Notes: a model not told the origin generated them from the letters alone. A stretch of DNA of 64,000 bases from Alphaproteobacteria bacterium (GCA_965203915.1 OZ241918.1:609532-673531), one strand, 5' to 3'; shown: positions 1 through 64,000, numbered from the stretch's first letter. A program made the numbers and translations.

Positions 1-3000
1 ACAAATTATTCATCCTGACGATTAATAATGTGAATGAATTCGGCACTGGCTTTACATGGGCGCAACAACCGATAGGGGTTAATCAATGGCGCAATGGGGC
101 GAGCGGTCTCATCACGGTGGGTGTTAGTGAAAACAACGCGATGGGTATGGCGGTGGGGCAGTTTGCAGCAACCGATGGCGATCAAGTGGCGGTTACTTAC
201 AATTTGGGCGGCACCGATGCGGCATATTTTAGCATCAACAACAATGGTGCTCTAACCTTAAAATCAAGTTTAAATTATGAAGATAGCGTTCATACGGCGA
301 AAAATTATAGCGTGGTGGTAACGGCAACATCGACCGATGGCAGCCCCGCGGTCAGCAGTTTGTTCGTGGTGTCGTTGGGTAATGTGGATGATAATGCCAC
401 GGTGTGGAGTGGAACCCCCGCCACGGGCGTAGCGGTCAATGAAACAGCGGGCATAACCAATACCGTGGTTCTTTCAACGCGGGTGTCGCTGGCCGATTTC
501 AGGGCGATTGATGCCGACGGGCAAACGGTAAAATATAGTCTGGCGGGTGATACAGCGGGTATGTTTAGCATCGACAGCAATGGGGTATTATATCGGACGC
601 GTAATGTGGATTATGAAACAAGCCAACATCAATTCTCTGTAACGGTATGGGCATGGGGCGCGGCAAACACTGATGGCATTGCCAACGATGGTGCTGGTAT
701 CAACAAATTATTCATCCTGACGATTAATAATGTGAATGAATTCGGCACTGGCTTTACATGGGCGCAACAACCGATTGGGACTAATCAATGGCGCAATGGG
801 GCGAGCGGGCTCGTCACGGTGGGTGTTAATGAAAACAACGCGATGGGTATGGCGGTGGGGCAGTTTGCAGCAACCGACGGCGACCAAGTGGCGGTTACTT
901 ACAATTTGGGCGGCACCGATGCGGCATATTTTAGCATCAACAACAATGGTGCTCTAACCTTAAAATCAAGCCTGGATTATGAAAGCACCCACGTGGGTAA
1001 AAATTATAGCGTGGTGGTAACAGCAACATCGACCGATGGTAGCCCCGCGGTCAGTAGTTTGTTCGTGGTGTCGTTGGGTAATGTGGATGATAATGCCACG
1101 GTGTGGAGTGGAACCCCTGTCACGGGCGTAGCGGTCAATGAAACAGCGGGCATAACCAATACCGTGGTTCTTTCAACGCGGGTGTCGCTGGCCGATTTCA
1201 GGGCGATTGATGGCGACGGGCAAACGGTAAAATATAGTCTGGCGGGTGACACAGCGGGTATGTTTAGCATTGACAGCAATGGGGTATTATATCGGACGCG
1301 TAATGTGGATTATGAAACAAGCCAACATCAATTCTCTGTAACGGTATGGGCATGGGGCGCGGCAAACACTGATGGCATTGCCAACGATGGTGCTGGTATC
1401 AACAAATTATTCATCCTGACGATTAATAATGTGAATGAATTCGGCACTGGCTTTACATGGGCGCAACAACCGATTGGGACTAATCAATGGCGCAATGGGG
1501 CGAGCGGGCTCGTCACGGTGGGTGTTAATGAAAACAACGCGATGGGTATGGCGGTGGGGCAGTTTGCAGCAACCGACGGCGACCAAGTGGCGGTTACTTA
1601 CAATTTGGGCGGCACCGATGCGGCATATTTTAGCATCAACAACAATGGTGCTCTAACCTTAAAATCAAGCCTGGATTATGAAAGCACCCACGTGGGTAAA
1701 AATTATAGCGTGGTGGTAACAGCAACATCGACCGATGGTAGCCCCGCGGTCAGTAGTTTGTTCGTGGTGTCGTTGGGTAATGTGGATGATAATGCCACGG
1801 TGTGGAGTGGAACCCCCGCCACGGGCGTAGCGGTCAATGAAACAGCGGGCATAACCAATACCGTGGTTCTTTCAACGCGGGTGTCGCTGGCCGATTTCAG
1901 GGCGATTGATGGCGACGGGCAAACGGTAAAATATAGTCTGGCGGGTGACACAGCGGGTATGTTTAGCATCGACAGCAATGGGGTATTATATCGGACGCGT
2001 AATGTGGATTATGAAACAAGCCAACATCAATTCTCTGTAACGGTATGGGCATGGGGCGCGGCAAACACTGATGGCATTGCCAACGATGGTGCTGGTATCA
2101 ACAAATTATTCATCCTGACGATTAATAACGTGAATGAACTTGGCACGGGCTTTACATGGGCGCAACAACCGATTGGGACTAATCAATGGCGCAATGGGGC
2201 GAGCGGGCTCGTCACGGTGGGTGTTAATGAAAACAACGCGATGGGTATGGCGGTGGGGCAGTTTGCAGCAACCGACGGCGACCAAGTGGCGGTTACTTAC
2301 AATTTGGGCGGCACCGATGCGGCATATTTTAGCATCAACAACAATGGTGCTCTAACCTTAAAATCAAGCCTGGATTATGAAAGCACCCACGTGGGTAAAA
2401 ATTATAGCGTGGTGGTAACAGCAACATCGACCGATGGTAGCCCCGCGGTCAGTAGTTTGTTCGTGGTGTCGTTGGGTAATGTGGATGATAATGCCACGGT
2501 GTGGAGTGGAACCCCCGCCACGGGCGTAGCGGTCAATGAAACAGCGGGCATAACCAATACCGTGGTTCTTTCAACGCGGGTGTCGCTGGCCGATTTCAGG
2601 GCGATTGATGGCGACGGGCAAACGGTAAAATATAGTCTGGCGGGTGACACAGCGGGTATGTTTAGCATCGACAGCAATGGGGTATTATATCGGACGCGTA
2701 ATGTGGATTATGAAACAAGCCAACATCAATTCTCTGTAACGGTATGGGCATGGGGCGCGGCAAACACTGATGGCATTGCCAACGATGGTGCTGGTATCAA
2801 CAAATTATTCATCCTGACGATTAATAACGTGAATGAACTTGGCACGGGCTTTACATGGGCGCAACAACCGATAGGGGTTAATCAATGGCGCAATGGGGCG
2901 AGCGGTCTCATCACGGTGGGTGTTAGTGAAAACAACGCGATGGGTATGGCGGTGGGGCAGTTTGCAGCAACCGACGGCGACGGGGTATCTGTTACTTACA

Positions 3001-6000
3001 GTTTGAGTGGCGCCGATGCGGGGAATTTTAGCATCAACAACAATGGTGCCCTGACCTTGAAATCAAGCCTGGATTATGAAAGTCGCGTGGGTAAAAATTA
3101 CAGCGTGGTGGTAACAGCAACATCGACCGATGGCAGCCCCGCGGTCAGCAGTTTGTTCGTTGTAAGTTTGCAAGACAGCGTCAAAGAATTTGTGTGGACC
3201 AATAACCCAAGCGGCGCGTCTATTTCTGAAACGGCGGCGTTGGTGGGGGCTACGGTGGCGGATTTCAATATTGGTGGCGGTGCGGGCGGCACGGCCTTTA
3301 CCGAAGGAACAGGTTCTGGCTATTGGCTGGTTCAGGGATTTGGCGATGTAGCGCAATTTAATCTTAATCAGCAAACGGGGGTTCTAACATTAAGGGGTGC
3401 CCGTGATTATGAAACGGATCATGCTGGACGCCCTGACCATCGGTTTTCGGTGGCGGTGGGTGCGTGGCGCGATGGCGGTGGAGAGGTTAGCCATGTATTT
3501 GTTTTAACGGTGACCGATGCTAATGAAGCAATGGCGTTCCAATGGCAAGCCCAGCCCTTGTCTAATGCGCAATATAGCCAGGGGGTTAACCTTGGGTGGA
3601 GTGGGGCAAGCAGCACGATAGTTGCGAATATTAGCGAAAGTATAACGGTTGGTGGGTTGCAAGTGGCAAAATTCAAAGGCGTTGACGCTGATATTGGGGT
3701 TTATGTTACCTATAACCTGGGCGGCACCGATGCGACCTATTTCAGCATCGACACCAACGGGCGTTTGTATTTGGCATCGAATTTGGATTATGAAAGCACT
3801 CATGTAGGTAAAAATTATAGCGTGGTGGTCACGGCGAAATCGACCGATGGTAGTGCGGCGATTAGCAACATGGTGGTGATAAGCCTGAGCAATGTGGATG
3901 ATAATGCCACGGCGTGGAGTGGAACCCCTGTCACGGGCGTAGCGGTCAATGAAACAGCGGGCATAACCAATACCGTGGTTCTTTCAACGCGGGTGTCGCT
4001 GGCCGATTTCAGGGCGATTGATGGCGACGGGCAAACGGTAAAATATAGTCTGGTGGGTGACACAGCGGGTATGTTTAGCATCGACAGCAATGGGGTATTA
4101 TATCGGACGCGTAATGCGGATTATGAAACAAGCCAACGTCAATTCTCGGTAACGGTATGGGCATGGGGCGCGGCAAACACCGGGGGCATTGCCAACGATG
4201 GTGCTGGTATCAACAAATTATTCATCCTGACGATTAATAATGTGAATGACGGCGCAACCAATTTTACATGGGCGCAACAACCGATTGGGGCTAATCAATG
4301 GCGCAATGGGGCGAGCGGTCTCATCACGGTGGGTGTTAATGAAAACAACGCGATTGGTATGGCGGTGGGGCAGTTTGCAGCAACCGATGGCGATCAAGTG
4401 GCGGTTACTTACAATTTGGGCGGCACCGATGCGGCATATTTTAGCATCAACAACAATGGTGCTCTAACCTTAAAATCAAGTTTAAATTATGAAGATAGCG
4501 TTCATACGGCGAAAAATTATAGCGTGGTGGTAACGGCAACATCGACCGATGGCAGCCCCGCGGTCAGCAGTTTGTTCGTGGTGTCGTTGGGTAATGTGGA
4601 TGATAATGCCACGGTGTGGAGTGGAACCCCCGCCACGGGCGTAGCGGTCAATGAAACAGCGGGCATAACCAATACCGTGGTTCTTTCAACGCGGGTGTCG
4701 CTGGCCGATTTCAGGGCGATTGATGCCGACGGGCAAACGGTAAAATATAGTCTGGCGGGTGATACAGCGGGTATGTTTAGCATCGACAGCAATGGGGTAT
4801 TATATCGGACGCGTAATGTGGATTATGAAACAAGCCAACATCAATTCTCTGTAACGGTATGGGCATGGGGCGCGGCAAACACTGATGGCATTGCCAACGA
4901 TGGTGCTGGTATCAACAAATTATTCATCCTGACGATTAATAGTGTGAATGAACTTGGCACTGGCTTTACATGGGCGCAACAACCGATTGGGACTAATCAA
5001 TGGCGCAATGGGGCGAGCGGTCTCGTCACGGTGGGTGTTAATGAAAACAACGCGATTGGTATGGCGGTGGGGCAGTTTGCAGCAACCGACGGCGATCAAG
5101 TGGCGGTTACTTACAATTTGGGCGGCACCGATGCGGCATATTTTAGCATCAACAACAATGGCGCCCTGACCTTAAAATCAAGCCTGGATTATGAAGATGG
5201 TGTCCATACGGCGAAAAATTACAGCGTGGTGGTAACAGCAACATCGACCGATGGTAGCCCCGCGGTCAGCAGTTTGTTCGTGGTGTCGTTGGGTAATGTG
5301 GATGATAATGCCACGGTGTGGAGTGGAACCCCTGTCACGGGCGTAGCGGTCAATGAAACAGCGGGCATAACCAATACCGTGGTTCTTTCAACGCGGGTGT
5401 CGCTGGCCGATTTCAGGGCGATTGATGGCGACGGGCAAACGGTAAAATATAGTCTGGCGGGTGACACAGCGGGTATGTTTAGCATTGACAGCAATGGGGT
5501 ATTATATCGGACGCGTAATGTGGATTATGAAACAAGCCAACATCAATTCTCTGTAACGGTATGGGCATGGGGCGCGGCAAACACCGGGGGCATTGCCAAC
5601 GATGGTGCTGGTATCAACAAATTATTCATCCTGACGATTAATAATGTGAATGAATTCGGCACTGGCTTTACATGGGCGCAACAACCGATTGGGACTAATC
5701 AATGGCGCAATGGGGCGAGCGGGCTCGTCACGGTGGGTGTTAATGAAAACAACGCGATGGGTATGGCGGTGGGGCAGTTTGCAGCAACCGACGGCGACCA
5801 AGTGGCGGTTACTTACAATTTGGGCGGCACCGATGCGGCATATTTTAGCATCAACAACAATGGTGCTCTAACCTTAAAATCAAGCCTGGATTATGAAAGC
5901 ACCCACGTGGGTAAAAATTATAGCGTGGTGGTAACAGCAACATCGACCGATGGTAGCCCCGCGGTCAGTAGTTTGTTCGTGGTGTCGTTGGGTAATGTGG

Positions 6001-7949
6001 ATGATAATGCCACGGTGTGGAGTGGAACCCCCGCCACGGGCGTAGCGGTCAATGAAACAGCGGGCATAACCAATACCGTGGTTCTTTCAACGCGGGTGTC
6101 GCTGGCCGATTTCAGGGCGATTGATGGCGACGGGCAAACGGTAAAATATAGTCTGGCGGGTGACACAGCGGGTATGTTTAGCATCGACAGCAATGGGGTA
6201 TTATATCGGACGCGTAATGTGGATTATGAAACAAGCCAACATCAATTCTCTGTAACGGTATGGGCATGGGGCGCGGCAAACACTGATGGCATTGCCAACG
6301 ATGGTGCTGGTATCAACAAATTATTCATCCTGACGATTAATAATGTGAATGAATTCGGCACTGGCTTTACATGGGCGCAACAACCGATTGGGACTAATCA
6401 ATGGCGCAATGGGGCGAGCGGGCTCGTCACGGTGGGTGTTAATGAAAACAACGCGATTGGTATGGCGGTGGGGCAGTTTGCAGCAACCGACGGCGACCAA
6501 GTGGCGGTTACTTACAATTTGGGCGGCACCGATGCGGCATATTTTAGCATCAACAACAATGGCGCCCTGACCTTAAAATCAAGCCTGGATTATGAAAGCA
6601 CCCACGTGGGTAAAAATTACAGCGTGGTGGTAACAGCAACATCGACCGATGGCAGCCCCGCGGTCAGCAGTTTGTTCGTGGTGTCGTTGGGTAATGTGGA
6701 TGATAATGCCACGGCGTGGAGTTCAACCCCCGCCACAGGCATCGCGATTGATGAAAAGGCAGGAATAATCAATAGCGTCGCTCTTGGCGTGCTAGCTTCG
6801 GTTGCGAATTTCAAGGCACTTGATGCCGATGGTCAAACGGTAACCTATAGCTTGGATGGGGCGGATAAATGGATGTTCAGCATAGACAGCAATGGGGTAT
6901 TATACCGAACAAATGATGTGGATTATGAAACAAGCACTTCTTGGCGCCCCAGCCATCAATTTTCGGTAACGGTGTGGGCGTGGGGCGCGGCAAACAGCGG
7001 TGGTATCGTTAACGGTGGTGCTGGCATCAGTAAATTGTTTGTGTTGACTATTAATAATATTAGTGAACCAACTAATTTTTCTAGCACACCAAGCACGGGT
7101 ATCGCCGTTAACGAAAACAATGTCGTGGGATTAACGGTGGGTAGTTTCCGCGCGATTGATGGTGACGGGGCGGCGGTAACATATAGCCTTGGCGGCACCG
7201 ATGCGACATACTTCAGTATTGATACGAATGGTAATTTAAAATTAAGATCAATTTTGGATTTTGAAGATGCGAATCATACAGCCCATAATTACAGCGTGGT
7301 GGTGCAGGCAACATCGACCGATGGCGGTGCCACGATTAGCAGCGCGTTTGTGTTGTCGTTGGGTAATGTTGCGGGGGCAAACCATGCCGACCACACGGCT
7401 TACATCGACGGCACCACGGCGACCCATGTGGTGAATGTGGGTGGCATTATTGGCCATGGCGAATCGGGCAATATTGATTATGCCAATGTGCAATTCCATG
7501 GCGTTAATTACACCGACAAAGTTATTACGCACAATGTTGCCCCCGATGGTTTACAATCAACCATGGTGGATTATGTGTCGCGTGGCATTAGCGATCTGGA
7601 ATCTTTACGAATAAGTTTCAACGGCTTCACCGATACCGATGGCAGCAAACGTAACCATTGGTTCTTCGTCCAGGATGATGCAACCGACAACAGCGGGCAT
7701 ATTGTGTTCGATGCCGATGGCCAGAATGTAAACCTGCATAGTTTTGCTAATGGCGGCGGTTTAGCAACTGCTGACCAAATCAACCTGCTTGCTGGTTCGA
7801 ACTACGGCATTGACGGCGACTTCGCCAAACCAACCGACTTGAATTTGAACTTGGCTTCCGACCTATTGCACCAAAACATCGCGGGGGCATTGACCTTCGA
7901 CCAATTCCTCGCCCTCCTCGGCGGCAGCCAGCATATCAGCTTTGTTTAA
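1..7949 (+). CDS. Giant cadherin-repeat protein A (5'-partial, >2640 aa), putative secreted adhesin
   Basis: Frame is open from position 3 (KLFILTINN...), so the true start lies upstream of the window. Repeats carry ENN, ATDGD, LDYE and NVDDN cadherin Ca2+ motifs. Conserved C-terminal domain at 7383-7949. Confidence 0.9.
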   Translation, partial: KLFILTINNVNEFGTGFTWAQQPIGVNQWRNGASGLITVGVSENNAMGMAVGQFAATDGDQVAVTYNLGGTDAAYFSINNNGALTLKSSLNYEDSVHTAKNYSVVVTATSTDGSPAVSSLFVVSLGNVDDNATVWSGTPATGVAVNETAGITNTVVLSTRVSLADFRAIDADGQTVKYSLAGDTAGMFSIDSNGVLYRTRNVDYETSQHQFSVTVWAWGAANTDGIANDGAGINKLFILTINNVNEFGTGFTWAQQPIGTNQWRNGASGLVTVGVNENNAMGMAVGQFAATDGDQVAVTYNLGGTDAAYFSINNNGALTLKSSLDYESTHVGKNYSVVVTATSTDGSPAVSSLFVVSLGNVDDNATVWSGTPVTGVAVNETAGITNTVVLSTRVSLADFRAIDGDGQTVKYSLAGDTAGMFSIDSNGVLYRTRNVDYETSQHQFSVTVWAWGAANTDGIANDGAGINKLFILTINNVNEFGTGFTWAQQPIGTNQWRNGASGLVTVGVNENNAMGMAVGQFAATDGDQVAVTYNLGGTDAAYFSINNNGALTLKSSLDYESTHVGKNYSVVVTATSTDGSPAVSSLFVVSLGNVDDNATVWSGTPATGVAVNETAGITNTVVLSTRVSLADFRAIDGDGQTVKYSLAGDTAGMFSIDSNGVLYRTRNVDYETSQHQFSVTVWAWGAANTDGIANDGAGINKLFILTINNVNELGTGFTWAQQPIGTNQWRNGASGLVTVGVNENNAMGMAVGQFAATDGDQVAVTYNLGGTDAAYFSINNNGALTLKSSLDYESTHVGKNYSVVVTATSTDGSPAVSSLFVVSLGNVDDNATVWSGTPATGVAVNETAGITNTVVLSTRVSLADFRAIDGDGQTVKYSLAGDTAGMFSIDSNGVLYRTRNVDYETSQHQFSVTVWAWGAANTDGIANDGAGINKLFILTINNVNELGTGFTWAQQPIGVNQWRNGASGLITVGVSENNAMGMAVGQFAATDGDGVSVTYSLSGADAGNFSINNNGALTLKSSLDYESRVGKNYSVVVTATSTDGSPAVSSLFVVSLQDSVKEFVWTNNPSGASISETAALVGATVADFNIGGGAGGTAFTEGTGSGYWLVQGFGDVAQFNLNQQTGVLTLRGARDYETDHAGRPDHRFSVAVGAWRDGGGEVSHVFVLTVTDANEAMAFQWQAQPLSNAQYSQGVNLGWSGASSTIVANISESITVGGLQVAKFKGVDADIGVYVTYNLGGTDATYFSIDTNGRLYLASNLDYESTHVGKNYSVVVTAKSTDGSAAISNMVVISLSNVDDNATAWSGTPVTGVAVNETAGITNTVVLSTRVSLADFRAIDGDGQTVKYSLVGDTAGMFSIDSNGVLYRTRNADYETSQRQFSVTVWAWGAANTGGIANDGAGINKLFILTINNVNDGATNFTWAQQPIGANQWRNGASGLITVGVNENNAIGMAVGQFAATDGDQVAVTYNLGGTDAAYFSINNNGALTLKSSLNYEDSVHTAKNYSVVVTATSTDGSPAVSSLFVVSLGNVDDNATVWSGTPATGVAVNETAGITNTVVLSTRVSLADFRAIDADGQTVKYSLAGDTAGMFSIDSNGVLYRTRNVDYETSQHQFSVTVWAWGAANTDGIANDGAGINKLFILTINSVNELGTGFTWAQQPIGTNQWRNGASGLVTVGVNENNAIGMAVGQFAATDGDQVAVTYNLGGTDAAYFSINNNGALTLKSSLDYEDGVHTAKNYSVVVTATSTDGSPAVSSLFVVSLGNVDDNATVWSGTPVTGVAVNETAGITNTVVLSTRVSLADFRAIDGDGQTVKYSLAGDTAGMFSIDSNGVLYRTRNVDYETSQHQFSVTVWAWGAANTGGIANDGAGINKLFILTINNVNEFGTGFTWAQQPIGTNQWRNGASGLVTVGVNENNAMGMAVGQFAATDGDQVAVTYNLGGTDAAYFSINNNGALTLKSSLDYESTHVGKNYSVVVTATSTDGSPAVSSLFVVSLGNVDDNATVWSGTPATGVAVNETAGITNTVVLSTRVSLADFRAIDGDGQTVKYSLAGDTAGMFSIDSNGVLYRTRNVDYETSQHQFSVTVWAWGAANTDGIANDGAGINKLFILTINNVNEFGTGFTWAQQPIGTNQWRNGASGLVTVGVNENNAIGMAVGQFAATDGDQVAVTYNLGGTDAAYFSINNNGALTLKSSLDYESTHVGKNYSVVVTATSTDGSPAVSSLFVVSLGNVDDNATAWSSTPATGIAIDEKAGIINSVALGVLASVANFKALDADGQTVTYSLDGADKWMFSIDSNGVLYRTNDVDYETSTSWRPSHQFSVTVWAWGAANSGGIVNGGAGISKLFVLTINNISEPTNFSSTPSTGIAVNENNVVGLTVGSFRAIDGDGAAVTYSLGGTDATYFSIDTNGNLKLRSILDFEDANHTAHNYSVVVQATSTDGGATISSAFVLSLGNVAGANHADHTAYIDGTTATHVVNVGGIIGHGESGNIDYANVQFHGVNYTDKVITHNVAPDGLQSTMVDYVSRGISDLESLRISFNGFTDTDGSKRNHWFFVQDDATDNSGHIVFDADGQNVNLHSFANGGGLATADQINLLAGSNYGIDGDFAKPTDLNLNLASDLLHQNIAGALTFDQFLALLGGSQHISFV
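30..6720 (+). repeat. Near-identical 699/702-bp tandem units (two cadherin domains, 233/234 aa), interrupted by other modules at ~3160-3880
   Basis: Unit starts near 30, 732, 1431, 2130, 2829 and again from ~4240. Shadow antisense ORFs recur at 305, 1004, 1703, 2402, 4517, 5219, 5918 and 6617 (spacing 699-702). Confidence 0.95.
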
Positions 7950-7967
7950 TTAAGTTTTAAACTTAAT
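7949..7967. repeat. Perfect inverted repeat overlapping the stop codon (ATTAAGTTT-T-AAACTTAAT)
   Basis: Read directly; an identical copy lies at 39212-39230 after gene D. Confidence 0.8.
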
Positions 7968-8107
7968 ACCGCGCCCCTTTAATAGGATGGGGTTGGGTCG
8001 CCACAGCCATTTATCGTGCCCTGTTGGCTATAATAGGCAAGGAAGACATTGTTACTCCTTTTAATGCTCATACTGGAGAGGCCTCCCGCCCCTATTATCA
8101 AGCGTAA

Positions 8108-8150
8108 AGGCTTAAATCAGCTCAATAAGCCTAGTTATTTTATTATATTT
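8108..8150 (+). terminator. Putative intrinsic terminator (AGGCTTA-N11-TAAGCCT followed by a T-rich tract)
   Basis: Stem conserved with a different loop at 39375-39400 and in shorter form at 16043-16064; each is followed by T-rich sequence. Confidence 0.45.
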
Positions 8151-8182
8151 ATTAAAAAGAGCATAATTCAATAATAAAACCC

Positions 8183-8211
8183 TTGAAAGAATTAGCAAAA
8201 TTTACTAAAAT
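8183..8211 (+). promoter_or_regulatory. Sigma70-like promoter of gene B: TTGAAA-N17-TAAAAT
   Basis: Exact 17-bp spacer; homologous arrangement upstream of genes C and E. Confidence 0.65.
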
Positions 8212-8298
8212 AGCTATAATAAGTAGAAAAAAATCTAAAGCCTGTATTTTTTACAATATAAAAATACAAGGACAGTAGTTTTTTTAGGGGTAAAAAAC

Positions 8299-11200
8299 AT
8301 GGTATATAGTTGGAAAAGCGGAACATTAAAGGGCATATCAATAGGAGAAAATGCCACCGCTGGCACAGCCTTGGCTACCTTGGTCGCGCAAGACAGCAAC
8401 ATGACCGAAGCGTTTTTTTACAAATTGAGCGGTTCGGATTCATCGCTTTTTAACATTGATCACTATGGTCGGTTATCGTTAAAACAGGCAATAGATTACG
8501 ATACCACAGGTGGCACTTCATGGTGGCGGACGGCTGACGGGCAATGGCACAGCCCCGACCACCGTTATTCGGTGATGGTGAAGGCGTTCAACGACATCGG
8601 CGTTTTGCAAGCAGCAACGACATTTATTTTAACGGTGATGGATGTTAACGAAGCGCCCGTTTTTCAAACGCTGTTGCAACCATTATGGGGGCAAAATAGC
8701 AAAGGTGCATGGAATATTTGGGCGTCGGGCAGGGATACGATATTTTTAAACCTTAGTGAGAGCGATACGATAGCGGGATTGCACGTGGCAAAATTCCGAG
8801 CGGTGGATCCTGAAATGGGCACCGACGTCACCTATGATATAACGGGTGCCGACAAAGGTTATTTCAGCATCGACAGCAATGGGCGTTTGTATTTGAGATC
8901 GAATTTGGATTATGAAGATATGACGCATCCTACTCATATTTACAGCGTGGTGGTGATATCGGGGACAGTCAATGGTGGCGCGGGGGGAATGGTTAGCGAA
9001 CTGGTGGTGATAAGCCTGGGGAATGTGGACGATAATCCAACGGTGTGGAAGTCCCCAGTATCAGGGCGAGTGATTAATCAAAAAGCAAGCATAGATAATA
9101 TATCAGCGTTAGCAAGTCCGTTAAGTATTGCGAATTTTGCCGCGAGCGATGGCGACGCGGGGCAATGGGTCAGTTATTATCTTTCTGGTCATGATTCATG
9201 GTTATTCAGCATCAACAGCAATGGGTTGTTGATGTTGAAGTATGATGTTGATTATGAAAAGATTGGAACTGTGCGCCCCAACCATCAAATTTGGGTGATG
9301 GTCAGCGCCTATGCGCCGCCTGGCGGCGGGGTTAAAACGTGGGGGGGCATATTAGCCAACTATTCATCTTGACCATCAATGACGTGGAGACATCTGCGCG
9401 GGAGTTAGCCAAGACATTCATAAGCGGTATCGCGCTAAACGAAAACAATGCGATAGGTGATTCGGTGGGGCAATTTGCAACATTGGCTGGCGGGAAGGTT
9501 GTTACTTACAGCCTTGGTGGGACGGACGCCAATTATTTCACCATCGATAGCAATGGTAATTTAAAATTAAAGTCGGTTTTGGATTTTGAAGATACGGGGC
9601 ATGCCGCCAAAAATTATAGCGTGGTGGTGACGGCGAAGTCGAACGATGCGAGCCCCGCCATTAGTCAATTATTTGTGTTGAGTTTGGGCAATGTGAATGA
9701 AGCAACAGGTTTTGTCGCTACGACAACAGGCGGTGCCGTTAGCGAAAATAATACGGTGGGTTTGGTGGTGGGTAATTTCTTGGCGACCGATGGCGATGGG
9801 GTGGCGGTAATTTATGATGTAAGTGGCGCGGACGCCAATTATTTCACCATCGATGCCACTGGTAATTTAAAATTAAAGTCGGTTCTGGATTTTGAAGACC
9901 TAAACCGCACCGCGCACAATTACAGCGTGTTGGTGACGGCGAAGGCGAGCGATGCAAGTGGTGCGATAAGTCAATTATTTATTTTGAGTTTGGGCAATGT
10001 GAATGAAGCAACAGGTTTTGTCGCCACGACAACGGGTGCGGCCCTTAGCGAAAATAATGCGGTGGGGGTTATTGTAGGAAATTTCTTGGCGACCGATGGT
10101 GATGGGGCGGTGGTGACATATGGTATTGGTGGGACGGACGCCAATTATTTTACCATCGATGCCACTGGCAATCTCAGGTTAATATCAAGTTTGGATTTTG
10201 AAGATGTGGGGCATAACGCCAACAATTACACGGTTGTCGTAACGGCGAAGGCGAGTGATGCGAGCGGCGCGATTAGTCAATTGTTTGTTTTGAGTTTGGG
10301 CAATGTGAATGAAGCAACAGGTTTTGTCGCCACGACAACGGGTGCGGCCGTTAGTGAAAATAATGCAGTGGGTGTTGTGGTGGGTAATTTCCTAGCAACC
10401 GATGGTGATGGGGTGGCGGTGAATTATGATTTAAGTGGAGCCGATGCCAATTATTTTACCATCGACAGCAATGGTAATTTAAAATTAAAGTCGGTTCTGG
10501 ATTTTGAAGACCTAAACCATACCGCCAAAAATTATAGCGTGATGGTGACGGCGAAGTCGAGCGATACGAGCGGTGCCATTAGCCAAGTTTTCGTCTTAAC
10601 CCTTGGCAATATCAATGAAGCAACAGGTTTTGTCGCCGCACCAACCAGTGGTGGAGCGACGAGCGAAAACAATGCAGTGGGCGTGGTCATCGCCAATTTT
10701 CTGGCAACCGATGGTGATGGGGCGGTGGTGACTTATGATTTAAGTGGGACGGACGCCAATTATTTTACCATCGACAGCAACGGTAATTTAAAATTAATAT
10801 CGGTTTTGGATATTGAAGATGCGAATCACGCCGCGCACAATTACACGGTTGTCGTGACGGCAAAGGCGAGCGATGCTAGCCCCGCCATTAGCCAACTCTT
10901 CGTCTTAACCCTTGGCAATATTGATGAAGCAACAGGTTTTGTCGCCACGCCGACCAGTGGCGTGGCGATAAGCGAAAACAATACGGTGGGAACGGGTGGA
11001 GCGATAAGCGAAAACAATGCGGTGGGTTTTGTGGTTGGTAATTTCCTGGCAACCGATGGTGATGGAGCGGCGGTGATATATGATGTAAGTGGCGCGGATG
11101 CCAATTATTTCACCATCGACAGCAATGGTAATTTAAAATTAATATCGGTTTTGGATATTGAAGACCTAAACCACACCGCCCATAATTACACGGTTGTCGT

Positions 11201-14200
11201 AACGGCAAAGTCGAGCGATGTCAGCCCCGCCATTAGCCAACTCTTCGTCCTAACCCTTGGTAATGCGGATGATACAACCAGGTTCGTTACCGCACCCACA
11301 GGCAGCGCGATGAGCGAAAACAATGCAGTGGGGATAGTGGTGGGTAATTTCTTGGCGACCGATGGTGATGGGGCGGCGGTGATATATGATGTAAGTGGCG
11401 CGGACGCCAATTATTTCACTATCGACAGCAATGGTAATTTAAAATTAATATCGGTTTTGGATATTGAAGATGCGAATCACGCCGCCCATAATTATACGGT
11501 TCTCATAACGGCAAAGTCGAGTGATGCAAGCGGCGCGATAAGTCAACTCTTCATCTTAACCCTTGGCAATATTGATGAAGCAACCAGTTTTGTCGCTACG
11601 CCGACCAGTGGCGTGGCGATAAGCGAAAATAATGCGGTGGGTTTTGTGGTGGGTAATTTCTTGGCGACCGATGGTGATGGAGCGGCGGTGATATATGATG
11701 TAAGTGGAGCGGACGCCAATTATTTTACCATCGATGCCACTGGTAATCTAAAATTAATATCAAGTTTAGATTTCGAAGACCTAAACCACGCCACCAACAA
11801 TTACACGGTTGTCGTGACGGTGAATCCGATCGATGCCAGCGGTGCGATAAGCCAACTCTTCGTCTTAACTCTTGGCAATATTGATGAAGCAACAGGTTTT
11901 GCCGCTACGCCGACCAGTGGCAGTGCGATAAGTGAAAATAATGCAGTCGGGGTGGTGGTTGGTAATTTCCTGGCGACCGATGGCGATGGGGCGGCGGTGA
12001 TATATGATGTAAGTGGGACGGATGCCAATTATTTTACTATCGATAGCAATGGTAATTTAAAATTAAAGTCGATTTTGGATTTTGAAGATACGGGGGGCAC
12101 ACCGCCAAAAATTATAGCGTGGTGGTCATGGCGAAGGCAACCGATGCGAGCGGTGCGATAAGTCAATTATTTATTTTGAGTTTGGGTAATGTGGATGAAG
12201 CGGCGGGTTTTGTCGCTACGACAACAGGCGGTGCCGTTAGTGAAAATAATGCGGTGGGTTTGGTGGTGGGTAATTTTCTGGCGACCGATGGTGATAAGGT
12301 GGCTGTTACCTACAGCCTTGGTGGGACTGATGCCAATTATTTCACCATCGATAGCAATGGCAATTTAAAATTAATATCGGTTTTGGATATTGAAGATGCG
12401 AATCACGCCGCTCACAATTATACGGTTGTCATAACGGCGAAGGCGACCGATGCCAGCCCCGCCATTAGCCAATTGTTTGTGTTGAGTTTGGGCAATGTGA
12501 ATGAAGCAACAGGTTTTGTCGCCACGACAACGGGTGCGGCCGTTAGCGAAAACAATACGGTAGGCATCGTGGTGGGTAATTTCCTGGCGACCGATGGCGA
12601 TGGGGCGGTGGTGACTTATGATTTAAGTGGGAGCGATGCCAATTATTTTACCATCGACAGCAATGGTAATTTAAAATTAATATCGGTTTTAGATATTGAA
12701 GATGCGAATCACACCGCCAAAAATTATAGCGTGGTGGTCATGGTGAAGGCGAGCGATGCCAGCGGTGCCATTAGCCAAGTCTTCGTCTTAACCCTTGGCA
12801 ATATCGATGAAGCAACAGGTTTTGTCGCCACGACAACGGGTGTGGCCGTTAGTGAAAATAATGCAGTGGGTGTTGTGGTGGGTAATTTCCTAGCGACCGA
12901 TGGTGATGGGGCGGCGGTGATATATGATGTAAGTGGCGCGGACGTTAATTATTTTACCATCGATGCCACTGGTAATCTAAAATTAATATCAAGTTTAGAT
13001 TTCGAAGACCTAAACCACACCTCCAAAAATTACAGCGTGGTGGTAACGGCAAAGTCGAGCGATGCTAGCCCCGCCATTAGCCAAGTTTTCGTCTTAACCC
13101 TGGGCAATACGACTGATCCAACAGGTTTTGTTGCCACAACAACGGGTGCGGCCGTTAGCGAAAACAATGCAGTGGGCGTTGTGGTTGGTAATTTCTTGGC
13201 GACCGATGGTGATGGGGTGGCGGTGATATATGATGTAAGTGGCGCGGACGTTAATTATTTTACCATCGATGCCAGTGGTAATTTAAAATTAAAGTCAGTT
13301 TTGGATATTGAAGATGCGAATCATACCGCCCACAATTACACGGTTGTCGTAACGGCGAAGTCGAGCGATGCCAGCCCCGCCATCAGCCAACTCTTCATCC
13401 TAACCCTTGGCAATATTGATGAAGCAACGGGTTTTGTTGCCACGACAACGGGTGCGGCCCTTAGCGAAAATAATGCGGTGGGGGTTATTGTAGGAAATTT
13501 CTTGGCAACCGATGGTGATGGGGTGGCGGTGATTTATGATGTAAGTGGAGCCGATGCCAATTATTTTACCATCGATAGCAATGGTAATTTAAAATTAAAG
13601 TCGGTTTTGGATATTGAAGATGTGGGGCATGTTGCCCAGAATTACACGGTGGTGGTAACGGCGGGTTCGGTGGTTGGCAATCACATCGCCAGTCAAGTTT
13701 TCGTCTTAAGCCTTGGCAATGTCGATGAACCAACAAGTTTTGTTGTCGTACCGACCAGTGGCACGGCGATAAGTGAAAATAATACAGTGGGGCTGGTGGT
13801 TGGTAATTTCCTGGCGACCGATGGCGATGGTTCGGCTGTTACCTACAGCCTTGGCGGGACGGATGCCAATTATTTTACCATCGATGCCAGTGGCAATTTA
13901 AAATGTAAATCAAAGTTAGACTTTAAAGACCTGAATCACACGGCTAATAATTACAGCGTGGTGGTGGTGGCGAAGTCGGTCGATGCCAGCCCCGCCATCA
14001 GCCAATTGTTTGTGTTGAGTTTGGGCAATATTGATAAAGCAACAAATTTTATCGGCACGACAAGGGGTGGCATCATCAGCGAAAACAATGCAGTGGGAGT
14101 TGCGGTGGCTAGTTTCCGCGCCAGCGATGGCGATGGCGTGGCGGTAACATACAGCGTGGGTGGCGCGGATGCAGATTATTTTATGATAGATACTACGATA

Positions 14201-15880
14201 TTTTTTATAAGCGGCAATAATTATTTAAAGTTAAGATCAAGTTTAAATTATGAAGATGCCAATCACCGCGACCATAAGTATAGCGTGACGATAATTGCCA
14301 AATCAACCGATGCCAGCCCCGCCATCAGTCAATTGTTTGTGTTGACTGTGGGCAATATTTCCGAACCAACCAGTTTCATTACTGCGCCATCAACGCGCAG
14401 CGTCATCAGCGAAAACAATGCACTGGGAGTTGTGGTGGGTAATTTCCTGGCGACCGATGGTGATGGTGCGGCGGTGACATACAGCCTTGGTGGGACGGAT
14501 GCCAATTATTTTACTATCGATAGCAATGGTAATTTAAAATTAAAGTCAGTTTTGGATTTTGAAGATACGAATCACACCGCCCAGAATTACACGGTGGTGG
14601 TAACGGCAACATCGACCGATGCCAGCCCCGCCATCAGCCAATTATTTGTATTGGGCGTGGGTAATGGTGATGACCCAACTGCTTTTGTTGTCGCACCGAC
14701 GGGTAGTGCCATTTTCGAAAATAATGCGTTAGGGGAGACGGTGGGTATTTTCCGCGCGATCGATGGCGATGCGGCGGCCGTAACCTACTCCTTAAGTGGG
14801 GCGGATGCATCTTACTTCAGTATTAATCGCAATGGCAATCTAAGCTTAAAATCAAGCCTCAATTATGAAGATCCTAATCACAAATCCCCTCATTACAGCG
14901 TGGTGGTGGTGGCAAAGTCGGTCGATGCAAGCCCCGCCGTCAGCAAATTGTTTGTGCTGACCGTGGGAAATGCGAACGAGCCAACCATATTTACTACATC
15001 AAGAGACGGCATCAAGATGCTGAGCTATGATTATACACCGCCCAGAGTCGTAGGTATTTTTAGTGCCACCGATGACGATGGGTTAGCGATAACATATGGC
15101 GTGAGTGGGAAGGATGCAAAATTTTTTAATATAGATGCCGCTGGTAAGTTATTATTAATATCAACTTTAAATTATGACGATCCGACTCATTCAAACCATC
15201 TCTATAGCGCGGTGGTGACCGCAAGATCATTGGATGGTGGTTCGGCCATCAGCAAACTTTTTGTTTTAACCCTGGTCGATAAGATTGAAATAGGCGACGC
15301 GTTTGACAAGCAACATGCCGACCACACGGCATACATCGACGGCACCACGGCGACCCATGCGGTGAATGTGGGCGGCATCATTGGCCACGATGACGCGGGT
15401 AATATTGATTATGCCAATGTGCAATTCCACGGCGTCAATTACACCGACAAAGTCATTACCCACAATGTTGACCCCGATGGTTTACAATCAACCACGGTGG
15501 ATTATGTGGTGCGTGGAATTAGCGATCTGGAATCTTTACGGATAAGCTTCAACGGCTTCACCGATACCGATGGCAGCAAGCATAACCATTGGTTCTTCGT
15601 CAAGGATGATGCAGCGGACAACAGCGGGCATATTGTATTCGATGCCGATGGGCAGAATGTAAACCTGCATAGTTTTGCTAATGTCGGTGGTTTAGCAACG
15701 TCTGACCAAATCAATTTATTGGCTTGTTCGAATTACGGCATTGACGGCGATTTTACCAAACCAACCGACTTGAATTTGAATTTGGCTTCCGACCCATTGC
15801 ATCAAAACATCGCGGGGGCATTGACCTTCGACCAATTCCTCGCCCTCCTCGGCGGCAGTCAGCATATCAGTTTTGTTTAG
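8299..15880 (+). CDS. Giant cadherin-repeat protein B (~2530 aa if intact), split by two frameshifts into ORFs 8299-9372, 9339-12161 and 12119-15880
   Basis: Start MVYSWK after AGGGG. Protein homology continues across the breaks at G7 (9341-9347) and G6 (12092-12097). Conserved C-terminal domain at 15314-15880. Confidence 0.85.
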
Positions 15881-16410
15881 TTAATCTTTGCCGTCCTTAT
15901 AGTATGACTTTGGGGCAGTAAGGCGGTTGTCGTGCATTTTTGCATATTTCTTGCCTATATTAACGGAACAATTTTTTATCCTCTTTTCATATTTATACTA
16001 TCAGGCAGTGCTTATAATCCGTTACCTTTATTGCTAAGAGAGGGCTTGAAAAATCTAATAAGCCTTCTTTGTTTACTATTTCCATTAAAAAGAGTATAAT
16101 AAGTAAAATTTACTAAAAAAAACGAAATAAGTAGATAAATTATGTTTTAAACCCTGATATCAGGGCGATTTGATAGGCATTATATGTCATTTATCAAAAG
16201 AAGAATAAATTATATTTTACTATTTTTAATAGTATTTTAAGCAGGTAAATAACTCTCAGTAAGTTATTTTGGAGATATTTGAAGTAGTATATTCTCAACT
16301 TTATTGAATTATATTAAAATTCTACTATTAATAAGCGTAATTGTCTTTTAATGCAAAGTGTAAATGCCCATTACACTTACTAAAAAGAGTATTTACCTAT
16401 AATAAAACTC

Positions 16411-16439
16411 TTGACTGTATAAGTATATTTTACTAAAAT
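16411..16439 (+). promoter_or_regulatory. Sigma70-like promoter of gene C: TTGACT-N17-TAAAAT
   Basis: Exact 17-bp spacer, 47 bp upstream of the ATG at 16487; homologous to the gene B promoter. Confidence 0.7.
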
Positions 16440-16486
16440 AATAGCTGTAAATAGCATAAAATAGAAAAATAAAGCAATAAACGGAC

Positions 16487-19400
16487 ATGGCATATAGTTG
16501 GAAAAACGGGATATTAAAGGGCCTACCAATAGGAGAGAATACCGTGGCTGGCACTGCCTTGGCGACCTTGGTTGCGCAAGACAGCAACATGACCGAAGCT
16601 TTTTTTTACACATTGAGTGGTTCGGATTCATCACTTTTTAACATTGATATCTATGGTCGGTTATCATTAAAACAAGCGATAGATTACGATACCACGGGTG
16701 GATGGTGGCGGTCGGCGGATGGGCAATGGCACAATCCCGACCATCGTTATTCGGTGGTGGTGAATGCTTTCAATGACACCGGCGTTCTGCAAACAGCGAC
16801 GACATTTATTTTGACCGTGATGGATGTTAACGAAGCACCCGTTTTTCAATGGCAACAACAACCATTATGGGGACAAAACAGCAAAGGCGCATGGAATATT
16901 TGGGCATCTGGCGACGATACTATATTTTTAAACATTAGTGAAAATAATGTGGCGGGAATGCAGGTGGCAAAATTCCGAGCGTTGGATCCTGAAATGGGGT
17001 CCAACGTCACCTATGATATAACGGGCGCCGACAAAGGTTATTTCAGTATTGATAGCAATGGGCGTTTGTATTTGAAATCAAGTTTGAATTTTGAAGATAT
17101 GGGGCATACAGCGCATAATTACAGCGTGGTGGTGGTTGCGGGCGCGGTCAATGGCGGCGCGGTGGGGATGGTTAGCGACCTGGTGGTGATAAGCCTGGGG
17201 AATGTGGACGATAATCCAACGGTGTGGAAAGCGCCCCCAGTATCAGGGTTAGTGATTAACCAAAAAGCAGGTATAGATAGTATAGCAGCGTTAGCAAGTC
17301 CGTTAAGTATTGCGAATTTTGCCGCGAGCGATGGCGACGCGGGGCAGTGGGTGAGTTATTATCTGTCAGGCCATGATTCATGGTTATTCAGCATCGACAG
17401 CAATGGGGTGTTGATGCGCAAGTATGATTTTGATTATGAAAAGATTGGAGCCGTGCGCCCCAACCACCAAATTTGGGTGATGGTCAGCGCCTATACCCCG
17501 CCTGGCGGCGGGGTTAAAACGTGGGGTGGGCATATTAGCCAACTATTCATCTTGACCATCAATGATTTAGCCAATACATCCCTAAGCGGCATCGCGCTAA
17601 ACGAAAACAATGCGATTGGTGATTCGGTGGGGCAATTTGCAATATTGGCTGGCGGTAATGTTGCTGTCACCTATAACCTTGGCGGGACGGACGCCAATTA
17701 TTTTACCGTCGACGCCACTGGTAATTTAAAATTAAAATCGGTTTTGAATTTTGAAGATGCGGTGCATACCGCCCATCATTACAGCGTGGTGGTGACGGCG
17801 AATCCGATCGATGGGAGCGGCGCCACCAGTCAATTATTTATATTGAGCTTGGGGAATGCTGATGATAACGCCACGGTGTGGAAAAAAACGCCACTAAGCG
17901 GTCGGGCGATTGATGAAAATGGCGATGTGGCGGCATCGACAGTGTTGGCAACGGCGGTAAGTATTGCGCAATTTGAGGCCAGCGATGGCGATGGTCAAGC
18001 AATAGGTTATAATTTGAGCGGCGGCGACGCGGCATTATTCAGCATTGACGGCAACGGCGTCTTGTATCGCAAGGTTGATTTTGATTATGAAACTATTCGC
18101 GCCAGCCATCAATTTACGGTGATGGTTCATGGATTTGGTAAACCGACTGCTGACGGTATCACGGTTAATGGTGTCAGCATTAGCCAATTGTTTGTGTTGA
18201 CGATTAACAATGTGGCTGAGGCGGCGGGTTTTGTTGCCACGACAACGGGTGCGGCCGTTAATGAAAATAATACGGTGGGGCTGGTCGTTGGTAATTTTTT
18301 GGCGACCGATAGTGCGGCAGCGGCGATGACCTACAGCCTTGGTGGCACGGACGCCAATTATTTCACCATCGACGCTACGGGCAATTTAAAATTAAAGTCA
18401 GTTCTGGATTTTGAAGATGTGGGGCATGTTGCCCAGAATTACACGGTGGTGGTAACGGCGGGTTCGGTGGTTGGCAATCATATCGCCAGTCAAGTTTTTG
18501 TCTTAAGCCTTGGCAATGTCGATGAAGCAACAAGTTTTGTTGTCGCACCGACCAGTGGCGGCGCGATAAGTGAAAACAATGCGGTGGGGATTGTGGTTGG
18601 TAATTTCCTGGCGACCGATGGTGATAAGGTGGCTGTTACCTACAGCCTTGGTGGGACTGATGCCAATTATTTTACCATCGATGCTACTGGCAATTTAAAA
18701 TTAAAATCAAGCTTGGATTTTGAAGATACCAATCATACCGCCAAAAATTATAGCGTGGTGGTCATGGCGAAGGCGACCGATGCGAGTCCCGCCATCAGCC
18801 AACTCTTCGTCCTAACCCTGGGTGATGTGGCTGAGGCGGCAAGTTTTGTTGCCGCGCCCACGGGTGGAGCGGCGGTTAGTGAAAATAATACGGTGGGTGT
18901 TGTGGTGGGTAATTTCTTGGCGACCGATAGTGCGGCGGCGGCGATGACATATGGTCTTGGCGGGACGGACGCCAATTATTTCACCATCGATGCCACTGGT
19001 AATCTCAAACTAAAATCGGTTTTGGATTTTGAAGATGCGGTGCACACCGCCCAGAATTATACGGTGGTGGTAACGGCGGGTTCGGTGGTTGGCAATCATA
19101 TCGCCAGTCAAGTTTTTGTCTTAAGCCTTGGCAATGTCGATGAAGCAACAAGTTTTGTTGTCGCACCGACCAGTGGCGGCGCGATAAGTGAAAACAATGC
19201 GGTGGGGATTGTGGTTGGTAATTTCCTGGCGACCGATGGTGATAAGGTGGCTGTTACCTACAGCCTTGGTGGGACTGATGCCAATTATTTTACCATCGAT
19301 GCTACTGGCAATTTAAAATTAAAATCAAGCTTGGATTTTGAAGATACCAATCATACCGCCAAAAATTATAGCGTGGTGGTCATGGCGAAGGCGACCGACG

Positions 19401-22400
19401 AGTCCCGCCATCAGCCAACTCTTCGTCCTAACCCTGGGTGATGTGGCTGAGGCGGCAAGTTTTGTTGCCGCGCCCACGGGTGGAGCGGCGGTTAGTGAAA
19501 ATAATACGGTGGGTGTTGTGGTGGGTAATTTCTTGGCGACCGATAGTGCGGCGGCGGCGATGACATATGGTCTTGGCGGGACGGACGCCAATTATTTCAC
19601 CATCGATGCCACTGGTAATCTCAAACTAAAATCGGTTTTGGATTTTGAAGATGCGGTGCACACCGCCCAGAATTATACGGTGGTGGTAACGGCGGGTTCG
19701 GTGGTTGGTGGTCACGTCGCCAGTCAAGTTTTCGTCCTAAGCCTGGGTAATGTTGATGAAGCAACCAGTTTTGTCGCCACGACAACGGGCAGTGCCATCA
19801 GCGAAAATAATACGGTGGGGGTTGTGGTTGGTAATTTTCTGGCGACCGATAGCGATAAGTCGGTTGTTACTTACAGCCTTGGTGGGACTGACGCCAATTA
19901 TTTTACCATCGATGCCGCTGGTAATTTAAAATTAAAATCGAGTTTGGATTATGAAGATGCGGGACATACCGCCCAAAATTACAGCGTGGTGGTAACGGCG
20001 AAGGCGACCGATGCCAGCCCCGCCATCAGCCAATTGTTTGTGTTGAGTTTGGGTGATGTGGCTGAGGCGGCGGGTTTTGTTGCCGCGCCCACAGGTGGCG
20101 TGGGGGTGAGCGAAAACAATACAGTGGGTTTTGTGGTTGGTAATTTCTTGGCGACCGATAGTGCGGCGGCGGCGATGACATATGGTCTTGGCGGGACCGA
20201 TGCCAATTATTTTACCATCGATGCCACTGGCAATTTAAAATTAAAATCGAGTTTGGATTTTGAAGATACGGGGCACACCGCCCAAAATTATACGGTGGTG
20301 GTAACGGCGGGTTCGGTGGTTGGTGGTCACGTCGCCAGTCAAGTTTTCGTCTTAAGCCTGGGTAATGTTGATGAAGCAACCAGTTTTGTCGCCACGACAA
20401 CGGGCAGTGCCATCAGCGAAAATAATACGGTGGGGGTTGTGGTTGGTAATTTTCTGGCGACCGATAGCGATAAGTCGGTTGTTACTTACAGCCTTGGTGG
20501 GACTGACGCCAATTATTTTACCATCGATGCCGCTGGTAATTTAAAATTAAAATCGAGTTTGGATTTTGAGGATGCGGTACATACTGCCAAAAATTACAGC
20601 GTGGTGGTAACGGCGAAGGCGACCGATGCGAGCCCCGCCATCAGCCAATTGTTTGTGTTGAGTTTGGGTGATGTGGCTGAGGCGGCGGGTTTTGTTGCCA
20701 CGACAACGGGTGCGGCCGTTAATGAAAATAATACGGTGGGGCTGGTCGTTGGTAATTTCTTGGCGACCGATAGCGCGGCGGCGGCGATGACATATGGTCT
20801 TGGCGGGACGGATGCCAATTATTTCACCATCGATGCCACTGGTAATCTCAAACTAAAATCGGTTTTGGATTTTGAAGATACGGGGCACACCGCCCAAAAT
20901 TATACGGTGGTGGTAACGGCGGGTTCGGTGGTTGGCGGTCATTTCGCCAGCCAAGTTTTCGTCTTAAGCCTGGGGAATGTTGATGAAGCAACCAGTTTTG
21001 TTGCCACGACAACGGGTGCGGCGGTTAGCGAAAATAATACGGTGGGTTTTGTGGTGGGTAATTTCCTGGCGACCGATGGCGATAAGTCGGCTGTTACTTA
21101 CAGCCTTGGCGGGACTGACGCCAATTACTTCACCATCGATGCTACTGGTAATTTAAAATTAAAATCGAGTTTGGATTTTGAAGATGTGGGACATACCGCC
21201 CATAATTACAGCGTGGTGGTAACGGCGAAGGCGACCGATGCGAGTCCCGCCATCAGCCAACTCTTCGTCCTAACCCTGGGTGATGTGGCTGAGGCGGCAA
21301 GTTTTGTTGCCGCGCCCACGGGTGGAGCGGCGGTTAGTGAAAATAATACGGTGGGTGTTGTGGTGGGTAATTTCTTGGCGACCGATAGCGCGGCGGCGGC
21401 GATGACATATGGTATTGGTGGCACGGACGCCAATTACTTCACCATTGATGCTACGGGTAATTTAAAATTAAAGTCGATTTTGGATTTTGAGGATACGGGG
21501 CACACCGCCCAGAATTATACAGTGGTGGTAACGGCGGGTTCGGTGGTTGGTAATCACGTCGCCAGTCAAGTTTTCGTCTTAAGCCTGGGCAATGTTGATG
21601 AAGCAACAAGTTTTGTTGTCGCACCGACAGGTGGCGCGGCGATAAGTGAAAATAATACAGTGGGGTTTGTGGTTGGTAATTTCCTGGCGACCGATGGTGA
21701 TAAGGTGGCTGTTACCTACAGCCTTGGCGGCACTGACGCCAATTATTTCACCATCGATGCTACGGGCAACCTCAAATTAAAATCAAGCTTGGATTTTGAA
21801 GATACGAATCACACCGCCAAAAATTACAGCGTGGTGGTAACGGCGAAGGCGACCGATACAAGCCCCGCCATCAGCCAACTCTTCATCCTAACCCTTGGTG
21901 ATGTGGCTGAGGCGGCGGGTTTTGTTGCCGCGCCCACAGGTGGCGTGGGGGTGAGCGAAAACAATACAGTGGGTTTTGTGGTTGGTAATTTCTTGGCGAC
22001 CGATAGTGCGGCGGCGGCGATGACATATGGTCTTGGCGGGACCGATGCCAATTATTTCACCATCGATGCCACTAGTAATCTCAAACTAAAATCGGTTTTG
22101 GATTTTGAAGATGCGGTGCACACCGCCCAAAATTATACGGTGGTGGTAACCGCGGGTTCGGTGGTTGGTAATCACGTCGCCAGTCAAGTTTTCGTCTTAA
22201 GCCTAGGCAATGTGGATGAAGCAACCAGTTTTGTTGCCACGATGACGGGTGCGGCCATTAGTGAAAATAATACGGTGGGTTTTGTGGTGGGTAATTTCCT
22301 GGCGACCGATGGCGATAAGTCGGCTGTTACTTACAGCCTTGGCGGGACTGACGCCAATTACTTCACCATCGATGCTACTGGTAATTTAAAATTAAAATCG

Positions 22401-25400
22401 AGTTTGGATTTTGAAGATGTGGGACATACCGCCCATAATTACAGCGTGGTGGTAACGGCGAAGGCGACCGATGCGAGTGCCGCCATCAGCCAATTGTTTG
22501 TGTTGAGTTTGGGTGATGTGGCTGAGGCGGCGGGTTTTGTTGCCGCACCCACGGGTGGCGTGGGGGTTAGTGAAAATAATGCAGTGGGTTTTGTGGTGGG
22601 TAATTTCTTGGCGACTGATAGTGCGGCGGCGGCGATGACATATGGTCTTGGCGGGACGGATGCCAATTATTTCACCATCGATGCCACTGGTAATCTCAAA
22701 CTAAAATCGGTTTTGGATTTTGAAGATACGGGGCACACCGCCCAAAATTATACGGTGGTGGTAACGGCGGGTTCGGTGGTTGGTAGTCACGTCGCCAGCC
22801 AAGTTTTCGTCTTAAGCCTGGGGAATGTTGATGAAGCAACCAGTTTTGTTGCCACGATGACGGGTGCGGCCGTTAGTGAAAATAATACGGTGGGGCTGGT
22901 GGTTGGTAATTTCCTGGCGACCGATAGCGATAAGTCGGTTGTTACTTACAGCCTTGGTGGGACTGACGCCAATTATTTTACCATCGATGCTGCTGGTAAT
23001 TTAAAATTAAAATCGAGTTTGGATTTTGAAGATGTGGGGCATACCGCCAAAAATTACAGCGTGGTGGTGACGGCGAAGGCGACTGATACAAGCCCCGCCA
23101 TCAGCCAACTCTTCATCCTAACCCTTGGTGATGTGGCTGAGGCGGCGGGTTTTGTTGCCGCACCCACGGGTGGCGTGGGGGTTAGTGAAAATAATGCAGT
23201 GGGTTTTGTGGTGGGTAATTTCTTGGCGACTGATAGTGCGGCGGCGGCGATGACATATGGTCTTGGCGGGACGGACGCCAATTATTTCACCATCGATGCC
23301 ACTGGTAATTTAAAATTAAAGTCGGTTTTGGATTTTGAAGATGCGGGGCACGTCGTCCAGAATTATACGGTGGTGGTAACGGCGGGTTCGGTGGTTGGTA
23401 GTCACGTCGCCAGCCAAGTTTTCGTCTTAAGCCTGGGGAATGTTGATGAAGCAACCAGTTTTGTTGCCACGATGACGGGTGCGGCCGTTAGTGAAAATAA
23501 TACGGTGGGTTTTGTGGTTGGTAATTTCTTGGCGACCGATGGTGATGGGGCGGCGGTGACCTACGGCCTTGGTGGGACTGACGCCAATTATTTTACCATC
23601 GACGCCACTGGTAATTTAAAATTAAAGTCAGTTTTGGATTTCGAGGATGCGGGGCACACCGCCCAGAATTATACAGTGGTGGTGACGGCAAAATCAACCG
23701 ATGCAAGCAGTGCCATCAGCCAAGTTTTCGTCTTAAGCCTGGGCAATTCGGATGAGATAACAAGGTTTGCTACCGCGCCCACAGGTGGCGCCATCAGCGA
23801 AAACAATGCGTTAGGAATCGTGGTTGGTAATTTTCTAGCGACCGATGGCGATGGTGCGGCGGTGACATATGATTTAAGTGGGACTGACGCCAATTATTTT
23901 ACCATCGACGCCACTGGCAAATTAAAATTAACTTCGGTTTTGGATTTTGAGGATGCGGTGCATACCGCCAAAAATTACAGTGTGGTGGTAACGGCGAAGG
24001 CGACCGATGCGAGTGGTGCCATCAGTCAATTGTTTGTGTTGAGCCTTGGCAATGTGGATGAGGCAACCAGTTTTGTTGCCACGACAACGGGCAGTGCCAT
24101 CAGCGAAAATAATGCGGTTGGGGTTGTGGTTGGTAATTTCCTGGCGACCGATGGCGATGGGGCAAAGGTGACCTATAGCCTTGGCGGGACTGACGCCAAT
24201 TATTTTACCATCGATGCCAATGGTGATCTCAAATTAAAATCAGTTTTGGATTTTGAAAATGCGGGGCATACCGCCCATAATTATAGCGTGGTGGTTAAGG
24301 TGAAGGCGACCGATGCAAGCCCCGCCATCAGCCAACTGTTTGTGTTGAGTTTGGGTAATGGTGATGAGGCAACCAATTTTGCCGCCACGACAACGGGCAG
24401 CGCGATGAGCGAAAACAATGCGTTAGGAATCGTGGTTGGTAATTTTCTGGCGACCGATGGCGATGGTGCGGCGGTGACATATGATTTAAGTGGGGCGGAC
24501 GCCAATTATTTCACCATCGATGCTACTGGCAAATTAAAATTAAATTCGAGGTTGGATTATGAAGATACGGGGCACACCGCCCAAAATTATACGGTGGTGG
24601 TAACGGCGGGTTCGGTGGTTGGCAGTCACTTCGCTAGCCAAGTTTTCGTCTTAAGCCTTGGTAACGTGGATGAGGCAACCAGTTTTGTTGCCACGACAAC
24701 GGGCAGTGCCATCAGCGAAAATAATGCGGTTGGGGTTGTGGTTGGTAATTTCCTGGCGACCGATGGTGATAAGGTGGCTGTTACCTACAGCCTTGGTGGC
24801 ACTGATGCCAATTATTTTACCATCGATGCCAATGGTGATCTCAAGTTAAAATCGGTTTTGGATTTTGAAAATGCGGGGCATACCGCAAAAAATTACAGCG
24901 TGGTGGTCAGGGCGAAGGCGACCGATGCCAGCCCCGCCATCAGCCAATTGTTTGTGCTGAGCCTGGGTAATGGTGATGAGGCAACCAGTTTTGTTGCCAC
25001 GACAACGGGCAGTGCGATGAGCGAAAACAATGCAGTGGGGGTTGTGGTTGGTAATTTCTTGGCGACCGATGGTGATGGGGCGGCGGTGACCTACGGCCTT
25101 GGTGGGACTGACGCCAATTATTTTACCATCGACTCTACTGGTAAATTAAAATTAACTTCGAGGTTGGATTATGAAGATGCGGGACATACCGCCCAGAATT
25201 ATACGGTGTTGGTAACGGCGGGTTCGGTGGTTGGCAGTCACCTCGCCAGTCAAGTTTTCGTCTTAAGCCTGGGCAACGCGGATGAGGCAACGGGTTTTGT
25301 CGCCACGACAAGGGGTGGTGCCATCAGCGAAAACAATGTAGTGGATGTTGTGGTTGGTAATTTCCTGGCGACCGATGGCGATGGTGCGGCGGTGACATAT

Positions 25401-28400
25401 AGCCTTGGCGGGACTGACGCCAATTATTTCACCATCGACGCTACTGGTAATTTAAAATTAACTTCGATTTTGGATTTTGAAGATGTGGCACACACGGCCA
25501 AAAATTATAGCGTGGTGATAACGGCGAAGTCGACCGATGCCAGTCCCGCCATCAGCCAATTGTTTGTGTTGAGTTTGGGTAATGGTGATGAGGCAACAGG
25601 TTTTGTCGCCGCACCCACAGGTGGCGTGGATATCAGCGAAAACAATGCGGTGGGAATCGTGGTTGGCAATTTCCTGGCGACCGATGGCGATGGGGCAAAG
25701 GCGACCTACAGCCTTGGCGGCACTGACGCCAATTACTTCACCATCGACAGCACTGGTAATCTCAAGTTAAAATCGGTTTTGGATTTTGAAAATGCGGGGC
25801 ATACCGCCAAAAATTACAGCGTGGTGGTGATGGCGAAGTCGACCGATGCCAGCCCCGCCATCAGCCAACTCTTCGTCTTAACCCTGGGCAATGTTGATGA
25901 CCCAACCAGTTTTATCGCCACGACAACGGGCGCGGCCGTTACCGAAAATAATACGGTGGGTGTGGTCGTCGCCAATTTCCTGGCGACCGATGGCGATGGA
26001 GCATCGGTGACATATGATTTAAGCGGCGCCGATGCCAATTATTTCACCATCGATGCCACTGGTAAATTAAAATTAAACTCGAGTTTGGATTTTGAAGATG
26101 CGAATCACACCGCCAAAAATTACAGCGTGGTGATAACGGCGAAGGCGACCGATGCCAGCCCCGCCATCAGCCAACTCTTCGTCCTAAGCCTTGGCAATGT
26201 GGGGGAGGCAGCCAGTTTTATCGCCACGACAACGGGCGCGGACATCAGCGAAAATAATACGGTGGGGGTTGTGGTTGGTAATTTCCTGGCGACCGATGGC
26301 GATGGGGCAAAGGTGACCTACAGCCTTGGTGGCACGGACGCCAATTATTTCACCATCGACGCCACTGGTGATATCAAGCTAAAATCAATTTTGGATTTTG
26401 AAAATGCGGGGCACACCGCCAAAAATTATAGCGTGGTGCTAACGGCGAAGTCGACCGACGCGAGCCCCGCCATCAGCCAACTCTTCATCCTAACCCTGGG
26501 CAATGTGGATGACCCAACAAGTTTTGTCGCCACAACAACGGGTGTGGCCATCACCGAAAACAATGCGTTAGGGATCGTGGTGGGAACTTTCCTGGCGACC
26601 GATGGCGATGGGGTAGCAGTGACCTATGATTTAAGCGGCACCGACGCCAATTATTTCACCATCGACGCCACTGGTAAATTAAAATTAAACTCGAGCTTGG
26701 ATTTTGAAGATGCGAATCACGCCGCCCATAATTACAGCGTGGTGATAACGGCGAAGGCGACCGATGCCAGCGACGCCATTAGCCAACTCTTCATCTTAAC
26801 CCTGGGTGATGTTTCTGATTCAACAAGGTTTGTCACCACGACAACGCGTGGTGTCATCAGCGAAAACAATGCAGTGGATGCGTCCGTCGCCAATTTCTTG
26901 GCGACCAATGTCAATGGGGCAACGGTGACCTACAGCCTTGGCGGGATTGACGCCAATTATTTTACCATCGACGCCACTGGCAACCTCAAGCTAAAATCGG
27001 TTTTGGATTTTGAAAATACGGGGCATACCGCCCATAGTTATATTGTTATGGTAACGGCGAAGGCGACCGATGCCAGCGGCGCCGTTAGCCAACTCTTCAC
27101 CTTAAGCTTGGTTGATGTTCCTGACTCGACAAGTTTTGTCGCCACAACAACGGGCAACGCGATAAACGAAAACAATACATTGGGTGCGTCTGTCGCCAAT
27201 TTCTTGGCAACCAATATCACTGGGGCAATGATTACCTACAGCCTTGGCGGGATTGACGCCAATTATTTTACCATCGACGCCAATGGCAACCTCAAGCTAA
27301 AATCGGTTTTGGATTTTGAAGATGCGGGGCACACCGCCCCTAATTACAGCGTGGTGGTAACGGCGAGTGCGACCAATGCAAGCGGCACCGCCAGCCAATT
27401 GTTTGTGTTGACATTGGGCAATGTGGCCGAACCAATGCGGTTTGCTAGCACGACAACGGGCAACGCGATAAGCGAAAACAATGCGGTGGATATTGTGGTT
27501 GGTAATTTCCTAGCGACCGAGGTCACCCTTGCGGTGGTAACATACAGCCTTGCTGGCACCGACGCCAATTATTTTACCATCGACGCCAATGGCAGCCTTA
27601 AGATAAAATCGATTTTGGATTTTGAAGATGCGGCGCACCCCGCCCATAATTACACGGTGGTGGTGGTGGCGAAGTCAGACCAAGGCGTCGTCATCAGCGG
27701 ATTGTTTGTCTTGAGCCTGGATAATGTGGATGAGGGGATGAGTTTTGTCGCCGCAACAACGGGCAGCGAGATAAGCGAAAACAATGCGGTGGATGTGTCA
27801 GTCGCCAATTTCTTGGCGACTGAGGTTGCTGGGGCCGCGGTTACCTACAGCCTTGGCGGCACCGACGCCAATTGTTTCACCATCGACGCCAATGGCAACC
27901 TGAAATTAATATCGGTTTTAGATTATGAAAATGCGTGGCATAGCAAAAATTACAGCGTGGTGGTAACGGCCAATCCGACCAATGGGGGCGATGCAATTAG
28001 CCAAGTCTTCATCTTAAGCCTTGGTAATGTGGTCGAACCAATGAGTTTTGTCGCCCCGCCAACGGGCAGAGCCATCAACGAAAACAATGCGGTGGGTTTG
28101 TCTGTCGCCAATTTCTCGGCGACCAAGGTCAATGGGGTGGCGGCGACCTACAGCCTTGGCGGCACCGACTCGGACTACTTCACCATCAACGCCGATGGTA
28201 GTTTACGATGCAAATCGATTTTGGATTTTGAAGATGTGTGGCACACCGCCAAAAATTACAGCGTGGTGGTAACGGCAACATCACCCAATGGCACGGCGAC
28301 TATCAGTCAATTATTTGTGTTGAGTTTGGGCAATGTGAATGAACCAGTGAGTTTTGTCGCCACGACAACGGGCAGCGCGATAAGCGAAAACAATGCAGTG

Positions 28401-31400
28401 GGTGCTGTGGTGGGTAATTTCCTGGCGACCGAGGTTAATAAGTTGGCGGTAACCTACAGCCTTGCTGGCACCGACTCGGCCTACTTCACCATCGCCGCCA
28501 ATGGCAACCTCAAGTTAAAATCCAGTTTAGATTTTGAAGATGCAGGGCACGCCACAAATTACAGCGTGGTGGTGGTGGCGAAGTCAGACCAAGGCGGCGC
28601 CGTCAGCAAATTGTTTGTGTTGAGTTTGAATAATGTCTATGAGGCAACAAATTTTGTCGCCGCAACAAGGAGTGCCGCCATCAGCGAAAACAATGCGGTG
28701 GGTGTGGCCGTCGCCAACTTCTTGGCGACCAACCTCAATGGGGCCATGGTGACCTACAGCCTTGGCGGGGTTGACGCCAATTATTTTACCATCAACGCCA
28801 ATGGCAACCTCAAGCTAGCATCCAGTTTGGATTATGAAGACGCATGGCACACCGCCAAAAATTACAGCGTGGTAATAACGGCAAGCCCGACCGATGCCAG
28901 CGGTGCGATTAGCCAACTATTCGTCTTAAGGCTTGGCGATGTTGGTGAAGCAATGTTTTTTGTCAACACCACATCGGGCACCACATCGGGCAACGCCATC
29001 AGCGAAAACAATGCAACGGGTCTGTCCGTCGCCAATTTCTTGGCACTGAATGCCAATGGGTTGGCGGTGACATACAACCTTGGTGGGATTGACGCCAATT
29101 ATTTCACCATCGACGCCAATGGCGCCCTGAAATTAATATCAGTTTTGGATTTTGAAGATACATGGCACACCGCCAAAAATTACAGCGTGGTGGTAACGGC
29201 GACAGCGGGCGGTGGCATCGCGGCGATTAGCCAATTGTTTGTGTTGAGTTTGGGCAATGTGAATGAACCAATGAGTTTTACCACCACGATAGCCGGCATC
29301 GCGATGAGCGAAAACAATACGGTGGGTGTGGTTGTCGCCAATTGCCTAGCGACCGAGGCCACTGCGGCAACGGTGACATACAGCCTTGGCGGCACCGACG
29401 CCGATTATTTTACCATCGACGCCACTGGCAAATTAAAATTAATATCAATTTTGGATTATGAAGATTTGTGGCGCATCCCCCCCGACCCTTTCATTAATTG
29501 GCCACCCCCCATTAATGGTACTTACAAACCTAATTACAGCGTGGTGATAACGGCGACGTCAGACCAAGGCGGACTCATCAGTCGATTATTTGTCGTGAGC
29601 CTGGGTGATGTGCCCGAACCAACCAGTTTTGTCGAAATGACAACCGGTGTTACCATCAGCGAAAACAATGCGGTGGATCTGGCCGTCGGTAATTTCTTGG
29701 CGACCAATGTTAATGGGGCAATGGTGACCTACAGTATTGGCGGGGTTGACTCGGGCTATTTCACCATTGACGCCAATGGCAACCTCAAATTAACAGCGAT
29801 TTTGGATTATGAAGATGAGTCGCGCCACATCCCTAACAAAAACAATCCTGCTTTTCTGCATTGGGAGAGAAACCATAAATACAGCGTGGTGGTAACGGCG
29901 AGTGCGACCGATGCGAGTGGTGCAGTTAGTAAACTCTTCGTCCTAAAGATTGACGATGTTGCTGAACCAATAAGCATGGGCTTCGGGGGAAGCTACTGGA
30001 TACAACCGATGCCCGAAAGCAGTGCAATTGGCACGCAAATCGTTGGTGTCTCAGCGGTCGACAACTCACCTGGGACTGTGCCTGGAGCGGTATACAATAC
30101 GTACATCCGTTTAGATAACATGGAGGCTGACAACAAATATTTTACTCTAGTTTACGATCGTAATCAGAGGGGTAATAGTTTAAACGGTAATATAGTCTTA
30201 GCATCAATGTTGGATTTTGAAGATGCGCAGCACCCCTCCCCTTATTACACTATATTGGCGAGGGCCAGTTCACAGAAAGGCAATAGCGTCAGCCAATTAT
30301 TTATATTCACCCTGGGTGATGTTGCTGAACCAATGGGTTTTGCCGCCCCAGCCGGCGGCGGTGTTATCAGCGAAAACAATGTGGTGGGTGTGACCGTAGC
30401 CAATTTCCTGGCGACCGATGTCAGCGGGTCGGCGATGGTTTACAGCCTTAGCGGCGATGATGCCAAATATTTTTTCCTTGACGCCAATGGCAACCTCAGA
30501 TTAACAGAAGCGATTTTGGATTATGAAGATATGTGGCGTCCCCACCCCATGTATTATGATATAGTATATACTCAGTGGAACCCGATTTATGATGTTTACA
30601 ACCCTAATTACAGCGTGGTGGTAACGGCGAGTGCCGCAGGTAAGAGCGTCAGTAAATTGTTTGTGGTGACGGTGGTTGATGTGGCTGAGGCAACAAATTT
30701 TGTCAGCATGACAAGGGGCGTTGCCATCAGCGAAAACAATGCGGTGGGTGTGGCGGTCGCCAATTTCTTGGCGACCGAGGTTAATGGGGCCACGGTGACA
30801 TACAGCCTTAGCGGTGCCGACGCCAATTATTTTACCATCAACGCCATTGGCAGCCTCAAGTTAGTATCAGTTTTGGATTATGAAAATGCGGCGCACCTCG
30901 CCCATAATTACAGCGTGGTGGTGACGGCGAAGTCAGACCAAGGTGGCAGCGTCAGCAGATTGTTTGTGTTGTCGTTGGGTAATGTGGCGGGGGCAAGCCA
31001 TGCCGACCATGTGGCCTACATCGACGGCACCACGGCGACCCATGCGGTGAATGTGGGTGGCATTATTGGTCATGACGATGCGGGTAATATTGATTATGCC
31101 AATGTGCAATTCCATGGCGTCAATTACACCGACAAAGTCATTACCCATCAAGTTGACGCGGGCGGTCTACAATCAACCACCGTGGATTATGTGGTGCGTG
31201 GCATTAGCGATCTGGAATCTTTGAAGATAAGCTTCAACGGCTTTACCGATACCGATGGCAGTAAGCATAACCATTGGTTCTTCGTCCAGGATGACGCCAC
31301 CGACCACAGCGGGCATATTGTGTTTGACGCCGATGGGCAGAATGTCAACCTGCATAGTTTCACCGATGGCGGTGGTTTAGCAACTTCTGACCAAATTAAT

Positions 31401-31565
31401 TTGCTGGCGGGCTCGAATTACGGCATTGACGGCGATTTTAGCAAACCCGCGGATTTGGATTTGAACTTGGCTTCCGACCCATTGCATCAAAACATCGCTG
31501 GGGCATTGACCTTCGACCAATTCCTCGCCCTCCTCGGCGGCAGCCAGCATATCAGTTTTGTTTAG
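16487..31565 (+). CDS. Giant cadherin-repeat protein C (~5030 aa if intact, roughly 45 repeats), split by one frameshift into ORFs 16487-19441 and 19338-31565
   Basis: Start MAYSWK. A 2-bp deletion at ~19398 (gcgaccga-cgagtccc) is seen against the sister repeat at ~18773-18790 (gcgaccgatgcgagtccc). About 102-103 aa repeats. Conserved C-terminal domain at 30999-31565. Confidence 0.88.
18210..26800 (+). repeat. Tandem ~306-309 bp cadherin repeats with a higher-order ~612-618 bp period
   Basis: Alternating ATDSAAAA...AGSVVG and ATD(G/S)DK...AKATDAS repeats. Shadow antisense ORFs at 19979, 20594, 21206, 21824, 22439, 23054, 23669 and 24281. Confidence 0.9.
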
Positions 31566-31793
31566 GCTGATTGATGGGCGATTCGCTCTGGCGACACTAC
31601 CGAAACATGGTTTAATCGGGCGATTCGCTTCAAAAACCCATGTTGGGCATTATGTACACCCATTTATTATCCTTATTTATCAATAAAAATTGATTTTTAA
31701 CATGGTTATTTAATATTTAGGATTAAAAAAGGCTAAAAGACAAATAAAACCCTAAAAAAATACAAAAAAACGATTAAAAATACAAAAAAACAG

Positions 31794-31822
31794 TTGACAC
31801 CACACGTAAAAATTATTATAAA
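31794..31822 (+). promoter_or_regulatory. Sigma70-like promoter of gene D: TTGACA-N17-TATAAA, with upstream A-tract direct repeat
   Basis: Consensus -35 and 17-bp spacer; AAAAATACAAAAAAAC occurs twice at 31756-31791 (UP-element-like). Confidence 0.7.
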
Positions 31823-31898
31823 TCCCCGCAGGTTAGAGTTAAATTATATTTCCTTGTTATAGAGAAAATATAGGGACAGAATTTTTATAGGGACAAAC

Positions 31899-34800
31899 AT
31901 GGCATATAGTTGGAAGAACGGTATATTAGGCGGCGTATCGGTGGCCGAAAATGCTACGGCGGGGACGCCGTTGGCGACGTTGGTGGCGCAGGACGGCGGG
32001 GTGGTTGATGCCTTTTATTATACCCTGAGCGGTGGCGATTCATCGCTTTTTAACATTGACCTCTATGGTCGGTTATCTTTAAAACAAGCAATAGATTACG
32101 ATACCACGGGTGGCACTTCATGGTGGCGGACGGCGGACGGGCAATGGCATGCTCCTGACCATCGTTATACGGTGGTGGTGAATGCTTTTAATGACGCAAA
32201 TCAGATACAAGCCACGACAACATTCATTTTGACGATGGGCGATGTTAATGAAGCGCCAGTATTCCAATGGCAATTGCAACCATTTTGGTCGCCTAATAGC
32301 TCGGGATCAGGATGGAATAATTGGAATGCGGCGAGCAACACGATGTTCTTGAACCTTGCTGAAAATATTACGGCGTCTGGTTTGCAAGTGGCAAAATTTG
32401 TAGCGGTGGATCCCGATTTGATGACGCCGTCCAATGTAACCTATGATTTGGTTGGCACCGACGCGGGGTATTTTAGTATCAACAGTAATGGCGCCCTGAT
32501 ATTAAAATCAAGATTGGATTATGAAGATGGCGTCCATACGGCTAAAAATTACAGCGTTGTTGTGAAGGCGGCATCGACCGATGGTGGATCGCTTGCTAGT
32601 AGCAACCTAGTGGTGATAAGCCTGGGCAACGTGGATGATAACGCCACAGTGTGGAATGGAATCCCCGCCACGGGCGTTGCGGTCAATGAAACAGCGGGAA
32701 TAACCAACACCGTGGTTCGCCCGTCAGTGGAGTCGGTGGCCGATTTCAGGGCGGTTGATGCCGACGGGCAAACGGTAAAATATAGTCTGGGTGGTGCAGA
32801 TTCATGGATGTTTAGCATCGACAGCAATGGGGTATTATATCGAACAAATAATGTGGATTATGAAACAAGCACATCTTGGCGCCCCAGCCATCAATTCTCG
32901 GTAACGGTATGGGCATGGGGCGCGGCGAACACTGGTGGTATTGCCAGGGATGGTGCTAGCATCAGCAAATTATTCATTCTGACGATTAATAATGTCGATG
33001 AACTTGGCACGGGTTTTACATGGGCGCAACAACCGATTGGGGTTAATCAATGGCGCAATGCAGCGAGCGGACTCATCACGGTGAACATTAGTGAAAACAA
33101 CGCGTTGGGTATGGCGGTGGGGCAGTTTGCAGCAACGGACGGCGATGGCGTGGCGGTTACTTACAATTTGAGTGGCGCGGATGCGGCATATTTTAGCATC
33201 AACAACAATGGTGCCCTGACCCTAAAATCAAGTTTAAATTATGAAGATAGCGTTCATACGGCTAAAAATTACAGTGTGGTGGTAACGGCGAAGTCGACTG
33301 ATGCCAGCGTGGCGATTAGCAGTTTGTTTGTATTAAGTTTACAAGATAATGCGAAAGAATTTGTGTGGATCAATAACCCAACTGGAGCGTCTATTTCTGA
33401 AACGGCGGCGTTGGTGGGGGCTACGGTGGCGGATTTTAATATCGCAGCGTTGGATAATGGTCCAGTTTTTGCGGAAGGAGTAAATTCTAGCTATTCTTTA
33501 ATGAGCGGGGACACGTGGGCGTTTAGTATTAATAAGCAGACGGGGGTGCTGATGCTGAGCCAGCCGCGTGATTATGAATCGGAGAATTCGTGGCGTCCTG
33601 ACCATCGGTTCTCGGTGGTGGTGGGGGCGTGGCGCGATGGCGGTGGAACCATCTCGCAATTATTCATCCTGACGATTAATAATGTGAATGAATTCGGCAC
33701 TGGCTTTACATGGGCGCAACAACCGATTGGGACTAATCAATGGCGCAATGGGGCGAGCGGTCTCGTCACGGTGGGTGTTAATGAAAACAACGCGATTGGT
33801 ATGGCGGTGGGGCAGTTTGCAGCAACCGACGGCGATCAAGTGGCGGTTACTTACAATTTGGGCGGCACCGATGCGGCATATTTTAGCATCAACAACAATG
33901 GCGCCCTGACCTTAAAATCAAGCCTGGATTATGAAGATGGTGTCCATACGGCGAAAAATTACAGCGTGGTGGTAACAGCAACATCGACCGATGGTAGCCC
34001 CGCGGTCAGCAGTTTGTTCGTGGTGTCGTTGGGTAATGTGGATGATAATGCCACGGTGTGGAGTGGAACCCCTGTCACGGGCGTAGCGGTCAATGAAACA
34101 GCGGGCATAACCAATACCGTGGTTCTTTCAACGCGGGTGTCGCTGGCCGATTTCAGGGCGATTGATGGCGACGGGCAAACGGTAAAATATAGTCTGGCGG
34201 GTGACACAGCGGGTATGTTTAGCATTGACAGCAATGGGGTATTATATCGGACGCGTAATGTGGATTATGAAACAAGCCAACATCAATTCTCTGTAACGGT
34301 ATGGGCATGGGGCGCGGCAAACACCGGGGGCATTGCCAACGATGGTGCTGGTATCAACAAATTATTCATCCTGACGATTAATAATGTGAATGAATTCGGC
34401 ACTGGCTTTACATGGGCGCAACAACCGATTGGGACTAATCAATGGCGCAATGGGGCGAGCGGGCTCGTCACGGTGGGTGTTAATGAAAACAACGCGATGG
34501 GTATGGCGGTGGGGCAGTTTGCAGCAACCGACGGCGACCAAGTGGCGGTTACTTACAATTTGGGCGGCACCGATGCGGCATATTTTAGCATCAACAACAA
34601 TGGTGCTCTAACCTTAAAATCAAGCCTGGATTATGAAAGCACCCACGTGGGTAAAAATTATAGCGTGGTGGTAACAGCAACATCGACCGATGGTAGCCCC
34701 GCGGTCAGTAGTTTGTTCGTGGTGTCGTTGGGTAATGTGGATGATAATGCCACGGTGTGGAGTGGAACCCCCGCCACGGGCGTAGCGGTCAATGAAACAG

Positions 34801-37800
34801 CGGGCATAACCAATACCGTGGTTCTTTCAACGCGGGTGTCGCTGGCCGATTTCAGGGCGATTGATGGCGACGGGCAAACGGTAAAATATAGTCTGGCGGG
34901 TGACACAGCGGGTATGTTTAGCATCGACAGCAATGGGGTATTATATCGGACGCGTAATGTGGATTATGAAACAAGCCAACATCAATTCTCTGTAACGGTA
35001 TGGGCATGGGGCGCGGCAAACACTGATGGCATTGCCAACGATGGTGCTGGTATCAACAAATTATTCATCCTGACGATTAATAACGTGAATGAACTTGGCA
35101 CGGGCTTTACATGGGCGCAACAACCGATAGGGGTTAATCAATGGCGCAATGGGGCGAGCGGGCTCGTCACGGTGGGTGTTAATGAAAACAACGCGATTGG
35201 TATGGCGGTGGGGCAGTTTGCAGCAACCGACGGCGACCAAGTGGCGGTTACTTACAATTTGGGCGGCACCGATGCGGCATATTTTAGCATCAACAACAAT
35301 GGCGCCCTGACCTTAAAATCAAGCCTGGATTATGAAAGCACCCACGTGGGTAAAAATTACAGCGTGGTGGTAACGGCAACATCGACCGATGGCAGCCCCG
35401 CGGTCAGCAGTTTGTTCGTGGTAAGTTTGCAAGATAATAACAAAGAATTTGGTTGGACTGGGGCGGTTCCTGCGGCGATATCGCTTGGCGAAACGGCGGC
35501 GGTGGCGGGGTTATCGTTGGCGGATTTTAATATTTCGGCGGTGGATGGATCGGTGTCATTTGGTGAAGGAGTGAATTCGGGATATTGGTTAACGGGGGCT
35601 GACGCTGGGAATTTTAACATTGATGCTAAGACAGGGGTGTTGCGGTTGACTTATGGTCGCGATTATGAATCGGATCATATTAACCTAGGTGGGAAGCATC
35701 TATTCACGGCGATTGTGAATGCGTGGCGTCTTGGCGGGGCAGATATCAGCCAAGCATTCGTGCTGACGGTGGGGAATGTGAATGACAACGCGACATTATT
35801 CCAATGGCAATTGCAACCATTCTGGTCGCCGAACAGCACGGGGACAGGATGGAATAATTGGAACGGTGCGAGCAACACGATGTTCTTGAACCTGGGTGAA
35901 AATATTACAACGGCTGGGACGCAAATGGCAAAGTTCAGAGCTGTTGACGCCGATATTGATGCGTTGGTGACCTATGAATTGGGTGGCACGGATGCTACCT
36001 ATTTCAGCATTGATACCAATGGGCGTTTGTATTTGGCATCGAACTTGAATTATGAAAACACCACCCATGCGGCGAAAAATTATAGCGTGGTGGTGAAGGC
36101 GGCGTCGATCGATGGCAGCCCAGCGATTAGCAACCTGGTGGTGGTCAGCCTGGGCAATATGGATGATAACCTGACGGCGTGGAAGGCAACGCCGCCAACG
36201 GGCATAGCGATTGACGAAAAGACAGGTATTGCGGCTTCGCAAGCCTTGACGACGGCGGTAAGTATTGGGGATTTTGGCGCGACGGACGCCGATGGACAGG
36301 TTCTTAATTATTGGATGTCTGCCCCGAATAGCGATTCATGGATATTCAGCCTTGACCAAAGGGGTGTTTTGTATCGCAAGGTTGATTTTGATTATGACAC
36401 TATGGGCTGGCGCGCCAACCGCCAATTTTCAGTGGTGGTGGGGGTCTATGGTTCGCCGGGTAATGGCGTGACAGGCTCGGGCAATAACATCAGCCAATTA
36501 TTCATCCTGACGATTAACGCGGTTGATGAAACGCCCGTTTGGTCAACCACACCGCTCAGCAGCAAATTATTGGTGGAGGATGACGGCGCAACATATAATT
36601 ATACCGACGCCTTTACCCTTCCCGTCTCTGTTGCTGCTCGAAATTTTACCGATACTAATCCTGCTAATAATATTACCAATTACGCCAATGGGGCCATTGT
36701 AACCCTGCCCTTTGATGTGGTGGTGAGCCCCCCAGCGAGTAGTCATCGTATTTATTACCGTGTGGCGGGCGATAATACCCTGTATGAGGGGGGGATGGGG
36801 AGTAGTGTTACACTCGCCAAGGGAACAAAATTAACCGCCTTCCAAGCTGGTGTAATCGTTACTCTTAATGGCGTGCAATATTTTCAAGCCGCGGCGTCTT
36901 CTTTCGTGGTGCCGTTGAATGATTCACGCCGTTTAAATATCCCTGGCGGAATCCTGGCTACCTTCGCCGCGTGGGACCCCGAGGGGGCAGTGGTGCAATA
37001 TTCGGTGTCGGGCACCGACGCTAGCCGTTTTATTATTGATGGTAATGGCAAATTGATATTTGCCCAGTCGCTGGATTTTGAAGCGGCGGGCGGCGCGAAT
37101 TACAGTGTGGTGGTGGTGGCGACCGACAACACGGGTCATGCGATTACTCAAAATTTTGTTGTGTCTTTTAACAACACCAACGATGAATTTGCTTGGTCGG
37201 GAACCCAGGTTGCTGGGGTTTCGTTGTTGGAATTAACGGGAACCCAGGTCGTAACCGCCAGGGCCGTGGCAACCTTCACCGCGCTGGATACCGATATCAA
37301 TGGCGGCGGTTACACACCGCACAGCGGCGCGGGGTTTGTTAGCTACAGCTTAGCGGGGGCGGATATAACATATTTCACCATCAACAAAGACACGGGGGTT
37401 TTAAGTTTCGTTTCGGCGGTTGACGGCGAAAATGGTCATGGCCAATTATACAGCATTACCATATCGGCGAATGAAATTAACCAAACATTGGGCACGGCAT
37501 GGGTAAGCCAAAACTTCGTCCTAACCATTGGCGATGTTGATGAATCACCCATTGCATGGCAAGATTCAAACAGCCACCCCGCGACGGGCGTGGTGGTGGA
37601 AAGTTATGCTAGTTTGCAACGTATTCCCCAGGGTGCGGTTTACCCGATTGATTTGGTTTGTCCCGTGTCGCCATTCCAATTTTTGTATGGCGCTGATGTG
37701 GGCACTCCTTATTCCATTGATTTACCACAATATGCCAATGGTTACAGTGTCACATTGCCATTCGACGTGGTTATTGCGGGTGATTATGCACAGGGGAATA

Positions 37801-39212
37801 CTATAAGGCTTTTGGTAAAAAATAGCGACGGTAGCATTACCTTAAGGGGCAGTGTGGCGGATGTTAATACTGCGGATGCATATAGATACACCGTGGCCGC
37901 GGGGTCGGTGATAGTGGGTATGGGGGTATACGAGAGTTCTGTTAATGGGGCATATACTCAGATCGCACAAATACCAGAGGTTCGCGTTTCCAGCACCGAA
38001 CGACGCAGGGTAACATTGGCTGGCGGGATTGTTGCTTTGGCACCCACTGACGCGGCGCAAAATTTCCTCTTCACCGCCACCGATAGCGATGTCAGCAATA
38101 TTGTTTATTCGGTCAGCGGCACCGAAGCCGCCAATTTCACCGTGGCAAGCGACGTCGGTGGTAAGGAGGGTATTGGCAAATTAACATATGTGGGCAGTTT
38201 GGATTACGAAACCACCAGCCACACCCACACGGTCACCGTGGTGGCAACGTCGGGCAATAATAGCGTAACCCAATTGTTTATATTGTCGGTTACGGGTTTG
38301 AATGACGAAGCGGCGGTTTGGACCAGCAGCATTGCCAACCGCGCAATTTCAGAAAACAATATCGCGGGGGTATCGATAGCAAATTTCCTAGCCACCGACC
38401 CCGATGGCGCGGGCGTAACATATTCGTTGACTGGTACCGACGCTAATTTGTTCAGCATGGGTAGTAATGGTGATCTGCATGTTATATCGGCGTTGGATTA
38501 TGAAGGAACATACAATGGACACAATGGGCAGGTGTTCAGCGTGGTGGTGCATGCGTGGGGCACGGGCGGCGGCAACGCGATTGGGTTTGGTGCCCAGGCG
38601 ACAACCAAATTGTTTGTGTTGTCGTTGGGTAATGTTGCGGGGGCAAACCATGCCGACCACACGGCCTACATTGACGGCACCACGGCGGTGCATGCGGTGA
38701 ATGTGGGTGGCATTATTGGCCATGACGATGCGGGTAATATTGATTATGCCAATGTGCAATTCCATGGTGTTAATTATACCGACAAAGTTATTACCCGCAA
38801 TGTTGCCCCCGATGGTTTACAATCAACCACCGTGGATTATGTGGTGCGTGGGATTAGCGATCTGGAATCTTTGAGAATAAGTTTCAACGGCTTCACCGAC
38901 ACGGATGGTAGCAAGCGTAACCATTGGTTCTTCGTCCAGGATGATGCCGCCGACAACAGCGGGCATATTGTATTCGATGCGGATGGGCAGAATGTCAATT
39001 TACATAGTTTTGTCGATGGCGTGGGCGTGACGAACGATCAAATTAATTTGCTTGCGGGATCCAATTACGGCATTGATGGCGACTTTACTAAACCAACCGA
39101 CTTGAATTTGAATTTGGCTTCCGACCCATTGCATCAAAACATCGCGGGGGCATTGACCTTCGACCAATTCCTCGCCCTCATCGGCGGCAGCCAGCATATC
39201 AGTTTTGTTTAA
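31899..39212 (+). CDS. Giant cadherin-repeat protein D (2437 aa) with two inserted non-cadherin domains
   Basis: Intact ORF, start MAYSWK after AGGGA. Cadherin motifs throughout. Inserts at ~36591-36945 and ~37604-38056. Conserved C-terminal domain at 38649-39212. Confidence 0.93.
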   Translation: MAYSWKNGILGGVSVAENATAGTPLATLVAQDGGVVDAFYYTLSGGDSSLFNIDLYGRLSLKQAIDYDTTGGTSWWRTADGQWHAPDHRYTVVVNAFNDANQIQATTTFILTMGDVNEAPVFQWQLQPFWSPNSSGSGWNNWNAASNTMFLNLAENITASGLQVAKFVAVDPDLMTPSNVTYDLVGTDAGYFSINSNGALILKSRLDYEDGVHTAKNYSVVVKAASTDGGSLASSNLVVISLGNVDDNATVWNGIPATGVAVNETAGITNTVVRPSVESVADFRAVDADGQTVKYSLGGADSWMFSIDSNGVLYRTNNVDYETSTSWRPSHQFSVTVWAWGAANTGGIARDGASISKLFILTINNVDELGTGFTWAQQPIGVNQWRNAASGLITVNISENNALGMAVGQFAATDGDGVAVTYNLSGADAAYFSINNNGALTLKSSLNYEDSVHTAKNYSVVVTAKSTDASVAISSLFVLSLQDNAKEFVWINNPTGASISETAALVGATVADFNIAALDNGPVFAEGVNSSYSLMSGDTWAFSINKQTGVLMLSQPRDYESENSWRPDHRFSVVVGAWRDGGGTISQLFILTINNVNEFGTGFTWAQQPIGTNQWRNGASGLVTVGVNENNAIGMAVGQFAATDGDQVAVTYNLGGTDAAYFSINNNGALTLKSSLDYEDGVHTAKNYSVVVTATSTDGSPAVSSLFVVSLGNVDDNATVWSGTPVTGVAVNETAGITNTVVLSTRVSLADFRAIDGDGQTVKYSLAGDTAGMFSIDSNGVLYRTRNVDYETSQHQFSVTVWAWGAANTGGIANDGAGINKLFILTINNVNEFGTGFTWAQQPIGTNQWRNGASGLVTVGVNENNAMGMAVGQFAATDGDQVAVTYNLGGTDAAYFSINNNGALTLKSSLDYESTHVGKNYSVVVTATSTDGSPAVSSLFVVSLGNVDDNATVWSGTPATGVAVNETAGITNTVVLSTRVSLADFRAIDGDGQTVKYSLAGDTAGMFSIDSNGVLYRTRNVDYETSQHQFSVTVWAWGAANTDGIANDGAGINKLFILTINNVNELGTGFTWAQQPIGVNQWRNGASGLVTVGVNENNAIGMAVGQFAATDGDQVAVTYNLGGTDAAYFSINNNGALTLKSSLDYESTHVGKNYSVVVTATSTDGSPAVSSLFVVSLQDNNKEFGWTGAVPAAISLGETAAVAGLSLADFNISAVDGSVSFGEGVNSGYWLTGADAGNFNIDAKTGVLRLTYGRDYESDHINLGGKHLFTAIVNAWRLGGADISQAFVLTVGNVNDNATLFQWQLQPFWSPNSTGTGWNNWNGASNTMFLNLGENITTAGTQMAKFRAVDADIDALVTYELGGTDATYFSIDTNGRLYLASNLNYENTTHAAKNYSVVVKAASIDGSPAISNLVVVSLGNMDDNLTAWKATPPTGIAIDEKTGIAASQALTTAVSIGDFGATDADGQVLNYWMSAPNSDSWIFSLDQRGVLYRKVDFDYDTMGWRANRQFSVVVGVYGSPGNGVTGSGNNISQLFILTINAVDETPVWSTTPLSSKLLVEDDGATYNYTDAFTLPVSVAARNFTDTNPANNITNYANGAIVTLPFDVVVSPPASSHRIYYRVAGDNTLYEGGMGSSVTLAKGTKLTAFQAGVIVTLNGVQYFQAAASSFVVPLNDSRRLNIPGGILATFAAWDPEGAVVQYSVSGTDASRFIIDGNGKLIFAQSLDFEAAGGANYSVVVVATDNTGHAITQNFVVSFNNTNDEFAWSGTQVAGVSLLELTGTQVVTARAVATFTALDTDINGGGYTPHSGAGFVSYSLAGADITYFTINKDTGVLSFVSAVDGENGHGQLYSITISANEINQTLGTAWVSQNFVLTIGDVDESPIAWQDSNSHPATGVVVESYASLQRIPQGAVYPIDLVCPVSPFQFLYGADVGTPYSIDLPQYANGYSVTLPFDVVIAGDYAQGNTIRLLVKNSDGSITLRGSVADVNTADAYRYTVAAGSVIVGMGVYESSVNGAYTQIAQIPEVRVSSTERRRVTLAGGIVALAPTDAAQNFLFTATDSDVSNIVYSVSGTEAANFTVASDVGGKEGIGKLTYVGSLDYETTSHTHTVTVVATSGNNSVTQLFILSVTGLNDEAAVWTSSIANRAISENNIAGVSIANFLATDPDGAGVTYSLTGTDANLFSMGSNGDLHVISALDYEGTYNGHNGQVFSVVVHAWGTGGGNAIGFGAQATTKLFVLSLGNVAGANHADHTAYIDGTTAVHAVNVGGIIGHDDAGNIDYANVQFHGVNYTDKVITRNVAPDGLQSTTVDYVVRGISDLESLRISFNGFTDTDGSKRNHWFFVQDDAADNSGHIVFDADGQNVNLHSFVDGVGVTNDQINLLAGSNYGIDGDFTKPTDLNLNLASDPLHQNIAGALTFDQFLALIGGSQHISFV

Positions 39213-39450
39213 TTAAGTTTTAAACTTAATACCGCACCCCTTTAATAAGATGGGGTTGGGGCACCACAGCCATTTGTTGTGCCCTGTTGGCTATATAATA
39301 TAGGCAATGTAAGACATTGTTAGCACTTTTTAATGCTCATACTGCAAGCCTCTCGCCCCTATTATCAAGCGTAAAGGCTTAAATCGCCCCCAATAAGCCT
39401 GGTTATTTTATTACATTTATTAAAGAGAGTATAATTCAATAATAAAACCC

Positions 39451-39479
39451 TTGCAAGAATTAGTAAAATTTACTAGACA
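39451..39479 (+). promoter_or_regulatory. Sigma70-like promoter of gene E: TTGCAA-N17-TAGACA, overlapped by the palindrome TAGTAAA-A-TTTACTA
   Basis: Positionally homologous to the gene B promoter; 17-bp spacer. Confidence 0.55.
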
Positions 39480-39481
39480 AG

Positions 39482-39550
39482 TCATTAACAATAAGCGTAA
39501 GCCATCATTAACAATAAGCGTAAGCCATCATTAACAATAAGCTTAAGCTA
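39482..39550 (+). repeat. 3 x 23-bp tandem repeat TCATTAACAATAAGCGTAAGCCA (third copy has 2 changes)
   Basis: Copies start at 39482, 39505 and 39528, with no spacers. Confidence 0.95.
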
Positions 39551-39589
39551 TTTGTAAACTATATACGGATTATACCCGAAGGGACAACC

Positions 39590-42500
39590 ATGGACTATAG
39601 CTGGAAAAATGCGGGTGGTGGAGGATCACTGATAAAGGAGAATACACCTGCGGGTGCGGTGCTTGCAACATTTGTAGCGCAAGATCCTTGGGCTGGTGAT
39701 GCTTTTTATTATACCTTAAGCGGTGCTGATGCTTGGGCATTTAGTATTGACCTTTATGGTCGTTTGTATTTAAAATACGATAGAGATTATGAAGGTGACA
39801 CTTGGCGTCCTAATCGTCAATTTTCTGTTATCGTTAATGCCTATAATGACGCAGGGGCATGGCAAGCCGCAACCCCGTTTATTTTATCGGTCGCCAATGT
39901 TATCGAGGCGCCCACATTTCAACGGCAACAGCAACCCATCGGTTATAATGTTTGGAGCCAGGCCGATACACCGATGTATGTTAATGTGGTTGAAAACAAC
40001 GCCGCGGGAATGCAGGTAGGAAAATTCTTGGCGTTGGATAAAGAAACGGGCGGGAAGGTAAATTATAGTTTGGCTGGCCGCGATAGTTCTTATTTTTCGA
40101 TAGACAATTCAGGGCGTTTGTTTTTGGTGTCCAGCCTGAATTACGAGGATGCCAGCCATAGCAAAAAATATTACGGGGTAGCGGTGAAGGCAACGTCGCT
40201 TGATGGGATAGCGGTGAGCAACCTGTTTGTGGTGAGTTTGCAAAACAATAGCAATGAATTTGCGTGGACAAATAACCCAATTGGTCTGGATATTTCCGAA
40301 ACGGCTGCGTTGGCTGGTGCGTCGTTGGCGAATTTCGATATTGGAGCGGTGGATGGATCGAACCCCGTGATAGAAGGTGGGAACGATTCGTGGTATTGGC
40401 TAACGAATGGCGATACTTGGGCGTTTGAGATTGATGGGAAAACGGGGGTGTTACGGTTAAAATATCAACTTGATTATGAAGGAGTTAATAGTTGGCGACC
40501 CGACCATCGGTTTTCGGTGGTGGTGAATGCGTGGCGTAATGGTGGGGACAATATCAGCCAATTATTCGTGTTGACGGTCGCCGATGTTAACGAAGCGCCC
40601 GTTTTTCAATGGCAATTGCAACCATTCTGGGGACAAAATAGCGCAGGGGCGTGGAACAATTGGGCAGCGGCCAGCGATACGCGATATTTAAACATAGCCG
40701 AAAACAATGCAGGGGCAGGATCGCAAGTGGCAAAATTCCAAGCGGTGGACCCTGATATTGGCGCGCGGGTGACCTATGACGTGGTTGGGACGGATGCCGC
40801 CTATTTCAGCATTGACAGCAACGGGCGTTTGTATTTGGCATCGAATTTGGATTATGAAAGTGCCCATGCGGGTAAGGTTTACAGCGTGGTGGTAACGGCG
40901 AAATCGACCGATGCCAGCCCGGCGATTACCAACCTGGTGGTGATAACCCTGGGCAACGTGGATGATAATGCCACGGCGTGGAATGTAAGCCCCACCACGG
41001 GCATAGCGGTTAATGAAACAACGGGAATAACCAATACCGTGGTTCGTCCAACGTTGGAGTCGCTGGCCAACTTCAGCGCGGTTGATGCGGACGGACAAAC
41101 GGTAAAATATGCGCTATCGGGCGATTCATGGATGTTCAGCATCGACGGCAATGGGGTATTATATCGGACGCGTAATGTGGATTATGAAACAAACCAACGT
41201 CAGTTCTCGGTAACGGTATGGGCATGGGGCGCGAAGAACACTGGGGGCATTACCAACGAAGGTGCTGGCATCGGCAAATTATTCATCCTGACGATTAATA
41301 ATGTGAATGAATTCACCACGGGTTTTACATGGGCGCAACAGCCGATGTGGGGACAAAATAGCGCAGGGGCGTGGAATAATTGGGCGGCGGCCAGCGACAC
41401 CAGGTTCGTTAATGTAAGTGAAAACAATGCGGTGGGCGTGGCGGTGGGGCAGTTTGCGGCAACCGACGGCGATGGCGTGGCGGTTAATTACAGTTTGAGC
41501 GGTGCCGATGCGGGGTATTTCAGTATCAACAACAATGGCACGCTGAGCTTGATCTCAAGATTAGATTATGAAAGTGCCCATGCTAAAAATTACAGCGTGA
41601 CGGTAACGGCAACATCGATCGATGGCAGTGCCGCGGTCAATAGTTTGTTTGTGGTAAGTTTGCAAGACAACACGAAAGAATTTGGGTGGGTAGGGAACAA
41701 CCTAACGGGTGTGGCTATTTCTGAAACGGCGGCGTTGGTGGGGGTGACGGTGGCGGATTTTAATATCGCGGCGTTGGATAATGGGCCAAGTTTTGTCGAA
41801 GGAACAGGTTCTGGTTATTGGTTAGCGGATAGAGTTGCCGACAATTGGGCATTTAATATTAATCAGCAGACGGGTGTGTTAAAATTGGTTTTTGAGCGGG
41901 ATTATGAATCGGAGCATTCATGGCGGCCCGACCATCGGTTCACGGCGGTGGTGGGCGCATGGCGCGATGGCGGGGGAACAATGACCCAAGTATTTGTGTT
42001 GACGGTGGCGGATGTTAATGAAGCGCCAGCATTCCAATGGCAACCGCAACCATTATGGGGGCAGGACAGCAAAGGTGGGTGGAATAATTGGGCAGCGGCC
42101 AGCGATACGCGATATTTAAACATAACCGAAAATAATATTGTTGGATTGCAAGTGGCAAAATTTCAAGCGGTGGACCCTGATATTGGGGCGCGGGTGACCT
42201 ATAGTTTGGGTGGCGCGGATGCAGCTTATTTTACTATTAATGCCAATGGTGCCTTGAGTTTAAAATCAAGTTTGAATTATGAAGATTCAAATCATGCTGA
42301 TAAAGTTTATAGCGTGGTGGTCAATGCCAAATCGACCGATGGCGGCAGCGATTTTGCCAGCAACCTGGTGGTGATAACGTTGAATAATGATCCCAACGAA
42401 TTTGGTTGGATTAATCGCCCGCGTGGCATTATTCTTTCGGAAACGGCGACTTTACCTGGCACCGTGATCGCAGATTTTAATATTGGACCCCAAGACAATT

Positions 42501-45500
42501 CGGATCCTTTTGTTGAAGGGATAAATTCTGGCTATTGGTTAACGGGTGGCGATGCCTCGCTTTTTAATATTAATTCATATGGTCGGTTATCATTAAAACA
42601 AACGATAGATTATGACACCACAGGCGTGTGGTGGCAGGACAGGGATAGGCAATGGCATAATCCTGACCACCGTTATTCGGTGGTGGTGAATGCCTGGAAC
42701 GGGTCGGCCCCCACCGTCAATCAAGTATTTATCATAACCGTAACCAACGTGAATGATAACCCGACCAATTTTGCATGGGCGCAGCAGCCGTTAGGGGTTA
42801 ATCAATGGCGGAATGCGGCGAATGGACCCATAAGCGTTAATGTTAATGAAAACAATGCTATTGGCATGGCGGTGGGGCAGTTCGCGGCAACGGACGGCGA
42901 TTGGGCGATGGTAACCTACAGTTTGAGTGGCGCGGACGCGGGGTATTTTAATATCAACAACAATGGCACGGTGACCCTGATATCAAGATTGGATTATGAA
43001 GATAGTGCCCATACGGCAAAAAATTATAGCGTGGTGGTAACGGCGACGCCGACCGATGGCAGCTCAGCGGTTATTAGTTTATTTGTGTTGTCGTTAAATA
43101 ATGTGGATGATAATCCCACAGCTTGGAGTTCGACTCCGATAACAGGTATAGCGGTTGATGAAAAAATAGGAATAACCAAGATGGTAACCCTTGGCGTTGC
43201 GTCCGCTATCGCTACCTTCAAGGCACTTGATGCCGACGGACAATTTGTAAATTATGCGCTGGATGGGACGGATAAATGGATGTTCAGCATCGATGGTAAT
43301 GGGGTGTTATATAGGAAATATGATGCGGATTATGAAACAAACAACCGTCAATTTTCTGTAACGATTTGGACTTGGGGTTCACCAGGCAACGGGGCGACAA
43401 CCTGGGGCGCGGGTATCAGCCAATTATTTGTTTTGACGGTGGCGGATGTTAATGAAGCCCCCGTTTTCAAATGGCAAGAACAACCATTCTGGGGGCAAGA
43501 TAGCACAGGGGTATCGAACTTAGGTTGGAGCAATGCGTCTTCCGCCATATTTGTTAACGCGCTTGAAAACAATTTGGTTGGGGCGGATGTAGCAAAATTC
43601 CTAGCGGTGGATAATGATGCGGGTGCCAGGGTAAACTATAGTTTAAGCGGCACCGACGCCAATTATTTTACCATCGACAGCAATGGGCGTTTGTATTTGC
43701 AGTCAAGTTTGGATTATGAAGATAGCGTTCATACGGCTAAAAATTACAGCGTCATTGTGCAAGCCATATCAACCGATGGCGGGCCAATGGTAAGTAATTT
43801 GGTTGTCGTTAATTTGCAAGATAGCGTCACCGAATTTAAATGGGGAACAACAACCAAATTACTTACCGAAGTAAGCGAAGCATCCGCCCTGGCGGGGCTT
43901 ACGGTGGCCGATTTCAATTTGACGGGAACAACCATTACCGAAGGGGTAAATGCGGGTTATTTGTTGGATAATAGACTTGCGGATAATGTGTTATTTACCA
44001 TCGATGCCAAAACTGGCATATTGCGGTTGGCTTATAACCGCGATTATGAAGGGGATAATACATGGCGCCCGAACCATCAATTCACCGCGGTTGTCACTGC
44101 TTGGCATAGCGGCGATGCTAATATCAGCCAAGTATTTATTTTGACGGTGGGTAATGTTAATGACAACCCAACATTATTCCAAGACCAAGGGCAACCATTG
44201 TGGGGCTATGATGCCAATGGGGTATCGAACCGAGGCTATGCCAAGGCTGGTGCGGCGGTGGTGGTTAACATAAGCGAAAATAATGCGGTGGGGATGCAGG
44301 TTGCCAAATTTAAAGCGGTTGATGGCGACGTTGGCGCGTTGGTAAACTATAGTTTAAGCGGCACCGACGCCAATTATTTTAGCATCGACAGCAATGGGCG
44401 TTTGTATTTGCAATCAAGTTTGGATTATGAAAGCACCAGCCGCGTCGGGAAAACTTACAGCGTGGTGGTGCAGGCCGCATCAAACGATGGCAGCCCATCG
44501 ATAAACAATGTGTTTGTGGTTAGCGTTCAAAATAATAATAATGAGTTTGGCTGGACTGCTGCCCCCTCGGCCATATCTTTTGCCTATGGCACCGACATTG
44601 CTGCCATCTCGCTAGCAGATTTTAATATTGGTGCGGTCGATGGTTCGGCCAGTTTTAGCGAAGGAGGACCCAATTCAGCCTATTGGCTAACGGGCGCCGA
44701 TGCCACGTTATTTAATATTGATGCGAAAACGGGGATATTAAAATTGGCACAGCCGCGTGATTATGGCTTGGATGATACATGGCGCCCCACCCACAATTTT
44801 TCGGTGGTGGTGAATGCGTGGCATGCGGGCGCGGCGGCAAATATAAGCCAAATGTTCGTGTTATCGGTTAAAACGGACGCGGTGTGGGCGGCAAGGACGC
44901 CATCGGGCTTCATCAGCGAAAACAATACCGCCAACCTGTTGGTTGCGCAATTTTCGGCCTTTGACAATGCTGCCAATTTGCAAATGACCTATAGTTTGAG
45001 CGGCACCGATGCCAATTATTTTAGCCTTGATAAAGTCAGTGGAAATTTGATTCTTAAATCAAGTTTGGATTATGACGATACCACGCACCCTGCAAAATAT
45101 TATAGCGTGATAGTTAAGGCGAGTTCAGTTGGTGGTATATCGATTGTTGATTCGTTTGTTTTGTCGGTGGGTAATCTTAATGATAATCCTGTCATCTTTA
45201 CCTCGGCGACGGGGGCGGTGTCCTTGCGCCTTAGCGAAAATAATGTTGCGGGAATCCAGGTCGCCGATTTTGCAGCAACCGATCGCGATGCGGGCGCGGT
45301 CATTTCGCAATATAAAATAATCGGTGATGATAGTAATTATTTTACCATCACCAACAATGGCGCGCTTATTTTAAAATCGGCGTTGGATTCTGAAAACCCT
45401 AACCATCGTGCGCAATATTACAGCGTGGTGGTGCAGGCGATATCAAGCGATGGTAGCATGGCCAGTAATATATTTGTGTTATCGCTCGACAATGTTAATG

Positions 45501-48500
45501 ATAATCCCTTGCGGTTTGTTTCTGCCACGGCGGCGACCGTTGTTAATGTAGATGAAAATAATGCCGCTGGTTTGCAAGTAGGGAATTTTGCCGCGCAGGA
45601 TGCCGATGTTGGTGCGACGGTCAGTGGTTATAGCCTAACGGGTGCTGATAGTAATTATTTTAGCATTATCAACAATGGTCTATTGATTTTGAAATCAAGT
45701 TTGGATGCGGAGGATGCCAACCATAGCCAAACTTTCTACAGCATTGGGGTTATTGCAACCGCCACCGATGGCAGCGCAGTAAGCAGCAGTTTCATTTTGT
45801 CGTTGGGCAATGTGAACGATAATGGCGTAACATTTGTTTCGGCAACTGCCCCAGTCTCTATATTTGTTAGCGAAAACAATGCCATCAATGCCGAGGTTGC
45901 CAATTTTGGGGCAAGCGACGGCGATGTGGGCGAGACCATTATCAACTATGCCCTATTCGGTGCCGATAAAAACTTTTTTGACATAGATAACGCAGGACGT
46001 ATAAGGTTAAGATACAGCCTAGATTACGAAGATACAAAACACACTAGATATTACAGCGTCGGCGTCTTGGCGGTATCCAGCGATGGTAATTCGGCGCTTA
46101 ATTCTTTCGTGTTTTCGGTGGCCGATGTAAACGAACCAGTGCAATGGAGCAATGCCAACAGCCATCCCGCAACGGGCAGTGTGGCTGAAACCTATGGCAA
46201 AGTGGCATATGTGTCGCCTGGACAAAGTTATCCCGCCGACCTGGTTGTGCCCGCGTCATCTTTTGATTACAGCCAAGGCAAGACTTTGGATACCGCCGCC
46301 GAGCCAGTTCATTATGTTGGTAGTTTGATACGATTACCCTTCAGTTTGGTTATAAGGGGCACCGCGGATAAACAAGCTCGCGTTGTGCTTTATAATGACG
46401 ATGCAACCTACACCCAAAGGGGTGGTGCAAGCGACGGGGCGCAGGCCACGGGCAGCGCAGCCTATAGCTATACCCTGGCTGCGGGCTCGGTCATAGCTGG
46501 CTATGGTATTTTTGATAGAGGCGCGGGCGGTTACCTCAAGGCTGATAATATGAATGGTTTAACCATCCCTGCCAACACGCGGATCTTAGATATCAACGAA
46601 CAGGGTGATTATTTCCTTGTTAATATTACTGGGGCGCAGAATTTTTTCTTTACTGCCGCTGACCCTGACGGCACCCCTGTTAGTTATTCGCTTATGGGTG
46701 TTGAGGCCAGCAACTTTAGCATCGTTAGCGATTTTAATAACATACGCGGCGTGGGACGGTTATTTTATAACGGCGTTTTGGATTATGACGGCACCAGCAT
46801 TACCCACACCGTGACGGTTGTCGCCAGTTCAGGGGGGCACAGCACCAGCCAATTGTTTGTTTTATCGGTGACGAATGTGAACGACGAACAAACCTATTGG
46901 GTTCTGCATCCCTCACGCGCCATTATTGTGGAAACGTCAGCCACCGCGGGGTTATCCATCGCTCATTTCCAAGCGAACGATTACGACCGTCCACCCCCTG
47001 GCGACAACGCAACCCAAATTACCTATGGGTTGAGCGGCGCCGATGCTAATTTATTTAGTATTAATTCTAGCGGCGATTTAAGCTTAAGAACCACGCTTCC
47101 CTCCCCCGTTGTTAAATCGCTTTATACGGTTATAGTGTTGGCGGGTGGTGTATATGGCGGTGCCCCCATTGGCTATTGGGGACAGCAATCATTAAGGTCA
47201 GAAATATTTGTTTTGAGCGTTCAAAATATTAACGACCAAGCAACCAGTTGGGTGCAGCGTCCAGCCTCCGCCATTATTTCAGAAAATAATGGTGCGGGGA
47301 TCACGGTAGCAAATTTTGTGGTAACCGATGCCGATGGCGCGGGGGTAAGTTATTGGCTGACAGGGGTCGACAATAATTTATTTAGCATGAGCACAAGCGG
47401 CAGATTGCATGTTGTATCGGCGTTGGATTACGAAGCAACCTACAACGGGCATAATGGCCGTGTATTTAGCGTGACAGTGAATGCCATCGGGGTGGATGGT
47501 GGTGCGGGCGTCGGCGCAGGGGCGGTAGCCATCACGCAATTATTTGTGCTGACGGTGAGTAATGTGGATGATAATGCCACGGTGTGGAGTTCGACCCCCG
47601 CCACGGGAATAGCGATTGATGAAAAGTCAGGTGTGGCTGGCGCGCCAGCCTTGGCGACCGTGGTAAGTATCGCGGATTTCGGCGCGATGGATGCCGATGG
47701 TCAGATTGTGAATTATTCCATCAGCAACACCAGCGATTCGTGGGCATTCAGTATCAACAGCAGTGGTGTGTTGTTCCGTAAGAATGATTTTGATTTTGAA
47801 AGCATTGCATTGGGACAATATTTTGGGCCACGCCAGAAATTTTCGGTGACAGTAAATGCTTGGAGCACGCCAGGTAATGGTATCACGACCAACGGTGCGG
47901 CCATCAGCCAATTGTTTGTTTTGACGATTAATGATGTGAATGAACCCACCAATTTTTCTAGCACACCAAGCACGGGTATCGCCGTTAGCGAAAACAATGT
48001 CGTGGGGCTAACGGTGGGTAGTTTCCGCGCGTTTGATGGCGATGGGGTTGCGGTAACATATAGCCTTGGCGGCACCGATGCGACATACTTCAGCATTGAT
48101 ACAAATGGTAATTTAAAATTAAGATCAGTTTTGGATTTTGAAGATAGTGCCCATACGGCAAAAAATTACAGCGTGGTGGTGCAGGCAACATCGACCGATG
48201 GCGGTGCCACGATTAGCAGTGCGTTTGTGTTGTCGTTGGGTAATGTTGCGGGGGCAAGCCATGCCGACCACACGGCATACATCGACGGCACCACGGCGAC
48301 CCATGCGGTGAATGTGGGTGGCATTATTGGTCATGACGATGCGGGTAATATTGATTATGCCAATGTGCAATTCCACGGCGTCAATTACACCGATAAGGTT
48401 ATTACGCACAATGTTGCCCCCGATGGTTTACAATCAACCACGGTGGATTATGTGGTGCGCGGGATTAGCGATTTGGAAAGTTTGAGGATAAGCTTCAACG

Positions 48501-48826
48501 GCTTCACCGACACGGACGGTAGCCAACGCAACCATTGGTTCTTCGTCCAGGATGATGCCACCGACCACAGCGGGCATATTGTGTTTGACGCCGATGGGCA
48601 GAATGTGAATTTGCATGCTTTGAACGATGGCGGTGGTTTAGCAACTTCTGACCAAATTAATTTGCTGGCTGGTTCGAACTACGGCATTGATGGCGACTTT
48701 GCCAAACCAACCGATCTGAATTTGAACTTGGCCTCCGACCCATTGCATCAAAACATCGCGGGGGCATTAACCTTCGACCAATTCCTCGCCCTCCTCGGCG
48801 GCAGTCAGCATATCAGTTTTGTTTAG
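39590..48826 (+). CDS. Giant cadherin-repeat protein E (3078 aa) with one inserted non-cadherin domain
   Basis: Intact ORF, start MDYSWK after AAGGGA. More diverged repeats than in A-D. Insert at ~46193-46633. Conserved C-terminal domain at 48260-48826. Confidence 0.93.
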   Translation: MDYSWKNAGGGGSLIKENTPAGAVLATFVAQDPWAGDAFYYTLSGADAWAFSIDLYGRLYLKYDRDYEGDTWRPNRQFSVIVNAYNDAGAWQAATPFILSVANVIEAPTFQRQQQPIGYNVWSQADTPMYVNVVENNAAGMQVGKFLALDKETGGKVNYSLAGRDSSYFSIDNSGRLFLVSSLNYEDASHSKKYYGVAVKATSLDGIAVSNLFVVSLQNNSNEFAWTNNPIGLDISETAALAGASLANFDIGAVDGSNPVIEGGNDSWYWLTNGDTWAFEIDGKTGVLRLKYQLDYEGVNSWRPDHRFSVVVNAWRNGGDNISQLFVLTVADVNEAPVFQWQLQPFWGQNSAGAWNNWAAASDTRYLNIAENNAGAGSQVAKFQAVDPDIGARVTYDVVGTDAAYFSIDSNGRLYLASNLDYESAHAGKVYSVVVTAKSTDASPAITNLVVITLGNVDDNATAWNVSPTTGIAVNETTGITNTVVRPTLESLANFSAVDADGQTVKYALSGDSWMFSIDGNGVLYRTRNVDYETNQRQFSVTVWAWGAKNTGGITNEGAGIGKLFILTINNVNEFTTGFTWAQQPMWGQNSAGAWNNWAAASDTRFVNVSENNAVGVAVGQFAATDGDGVAVNYSLSGADAGYFSINNNGTLSLISRLDYESAHAKNYSVTVTATSIDGSAAVNSLFVVSLQDNTKEFGWVGNNLTGVAISETAALVGVTVADFNIAALDNGPSFVEGTGSGYWLADRVADNWAFNINQQTGVLKLVFERDYESEHSWRPDHRFTAVVGAWRDGGGTMTQVFVLTVADVNEAPAFQWQPQPLWGQDSKGGWNNWAAASDTRYLNITENNIVGLQVAKFQAVDPDIGARVTYSLGGADAAYFTINANGALSLKSSLNYEDSNHADKVYSVVVNAKSTDGGSDFASNLVVITLNNDPNEFGWINRPRGIILSETATLPGTVIADFNIGPQDNSDPFVEGINSGYWLTGGDASLFNINSYGRLSLKQTIDYDTTGVWWQDRDRQWHNPDHRYSVVVNAWNGSAPTVNQVFIITVTNVNDNPTNFAWAQQPLGVNQWRNAANGPISVNVNENNAIGMAVGQFAATDGDWAMVTYSLSGADAGYFNINNNGTVTLISRLDYEDSAHTAKNYSVVVTATPTDGSSAVISLFVLSLNNVDDNPTAWSSTPITGIAVDEKIGITKMVTLGVASAIATFKALDADGQFVNYALDGTDKWMFSIDGNGVLYRKYDADYETNNRQFSVTIWTWGSPGNGATTWGAGISQLFVLTVADVNEAPVFKWQEQPFWGQDSTGVSNLGWSNASSAIFVNALENNLVGADVAKFLAVDNDAGARVNYSLSGTDANYFTIDSNGRLYLQSSLDYEDSVHTAKNYSVIVQAISTDGGPMVSNLVVVNLQDSVTEFKWGTTTKLLTEVSEASALAGLTVADFNLTGTTITEGVNAGYLLDNRLADNVLFTIDAKTGILRLAYNRDYEGDNTWRPNHQFTAVVTAWHSGDANISQVFILTVGNVNDNPTLFQDQGQPLWGYDANGVSNRGYAKAGAAVVVNISENNAVGMQVAKFKAVDGDVGALVNYSLSGTDANYFSIDSNGRLYLQSSLDYESTSRVGKTYSVVVQAASNDGSPSINNVFVVSVQNNNNEFGWTAAPSAISFAYGTDIAAISLADFNIGAVDGSASFSEGGPNSAYWLTGADATLFNIDAKTGILKLAQPRDYGLDDTWRPTHNFSVVVNAWHAGAAANISQMFVLSVKTDAVWAARTPSGFISENNTANLLVAQFSAFDNAANLQMTYSLSGTDANYFSLDKVSGNLILKSSLDYDDTTHPAKYYSVIVKASSVGGISIVDSFVLSVGNLNDNPVIFTSATGAVSLRLSENNVAGIQVADFAATDRDAGAVISQYKIIGDDSNYFTITNNGALILKSALDSENPNHRAQYYSVVVQAISSDGSMASNIFVLSLDNVNDNPLRFVSATAATVVNVDENNAAGLQVGNFAAQDADVGATVSGYSLTGADSNYFSIINNGLLILKSSLDAEDANHSQTFYSIGVIATATDGSAVSSSFILSLGNVNDNGVTFVSATAPVSIFVSENNAINAEVANFGASDGDVGETIINYALFGADKNFFDIDNAGRIRLRYSLDYEDTKHTRYYSVGVLAVSSDGNSALNSFVFSVADVNEPVQWSNANSHPATGSVAETYGKVAYVSPGQSYPADLVVPASSFDYSQGKTLDTAAEPVHYVGSLIRLPFSLVIRGTADKQARVVLYNDDATYTQRGGASDGAQATGSAAYSYTLAAGSVIAGYGIFDRGAGGYLKADNMNGLTIPANTRILDINEQGDYFLVNITGAQNFFFTAADPDGTPVSYSLMGVEASNFSIVSDFNNIRGVGRLFYNGVLDYDGTSITHTVTVVASSGGHSTSQLFVLSVTNVNDEQTYWVLHPSRAIIVETSATAGLSIAHFQANDYDRPPPGDNATQITYGLSGADANLFSINSSGDLSLRTTLPSPVVKSLYTVIVLAGGVYGGAPIGYWGQQSLRSEIFVLSVQNINDQATSWVQRPASAIISENNGAGITVANFVVTDADGAGVSYWLTGVDNNLFSMSTSGRLHVVSALDYEATYNGHNGRVFSVTVNAIGVDGGAGVGAGAVAITQLFVLTVSNVDDNATVWSSTPATGIAIDEKSGVAGAPALATVVSIADFGAMDADGQIVNYSISNTSDSWAFSINSSGVLFRKNDFDFESIALGQYFGPRQKFSVTVNAWSTPGNGITTNGAAISQLFVLTINDVNEPTNFSSTPSTGIAVSENNVVGLTVGSFRAFDGDGVAVTYSLGGTDATYFSIDTNGNLKLRSVLDFEDSAHTAKNYSVVVQATSTDGGATISSAFVLSLGNVAGASHADHTAYIDGTTATHAVNVGGIIGHDDAGNIDYANVQFHGVNYTDKVITHNVAPDGLQSTTVDYVVRGISDLESLRISFNGFTDTDGSQRNHWFFVQDDATDHSGHIVFDADGQNVNLHALNDGGGLATSDQINLLAGSNYGIDGDFAKPTDLNLNLASDPLHQNIAGALTFDQFLALLGGSQHISFV

Positions 48827-49025
48827 GCGAAGCTGCAGCCTATCCATTATATCATTCACGGTTATAAATTTTGTGCCACGGTGTGGGCTCAAATTCCTTT
48901 TATGGCAATAAAATTTTTGCTTGCAAAATCTTTTTGCAAAAGATAGAGAAGAGCAATAGAAATAAGGCTCATTATAAAAAAAGAAAAATTCTCTCATAAA
49001 TAACCATGAATGGTAGGGCAAAATA

Positions 49026-51511
49026 ATGGAAAAAAATACTAACAGATCTGGCAAACAACGCACCATGCGGGCGGTCGTCATTGGTGGCGGCGTGAACGGC
49101 GTTTCGGCACTTTATCATTTGGCTAAAAAAGGTTGGAAAGATGTTTTGCTTATCGAACGCACCGAATTGACCGCGGGGTCAACATGGCACGCGGCGGGGT
49201 TGTTGCCATTGTTTAACATGAGTTATTCGGTTGGTCAGTTGCATCAATATTCGGTCGAATTGTATAAAAGATTGGAAAAAGAAACGGGGCAGGAGGTTGG
49301 TTTTCACCAAACGGGTAATTTGCGATTGGCGCGGGTGCGCGACAGGTTGGATGAATATAAAAATTATCAATGCACCGCCGAAACCATCGGGGTGGAATGT
49401 CATATCATTGGGGTTGATGAAATTAAAAAACTTTGGCCATTGGCCAACATGGATGGTTTGATTGGCGCCCTGTGGCACCCCACCGACGGGCATATTGCCC
49501 CGGTCGATGTTACCATGGCCCTGGCGAAGGGCGCACGGGCGTTGGGCGCGACCATTGAACAAAATAAAATGGTGGTGGGGATAGAACGCACCGATTCCGC
49601 CGAATGGAAAATTATAACCGAAACCAAAGATGGCGAACGCGAAGAAATTTTGTGCGAACATGTTATTTGCGCCACGGGTAATTACGCGCGCCAAACCGCG
49701 TTGATGGTTGGGTTGCAAATTCCCGCCATTCCCGTTGAACACCAATATATTGTTTACGATGTTGACCCCGTGTTAAAAAAATACCGCGAAGCGGGCAATA
49801 AAGAATTGCCCATTTTGCGCGAACCCGATGCCCAATATTATTTCCGTGAAGAACGCAATGGTTGGATTTTAGGGCCATATGAACGCAACGCCCCCGCACG
49901 ATTTGTTGACGGCGTTGACCCAGGTTTTGAAAAAGATTTGTTCCCTGGCGATTTGGACCGTTTGTTACCGCATGTCGAGGCCGTGATGCACCGCGTGCCG
50001 TCGTTAGAACATGTTGGGGTGAAAAATGTTGTGAATGGTCCTATTTCCTACGCGCCCGATGGCAACCCCATGGTGGGTCCCGCCTTTGGCTTGCCCAATT
50101 TTTGGATATCGGAAGGCCATAGTTTTGGCATCACCGCCGCGGGTGGCGCGGGGTGGCAATTGGCACAATGGATTGTTGATGGTCAACCGTCGGTCGACAT
50201 GATTGGCGTTGACCCACGGCGGTTTGGCGTGGTGTCGAAAAAATTTACCAAAATTAAAAACGAAGAAGCCTACGAACATGTTTTTATTATTCATTACCCG
50301 CACGAAGAAAAACCAAAGGGTCGCCCCGCGAAAACCATGCCCTGTTATCGCGACATGGCGGATGCTGGCGCGGTGTGGGGACAAAATTTTGGCTGGGAAC
50401 GGCCGTTGTATTTTTCAACTTCCGACGATACCAAAAAAGACGATTGGTCTTTCCGCCGCCCCAAATGGTTTAACACCGTGGGGAATGAAGTGCGCAAAAT
50501 GCGCGACGAAGTGGGGTTGATGGAACTTTCAACCTTCGCCAAATATATGGTCGAGGGGCGGGGGGCGCGGGCCTTCCTCGACCACATGGTCGCCAATGCT
50601 ATTCCAAAATCGATTGGCAAACTTAATTTGTGTCACGCGCTTTATCCGACGGGTTCTATCCGCGCCGAATTCACCATTTTGCGTTTGCCCGACGGTCATT
50701 ATGGCGAACGTTTTTATGTGGTGGGGCCGTCGCGCACCCATGACATCGACTGGGATTTCTTACAAAAAAATCACCCGAAGGATGGCTCGTTTTCTTAACC
50801 GACATGACCACCACCAACGGCGTGTTTATTTTGGCGGGGCCAAAATCGCGCGATGTGTTGCAAGAATTGGCGGATGCTGATTTGTCGAACGGGGCTTTCC
50901 CCTGGCTTTCGGGGCGCGACATACCCGTTGGGTTTTGCCCCAATGTGCGGGCGTTGCGGGTTAACTTCGTTGGTTCGTTGGGGTGGGAATTGCATCACCC
51001 GATTGAATATCAATTGCACCTGTATCGTGCAATTATGGATGCTGGCAAAAAACATAACATCGGGCTGGTCGGCATGCGCGCCATGGAATCGATGCGGTTG
51101 GAAAAAACCTATCGCCTGTTTGGCACCGACCTTAATGCTGAAAATACTATATTGGAGGCTGACCTTGGCCGTTTTGTTCGCTTGAACAAGGGAAATTTTG
51201 TGGGGCAAGAGGCTTTGGTGAAGCAACAGGCGGCGGGCGTGCCACGCAAATATGTCACGATAGAAATTGACGCGGCCGACGCCGACAGTTTTGGTAACGA
51301 ACCAGTGTTTATTGGCAACGAAGTGGTGGGTCGCGGCACGGCGGGCGGTTATGGTCATTATGTTAAAAAATCGTTGATGTTGGGTTATGTCAATACCCAA
51401 CATGCCGCGGTTGGCACCAAATGCAAAGTGCGCATATTGGGCGAATTACGCGACGCCAAAATTGTCGCCGAGAGTCCGTATGACCCCGAGAACAACGCCC
51501 TGAGGGGGTAG
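49026..51511 (+). CDS. GcvT-family FAD-dependent oxidoreductase (dimethylglycine/sarcosine dehydrogenase-like), frameshifted at ~50790
   Basis: VVIGGGVNG FAD motif, LTAGSTWHAAG, NGPISYAPDG and GWERP in 49026-50798. Aminomethyltransferase half (GWELHHP, SMRLEK, SPYDPEN) in 50804-51511. One added base restores a continuous frame (DGSxFLTDMT). Confidence 0.88.
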
Positions 51512-51614
51512 GTTCTTTGCGCGTGGATTTTTCGACAGACGGCAATTTGCTGTTCGCAAGATATTTGCAAACGCCCTATAAATCGTTTATTAAATAACGT
51601 GGGGCAATGGGACA

Positions 51615-54366
51615 ATGGCAAAGAAAAAAATATTAGCAGAGAAGAACACGACACCAAGTCGTAATGAAATGAAAAGCAGAGCCTTGGCATTTCAAAAAAG
51701 GTGGCAAATTGCTTCTAGTGAGTCTTCTGATAAACAAACTTTTTATAATGAATTTTTTAATATATTTGGAATTGATAGAATAAAAGTTGCTGTCTTTGAA
51801 CAGCAGGTTGAAAAATTAAACAACCGCCGTGGGTCTATAGATTTGTTTTGGCCAAAAAAACTTTTGGTGGAGCATAAATCAAAAGGCGTTGATTTGAAGA
51901 AAGCGGTTGAACAGGCTTATGACTATTGCCTTAATATTGAAAATGATTTGTTGCCTGAATTTTTGTTGGTATGTGATTTTCATGAATTTCGGTTAATAGA
52001 AATTGCTAATAAGCAAAAATATTATTTTACATTGCCAGAATTGCATGAAAAATTGAATCTATTTAATTTTATGACCGATTATAAAAAACAAAACATCGCC
52101 GAGCTTGATCCAATTAATTTAAAAGCGGCAGAACGCATGGGCGATCTTTATGATAATTTAAAAAATGATAACGCTTCACAAAAAGATTTAGAATTATTTT
52201 TGGTGCGTGTGCTTTATTGTTTGTTTGCCGATGATACAGATATATTTAAGAAAAAGATATTTCATGATTTGATTGATAAAAAAACAAGGAGTGATGGTTC
52301 GGACGTTGGCGACAGATTAGCCCATTTATTTCAAACCTTAAATACGCCAAAAGAAAAAAGACCCAGCACTTTAGATTTTGATTTAAATGACTTTGATTAT
52401 ATCAATGGTAAATTGTTTGCGGACACGATTAACATTTTATCTTTCAGCACATGGACAAGAACATATTTGATAAATTGTTGTTCGTTTGTTGAATGGCGAA
52501 AAATATCGCCCGCTATTTTTGGTTCGTTATTTCAAGCGATTGCTGATAAGAAAAAAAGACGAAGCACGGGCGCGCATTATACATCGGAAAAAAATATTTT
52601 GCGCACCATCAAACCATTGTTTTTGGATAATCTGTATCAAGAATTTGAAGAAGCGAAAGGAAATAAAAAACAGTTAATCGATTTTCATAACAAATTGGCG
52701 GGGCTAAAATTTTTTGACCCCGCTTGCGGTTGTGGTAATTTTTTGGTGGTGGCTTATCGCGAATTGCGCAAATTGGAATTAGAAATTTTAAAAATTTTAT
52801 ATAAGGGGCAAGACAATGTCGACGTTAACAATTTATCAAAAATCGATGTTGATAGTTTTTATGGCATAGAATTAGAAGAATTCCCCGCCAACATTGCTTC
52901 GGTTGCCATGTGGTTAACCGACCATCAATCTAATTTGGAATTGTCAGAAACCTTTGGTCATTACTACGCGCGTATTCCATTAAAAAAATCGGCTAAGATA
53001 CATCATGGCAATGCCCTAACCACCGATTGGTCAAAAATTATCGACCCAAAAACATGTTCCTACATCATCGGTAATCCACCGTTTATTGGTGCTCGCCAAA
53101 AAGATGGTATGCAATCGAAAGAAATGGAAGATATATTTTCAGGAATAAAAGATTGGGGTAATTTGGATTATGTAACAGCATGGTATAAAAAAGCCGCCGA
53201 ATATATCCATGGCACAAAAATTAAGGTAGGGTTTGTTGCCACCAATAGCATTACACAGGGTTTGCACGTTGGTATATTATGGAATAATTTAATCAATCAA
53301 CATGGTATTACCATTCACTTTGCCCATCAAACCTTTGCTTGGTCAAATGAAGCCAAGGGTAAGGCGGCAGTTTATGTCGTTATCATCGGTTTTGCCAATT
53401 TTGATAGTGATAAAAAAACTCTATATGAATATGATGATATTAAGGGCGACCCAAATGAAATAAGATTTAATGGTAATATCAATCCTTATTTGATTGAAGG
53501 GAATAATACCTTCATTTCCAAGCGCTCTACGCCGCTTTGTGATGTGCCAGAAATGTATACGGGTAATAAACCTATAGATGATGGCAATTATATTTTTGAT
53601 AGCAAAGAAAAAGAAATTTTTATCCAGAAATATCCTAAGGCTGAAAATTATTTTTATCGTTATGTTGGTGCAGACGATTTAATCAATGGTTTAATGAGGT
53701 TTATTTTATTGACACCTAAAATGTCGCCAAGTGAGATTAATAATATTAGAGGCATAAAAGACAGGGTAGAATATGTAAAGATTTTTAGAGAAAACAGCAA
53801 AAGCCAGCCCACAAGAGATTTTGCAAAAAAACCTTCAAGGTTTCATATAGAATTTATTCCTGACAGTGAATATCTAGCGATACCCGTTACTAGCTCTGAA
53901 AGACGTAAATATATTCCTATAGGTTATTTGCCACCAGAATTTATTCCTAGTGTAGATATAAGAATTGTGCCTAACGCCACCCTCTATCATTTTGGTATTT
54001 TAACTTCGGCCATGCACATGGCGTGGGTGGCGCAAGTTTGTGGACGATTAAAATCAGATTTCCGTTATTCAAAAGATATTGTTTATAACAATTACCCATG
54101 GCCAAAAAACCCGCCCGCCGACAAAATAAAAAAAAATTGAATCCATCGCCCAAAGGATTTTGGATATTCGCAAAAAATATGAAAATAAAAACACCCTTGC
54201 CGATTTGTATGACCCCAACACCATGCCCGCCGATTTATTGCGCACCCACCAAGAATTAGACAAATTGGTTGATGATTGCTATGACCCCGCTGGTTTTGCC
54301 AGCAACAGCGATCGCCTCACCCATTTATTTAATTTGTATGAAGAATATATAAAAAATAAAAATTAA
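51615..54366 (+). CDS. MmeI/YeeA-like type IIL restriction-modification enzyme (N6-adenine methyltransferase fused to endonuclease), frameshifted at A9 54128-54136
   Basis: IDLFWPKKLLVEHK (PD-ExK-like), GAHYT, FFDPACGCGNF (motif I), GNPPF (motif IV), GRLKSDFRYS. The C-terminal LADLYDP..MP..L..H..LD..VD segment continues in another frame (54160-54366). Confidence 0.85.
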
Positions 54367-54584
54367 TTGTTGCAACAATGGGGGCAAAATTCGACTGCGC
54401 TGAAATATTGTTTTTTTGCTTCCGCCATAGCTTCCTCAGGACTTTTTTTATAACTAGCATGATAAACATCATCCTGCATGTGGGGGCAACCTTCCCGATG
54501 CAATAAATGCACGCGCTGCCCCGTGGAACCATCCACAAATGTTTCCTTTTTTTCTATCATGTATGCTTTGCCTAATCCTGACAT
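54363..54584 (-). CDS. Small hypothetical protein with putative metal ligands (H..H...C...CPHCC)
   Basis: 73-aa ORF converging on the R-M gene, with a GGG purine patch upstream. Pattern HLLHREGC...EAMAEAKK...FCPHCC. Confidence 0.6.
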   Translation of the reverse strand: MSGLGKAYMIEKKETFVDGSTGQRVHLLHREGCPHMQDDVYHASYKKSPEEAMAEAKKQYFSAVEFCPHCCNN

Positions 54585-54799
54585 ATTTTTTTCATACCCT
54601 TGATTCTGTTATCAGGCAATATCTATTTCACCAATGACCGCCATTTGTTGCCGATGGTTTTTATAGCGATAGGGCGCAACCAACCCATAAAGGCAAAAAC
54701 ACCACGCGCGGCGCGTGCGGGCGGTTGCAATTTTTAACCAATGGGCTTATAGATACAATAATCAAATATAGCATTATTCCAATAAAATATAGCAACATC

Positions 54800-55501
54800 A
54801 TGGCAAAGAAAAAAACCATAGCTGGAAAAAAATTGACTTCTGCGGCGCGCTCATCGCCCAGCAACCAACCCACGGGCGGCGCCATGGCGGGGCTGGCAAC
54901 CCAATCGCTGTTGGTGGATATTCATTACGCAACCTTGGTCGATAGGTTTTTAAAATTTATCCGCCGTTATCAACAATGGTTGGTGGCGGTGGTCGTCGTC
55001 GCCCTGGTTATAAGCTTGGCGGTGATAAGTTGGAATTTTTATCAGCAATCCCAAGCAAAAAAAATAAGCGAAGAATTTTATGCCTTGCTCGGTGATAAGG
55101 AAATTGCCACCCACCCCGATAAGTTGGTCAATTTCGCCGTCAACCACAGCAAAGGCGCAGGGGCGGGTTATGGCGCATTGGCCAGCGTCATGGCGTTGCA
55201 ATTAATCGAAAAAAACAAAAATGATGCCACGCAAACCAATTTAAAAAACACCATCGATAAAGCCGTGGCGCAAAATCCCTATTTGCGCGACGTGGCGGCC
55301 TTGCGTTCGGGCGATGAAAAAACATTGCGCGCCCTTACCGTGGCGGCGCAAAATTCGTCGATGATAAATTTGGCCCTGGCCGACCGCTTAACCGCCGCGG
55401 GGAAAAAAGACGAAGCAAAAAAAACGTTACAAACCATCGCCATCAACAACCAAAATAATTTGCTTGGTTTGTTGATGTTACAAATTTTACCCAATTATTA
55501 A
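54800..55501 (+). CDS. YfgM-like / TPR-like single-pass membrane protein
   Basis: One hydrophobic segment (WLVAVVVVALVISLAVISW) followed by a helical domain. Lies directly upstream of a BamB-like gene, the usual context. ATG 54800 preferred over TTG 54725. Confidence 0.65.
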   Translation: MAKKKTIAGKKLTSAARSSPSNQPTGGAMAGLATQSLLVDIHYATLVDRFLKFIRRYQQWLVAVVVVALVISLAVISWNFYQQSQAKKISEEFYALLGDKEIATHPDKLVNFAVNHSKGAGAGYGALASVMALQLIEKNKNDATQTNLKNTIDKAVAQNPYLRDVAALRSGDEKTLRALTVAAQNSSMINLALADRLTAAGKKDEAKKTLQTIAINNQNNLLGLLMLQILPNY

Positions 55502-55528
55502 TTCACCAAACTTCATCCATCGAACAAT

Positions 55529-56971
55529 ATGTTGCAAAAAAGAATTTATTCCTACGTTTTTGGCGGTGCCATGGCAACATTGTTGCTAACTGGTTGCGCC
55601 GATAACAAATTGACCCTGACGGGACAGCGGCAAGTCATCGACATTGCATCGATAGACGATGTCCGCGCCAGCGATTCGAAACTTGTCGGCGGTGGCTACA
55701 GCCTAACCCAGCCAGTCACCAACCAAGAATGGCGTTCGGCATCGGGCGGTAACGACCGTCGCCCACCCCATGCACGTGGTGGCGAACAAAACAAAATAGC
55801 TTTTTATATAAAAATTGGCGCAGGCACGGGGAAATCCGCCCTCTACCCCGCGCGCGATAAAGACGGCGATGAAAAACCCGAAACCCCGCGGGGCGAGGCT
55901 AATATAGTCAACATCGCCCCCATTGTTGCCGACAATAAAATTTTCGCCATCGACAGCCGTTATCAAATCACCGTGCTCGATTGGCAAAAAGATAGCGACC
56001 AGCCCAAGGTAAAATGGCGTTATCTTTTAAGCGAAGCCAACAATTACCTTGCCGCGACGGGCGGGGGCATGGCCTTCGCCAATGCTGGCGGCCCCGATGG
56101 CAAAACCCCCTTGTTGGTGGTGACCACGGGGTTTGGCAAAGTATACGGTTTTAACGCCAACACGGGCGATGTGGTTTTTCAACAAAACCTTATCAGCCCG
56201 ATTAAAAATGCGGCGGCTATCACCGACAGCCTAGCCATAGTCAAAACCATCGACGGTTCGGTTTATGGTTTGTCATTGCGCGACGGGCGTAGGGTTTGGC
56301 AAAATAATAGTTTGCTGGCCGATGGTGGCACGATTGATGCCATCGGGTTTAAGGGCGGATCCGCCCCCACCGCCAGCGCGGGACGGGTGTGGACGGGTTT
56401 TTTGTCGGGTAATGTGATGGCTTTGAATGGTGCCTCGGGCAATATATTATGGCAAGATGGCACGATGAAATTCAGCATAGGCGACAGCAACCGTTATCGC
56501 GAAATTATTGGCAACATGATGCTTGACGGTGGGGTTATCTATGCCTTCAGCTTTGGTTCTGACGCCATTGCCTTCCGTGCCGATGGTGGCGGCAAATTAT
56601 GGCGCAAGCGTTTGGCGACTATCGAAAACCCGACTATGAATAACCAAACAATTTTTATCATCGACAGCGATTACAATTTGAAAGCCATTAATAAAGCGAC
56701 TGGCAATTTATTTTGGAGCCGTATCCTAGAAAAATATCAATACCCTGGCACGCGAACTTTGACACTGGTCGATTGGCATGGCCCATTGTTGGTAAGCAAA
56801 AGATTATTTTTGGCGAATAATATAGGACAATATATGTTCGTCAATGCCCTGAACGGCAACATGATTGAGCAAGGACAAGATGATATATATAAACTTGACT
56901 CCCCCGCCATCGCGGCAAAGAACACTATTTTGTTTGTCAACAGCATGGGTTATTTGGTGGGGATTCAATAG
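55529..56971 (+). CDS. bamB: PQQ-like beta-propeller lipoprotein (BamB-like)
   Basis: Lipobox LLTGC; repeated G..W blade motifs (DGRRVW, SGNILW, GGKLW, TGNLFW); N-terminal LTGQR and EWRSASG resemble alphaproteobacterial homologs. Confidence 0.7.
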   Translation: MLQKRIYSYVFGGAMATLLLTGCADNKLTLTGQRQVIDIASIDDVRASDSKLVGGGYSLTQPVTNQEWRSASGGNDRRPPHARGGEQNKIAFYIKIGAGTGKSALYPARDKDGDEKPETPRGEANIVNIAPIVADNKIFAIDSRYQITVLDWQKDSDQPKVKWRYLLSEANNYLAATGGGMAFANAGGPDGKTPLLVVTTGFGKVYGFNANTGDVVFQQNLISPIKNAAAITDSLAIVKTIDGSVYGLSLRDGRRVWQNNSLLADGGTIDAIGFKGGSAPTASAGRVWTGFLSGNVMALNGASGNILWQDGTMKFSIGDSNRYREIIGNMMLDGGVIYAFSFGSDAIAFRADGGGKLWRKRLATIENPTMNNQTIFIIDSDYNLKAINKATGNLFWSRILEKYQYPGTRTLTLVDWHGPLLVSKRLFLANNIGQYMFVNALNGNMIEQGQDDIYKLDSPAIAAKNTILFVNSMGYLVGIQ

Positions 56972-57007
56972 ATCATTGACTTCGCCCATCCTCTATTAGG
57001 TAATATC

Positions 57008-57592
57008 ATGAAAAAAACAAACCATTTTCTATCTATTGTCATGATTGCCCTGTTATTGGCAATCGCGAGCCAGCCACAAAAGGCCAAGGCAGAATTTTAC
57101 GGCGATATTAACGCCGAATTTGCTATCGCTGGCAATACCAATTTGGTGCCGCGCATCGGCGGCGGGGTGACATTTGATTTGGGTTACATCGTTGGTAACA
57201 ATCGCTTTTTTATTAACAGCGGGGTGAATTACCTTTCTGGCAAACCCGCCGATTATGATATTCTGCGTCATCGCTACCAATTATTTTCCTTCGTGCATGT
57301 GCCGCTAACTTTTAACTATGGCATCGTGCTCAATGCTGGGCGTGTTTCTTTCATCCCCTCGCTTGGTTTTGGTTACAGTTTTACGACCATGTATGGCTAT
57401 GATATAGAAACCGATGGTCGACCGCTTCCATTCCCCGCCCATAGTTTTATTGTCAGCCCCAAATTGCAGATCATGTATAATTTTAATGACAAAACATCGA
57501 TAGGCGCGACCTTTGGCGGCAATGTTTTTGCGTCAGAATTTTTAAAATTCACCTACATGGTGGTGGGCTTTACCGCCAGCACAAAATTTTAA
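57008..57592 (+). CDS. Outer-membrane beta-barrel protein
   Basis: Sec signal peptide ending AKA, alternating amphipathic strands, C-terminal Phe (VGFTASTKF). Confidence 0.65.
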   Translation: MKKTNHFLSIVMIALLLAIASQPQKAKAEFYGDINAEFAIAGNTNLVPRIGGGVTFDLGYIVGNNRFFINSGVNYLSGKPADYDILRHRYQLFSFVHVPLTFNYGIVLNAGRVSFIPSLGFGYSFTTMYGYDIETDGRPLPFPAHSFIVSPKLQIMYNFNDKTSIGATFGGNVFASEFLKFTYMVVGFTASTKF

Positions 57593-57597
57593 TTTAT

Positions 57598-58188
57598 TTA
57601 TTTCTCAATAATATAACAAGTATTCAACGCGCCAGCGCGCTCGACCCGATATTTCTTCGGTATAATTTTTTTCATGTCAACCGATTGAAACCCCAAGACG
57701 CGGGTTAGGGGATTTAACGAATGAGCCAATTTGCCTTTGCGGGTGTTAACATACAACATGATTTTGCCGTCTGGCTTCAAATGCTGTAATGCTAATTTTA
57801 AAAAAGCATCGGGGTGCGGCAAAACGGAAATAACATGCACCAGCACGATAATATCAACTTTTTTAGTTTTTTTTAGTATATCCTCGGCATAACCAATCAA
57901 AAATTCTGGTGCATTTTTTTTCATCATATTGGGTAAATATTTTTTTACCCGCCGCTCTGCAACCTTCAACGCCAGGCGGTCGGGCTCAGAAAAAATAAAT
58001 CTATTTTTATTTTGCTCGCCAAGATATTTGATATAAGGCCCCACGCCCGTGCCAATATCCAAAATAGTTAGGCCATGATTTTTTCTGGTAAAGCGAGCAA
58101 AATGCTCGTAGCTGCTTTTTTGCCATAAGCCCCAGGTAAAAGAATAAACGGGGCGCCATAAAGTCCAAACATTAAAACCAAATATCAT
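57598..58188 (-). CDS. Class I SAM-dependent methyltransferase
   Basis: ILDIGTGVG motif I, acidic residue after beta2 (SEPD), LKPDGKI. Confidence 0.8.
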   Translation of the reverse strand: MIFGFNVWTLWRPVYSFTWGLWQKSSYEHFARFTRKNHGLTILDIGTGVGPYIKYLGEQNKNRFIFSEPDRLALKVAERRVKKYLPNMMKKNAPEFLIGYAEDILKKTKKVDIIVLVHVISVLPHPDAFLKLALQHLKPDGKIMLYVNTRKGKLAHSLNPLTRVLGFQSVDMKKIIPKKYRVERAGALNTCYIIEK

Positions 58189-58312
58189 GCGCGCAACGCT
58201 AGCAAATTATAGCGCAATCACCAAACAAAAAATTACCTTGCATTTTGCTCATAATAGCCTTAAAGCATTTTTGACCAATCTTTTTGTAAAGTTCATGAAC
58301 ACACAAAAATGG

Positions 58313-58389
<77 letters not shown>

Positions 58390-58442
58390 CCTATTAAAAC
58401 ATGGCATGACTACCTGCTAAAAATACACTATAAATAAAAAAA

Positions 58443-59426
58443 ATGTTAGAGGCTTTCTTTTCTATTTTTCCCATTTTGGCCTTGGTGCTGTCTGGCTTTC
58501 TTATTGGGCGCATGGTGCGCAAACCAAAGGAAGAATTGAGCGATCATTATATGTTGCTCGACAGATTTATTTTCTATGTTTTGGCTCCTGCTTTCTTCTT
58601 CTTCACCATCGCCAATGGCAACATCGACGCCGTCATTAACTTTCCCTATTTTTTGGCGTTGATCGCCAGCCAATTTATTATGATGGGCCTGGCCCTTATT
58701 ATCACGGGCAATTTTTTTAAAGAACCATTCGGCGAAAGGATGCTGCATAGTTTATCTTCCAGTTTTCCCAATGTCTTGTTCGTTGGCTTCCCTATCATGA
58801 TAGCCGTTTTTGGCGAGCAGGGCATTATGCCCGCCATCCAAGCGGTTTTCATCCAGCAGGCTATTATCATGCCGATATTGCTATCGACCCTGCAATTTGA
58901 TTTAGCCGTCAGGCGCGGTTTTAGCCATGGCAACATGCGCACCACGGTTATAGAAATTGTTCGTGCTGGCTTATCGGTTATTAAAAATCCTATTTTGCTA
59001 TCGATATTGGCGGGCGTTTGTTTTTCTTATTTTGATTGGGAAATGCCAAAACCCCTGACCAATTTTTTTAATTTGGCCAATGGTGCTTTGAACGCCGTGG
59101 CCTTGTTTGCGATTGGCGTTTTCATGGCGCAAACAAAATTTGTTTATACATTGGTGGTGGCGCAAGAAAGCTGGTGGGTGGTGATATTAAAAATTATTGT
59201 TATGCCATTGCTAAGTTGGTTGATTGTGACCGTGGCCTTTTCTTATTTGGATTCTATACATGCCGCCGCGGTGGTTATTATTGCCGCCCTTCCCACCGCG
59301 GGTTCCATCATGTTGCTGGCTCATCATTTTTCTATCAGAAAAAAACGCACGATGTTAGAATATCATTTAACCAGCTTGGTTTCGGTCGTAACTTTAAGTA
59401 TTATCCTTGCCTATTACCTCAATTAG
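58443..59426 (+). CDS. AEC (auxin efflux carrier / malate permease) family transporter
   Basis: About 10 hydrophobic segments; SFPNVLFVGFPI, KNPILLSILAG, ALFAIG, LKIIVMP and ALPTA motifs. Confidence 0.85.
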   Translation: MLEAFFSIFPILALVLSGFLIGRMVRKPKEELSDHYMLLDRFIFYVLAPAFFFFTIANGNIDAVINFPYFLALIASQFIMMGLALIITGNFFKEPFGERMLHSLSSSFPNVLFVGFPIMIAVFGEQGIMPAIQAVFIQQAIIMPILLSTLQFDLAVRRGFSHGNMRTTVIEIVRAGLSVIKNPILLSILAGVCFSYFDWEMPKPLTNFFNLANGALNAVALFAIGVFMAQTKFVYTLVVAQESWWVVILKIIVMPLLSWLIVTVAFSYLDSIHAAAVVIIAALPTAGSIMLLAHHFSIRKKRTMLEYHLTSLVSVVTLSIILAYYLN

Positions 59427-59474
59427 TTATCCTCACCACATGGCTGGCTAAGTATTTTTAATGAAAGGCGGCGC

Positions 59475-59810
59475 ATGATAAGAAAAAGCAATTTGCAATC
59501 GATGGAGGGGCTCGTTAAAAAAATGGCGCGGCTTTACCTTGGCCGTGCGGGCATGGTGGCGATGGATATAAGCAAACATTGGCGAGAGGTGGTTGGTGAT
59601 GATTTTTACCAGACGGTATTTTTTCAGAAAGTTTCTTTTCCCATAAAAAAAAACCTGCAGCAAAAAAACAATGGTGTGCTGATGGTTGTTTGTCATCCCG
59701 CGGTGGCGCATTTGATAAAGTTTGAAGAAAAAAATATTTTGCAACGCGCCAATCGCTACTTTGGTTATCCTGCCCTTGGGCGTATTTATGTTAAGCAACG
59801 AAACACATGA
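59475..59810 (+). CDS. DUF721 / DciA-family protein
   Basis: HWREVVG...GVLMV...AHLIKFEEKNILQRANRYFGYPALGRI pattern. Confidence 0.7.
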   Translation: MIRKSNLQSMEGLVKKMARLYLGRAGMVAMDISKHWREVVGDDFYQTVFFQKVSFPIKKNLQQKNNGVLMVVCHPAVAHLIKFEEKNILQRANRYFGYPALGRIYVKQRNT

Positions 59811-60550
59811 AAAATTTTATCTTACTTACATTGTTCCCTGAAATGTTTCCTGGCGCACTGGCCCATTCGGTTATCGGTAATGCACTTGGTTCGTTGTGGA
59901 ATTATCACACCATCAATTTGCGCGATTTTGCCGACAACAAACATCATAGGGTCGATGACGAACCATTCGGCGGCGGCGCGGGCATGGTTATCAGGGCGGA
60001 GGTTGCCTTCAACGCGGTCGAGGCCGCCTTGCGCTCCCACGCCAACGCCCGCGTTGTTCATTTGACGCCGCGTGGTGAATTGTTGACCCCCGCCATAGCA
60101 AAATATTTGGCAGCAGGAACGGGGGAGGGGAGAGACGGCGAAGAAAATATAATATTGATATGCGGCCGCTACGAAGCCATCGACCAGCGATTTGTTGATT
60201 ATTATAATCAGCAACACCCCGATAACCCGATGATGGAGCTTAGCATTGGTGATTATGTTTTGTCGGGCGGTGAATTGGCCGCGATGGTGTTGATGGATAG
60301 TATTTTGCGTTTTGTGCCAGGGATATTAGGCAAAGAAGCAAGCCACGAACAGGAAAGTCACGAAGAGGGTTTGTTAGAACATCACCATTATACCCGCCCC
60401 GCCGAATGGCGCGGGTTAAAAGTTCCAGAAATCCTCTTGACAGGCAACCATAAAAAGATTAAAGAGTTTCGTCAGGCTGAAGCAGAAAATGTAACGAAGC
60501 AACGACGCCCTGACATCTTGATAAAAAAAATAACCGACAAAAAGAATTGA
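59807..60550 (+). CDS. trmD: tRNA (guanine-N1)-methyltransferase
   Basis: [51 protein letters not shown]. Confidence 0.97.
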
Positions 60551-60558
60551 GAAACACC

Positions 60559-61107
60559 ATGATGAATTCATTTTCCAGCGTTTTAGCTGATAATTTAAAA
60601 AAAGCTAAACAAGCTAAAAAATCCCCCACCTTTCGTCCGGGCGATACATTGCGGGTTGAGGTAAAAGTTGTCGAAGGCGACAAGTCGCGTTTGCAGGCTT
60701 TTGAAGGCATTTGCATTGCGCGGAAAAACGCTGGCATTGGTTCTTCCTTCACGGTGCGCAAATTATCCTATGGCGAAGGGGTGGAAAGAACATTCCCACT
60801 TTTCAGCCCGATGGTCGATTCGGTTGAGGTTGTTCGCATGGGCAAAGTGCGTCGCGCCAAATTATATTATTTGAAGGGTCGCAAAGGGAAATCAGCACGC
60901 ATCGCCGAAGAATTTCGTTCGGTGCTAGCCATGAAGGGTGATGAGATTGCCACGGCGGCGCATATCAGCGAAGAAAAAATAGCCGAGGTCATAGCCAAAC
61001 CCGAGGCAGTTGCGGAAGCAAAGCCCGAAGTTAAAAGCGAAGCACCAGCCCAAGCGGTTGCTGTTGAGGCTCCTGATACCGTTGTCAAAGACGAGCAAAA
61101 ATCATAA
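60559..61107 (+). CDS. rplS: 50S ribosomal protein L19 with an acidic Ala/Glu/Pro-rich C-terminal extension
   Basis: [44 protein letters not shown]. Start uncertain (TTG 60547 or ATG 60559/60562). Confidence 0.96.
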
Positions 61108-61232
61108 ATTATTTTGTTGAAGGGGGCCAAGCGAAGCATAGGCCGCGCCCATATTTCTTACATGGCTATTCATGTCCAAGTATAAAAATGCTAACAATTT
61201 GTAATGGCTGGGGACTCCTGCTATAAAATATC

Positions 61233-62063
61233 ATGACCGCCGTTTATAATATAAAATCTATCAAGGGAATGACCATAGGCAATGATTTGCCTTTTATATT
61301 GATAGCAGGCCCTTGCGTTTTGGAAACTGAAAAACATGCCTTGACCATGTCGGCGGCTATCCAAAAAATTTGTGACAAATTAAAAATCCCGCTTATTTAT
61401 AAAACAAGTTTTGATAAAGCCAATCGGTCATCTATCGAATCCAGCCGCGGTTTGGATTTCGCGGAATCGCTAAAAATCTTTTCTAAAATCAAGGCGGCGA
61501 CAGGCCTGCCGCTGCTAACCGATTATCATGAAAAGGAGCAGGCGGCGCAGGTAGCCGATGTGGTTGATGTGTTGCAAGTGCCCGCGTTTTTATGCCGCCA
61601 AACCGACCTGTTGCTGGCGGGTGGCAAAACGGGCAAGCCGATGAATGTTAAAAAAGGTCAATTCCTTGCCCCTGAAGACATGGCAAATGTGGTGAGCAAA
61701 ATTGAAAGCACGGGCAACCAAGATATTATGTTGTGCGAACGCGGGGTGAGTTTTGGCTATCGCACCTTGGTGAATGATTTCCGCAGCCTGCCCATCATGG
61801 CCAAAACTGGCAAACCCGTGATTTTTGACGCCACCCATTCGGTGCAGAGCCCTGGCGGGCTTGGCAAAACATCGGGGGGGCAACGCGAATTTGTGTTCGA
61901 CCTGGCGCGGGCCGCGGTTGCCGTGGGGGTGGCGGGATTATTTATGGAAGTTCATGAAGACCCCGACAAAGCCCCGTCGGATGGACCCAACATGATAAAA
62001 TTGTCGGATTTAGAAAATATCTTGCAGAAATTGCAAGAGATTGATAGGGTAATAAAAAAATAG
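61233..62063 (+). CDS. kdsA: 3-deoxy-8-phosphooctulonate (KDO8P) synthase
   Basis: IAGPCVLE, FDKANRSS, PAFLCRQTDL, KKGQFL, FDATHSVQ, SDGP. Confidence 0.97.
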   Translation: MTAVYNIKSIKGMTIGNDLPFILIAGPCVLETEKHALTMSAAIQKICDKLKIPLIYKTSFDKANRSSIESSRGLDFAESLKIFSKIKAATGLPLLTDYHEKEQAAQVADVVDVLQVPAFLCRQTDLLLAGGKTGKPMNVKKGQFLAPEDMANVVSKIESTGNQDIMLCERGVSFGYRTLVNDFRSLPIMAKTGKPVIFDATHSVQSPGGLGKTSGGQREFVFDLARAAVAVGVAGLFMEVHEDPDKAPSDGPNMIKLSDLENILQKLQEIDRVIKK

Positions 62064-62072
62064 AAAAGAACG

Positions 62073-63380
62073 ATGGCTAAAAAAATATTTGACCTTCATG
62101 CCGATGGCTCGGCGATTGTGGAAATTTTACCGCTTGAGGTTTTGGATAGCCGCGGCAACCCGACGCTGCAGGTTACGGTAAAATTATTAAGCGGCGCGGT
62201 GGGCGTGGCGTTGGTGCCATCGGGCGCGTCAACGGGCAAGCATGAGGCCGTGGAATGGCGCGACGGCGATAAAAAAAGATTTGGCGGCAAAGGATTGCTG
62301 GAACCATGTGAAAAAATTAAAGGCGAAGTGAGTGATTTGTTGTTGGGGCAGCAGGCGGGCGACCAATTGCGGTTGGATAAATTATTGTTGGCGTTGGATG
62401 GCAGCGACAACAAAAAAATCCTGGGTGCCAATACCATTTTGGCGGTGTCGCTGGCTATCGCCCGTGCGGCGGCGGCGCATTATGGTTTGCCGCTTTATCG
62501 TTACCTTGGTGGAACCACGGCGCATCTGTTGCCTGTGCCCATGATGAACATCATCAACGGTGGCATGCACGCCGATAACAATTTGGATATTCAAGAATTC
62601 ATGATTATGCCCGTTGGCTTTCAAAAATTTTCGGATGCTTTGCGGGCGGGGGTTGAAATATTCCACAGCTTGCGATCCATTTTAAAAAGCAAAAACCTTA
62701 ATACCAATGTCGGCGATGAAGGGGGTTTCGCGCCCGATATCGCCAGCGCGGAGGAGGCGTTGGCTTTGATAGGCGAAGCGGTCACGTCGGCGGGATACAA
62801 AGAAGGCAAAGAAATTTTTTATGCACTGGATTGTGCCAGCACCGAATTTTTTAAAGATGGCGTTTATGATATGATGGGCATGAAGAAAAAAATGTCCAGC
62901 GCGCAATTAACCGATTACCTGGCTGGTTTATGTAACAACTTCCCCATTATTTCTATCGAAGACGGTATGGCCGAAGACGATTTGGCAGGGTGGGAAATAT
63001 TAACAAAACGCTTGGGCGATAAGGTGCAATTGGTTGGCGACGATTTGTTTGTCACCAACCCCAAAAGATTGCAAATGGGTATCGATAAAAATTTGGCCAA
63101 TGCCCTGTTGGTGAAGGTGAACCAGATAGGAAGCCTGAGCGAAACCTTGGAAGCCGTCAACATGGCGCATCGCAATCATTACCTTGCCGTTATGTCGCAC
63201 CGTTCGGGCGAAACCGAAGATACCACGATAGCCGACTTGGCGGTTGCAACCGCTTGCGGCCAAATTAAAACGGGCGCGCCCAGCCGCGGCGAACGCACCG
63301 CAAAATATAATCGCTTGCTGGCCATCGAACAGGAATTGGGGCATGAGGCCGTCTACGCTGGTAAAATGATACTCAAGTAG
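62073..63380 (+). CDS. eno: Enolase
   Basis: [47 protein letters not shown]. Confidence 0.98.
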
Positions 63381-63416
63381 GGTAGAATGGTCATCAAAGA
63401 ATAATAAAAAATAATC

Positions 63417-63539
63417 ATGCCGCTTAACAAAACCCATAAAAAAAATTTGCAAGTTATAAAAAAAGAAAAACTGGCCGATGCCTTGCGGGCTAACCTACGC
63501 AATCGCAAAAGGCAACAACAATTGCGAGATAAGAAATAG
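63417..63539 (+). CDS. 40-aa basic small protein ([40 protein letters not shown]), not in the ORF track
   Basis: Translated by hand; fills the eno-dcd gap and ends 7 bp before the dcd ATG. LAxALRxNLxxRK resembles a small alphaproteobacterial ORF family (recalled, not searched). Confidence 0.65.
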
Positions 63540-63546
63540 TAACGCC

Positions 63547-64000
63547 ATGTCTTTACAACCCGATAAATGGATAAAACAAGAAGCCGCCAAGGGCATGATA
63601 GAACCATTCGTTGATGGTCAAGTGCGCGAGGTCGAAGGTAAAAAAATTATTTCCTACGGCTTATCATCTTTCGGTTATGACGCGCGTGTCGCCAACGAAT
63701 TTCTTATTTTTACCAATGTCGACAGCGTTACCGTTGACCCTAAAAACTTTGAAGACAATGCTTTTGTGAAAAGGCAAACCGATGTTTGTATTATCCCACC
63801 CAATAGTTTTGCCCTGGCGCGCACCGTGGAATATTTTAAAATTCCAGAGGATGTGTTGGTGATTTGTTTGGGGAAGAGCACCTACGCCCGTTGCGGCATC
63901 ATTGTCAATGTTACCCCGCTGGAGCCAGGTTGGGAAGGGCATGTGACTTTAGAATTTTCTAACACCACGCCTTTACCCGCCAAAATTTATGCAGGCGAAG
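63547..64000 (+). CDS. dcd: dCTP deaminase (3'-partial)
   Basis: Hand translation [10 protein letters not shown]...[11 protein letters not shown]...[15 protein letters not shown]...[23 protein letters not shown]; runs off the window end. Confidence 0.95.

What the first reader, a model, noticed from the sequence alone, without database searches (positions are those of the whole stretch)
1..48826. Clustered array of five or more giant cadherin genes: constant C-terminus with combinatorial, variable bodies
Seen: five co-oriented genes of ~2400-5000 aa with no other genes between them. B-E each have a promoter and start M(A/V/D)YSWK; all five end in a nearly identical 187-188 aa domain, while the order, number and type of cadherin modules differ. 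Established: known bacterial repeat adhesins such as LapA, SiiE and MpIBP are typically one or a few genes, often beside T1SS genes. Inference: this is a surface-protein repertoire (variable stalk and tip, constant export tag) diversified by recombination, loosely analogous in layout to clustered protocadherins or antigenic-variation arrays. A role in host or partner recognition is plausible but unproven.
Basis: partly seen in the sequence, partly recalled or inferred. Interest (0 to 1): 0.88.

Follow-up and report, generated by a model that had tools for sequence, protein, structure and literature searches.

The report
Tandem array of giant cadherin adhesins
A small-genome alphaproteobacterium, whose close relative turns up in a sponge metagenome, spends about 5% of its DNA on eight head-to-tail giant cadherin-repeat genes that share constant ends and have reshuffled middles, most likely a family of secreted attachment proteins.

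Summary
The window holds the last five of EIGHT co-oriented genes, with no ORF of 250 aa or more between them. The array covers 84,053 bp, 5.0% of a 1.685 Mb genome. All eight start M[A/V/D]YSWK, carry 17-46 Pfam Cadherin repeats and end in a ~190-aa domain that is 88-100% identical between copies. Two corrections: genes B and C are interrupted by frameshifts (two and one), and the promoter claim is not above chance. Module maps show true mosaicism: a four-module cassette sits near the N-terminus in three genes and near the C-terminus in two; unit copy numbers vary; 131 of 214 modules have their nearest relative in another gene. The C-terminal domain has no Pfam, NCBIfam or PDB-fold match, is nearly confined to this genus, and is under purifying selection (dN/dS about 0.1). 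Its last ~25 residues also end three cadherin genes elsewhere in the genome. The proteins are acidic, nearly cysteine-free, lack an evident signal peptide and have no RTX nonapeptides. A PrtD/HlyD/TolC type I secretion system exists but is unlinked. Best reading: type-I-secreted, calcium-stiffened adhesins diversified by duplication, unequal crossing-over and patchy gene conversion. Export, binding target and expression are inferred. This is a new variant of a known kind.

The parts
1..7949 (+). The full gene is 3,942 aa and starts 3,880 nt upstream of the window, at G000:C1:605652. It has 30 cadherin modules.
7383..7946 (+). C-terminal constant domain of g4 (~188 aa). Its DNA is identical to that of g2 and g3.
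7950..8298 (+). Intergenic region upstream of g5, 33% GC, 80% identical to the region upstream of g8.
8299..15880 (+).
9341..9347 (+). G7 run at the first g5 frameshift. Contigs of a second study carry one more G here, and by codon inspection the frame then runs on.
12092..12097 (+). G6 run at the second g5 frameshift. Contigs of the second study have two fewer letters here, and by codon inspection the frame then runs on.
9517..14643 (+). Tandem array with a 306-bp period (one cadherin module per unit), 16.5 copies, 73% matches.
16487..31565 (+).
18209..29465 (+). Tandem array with a 306-bp period, 36.7 copies, 74% matches.
31899..39212 (+). The FGH cassette lies near the C-terminus.
36537..36914 (+). 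Non-cadherin insert 1 of g7 (126 aa) inside a split cadherin module. No Pfam family.
37551..38024 (+). Non-cadherin insert 2 of g7 (158 aa) inside a split module. It is far more diverged between paralogs than the module that follows it.
39590..48826 (+).
46142..46606 (+). Non-cadherin insert of g8 (155 aa), homologous to insert 2 of the other genes.
48260..48823 (+). C-terminal constant domain of g8 (188 aa). The last ~25 residues form the tag ...LTFDQFLALLGGSQHISFV.

Best explanation
The locus is a head-to-tail array of eight paralogous genes, five of them in the window. They encode proteins of 2,437 to about 5,025 aa. Each protein has a constant N-terminal cadherin module, a variable run of 17-46 eukaryote-type cadherin repeats, and a constant, lineage-restricted ~190-aa C-terminal domain. 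Six of the eight also carry one or two non-cadherin domains inserted into split repeats.

Most likely these are calcium-stiffened, rod-like adhesins. I infer that they are exported C-terminus first by the genome's unlinked PrtD/HlyD/TolC type I secretion system, with the shared extreme C-terminal tag as the secretion signal. I also infer that the inserted domains are the ligand-binding parts.

The sequence shows that the family diversifies by four routes:
- whole-gene tandem duplication;
- unequal crossing-over that changes the number of one-module or two-module units;
- relocation of a four-module cassette;
- patchy gene conversion that homogenises the scaffold repeats but not the inserts.

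The organism is a 1.69 Mb alphaproteobacterium, and a close relative of it is present in a sponge metagenome. The likely role is attachment to host cells, host matrix or other cells. That role is inferred, not shown.
For: SHOWN - the array:
- Eight copies of the C-terminal domain lie on one strand within C1:574305-658357, with no ORF of 250 aa or more between them.
- All eight start M[ADV]YSWK.
- A self-built HMM finds 214 cadherin modules. Pfam Cadherin matches at E = 2.1e-129 and 1.4e-103.
- All 31 PDB sequence hits to three modules are animal cadherins, such as a gamma-protocadherin-type chain at 1.9e-12 and CELSR1 at 2.3e-12.

SHOWN - mosaicism:
- g3 and g4 are 98.9% identical over 10.2 kb. 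g2 and g3 are 98.3% identical over 6.5 kb. The 5' 1.75 kb of g2 matches g7 at 93.8%.
- The FGH(J) cassette is N-proximal in g2, g3 and g4 and C-proximal in g1 and g7. The number of BC units differs between genes.
- 131 of 214 modules have their nearest relative in another gene, 59 in the same gene, and 24 tie.
- Among g1, g2, g3 and g7, insert 2 has dS 0.09-0.86 and identity 0.52-0.81. The adjacent module has dS 0.016-0.11 and identity 0.89-0.96.

SHOWN - C-terminal domain:
- dN is about 0.05 and dS 0.30-0.59 in every pair except g2, g3 and g4, which are identical.
- 11 of 10,067 six-frame ORFs end in the tag, and all 11 are cadherin genes.
- Only 19 of 1.84 billion representative proteins match at E <= 0.001. 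Of 9 of these that I scanned, 7 carry Pfam Cadherin.

SHOWN - fit to type I secretion:
- pI 4.05-4.97 and 0-3 Cys per piece.
- The N-terminus runs straight into a cadherin module at residue 9.
- The ABC protein scores 605.5 bits on TIGR01842 (cut-off 510.15). The adaptor scores 286.5 bits on TIGR01843 (cut-off 208.65). Two TolC-like genes lie beside the adaptor.

SHOWN - assembly support:
- An X1 contig with 0 differences spans the g5-g6 junction (window 15851-17209).
- Contigs from a second study span 15951-16585.
- In X1, unique parts have depth ~58-69, against 257-470 over the shared C-terminal domain.

Context: cadherin-domain genes are enriched in sponge-associated MAGs (PMC8163846, passages read).
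Against: - No RTX nonapeptide (GGxGxDxUx) occurs in any of the 11 protein pieces. The classical calcium-driven type I folding element is therefore missing.
- The type I secretion genes are about 0.9 Mb from the array, and the ABC gene is about 21 kb from the adaptor gene.
- The absence of a signal peptide rests on inspection only.
- No LapG-type protease was found, and no retention module was recognised. Surface anchoring, as opposed to release, is therefore open.
- Two of the eight genes are frameshifted, and the sister species' single orthologue is in six pieces.
- The insert model was too poor to use (pLDDT 50), so 'ligand-binding' rests on architecture alone.
- The near-identical g2-g4 block was not checked against reads.
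Confidence: 0.6

Rival explanations
1. Phase-variable contingency repertoire. Slippage at poly-G runs inside the genes switches single paralogs on and off. Any frameshift removes the C-terminal export tag, so each cell would display a changing subset of the eight adhesins.
For: - Both g5 frameshifts lie in poly-G runs.
- At 9340, contigs of runs X2, X3 and X4 (a second study) have one more G (65.2/65.2, 7.2/7.2 and 2.14/2.14 of depth).
- At 12092, X2 (100/100) and X4 (7/12.7) have two fewer letters.
- By codon inspection, both differences leave the frame open.
- G9 runs sit in frame inside insert 2 of g1, g3 and g4.
- Runs of G >= 7 number 7 in the array against 2.8 expected from length.
Against: - The enrichment is weak. 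Only 4 of 36 G/C runs of 8 or more lie in cadherin genes, which make up 6.1% of the genome.
- The coding strand is G-rich throughout the array (GC skew about +0.2 in many 2-kb bins).
- No length heterogeneity was seen within X1 (0 of 64.4 and 0 of 61.6 depth). Contigs hide minor variants, so this is weak.
- Two independent frameshifts in one gene look more like decay than a switch.
- A housekeeping-type gene downstream is also split close to an A7 run.
Confidence: 0.15
2. Assembly artefact. The array, or at least its near-identical g2-g3-g4 block, was over-expanded or mis-joined from fewer genes.
For: - g3 and g4 are 98.9% identical over 10.2 kb, and g2, g3 and g4 share identical 370-bp upstream regions and identical C-terminal domains.
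- The sister species has one gene at the syntenic locus.
- Only contigs, not raw reads, could be laid, and only on window 7900-20000.
Against: - g1, g5, g6, g7 and g8 are clearly distinct. g8 modules have a median best identity of 60% to modules of other genes, and g5 and g6 have 77-80%.
- An X1 contig with 0 differences bridges g5 to g6, and contigs of an independent study do the same.
- Depth over the shared C-terminal domain is about 4-7 times that of unique parts, as expected for many copies.
- The main contig is 1.63 Mb.
Confidence: 0.08
3. Secreted polysaccharide- or matrix-binding proteins rather than cell adhesins. The cadherin repeats would act as carbohydrate-binding modules, as reported for the Saccharophagus degradans Cab proteins, and serve nutrient capture or biofilm matrix.
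For: - Bacterial cadherin domains have been reported as carbohydrate-binding modules. This comes from citations to Fraiberg 2010 and 2011 within passages of PMC10947273 and PMC12153261.
- The architecture fits equally well.
Against: - No glycoside hydrolase lies next to the array; the flanks look like housekeeping genes, by inspection of translations.
- Nothing here separates this reading from cell adhesion. The two are not exclusive.
Confidence: 0.15
4. A decaying gene family in a shrinking genome. The copies would be on their way to becoming pseudogenes and have no current function.
For: - 2 of the 8 genes carry frameshifts.
- The sister species' orthologue is in six ORF pieces.
- The orthologue pair is 81.5% identical, while the flanks are 94.5-96.1% identical.
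Against: - Six genes keep open frames of 2,437-3,942 aa.
- The C-terminal domain has dN/dS of about 0.1.
- Recent duplications (g3/g4) point to gain rather than loss.
- Both g5 breaks are absent in the second population.
Confidence: 0.05

Closest known systems
Giant type-I-secreted repeat adhesins (LapA, SiiE, MpIBP, FrhA and the Aeromonas RTX adhesin)
   Same: - Very large, acidic proteins with no evident signal peptide.
- Long runs of ~100-aa beta-sandwich repeats with calcium-binding linkers.
- A C-terminal region needed for export.
- Ligand-binding domains that emerge from split repeats (criterion taken from the PMC12077191 abstract in the listing; calcium stiffening from the PMC7493085 highlights, same listing).
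- Here the modules after the inserts start at HMM positions 9-16.
   Different: - The repeats match Pfam Cadherin, and their nearest solved relatives are animal cadherins, not the bacterial Ig type (type recalled).
- 0 RTX nonapeptides.
- No LapG homologue.
- The ABC protein is PrtD-type and unlinked.
- There are eight tandem paralogs instead of one or two genes.
Bacterial cadherin-domain proteins: Saccharophagus degradans CabA-D and Rhizobium Rap proteins
   Same: - Bacterial proteins built from cadherin-like, calcium-binding repeats.
- Cab proteins are reported to mediate homophilic and heterophilic binding and carbohydrate binding (passages of PMC12153261).
- Rap proteins are secreted by a PrsDE type I system in an alphaproteobacterium (recalled, not checked).
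   Different: - I saw no report of an eight-gene tandem array, of the ~190-aa C-terminal domain, or of cassette relocation.
- Sequence relationship to Cab or Rap proteins was not tested here.
Cadherin-domain 'eukaryotic-like' or attachment proteins of sponge symbionts
   Same: [quoted passage not shown]
- A cadherin/FG-GAP protein, CAD42, is highly expressed in a sponge microbiome (PMC13747020).
- A relative of this genome is present in sponge metagenome runs.
   Different: - Those papers count domains per MAG.
- In the passages I read, none describes gene size, tandem arrays, mosaic module order or a shared C-terminal tag.
Tandem adhesin arrays with recombination, such as the Bartonella Vomp/BadA loci (recalled from memory)
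   Same: An alphaproteobacterium with several adjacent adhesin paralogs built from repeated stalk modules, reshaped by recombination.
   Different: Those are trimeric autotransporters (type V secretion) with a C-terminal membrane anchor. There is no relationship in sequence or export route. Nothing about them was tested here.
Clustered protocadherins of animals
   Same: The same repeat family (PDB hits) and a 'variable part plus constant part' layout in a gene cluster.
   Different: There the constant region is encoded once and joined by splicing, with stochastic promoter choice (recalled). Here each gene has its own constant domains and its own upstream region. This is an analogy only.

Membership tests
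Cadherin superfamily (Pfam PF00028) | Repeated ~100-110-aa units that score above the Pfam gathering threshold | tested here: met
   E scores 422.7 bits and D scores 340 bits against a cut-off of 28.8, with 13 and 11 stretches. A self-built HMM finds 214 modules. All 31 PDB hits are animal cadherins.
Cadherin superfamily (Pfam PF00028) | Calcium-binding linker motifs (DxNDN-like, DRE/LDYE-like, DxD); the motif definitions are recalled | tested here: inconclusive
   My own loose regular expressions hit 136, 181 and 141 of 214 modules. No shuffled control was run and no calcium sites were modelled.
Type I secretion substrates | ABC transporter, membrane-fusion protein and TolC-like outer-membrane protein present in the genome | tested here: met
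   TIGR01842 at 605.5 bits (cut-off 510.15), TIGR01843 at 286.5 bits (cut-off 208.65), and two OEP genes next to the adaptor. They are unlinked to the array. All 4 family relatives also have a PrtD-type ABC above the cut-off.
Type I secretion substrates | No N-terminal signal peptide; uncleaved secretion signal at the extreme C-terminus | not testable with these tools
   The N-terminus enters a cadherin module at residue 9 (inspection only, no signal-peptide predictor was run). A conserved tag ends 11 of 10,067 ORFs, all of them cadherin genes. Signal function needs an experiment.
Type I secretion substrates | Acidic pI and few or no cysteines | tested here: met
   pI 4.05-4.97 and 0-3 Cys per piece of up to 4,080 aa.
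RTX proteins | Gly/Asp-rich nonapeptide repeats GGxGxDxUx upstream of the signal | tested here: not met
   0 matches in all 11 protein pieces. No RTX family was found by Pfam or NCBIfam.
LapA-type (LapG/LapD-controlled) adhesins | A LapG-family periplasmic protease (Pfam PF06035) in the genome | tested here: not met
   0 matches in a genome that is 98.97% complete. The control rang in Caulobacter.
Phase-variable contingency genes | A hypermutable simple-sequence tract in the ORF whose length varies and switches the frame | tested here: inconclusive
   Tract lengths differ between two populations at both g5 breaks, but not within X1's contigs. The enrichment of tracts is weak.
Antigenic-variation systems with silent cassettes | One expression site plus promoterless, truncated donor copies | tested here: not met
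   All eight copies have a start codon, the full N- and C-terminal domains and their own conserved upstream region.

The most novel reading that the evidence does not exclude
The array is a bacterial counterpart of a variable cell-recognition repertoire: eight recombining, eukaryote-type cadherin proteins whose inserted tip domains diversify while the scaffold is homogenised. Individual copies would be switched by poly-G slippage, because any frameshift removes the export tag. Export would use a previously undescribed, non-RTX C-terminal domain. The repertoire would serve to recognise or evade cells of a sponge host.
Probability: 0.12. Interest if true: 0.85.

Novelty: new variant of a known kind. 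Interest (0 to 1): 0.62.

Why it matters
- Cost: a 1.69 Mb genome spends 5.0% of its DNA on this array, and 6.1% if the other cadherin genes are counted. Such an investment in a small genome implies strong selection.
- A concrete locus: it gives a long-read-resolved example for the known but vague observation that cadherin domains are enriched in sponge-associated bacteria. It also shows why short-read MAGs would under-count them. In this genus, the two more fragmented assemblies (40 and 90 contigs) hold the C-terminal domain in 3 places and 1 place.
- Testable parts, each of which can be expressed on its own:
  - a lineage-restricted C-terminal domain, a candidate non-RTX type I secretion module;
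  - split-repeat inserts that diverge about ten times faster at synonymous sites than their scaffold, making them candidate binding sites.
- Evolution: it is a natural system for studying how unequal crossing-over and gene conversion build adhesin diversity.

Tried and rejected
- Fold of insert 2: the model had pLDDT 50.1 and pTM 0.36 from a 5-sequence alignment. It was too poor, so no fold search was run.
- Pfam at E <= 10 on three inserts and the C-terminal domain gave only sub-threshold noise. NCBIfam on the C-terminal domain gave 0 families.
- The search for homologous proteins (longer proteins) returned 3 hits, none with a name.
- Intracellular-lifestyle markers: TLC (PF03219) gave 0, but the control rang in no genome, so this says nothing. 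VirB4 (PF03135) gave 0, with the control ringing in Caulobacter.
- No RNA holder was listed among the sequencing runs, so expression is untested.
- The many 'skips' and 'goes back' joints lie in repeats and come from short contigs. I did not read them as rearrangements.
- No indel was listed at the g6 frameshift, but 4 rows were not shown, so that break is unresolved.
- Promoter and terminator scans were near shuffle expectation.
- tRNA scan: only tRNA-Pro at 58313-58389, and no integrase-like flank was noticed.
- Literature: three full-text searches listed no paper describing a tandem array of giant cadherin genes in a sponge symbiont. The supplements of PMC8163846 and PMC10947273 may list per-MAG cadherin counts that bear on novelty.
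- I did not try to name the organism beyond the record title of the relative ('MAG: Alphaproteobacteria bacterium').

Full report
**What is there.** The window is G000:C1:609532-673531, in a 1,685,084-bp genome of 6 contigs (45.6% GC on the main contig, 98.97% complete). Window 1-48826 is filled by five + strand reading frames with no other ORF of 200 aa or more between them. A search of the whole genome with the last 200 aa of gene E found eight copies, all on the + strand of contig C1. ORF listing upstream of the window shows three more giant genes.

The array therefore has eight genes, g1 to g8, at C1:574305-658357. That is 84,053 bp, or 5.0% of the genome.

| Gene | Size |
|---|---|
| g1 | 2,883 aa |
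| g2 | 3,484 aa |
| g3 | 3,709 aa |
| g4 (A) | 3,942 aa |
| g5 (B) | 7,582 nt |
| g6 (C) | 15,079 nt |
| g7 (D) | 2,437 aa |
| g8 (E) | 3,078 aa |

All eight begin M[A/V/D]YSWK. By inspection of translations only, the flanks look like housekeeping genes: an Obg-like GTPase, glutamine synthetase and a CobN-like gene upstream. Downstream lies a DAO/GCV_T dehydrogenase, confirmed by Pfam.

**Corrections to the observation.** g5 is read in three frames and g6 in two. The two g5 breaks lie in a G7 run (window 9341-9347) and a G6 run (12092-12097). The g6 break is near 19395-19400, at a short C run. Promoter-like hexamers in the four intergenic regions of the window number 4, 5, 3 and 5, against shuffle means of 1.8, 3.9, 1.6 and 1.5. 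'Each has a promoter' is therefore not shown.

The upstream regions are, however, copies of each other:
- Those of g2, g3 and g4 are 100% identical over 370 bp.
- That of g1 is 82% identical to them, and that of g7 is 86%.
- Those of g5 and g8 are 80% identical to each other.

The first group shares a TTGAC(G/A)-N17-TATAAA box. The scan's rule for the last base excludes this box.

**Domain content.** Pfam Cadherin matches E (422.7 bits, 13 stretches) and D (340 bits, 11 stretches) against a cut-off of 28.8. An HMM built from the genes themselves finds 214 modules: 21, 26, 28, 30, 22, 46, 17 and 24 in g1 to g8. Three modules of g8 hit 31 PDB sequences, all animal cadherins (a gamma-protocadherin-type chain, CELSR1, cadherin-23 and N-cadherin). 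These are therefore eukaryote-type cadherin repeats. Tandem Repeats Finder confirms 306-bp arrays of 16.5 copies in g5 and 36.7 copies in g6.

**Mosaic bodies.** I clustered modules at 80% identity by single linkage. Each letter below is one module class and a dot is a singleton.

| Gene | Module map |
|---|---|
| g1 | DBIBOBCBCBEP.BLFGHJ.. |
| g2 | DQIBEFGHJBCBCBCBEMCBCBCBNK |
| g3 | DBLFGHJBCBCBCBCBCBEMCBCBCBNK |
| g4 | as g3, with one more BC unit |
| g7 | DQIBOBCBCB...FGH. |
| g8 | mostly unique modules |
| g5, g6 | a shared head (R.S), then 15 and 28 A-type modules |

- The FGH(J) cassette sits near the N-terminus in g2, g3 and g4 and near the C-terminus in g1 and g7.
- 131 of 214 modules have their nearest relative in another gene, 59 in the same gene, and 24 tie. 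g6 is the exception, with 42 of 46 internal.
- At DNA level, g3 and g4 are 98.9% identical over 10.2 kb and g2 and g3 are 98.3% identical over 6.5 kb. The first 1.75 kb of g2 is 93.8% identical to g7, and a 1.77-kb block of g4 is 99.4% identical to g7.

**Inserts.** The FGH cassette holds two non-cadherin segments of about 128 aa and about 160 aa, and g8 holds one of 155 aa. After each insert, the next module starts only at HMM position 9-16. The residues before the insert look like a first strand. [quoted passage not shown]

The inserts have no Pfam family. Among g1, g2, g3 and g7, insert 2 has identity 0.52-0.81 and dS 0.09-0.86. The module right after it has identity 0.89-0.96 and dS 0.016-0.11. 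Adjacent segments thus have different histories: the scaffold is homogenised and the insert is not. The insert's dN/dS is 0.47-0.74, and 1.53 for g1-g3. That is raised, but it is not proof of positive selection. The structure model of the insert failed (pLDDT 50).

**Constant ends.** The first ~110 aa are nearly the same in g1 to g7. The last ~190 aa are 88-100% identical in all pairs. dN is about 0.05 and dS 0.30-0.59, except that g2, g3 and g4 are identical. The domain is therefore kept by purifying selection, not only by recent conversion. It has:
- no Pfam or NCBIfam match;
- a moderate model (pLDDT 66.4, pTM 0.70);
- no PDB fold match;
- no Atlas lead.

A profile of its last 120 aa found 19 proteins at E <= 0.001 among 1.84 billion representatives (11 at <= 1e-10). 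Of the 9 I scanned, 7 carry Pfam Cadherin, with the match at their C-terminus (in two of them only the first half of the profile, at a protein end that looks cut). The other two, an M23/PEP-CTERM protein and an FG-GAP protein, look unrelated.

Among 41 genomes, the domain was found in G000 and in all 3 other genomes of the genus. It was found in 0 of the 37 others. The last ~25 residues (LTFDQFLALLGGSQHISFV and variants) end 11 of 10,067 six-frame ORFs in this genome. Eight are the array genes and three are cadherin genes elsewhere.

**Export route (inferred).** The proteins have pI 4.05-4.97, 0-3 cysteines and no RTX nonapeptide. The N-terminus enters a cadherin module at residue 9. The genome has:
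- a PrtD-type ABC protein (TIGR01842, 605.5 bits, cut-off 510.15);
- a HlyD-type adaptor (TIGR01843, 286.5 bits, cut-off 208.65);
- two TolC-like genes beside the adaptor.

All lie about 0.9 Mb from the array. No LapG homologue was found. All four family relatives have a PrtD-type ABC above the cut-off and cadherin-repeat ORFs of up to 6,977 aa. Type I secretion is the best fit, but it is not shown.

**Other genomes and reads.** In the sister species G003 (record title 'MAG: Alphaproteobacteria bacterium'), the same flanks enclose one gene, which is broken into six ORF pieces. That gene is collinear with g1 at 81.5% over 8,758 nt, while the flanks are 96.1% and 94.5% identical. The array therefore differs between species, or G003's assembly collapsed it.

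Public runs:
- X1 holds 0.77 of the sampled words and is probably the source sample.
- X2, X3 and X4 are one sample of another study, labelled sponge metagenome, and hold 0.28-0.32.

Only contigs were available when the runs were laid on window 7900-20000:
- An X1 contig with 0 differences covers 15851-17209, the g5-g6 junction.
- Contigs of X2, X3 and X4 cover 15951-16585 with 31 differences.
- X1 depth is about 58-69 on unique parts and 257-470 over the shared C-terminal domain.
- At 9340, X2, X3 and X4 have one more G, and X1 has none in 64.4 depth.
- At 12092, X2 and X4 lack two letters, and X1 has none in 61.6 depth.

By codon inspection, both differences leave the g5 frame open in the second population. 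The breaks are therefore either real in the source population or shared with its assembly.

**Poly-G runs.** Runs of G >= 7 number 7 in the array against 2.8 expected, and runs of G >= 8 number 3 against 0.9. G9 runs lie in insert 2 of g1, g3 and g4. Genome-wide, however, only 4 of 36 G/C runs of 8 or more are in cadherin genes, which make up 6.1% of the DNA. Phase variation remains a minority reading.

**Comparison and novelty.** The locus works like the giant type-I-secreted repeat adhesins. It fails the RTX and LapG membership features. Its repeat type is true cadherin, as in Cab-type and sponge-symbiont cadherin proteins. Papers I read in passages state that cadherin-domain genes are enriched in sponge MAGs and are proposed to mediate attachment (PMC8163846; PMC10947273). 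One such protein is highly expressed (PMC13747020). Three full-text searches listed no description of an array like this one, and supplements were closed.

I rate it a new variant of a known kind. The new elements are:
- the eight-gene mosaic array;
- the genus-restricted non-RTX C-terminal domain with a genome-wide tag;
- the contrast between insert and scaffold divergence.

Noticed in passing
window 49026-51511: The DAO/FAO_M/GCV_T dehydrogenase gene next to the array is split into two ORFs (590 aa and 235 aa), with the GCV_T domain divided between them. The break lies close to an A7 run at about 50765. The sister species has one intact 828-aa ORF at L021:10797-13283.
   Followed up: partly
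window 51615-54140: An MmeI-family restriction-modification enzyme (all four MmeI Pfam domains) sits in a low-GC stretch (34% in window 52001-54000). This suggests acquired DNA. The sister species has a 920-aa ORF at the same place.
   Followed up: partly
G000:C1:1555417-1557990 (- strand): The PrtD-type type I secretion ABC protein carries a ~200-aa Pro/Gln/Asn/Arg-rich low-complexity N-terminal extension and a Gly/Met-rich C-terminal tail. Both are unusual for this family.
   Followed up: no
G000:C1:768657-777137 (+), 1118790-1124555 (-), 1382494-1384303 (-), 357837-359651 (+): Four more cadherin-repeat ORFs lie outside the array. Three end in the same C-terminal tag. One of those three (at 1382494-1384303) has its tag in a separate frame, so it is probably frameshifted.
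   Followed up: partly
G004:C3 about 335500-350000 (- strand): The sister genus has a 6,977-aa open frame full of cadherin repeats but no match to the 200-aa C-terminal domain. Giant cadherin genes are therefore family-wide, while the tag domain is genus-level.
   Followed up: no
G000 contigs C4 (8774, 9666) and C6 (6892): The small contigs hold very long homopolymers (C23, G24, G15). These may be assembly debris or unusual elements.
   Followed up: no
intergenic regions upstream of g1-g4 and g7 (in the window: 31566-31898): A short motif, GGTGATTCGC, occurs twice in each of these upstream regions, just after the preceding stop codon.
   Followed up: no
window 58313-58389: tRNA-Pro (GGG) is the only tRNA in the window. 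It is 9.5 kb from the array end, so the array is not a tRNA-flanked island.
   Followed up: yes
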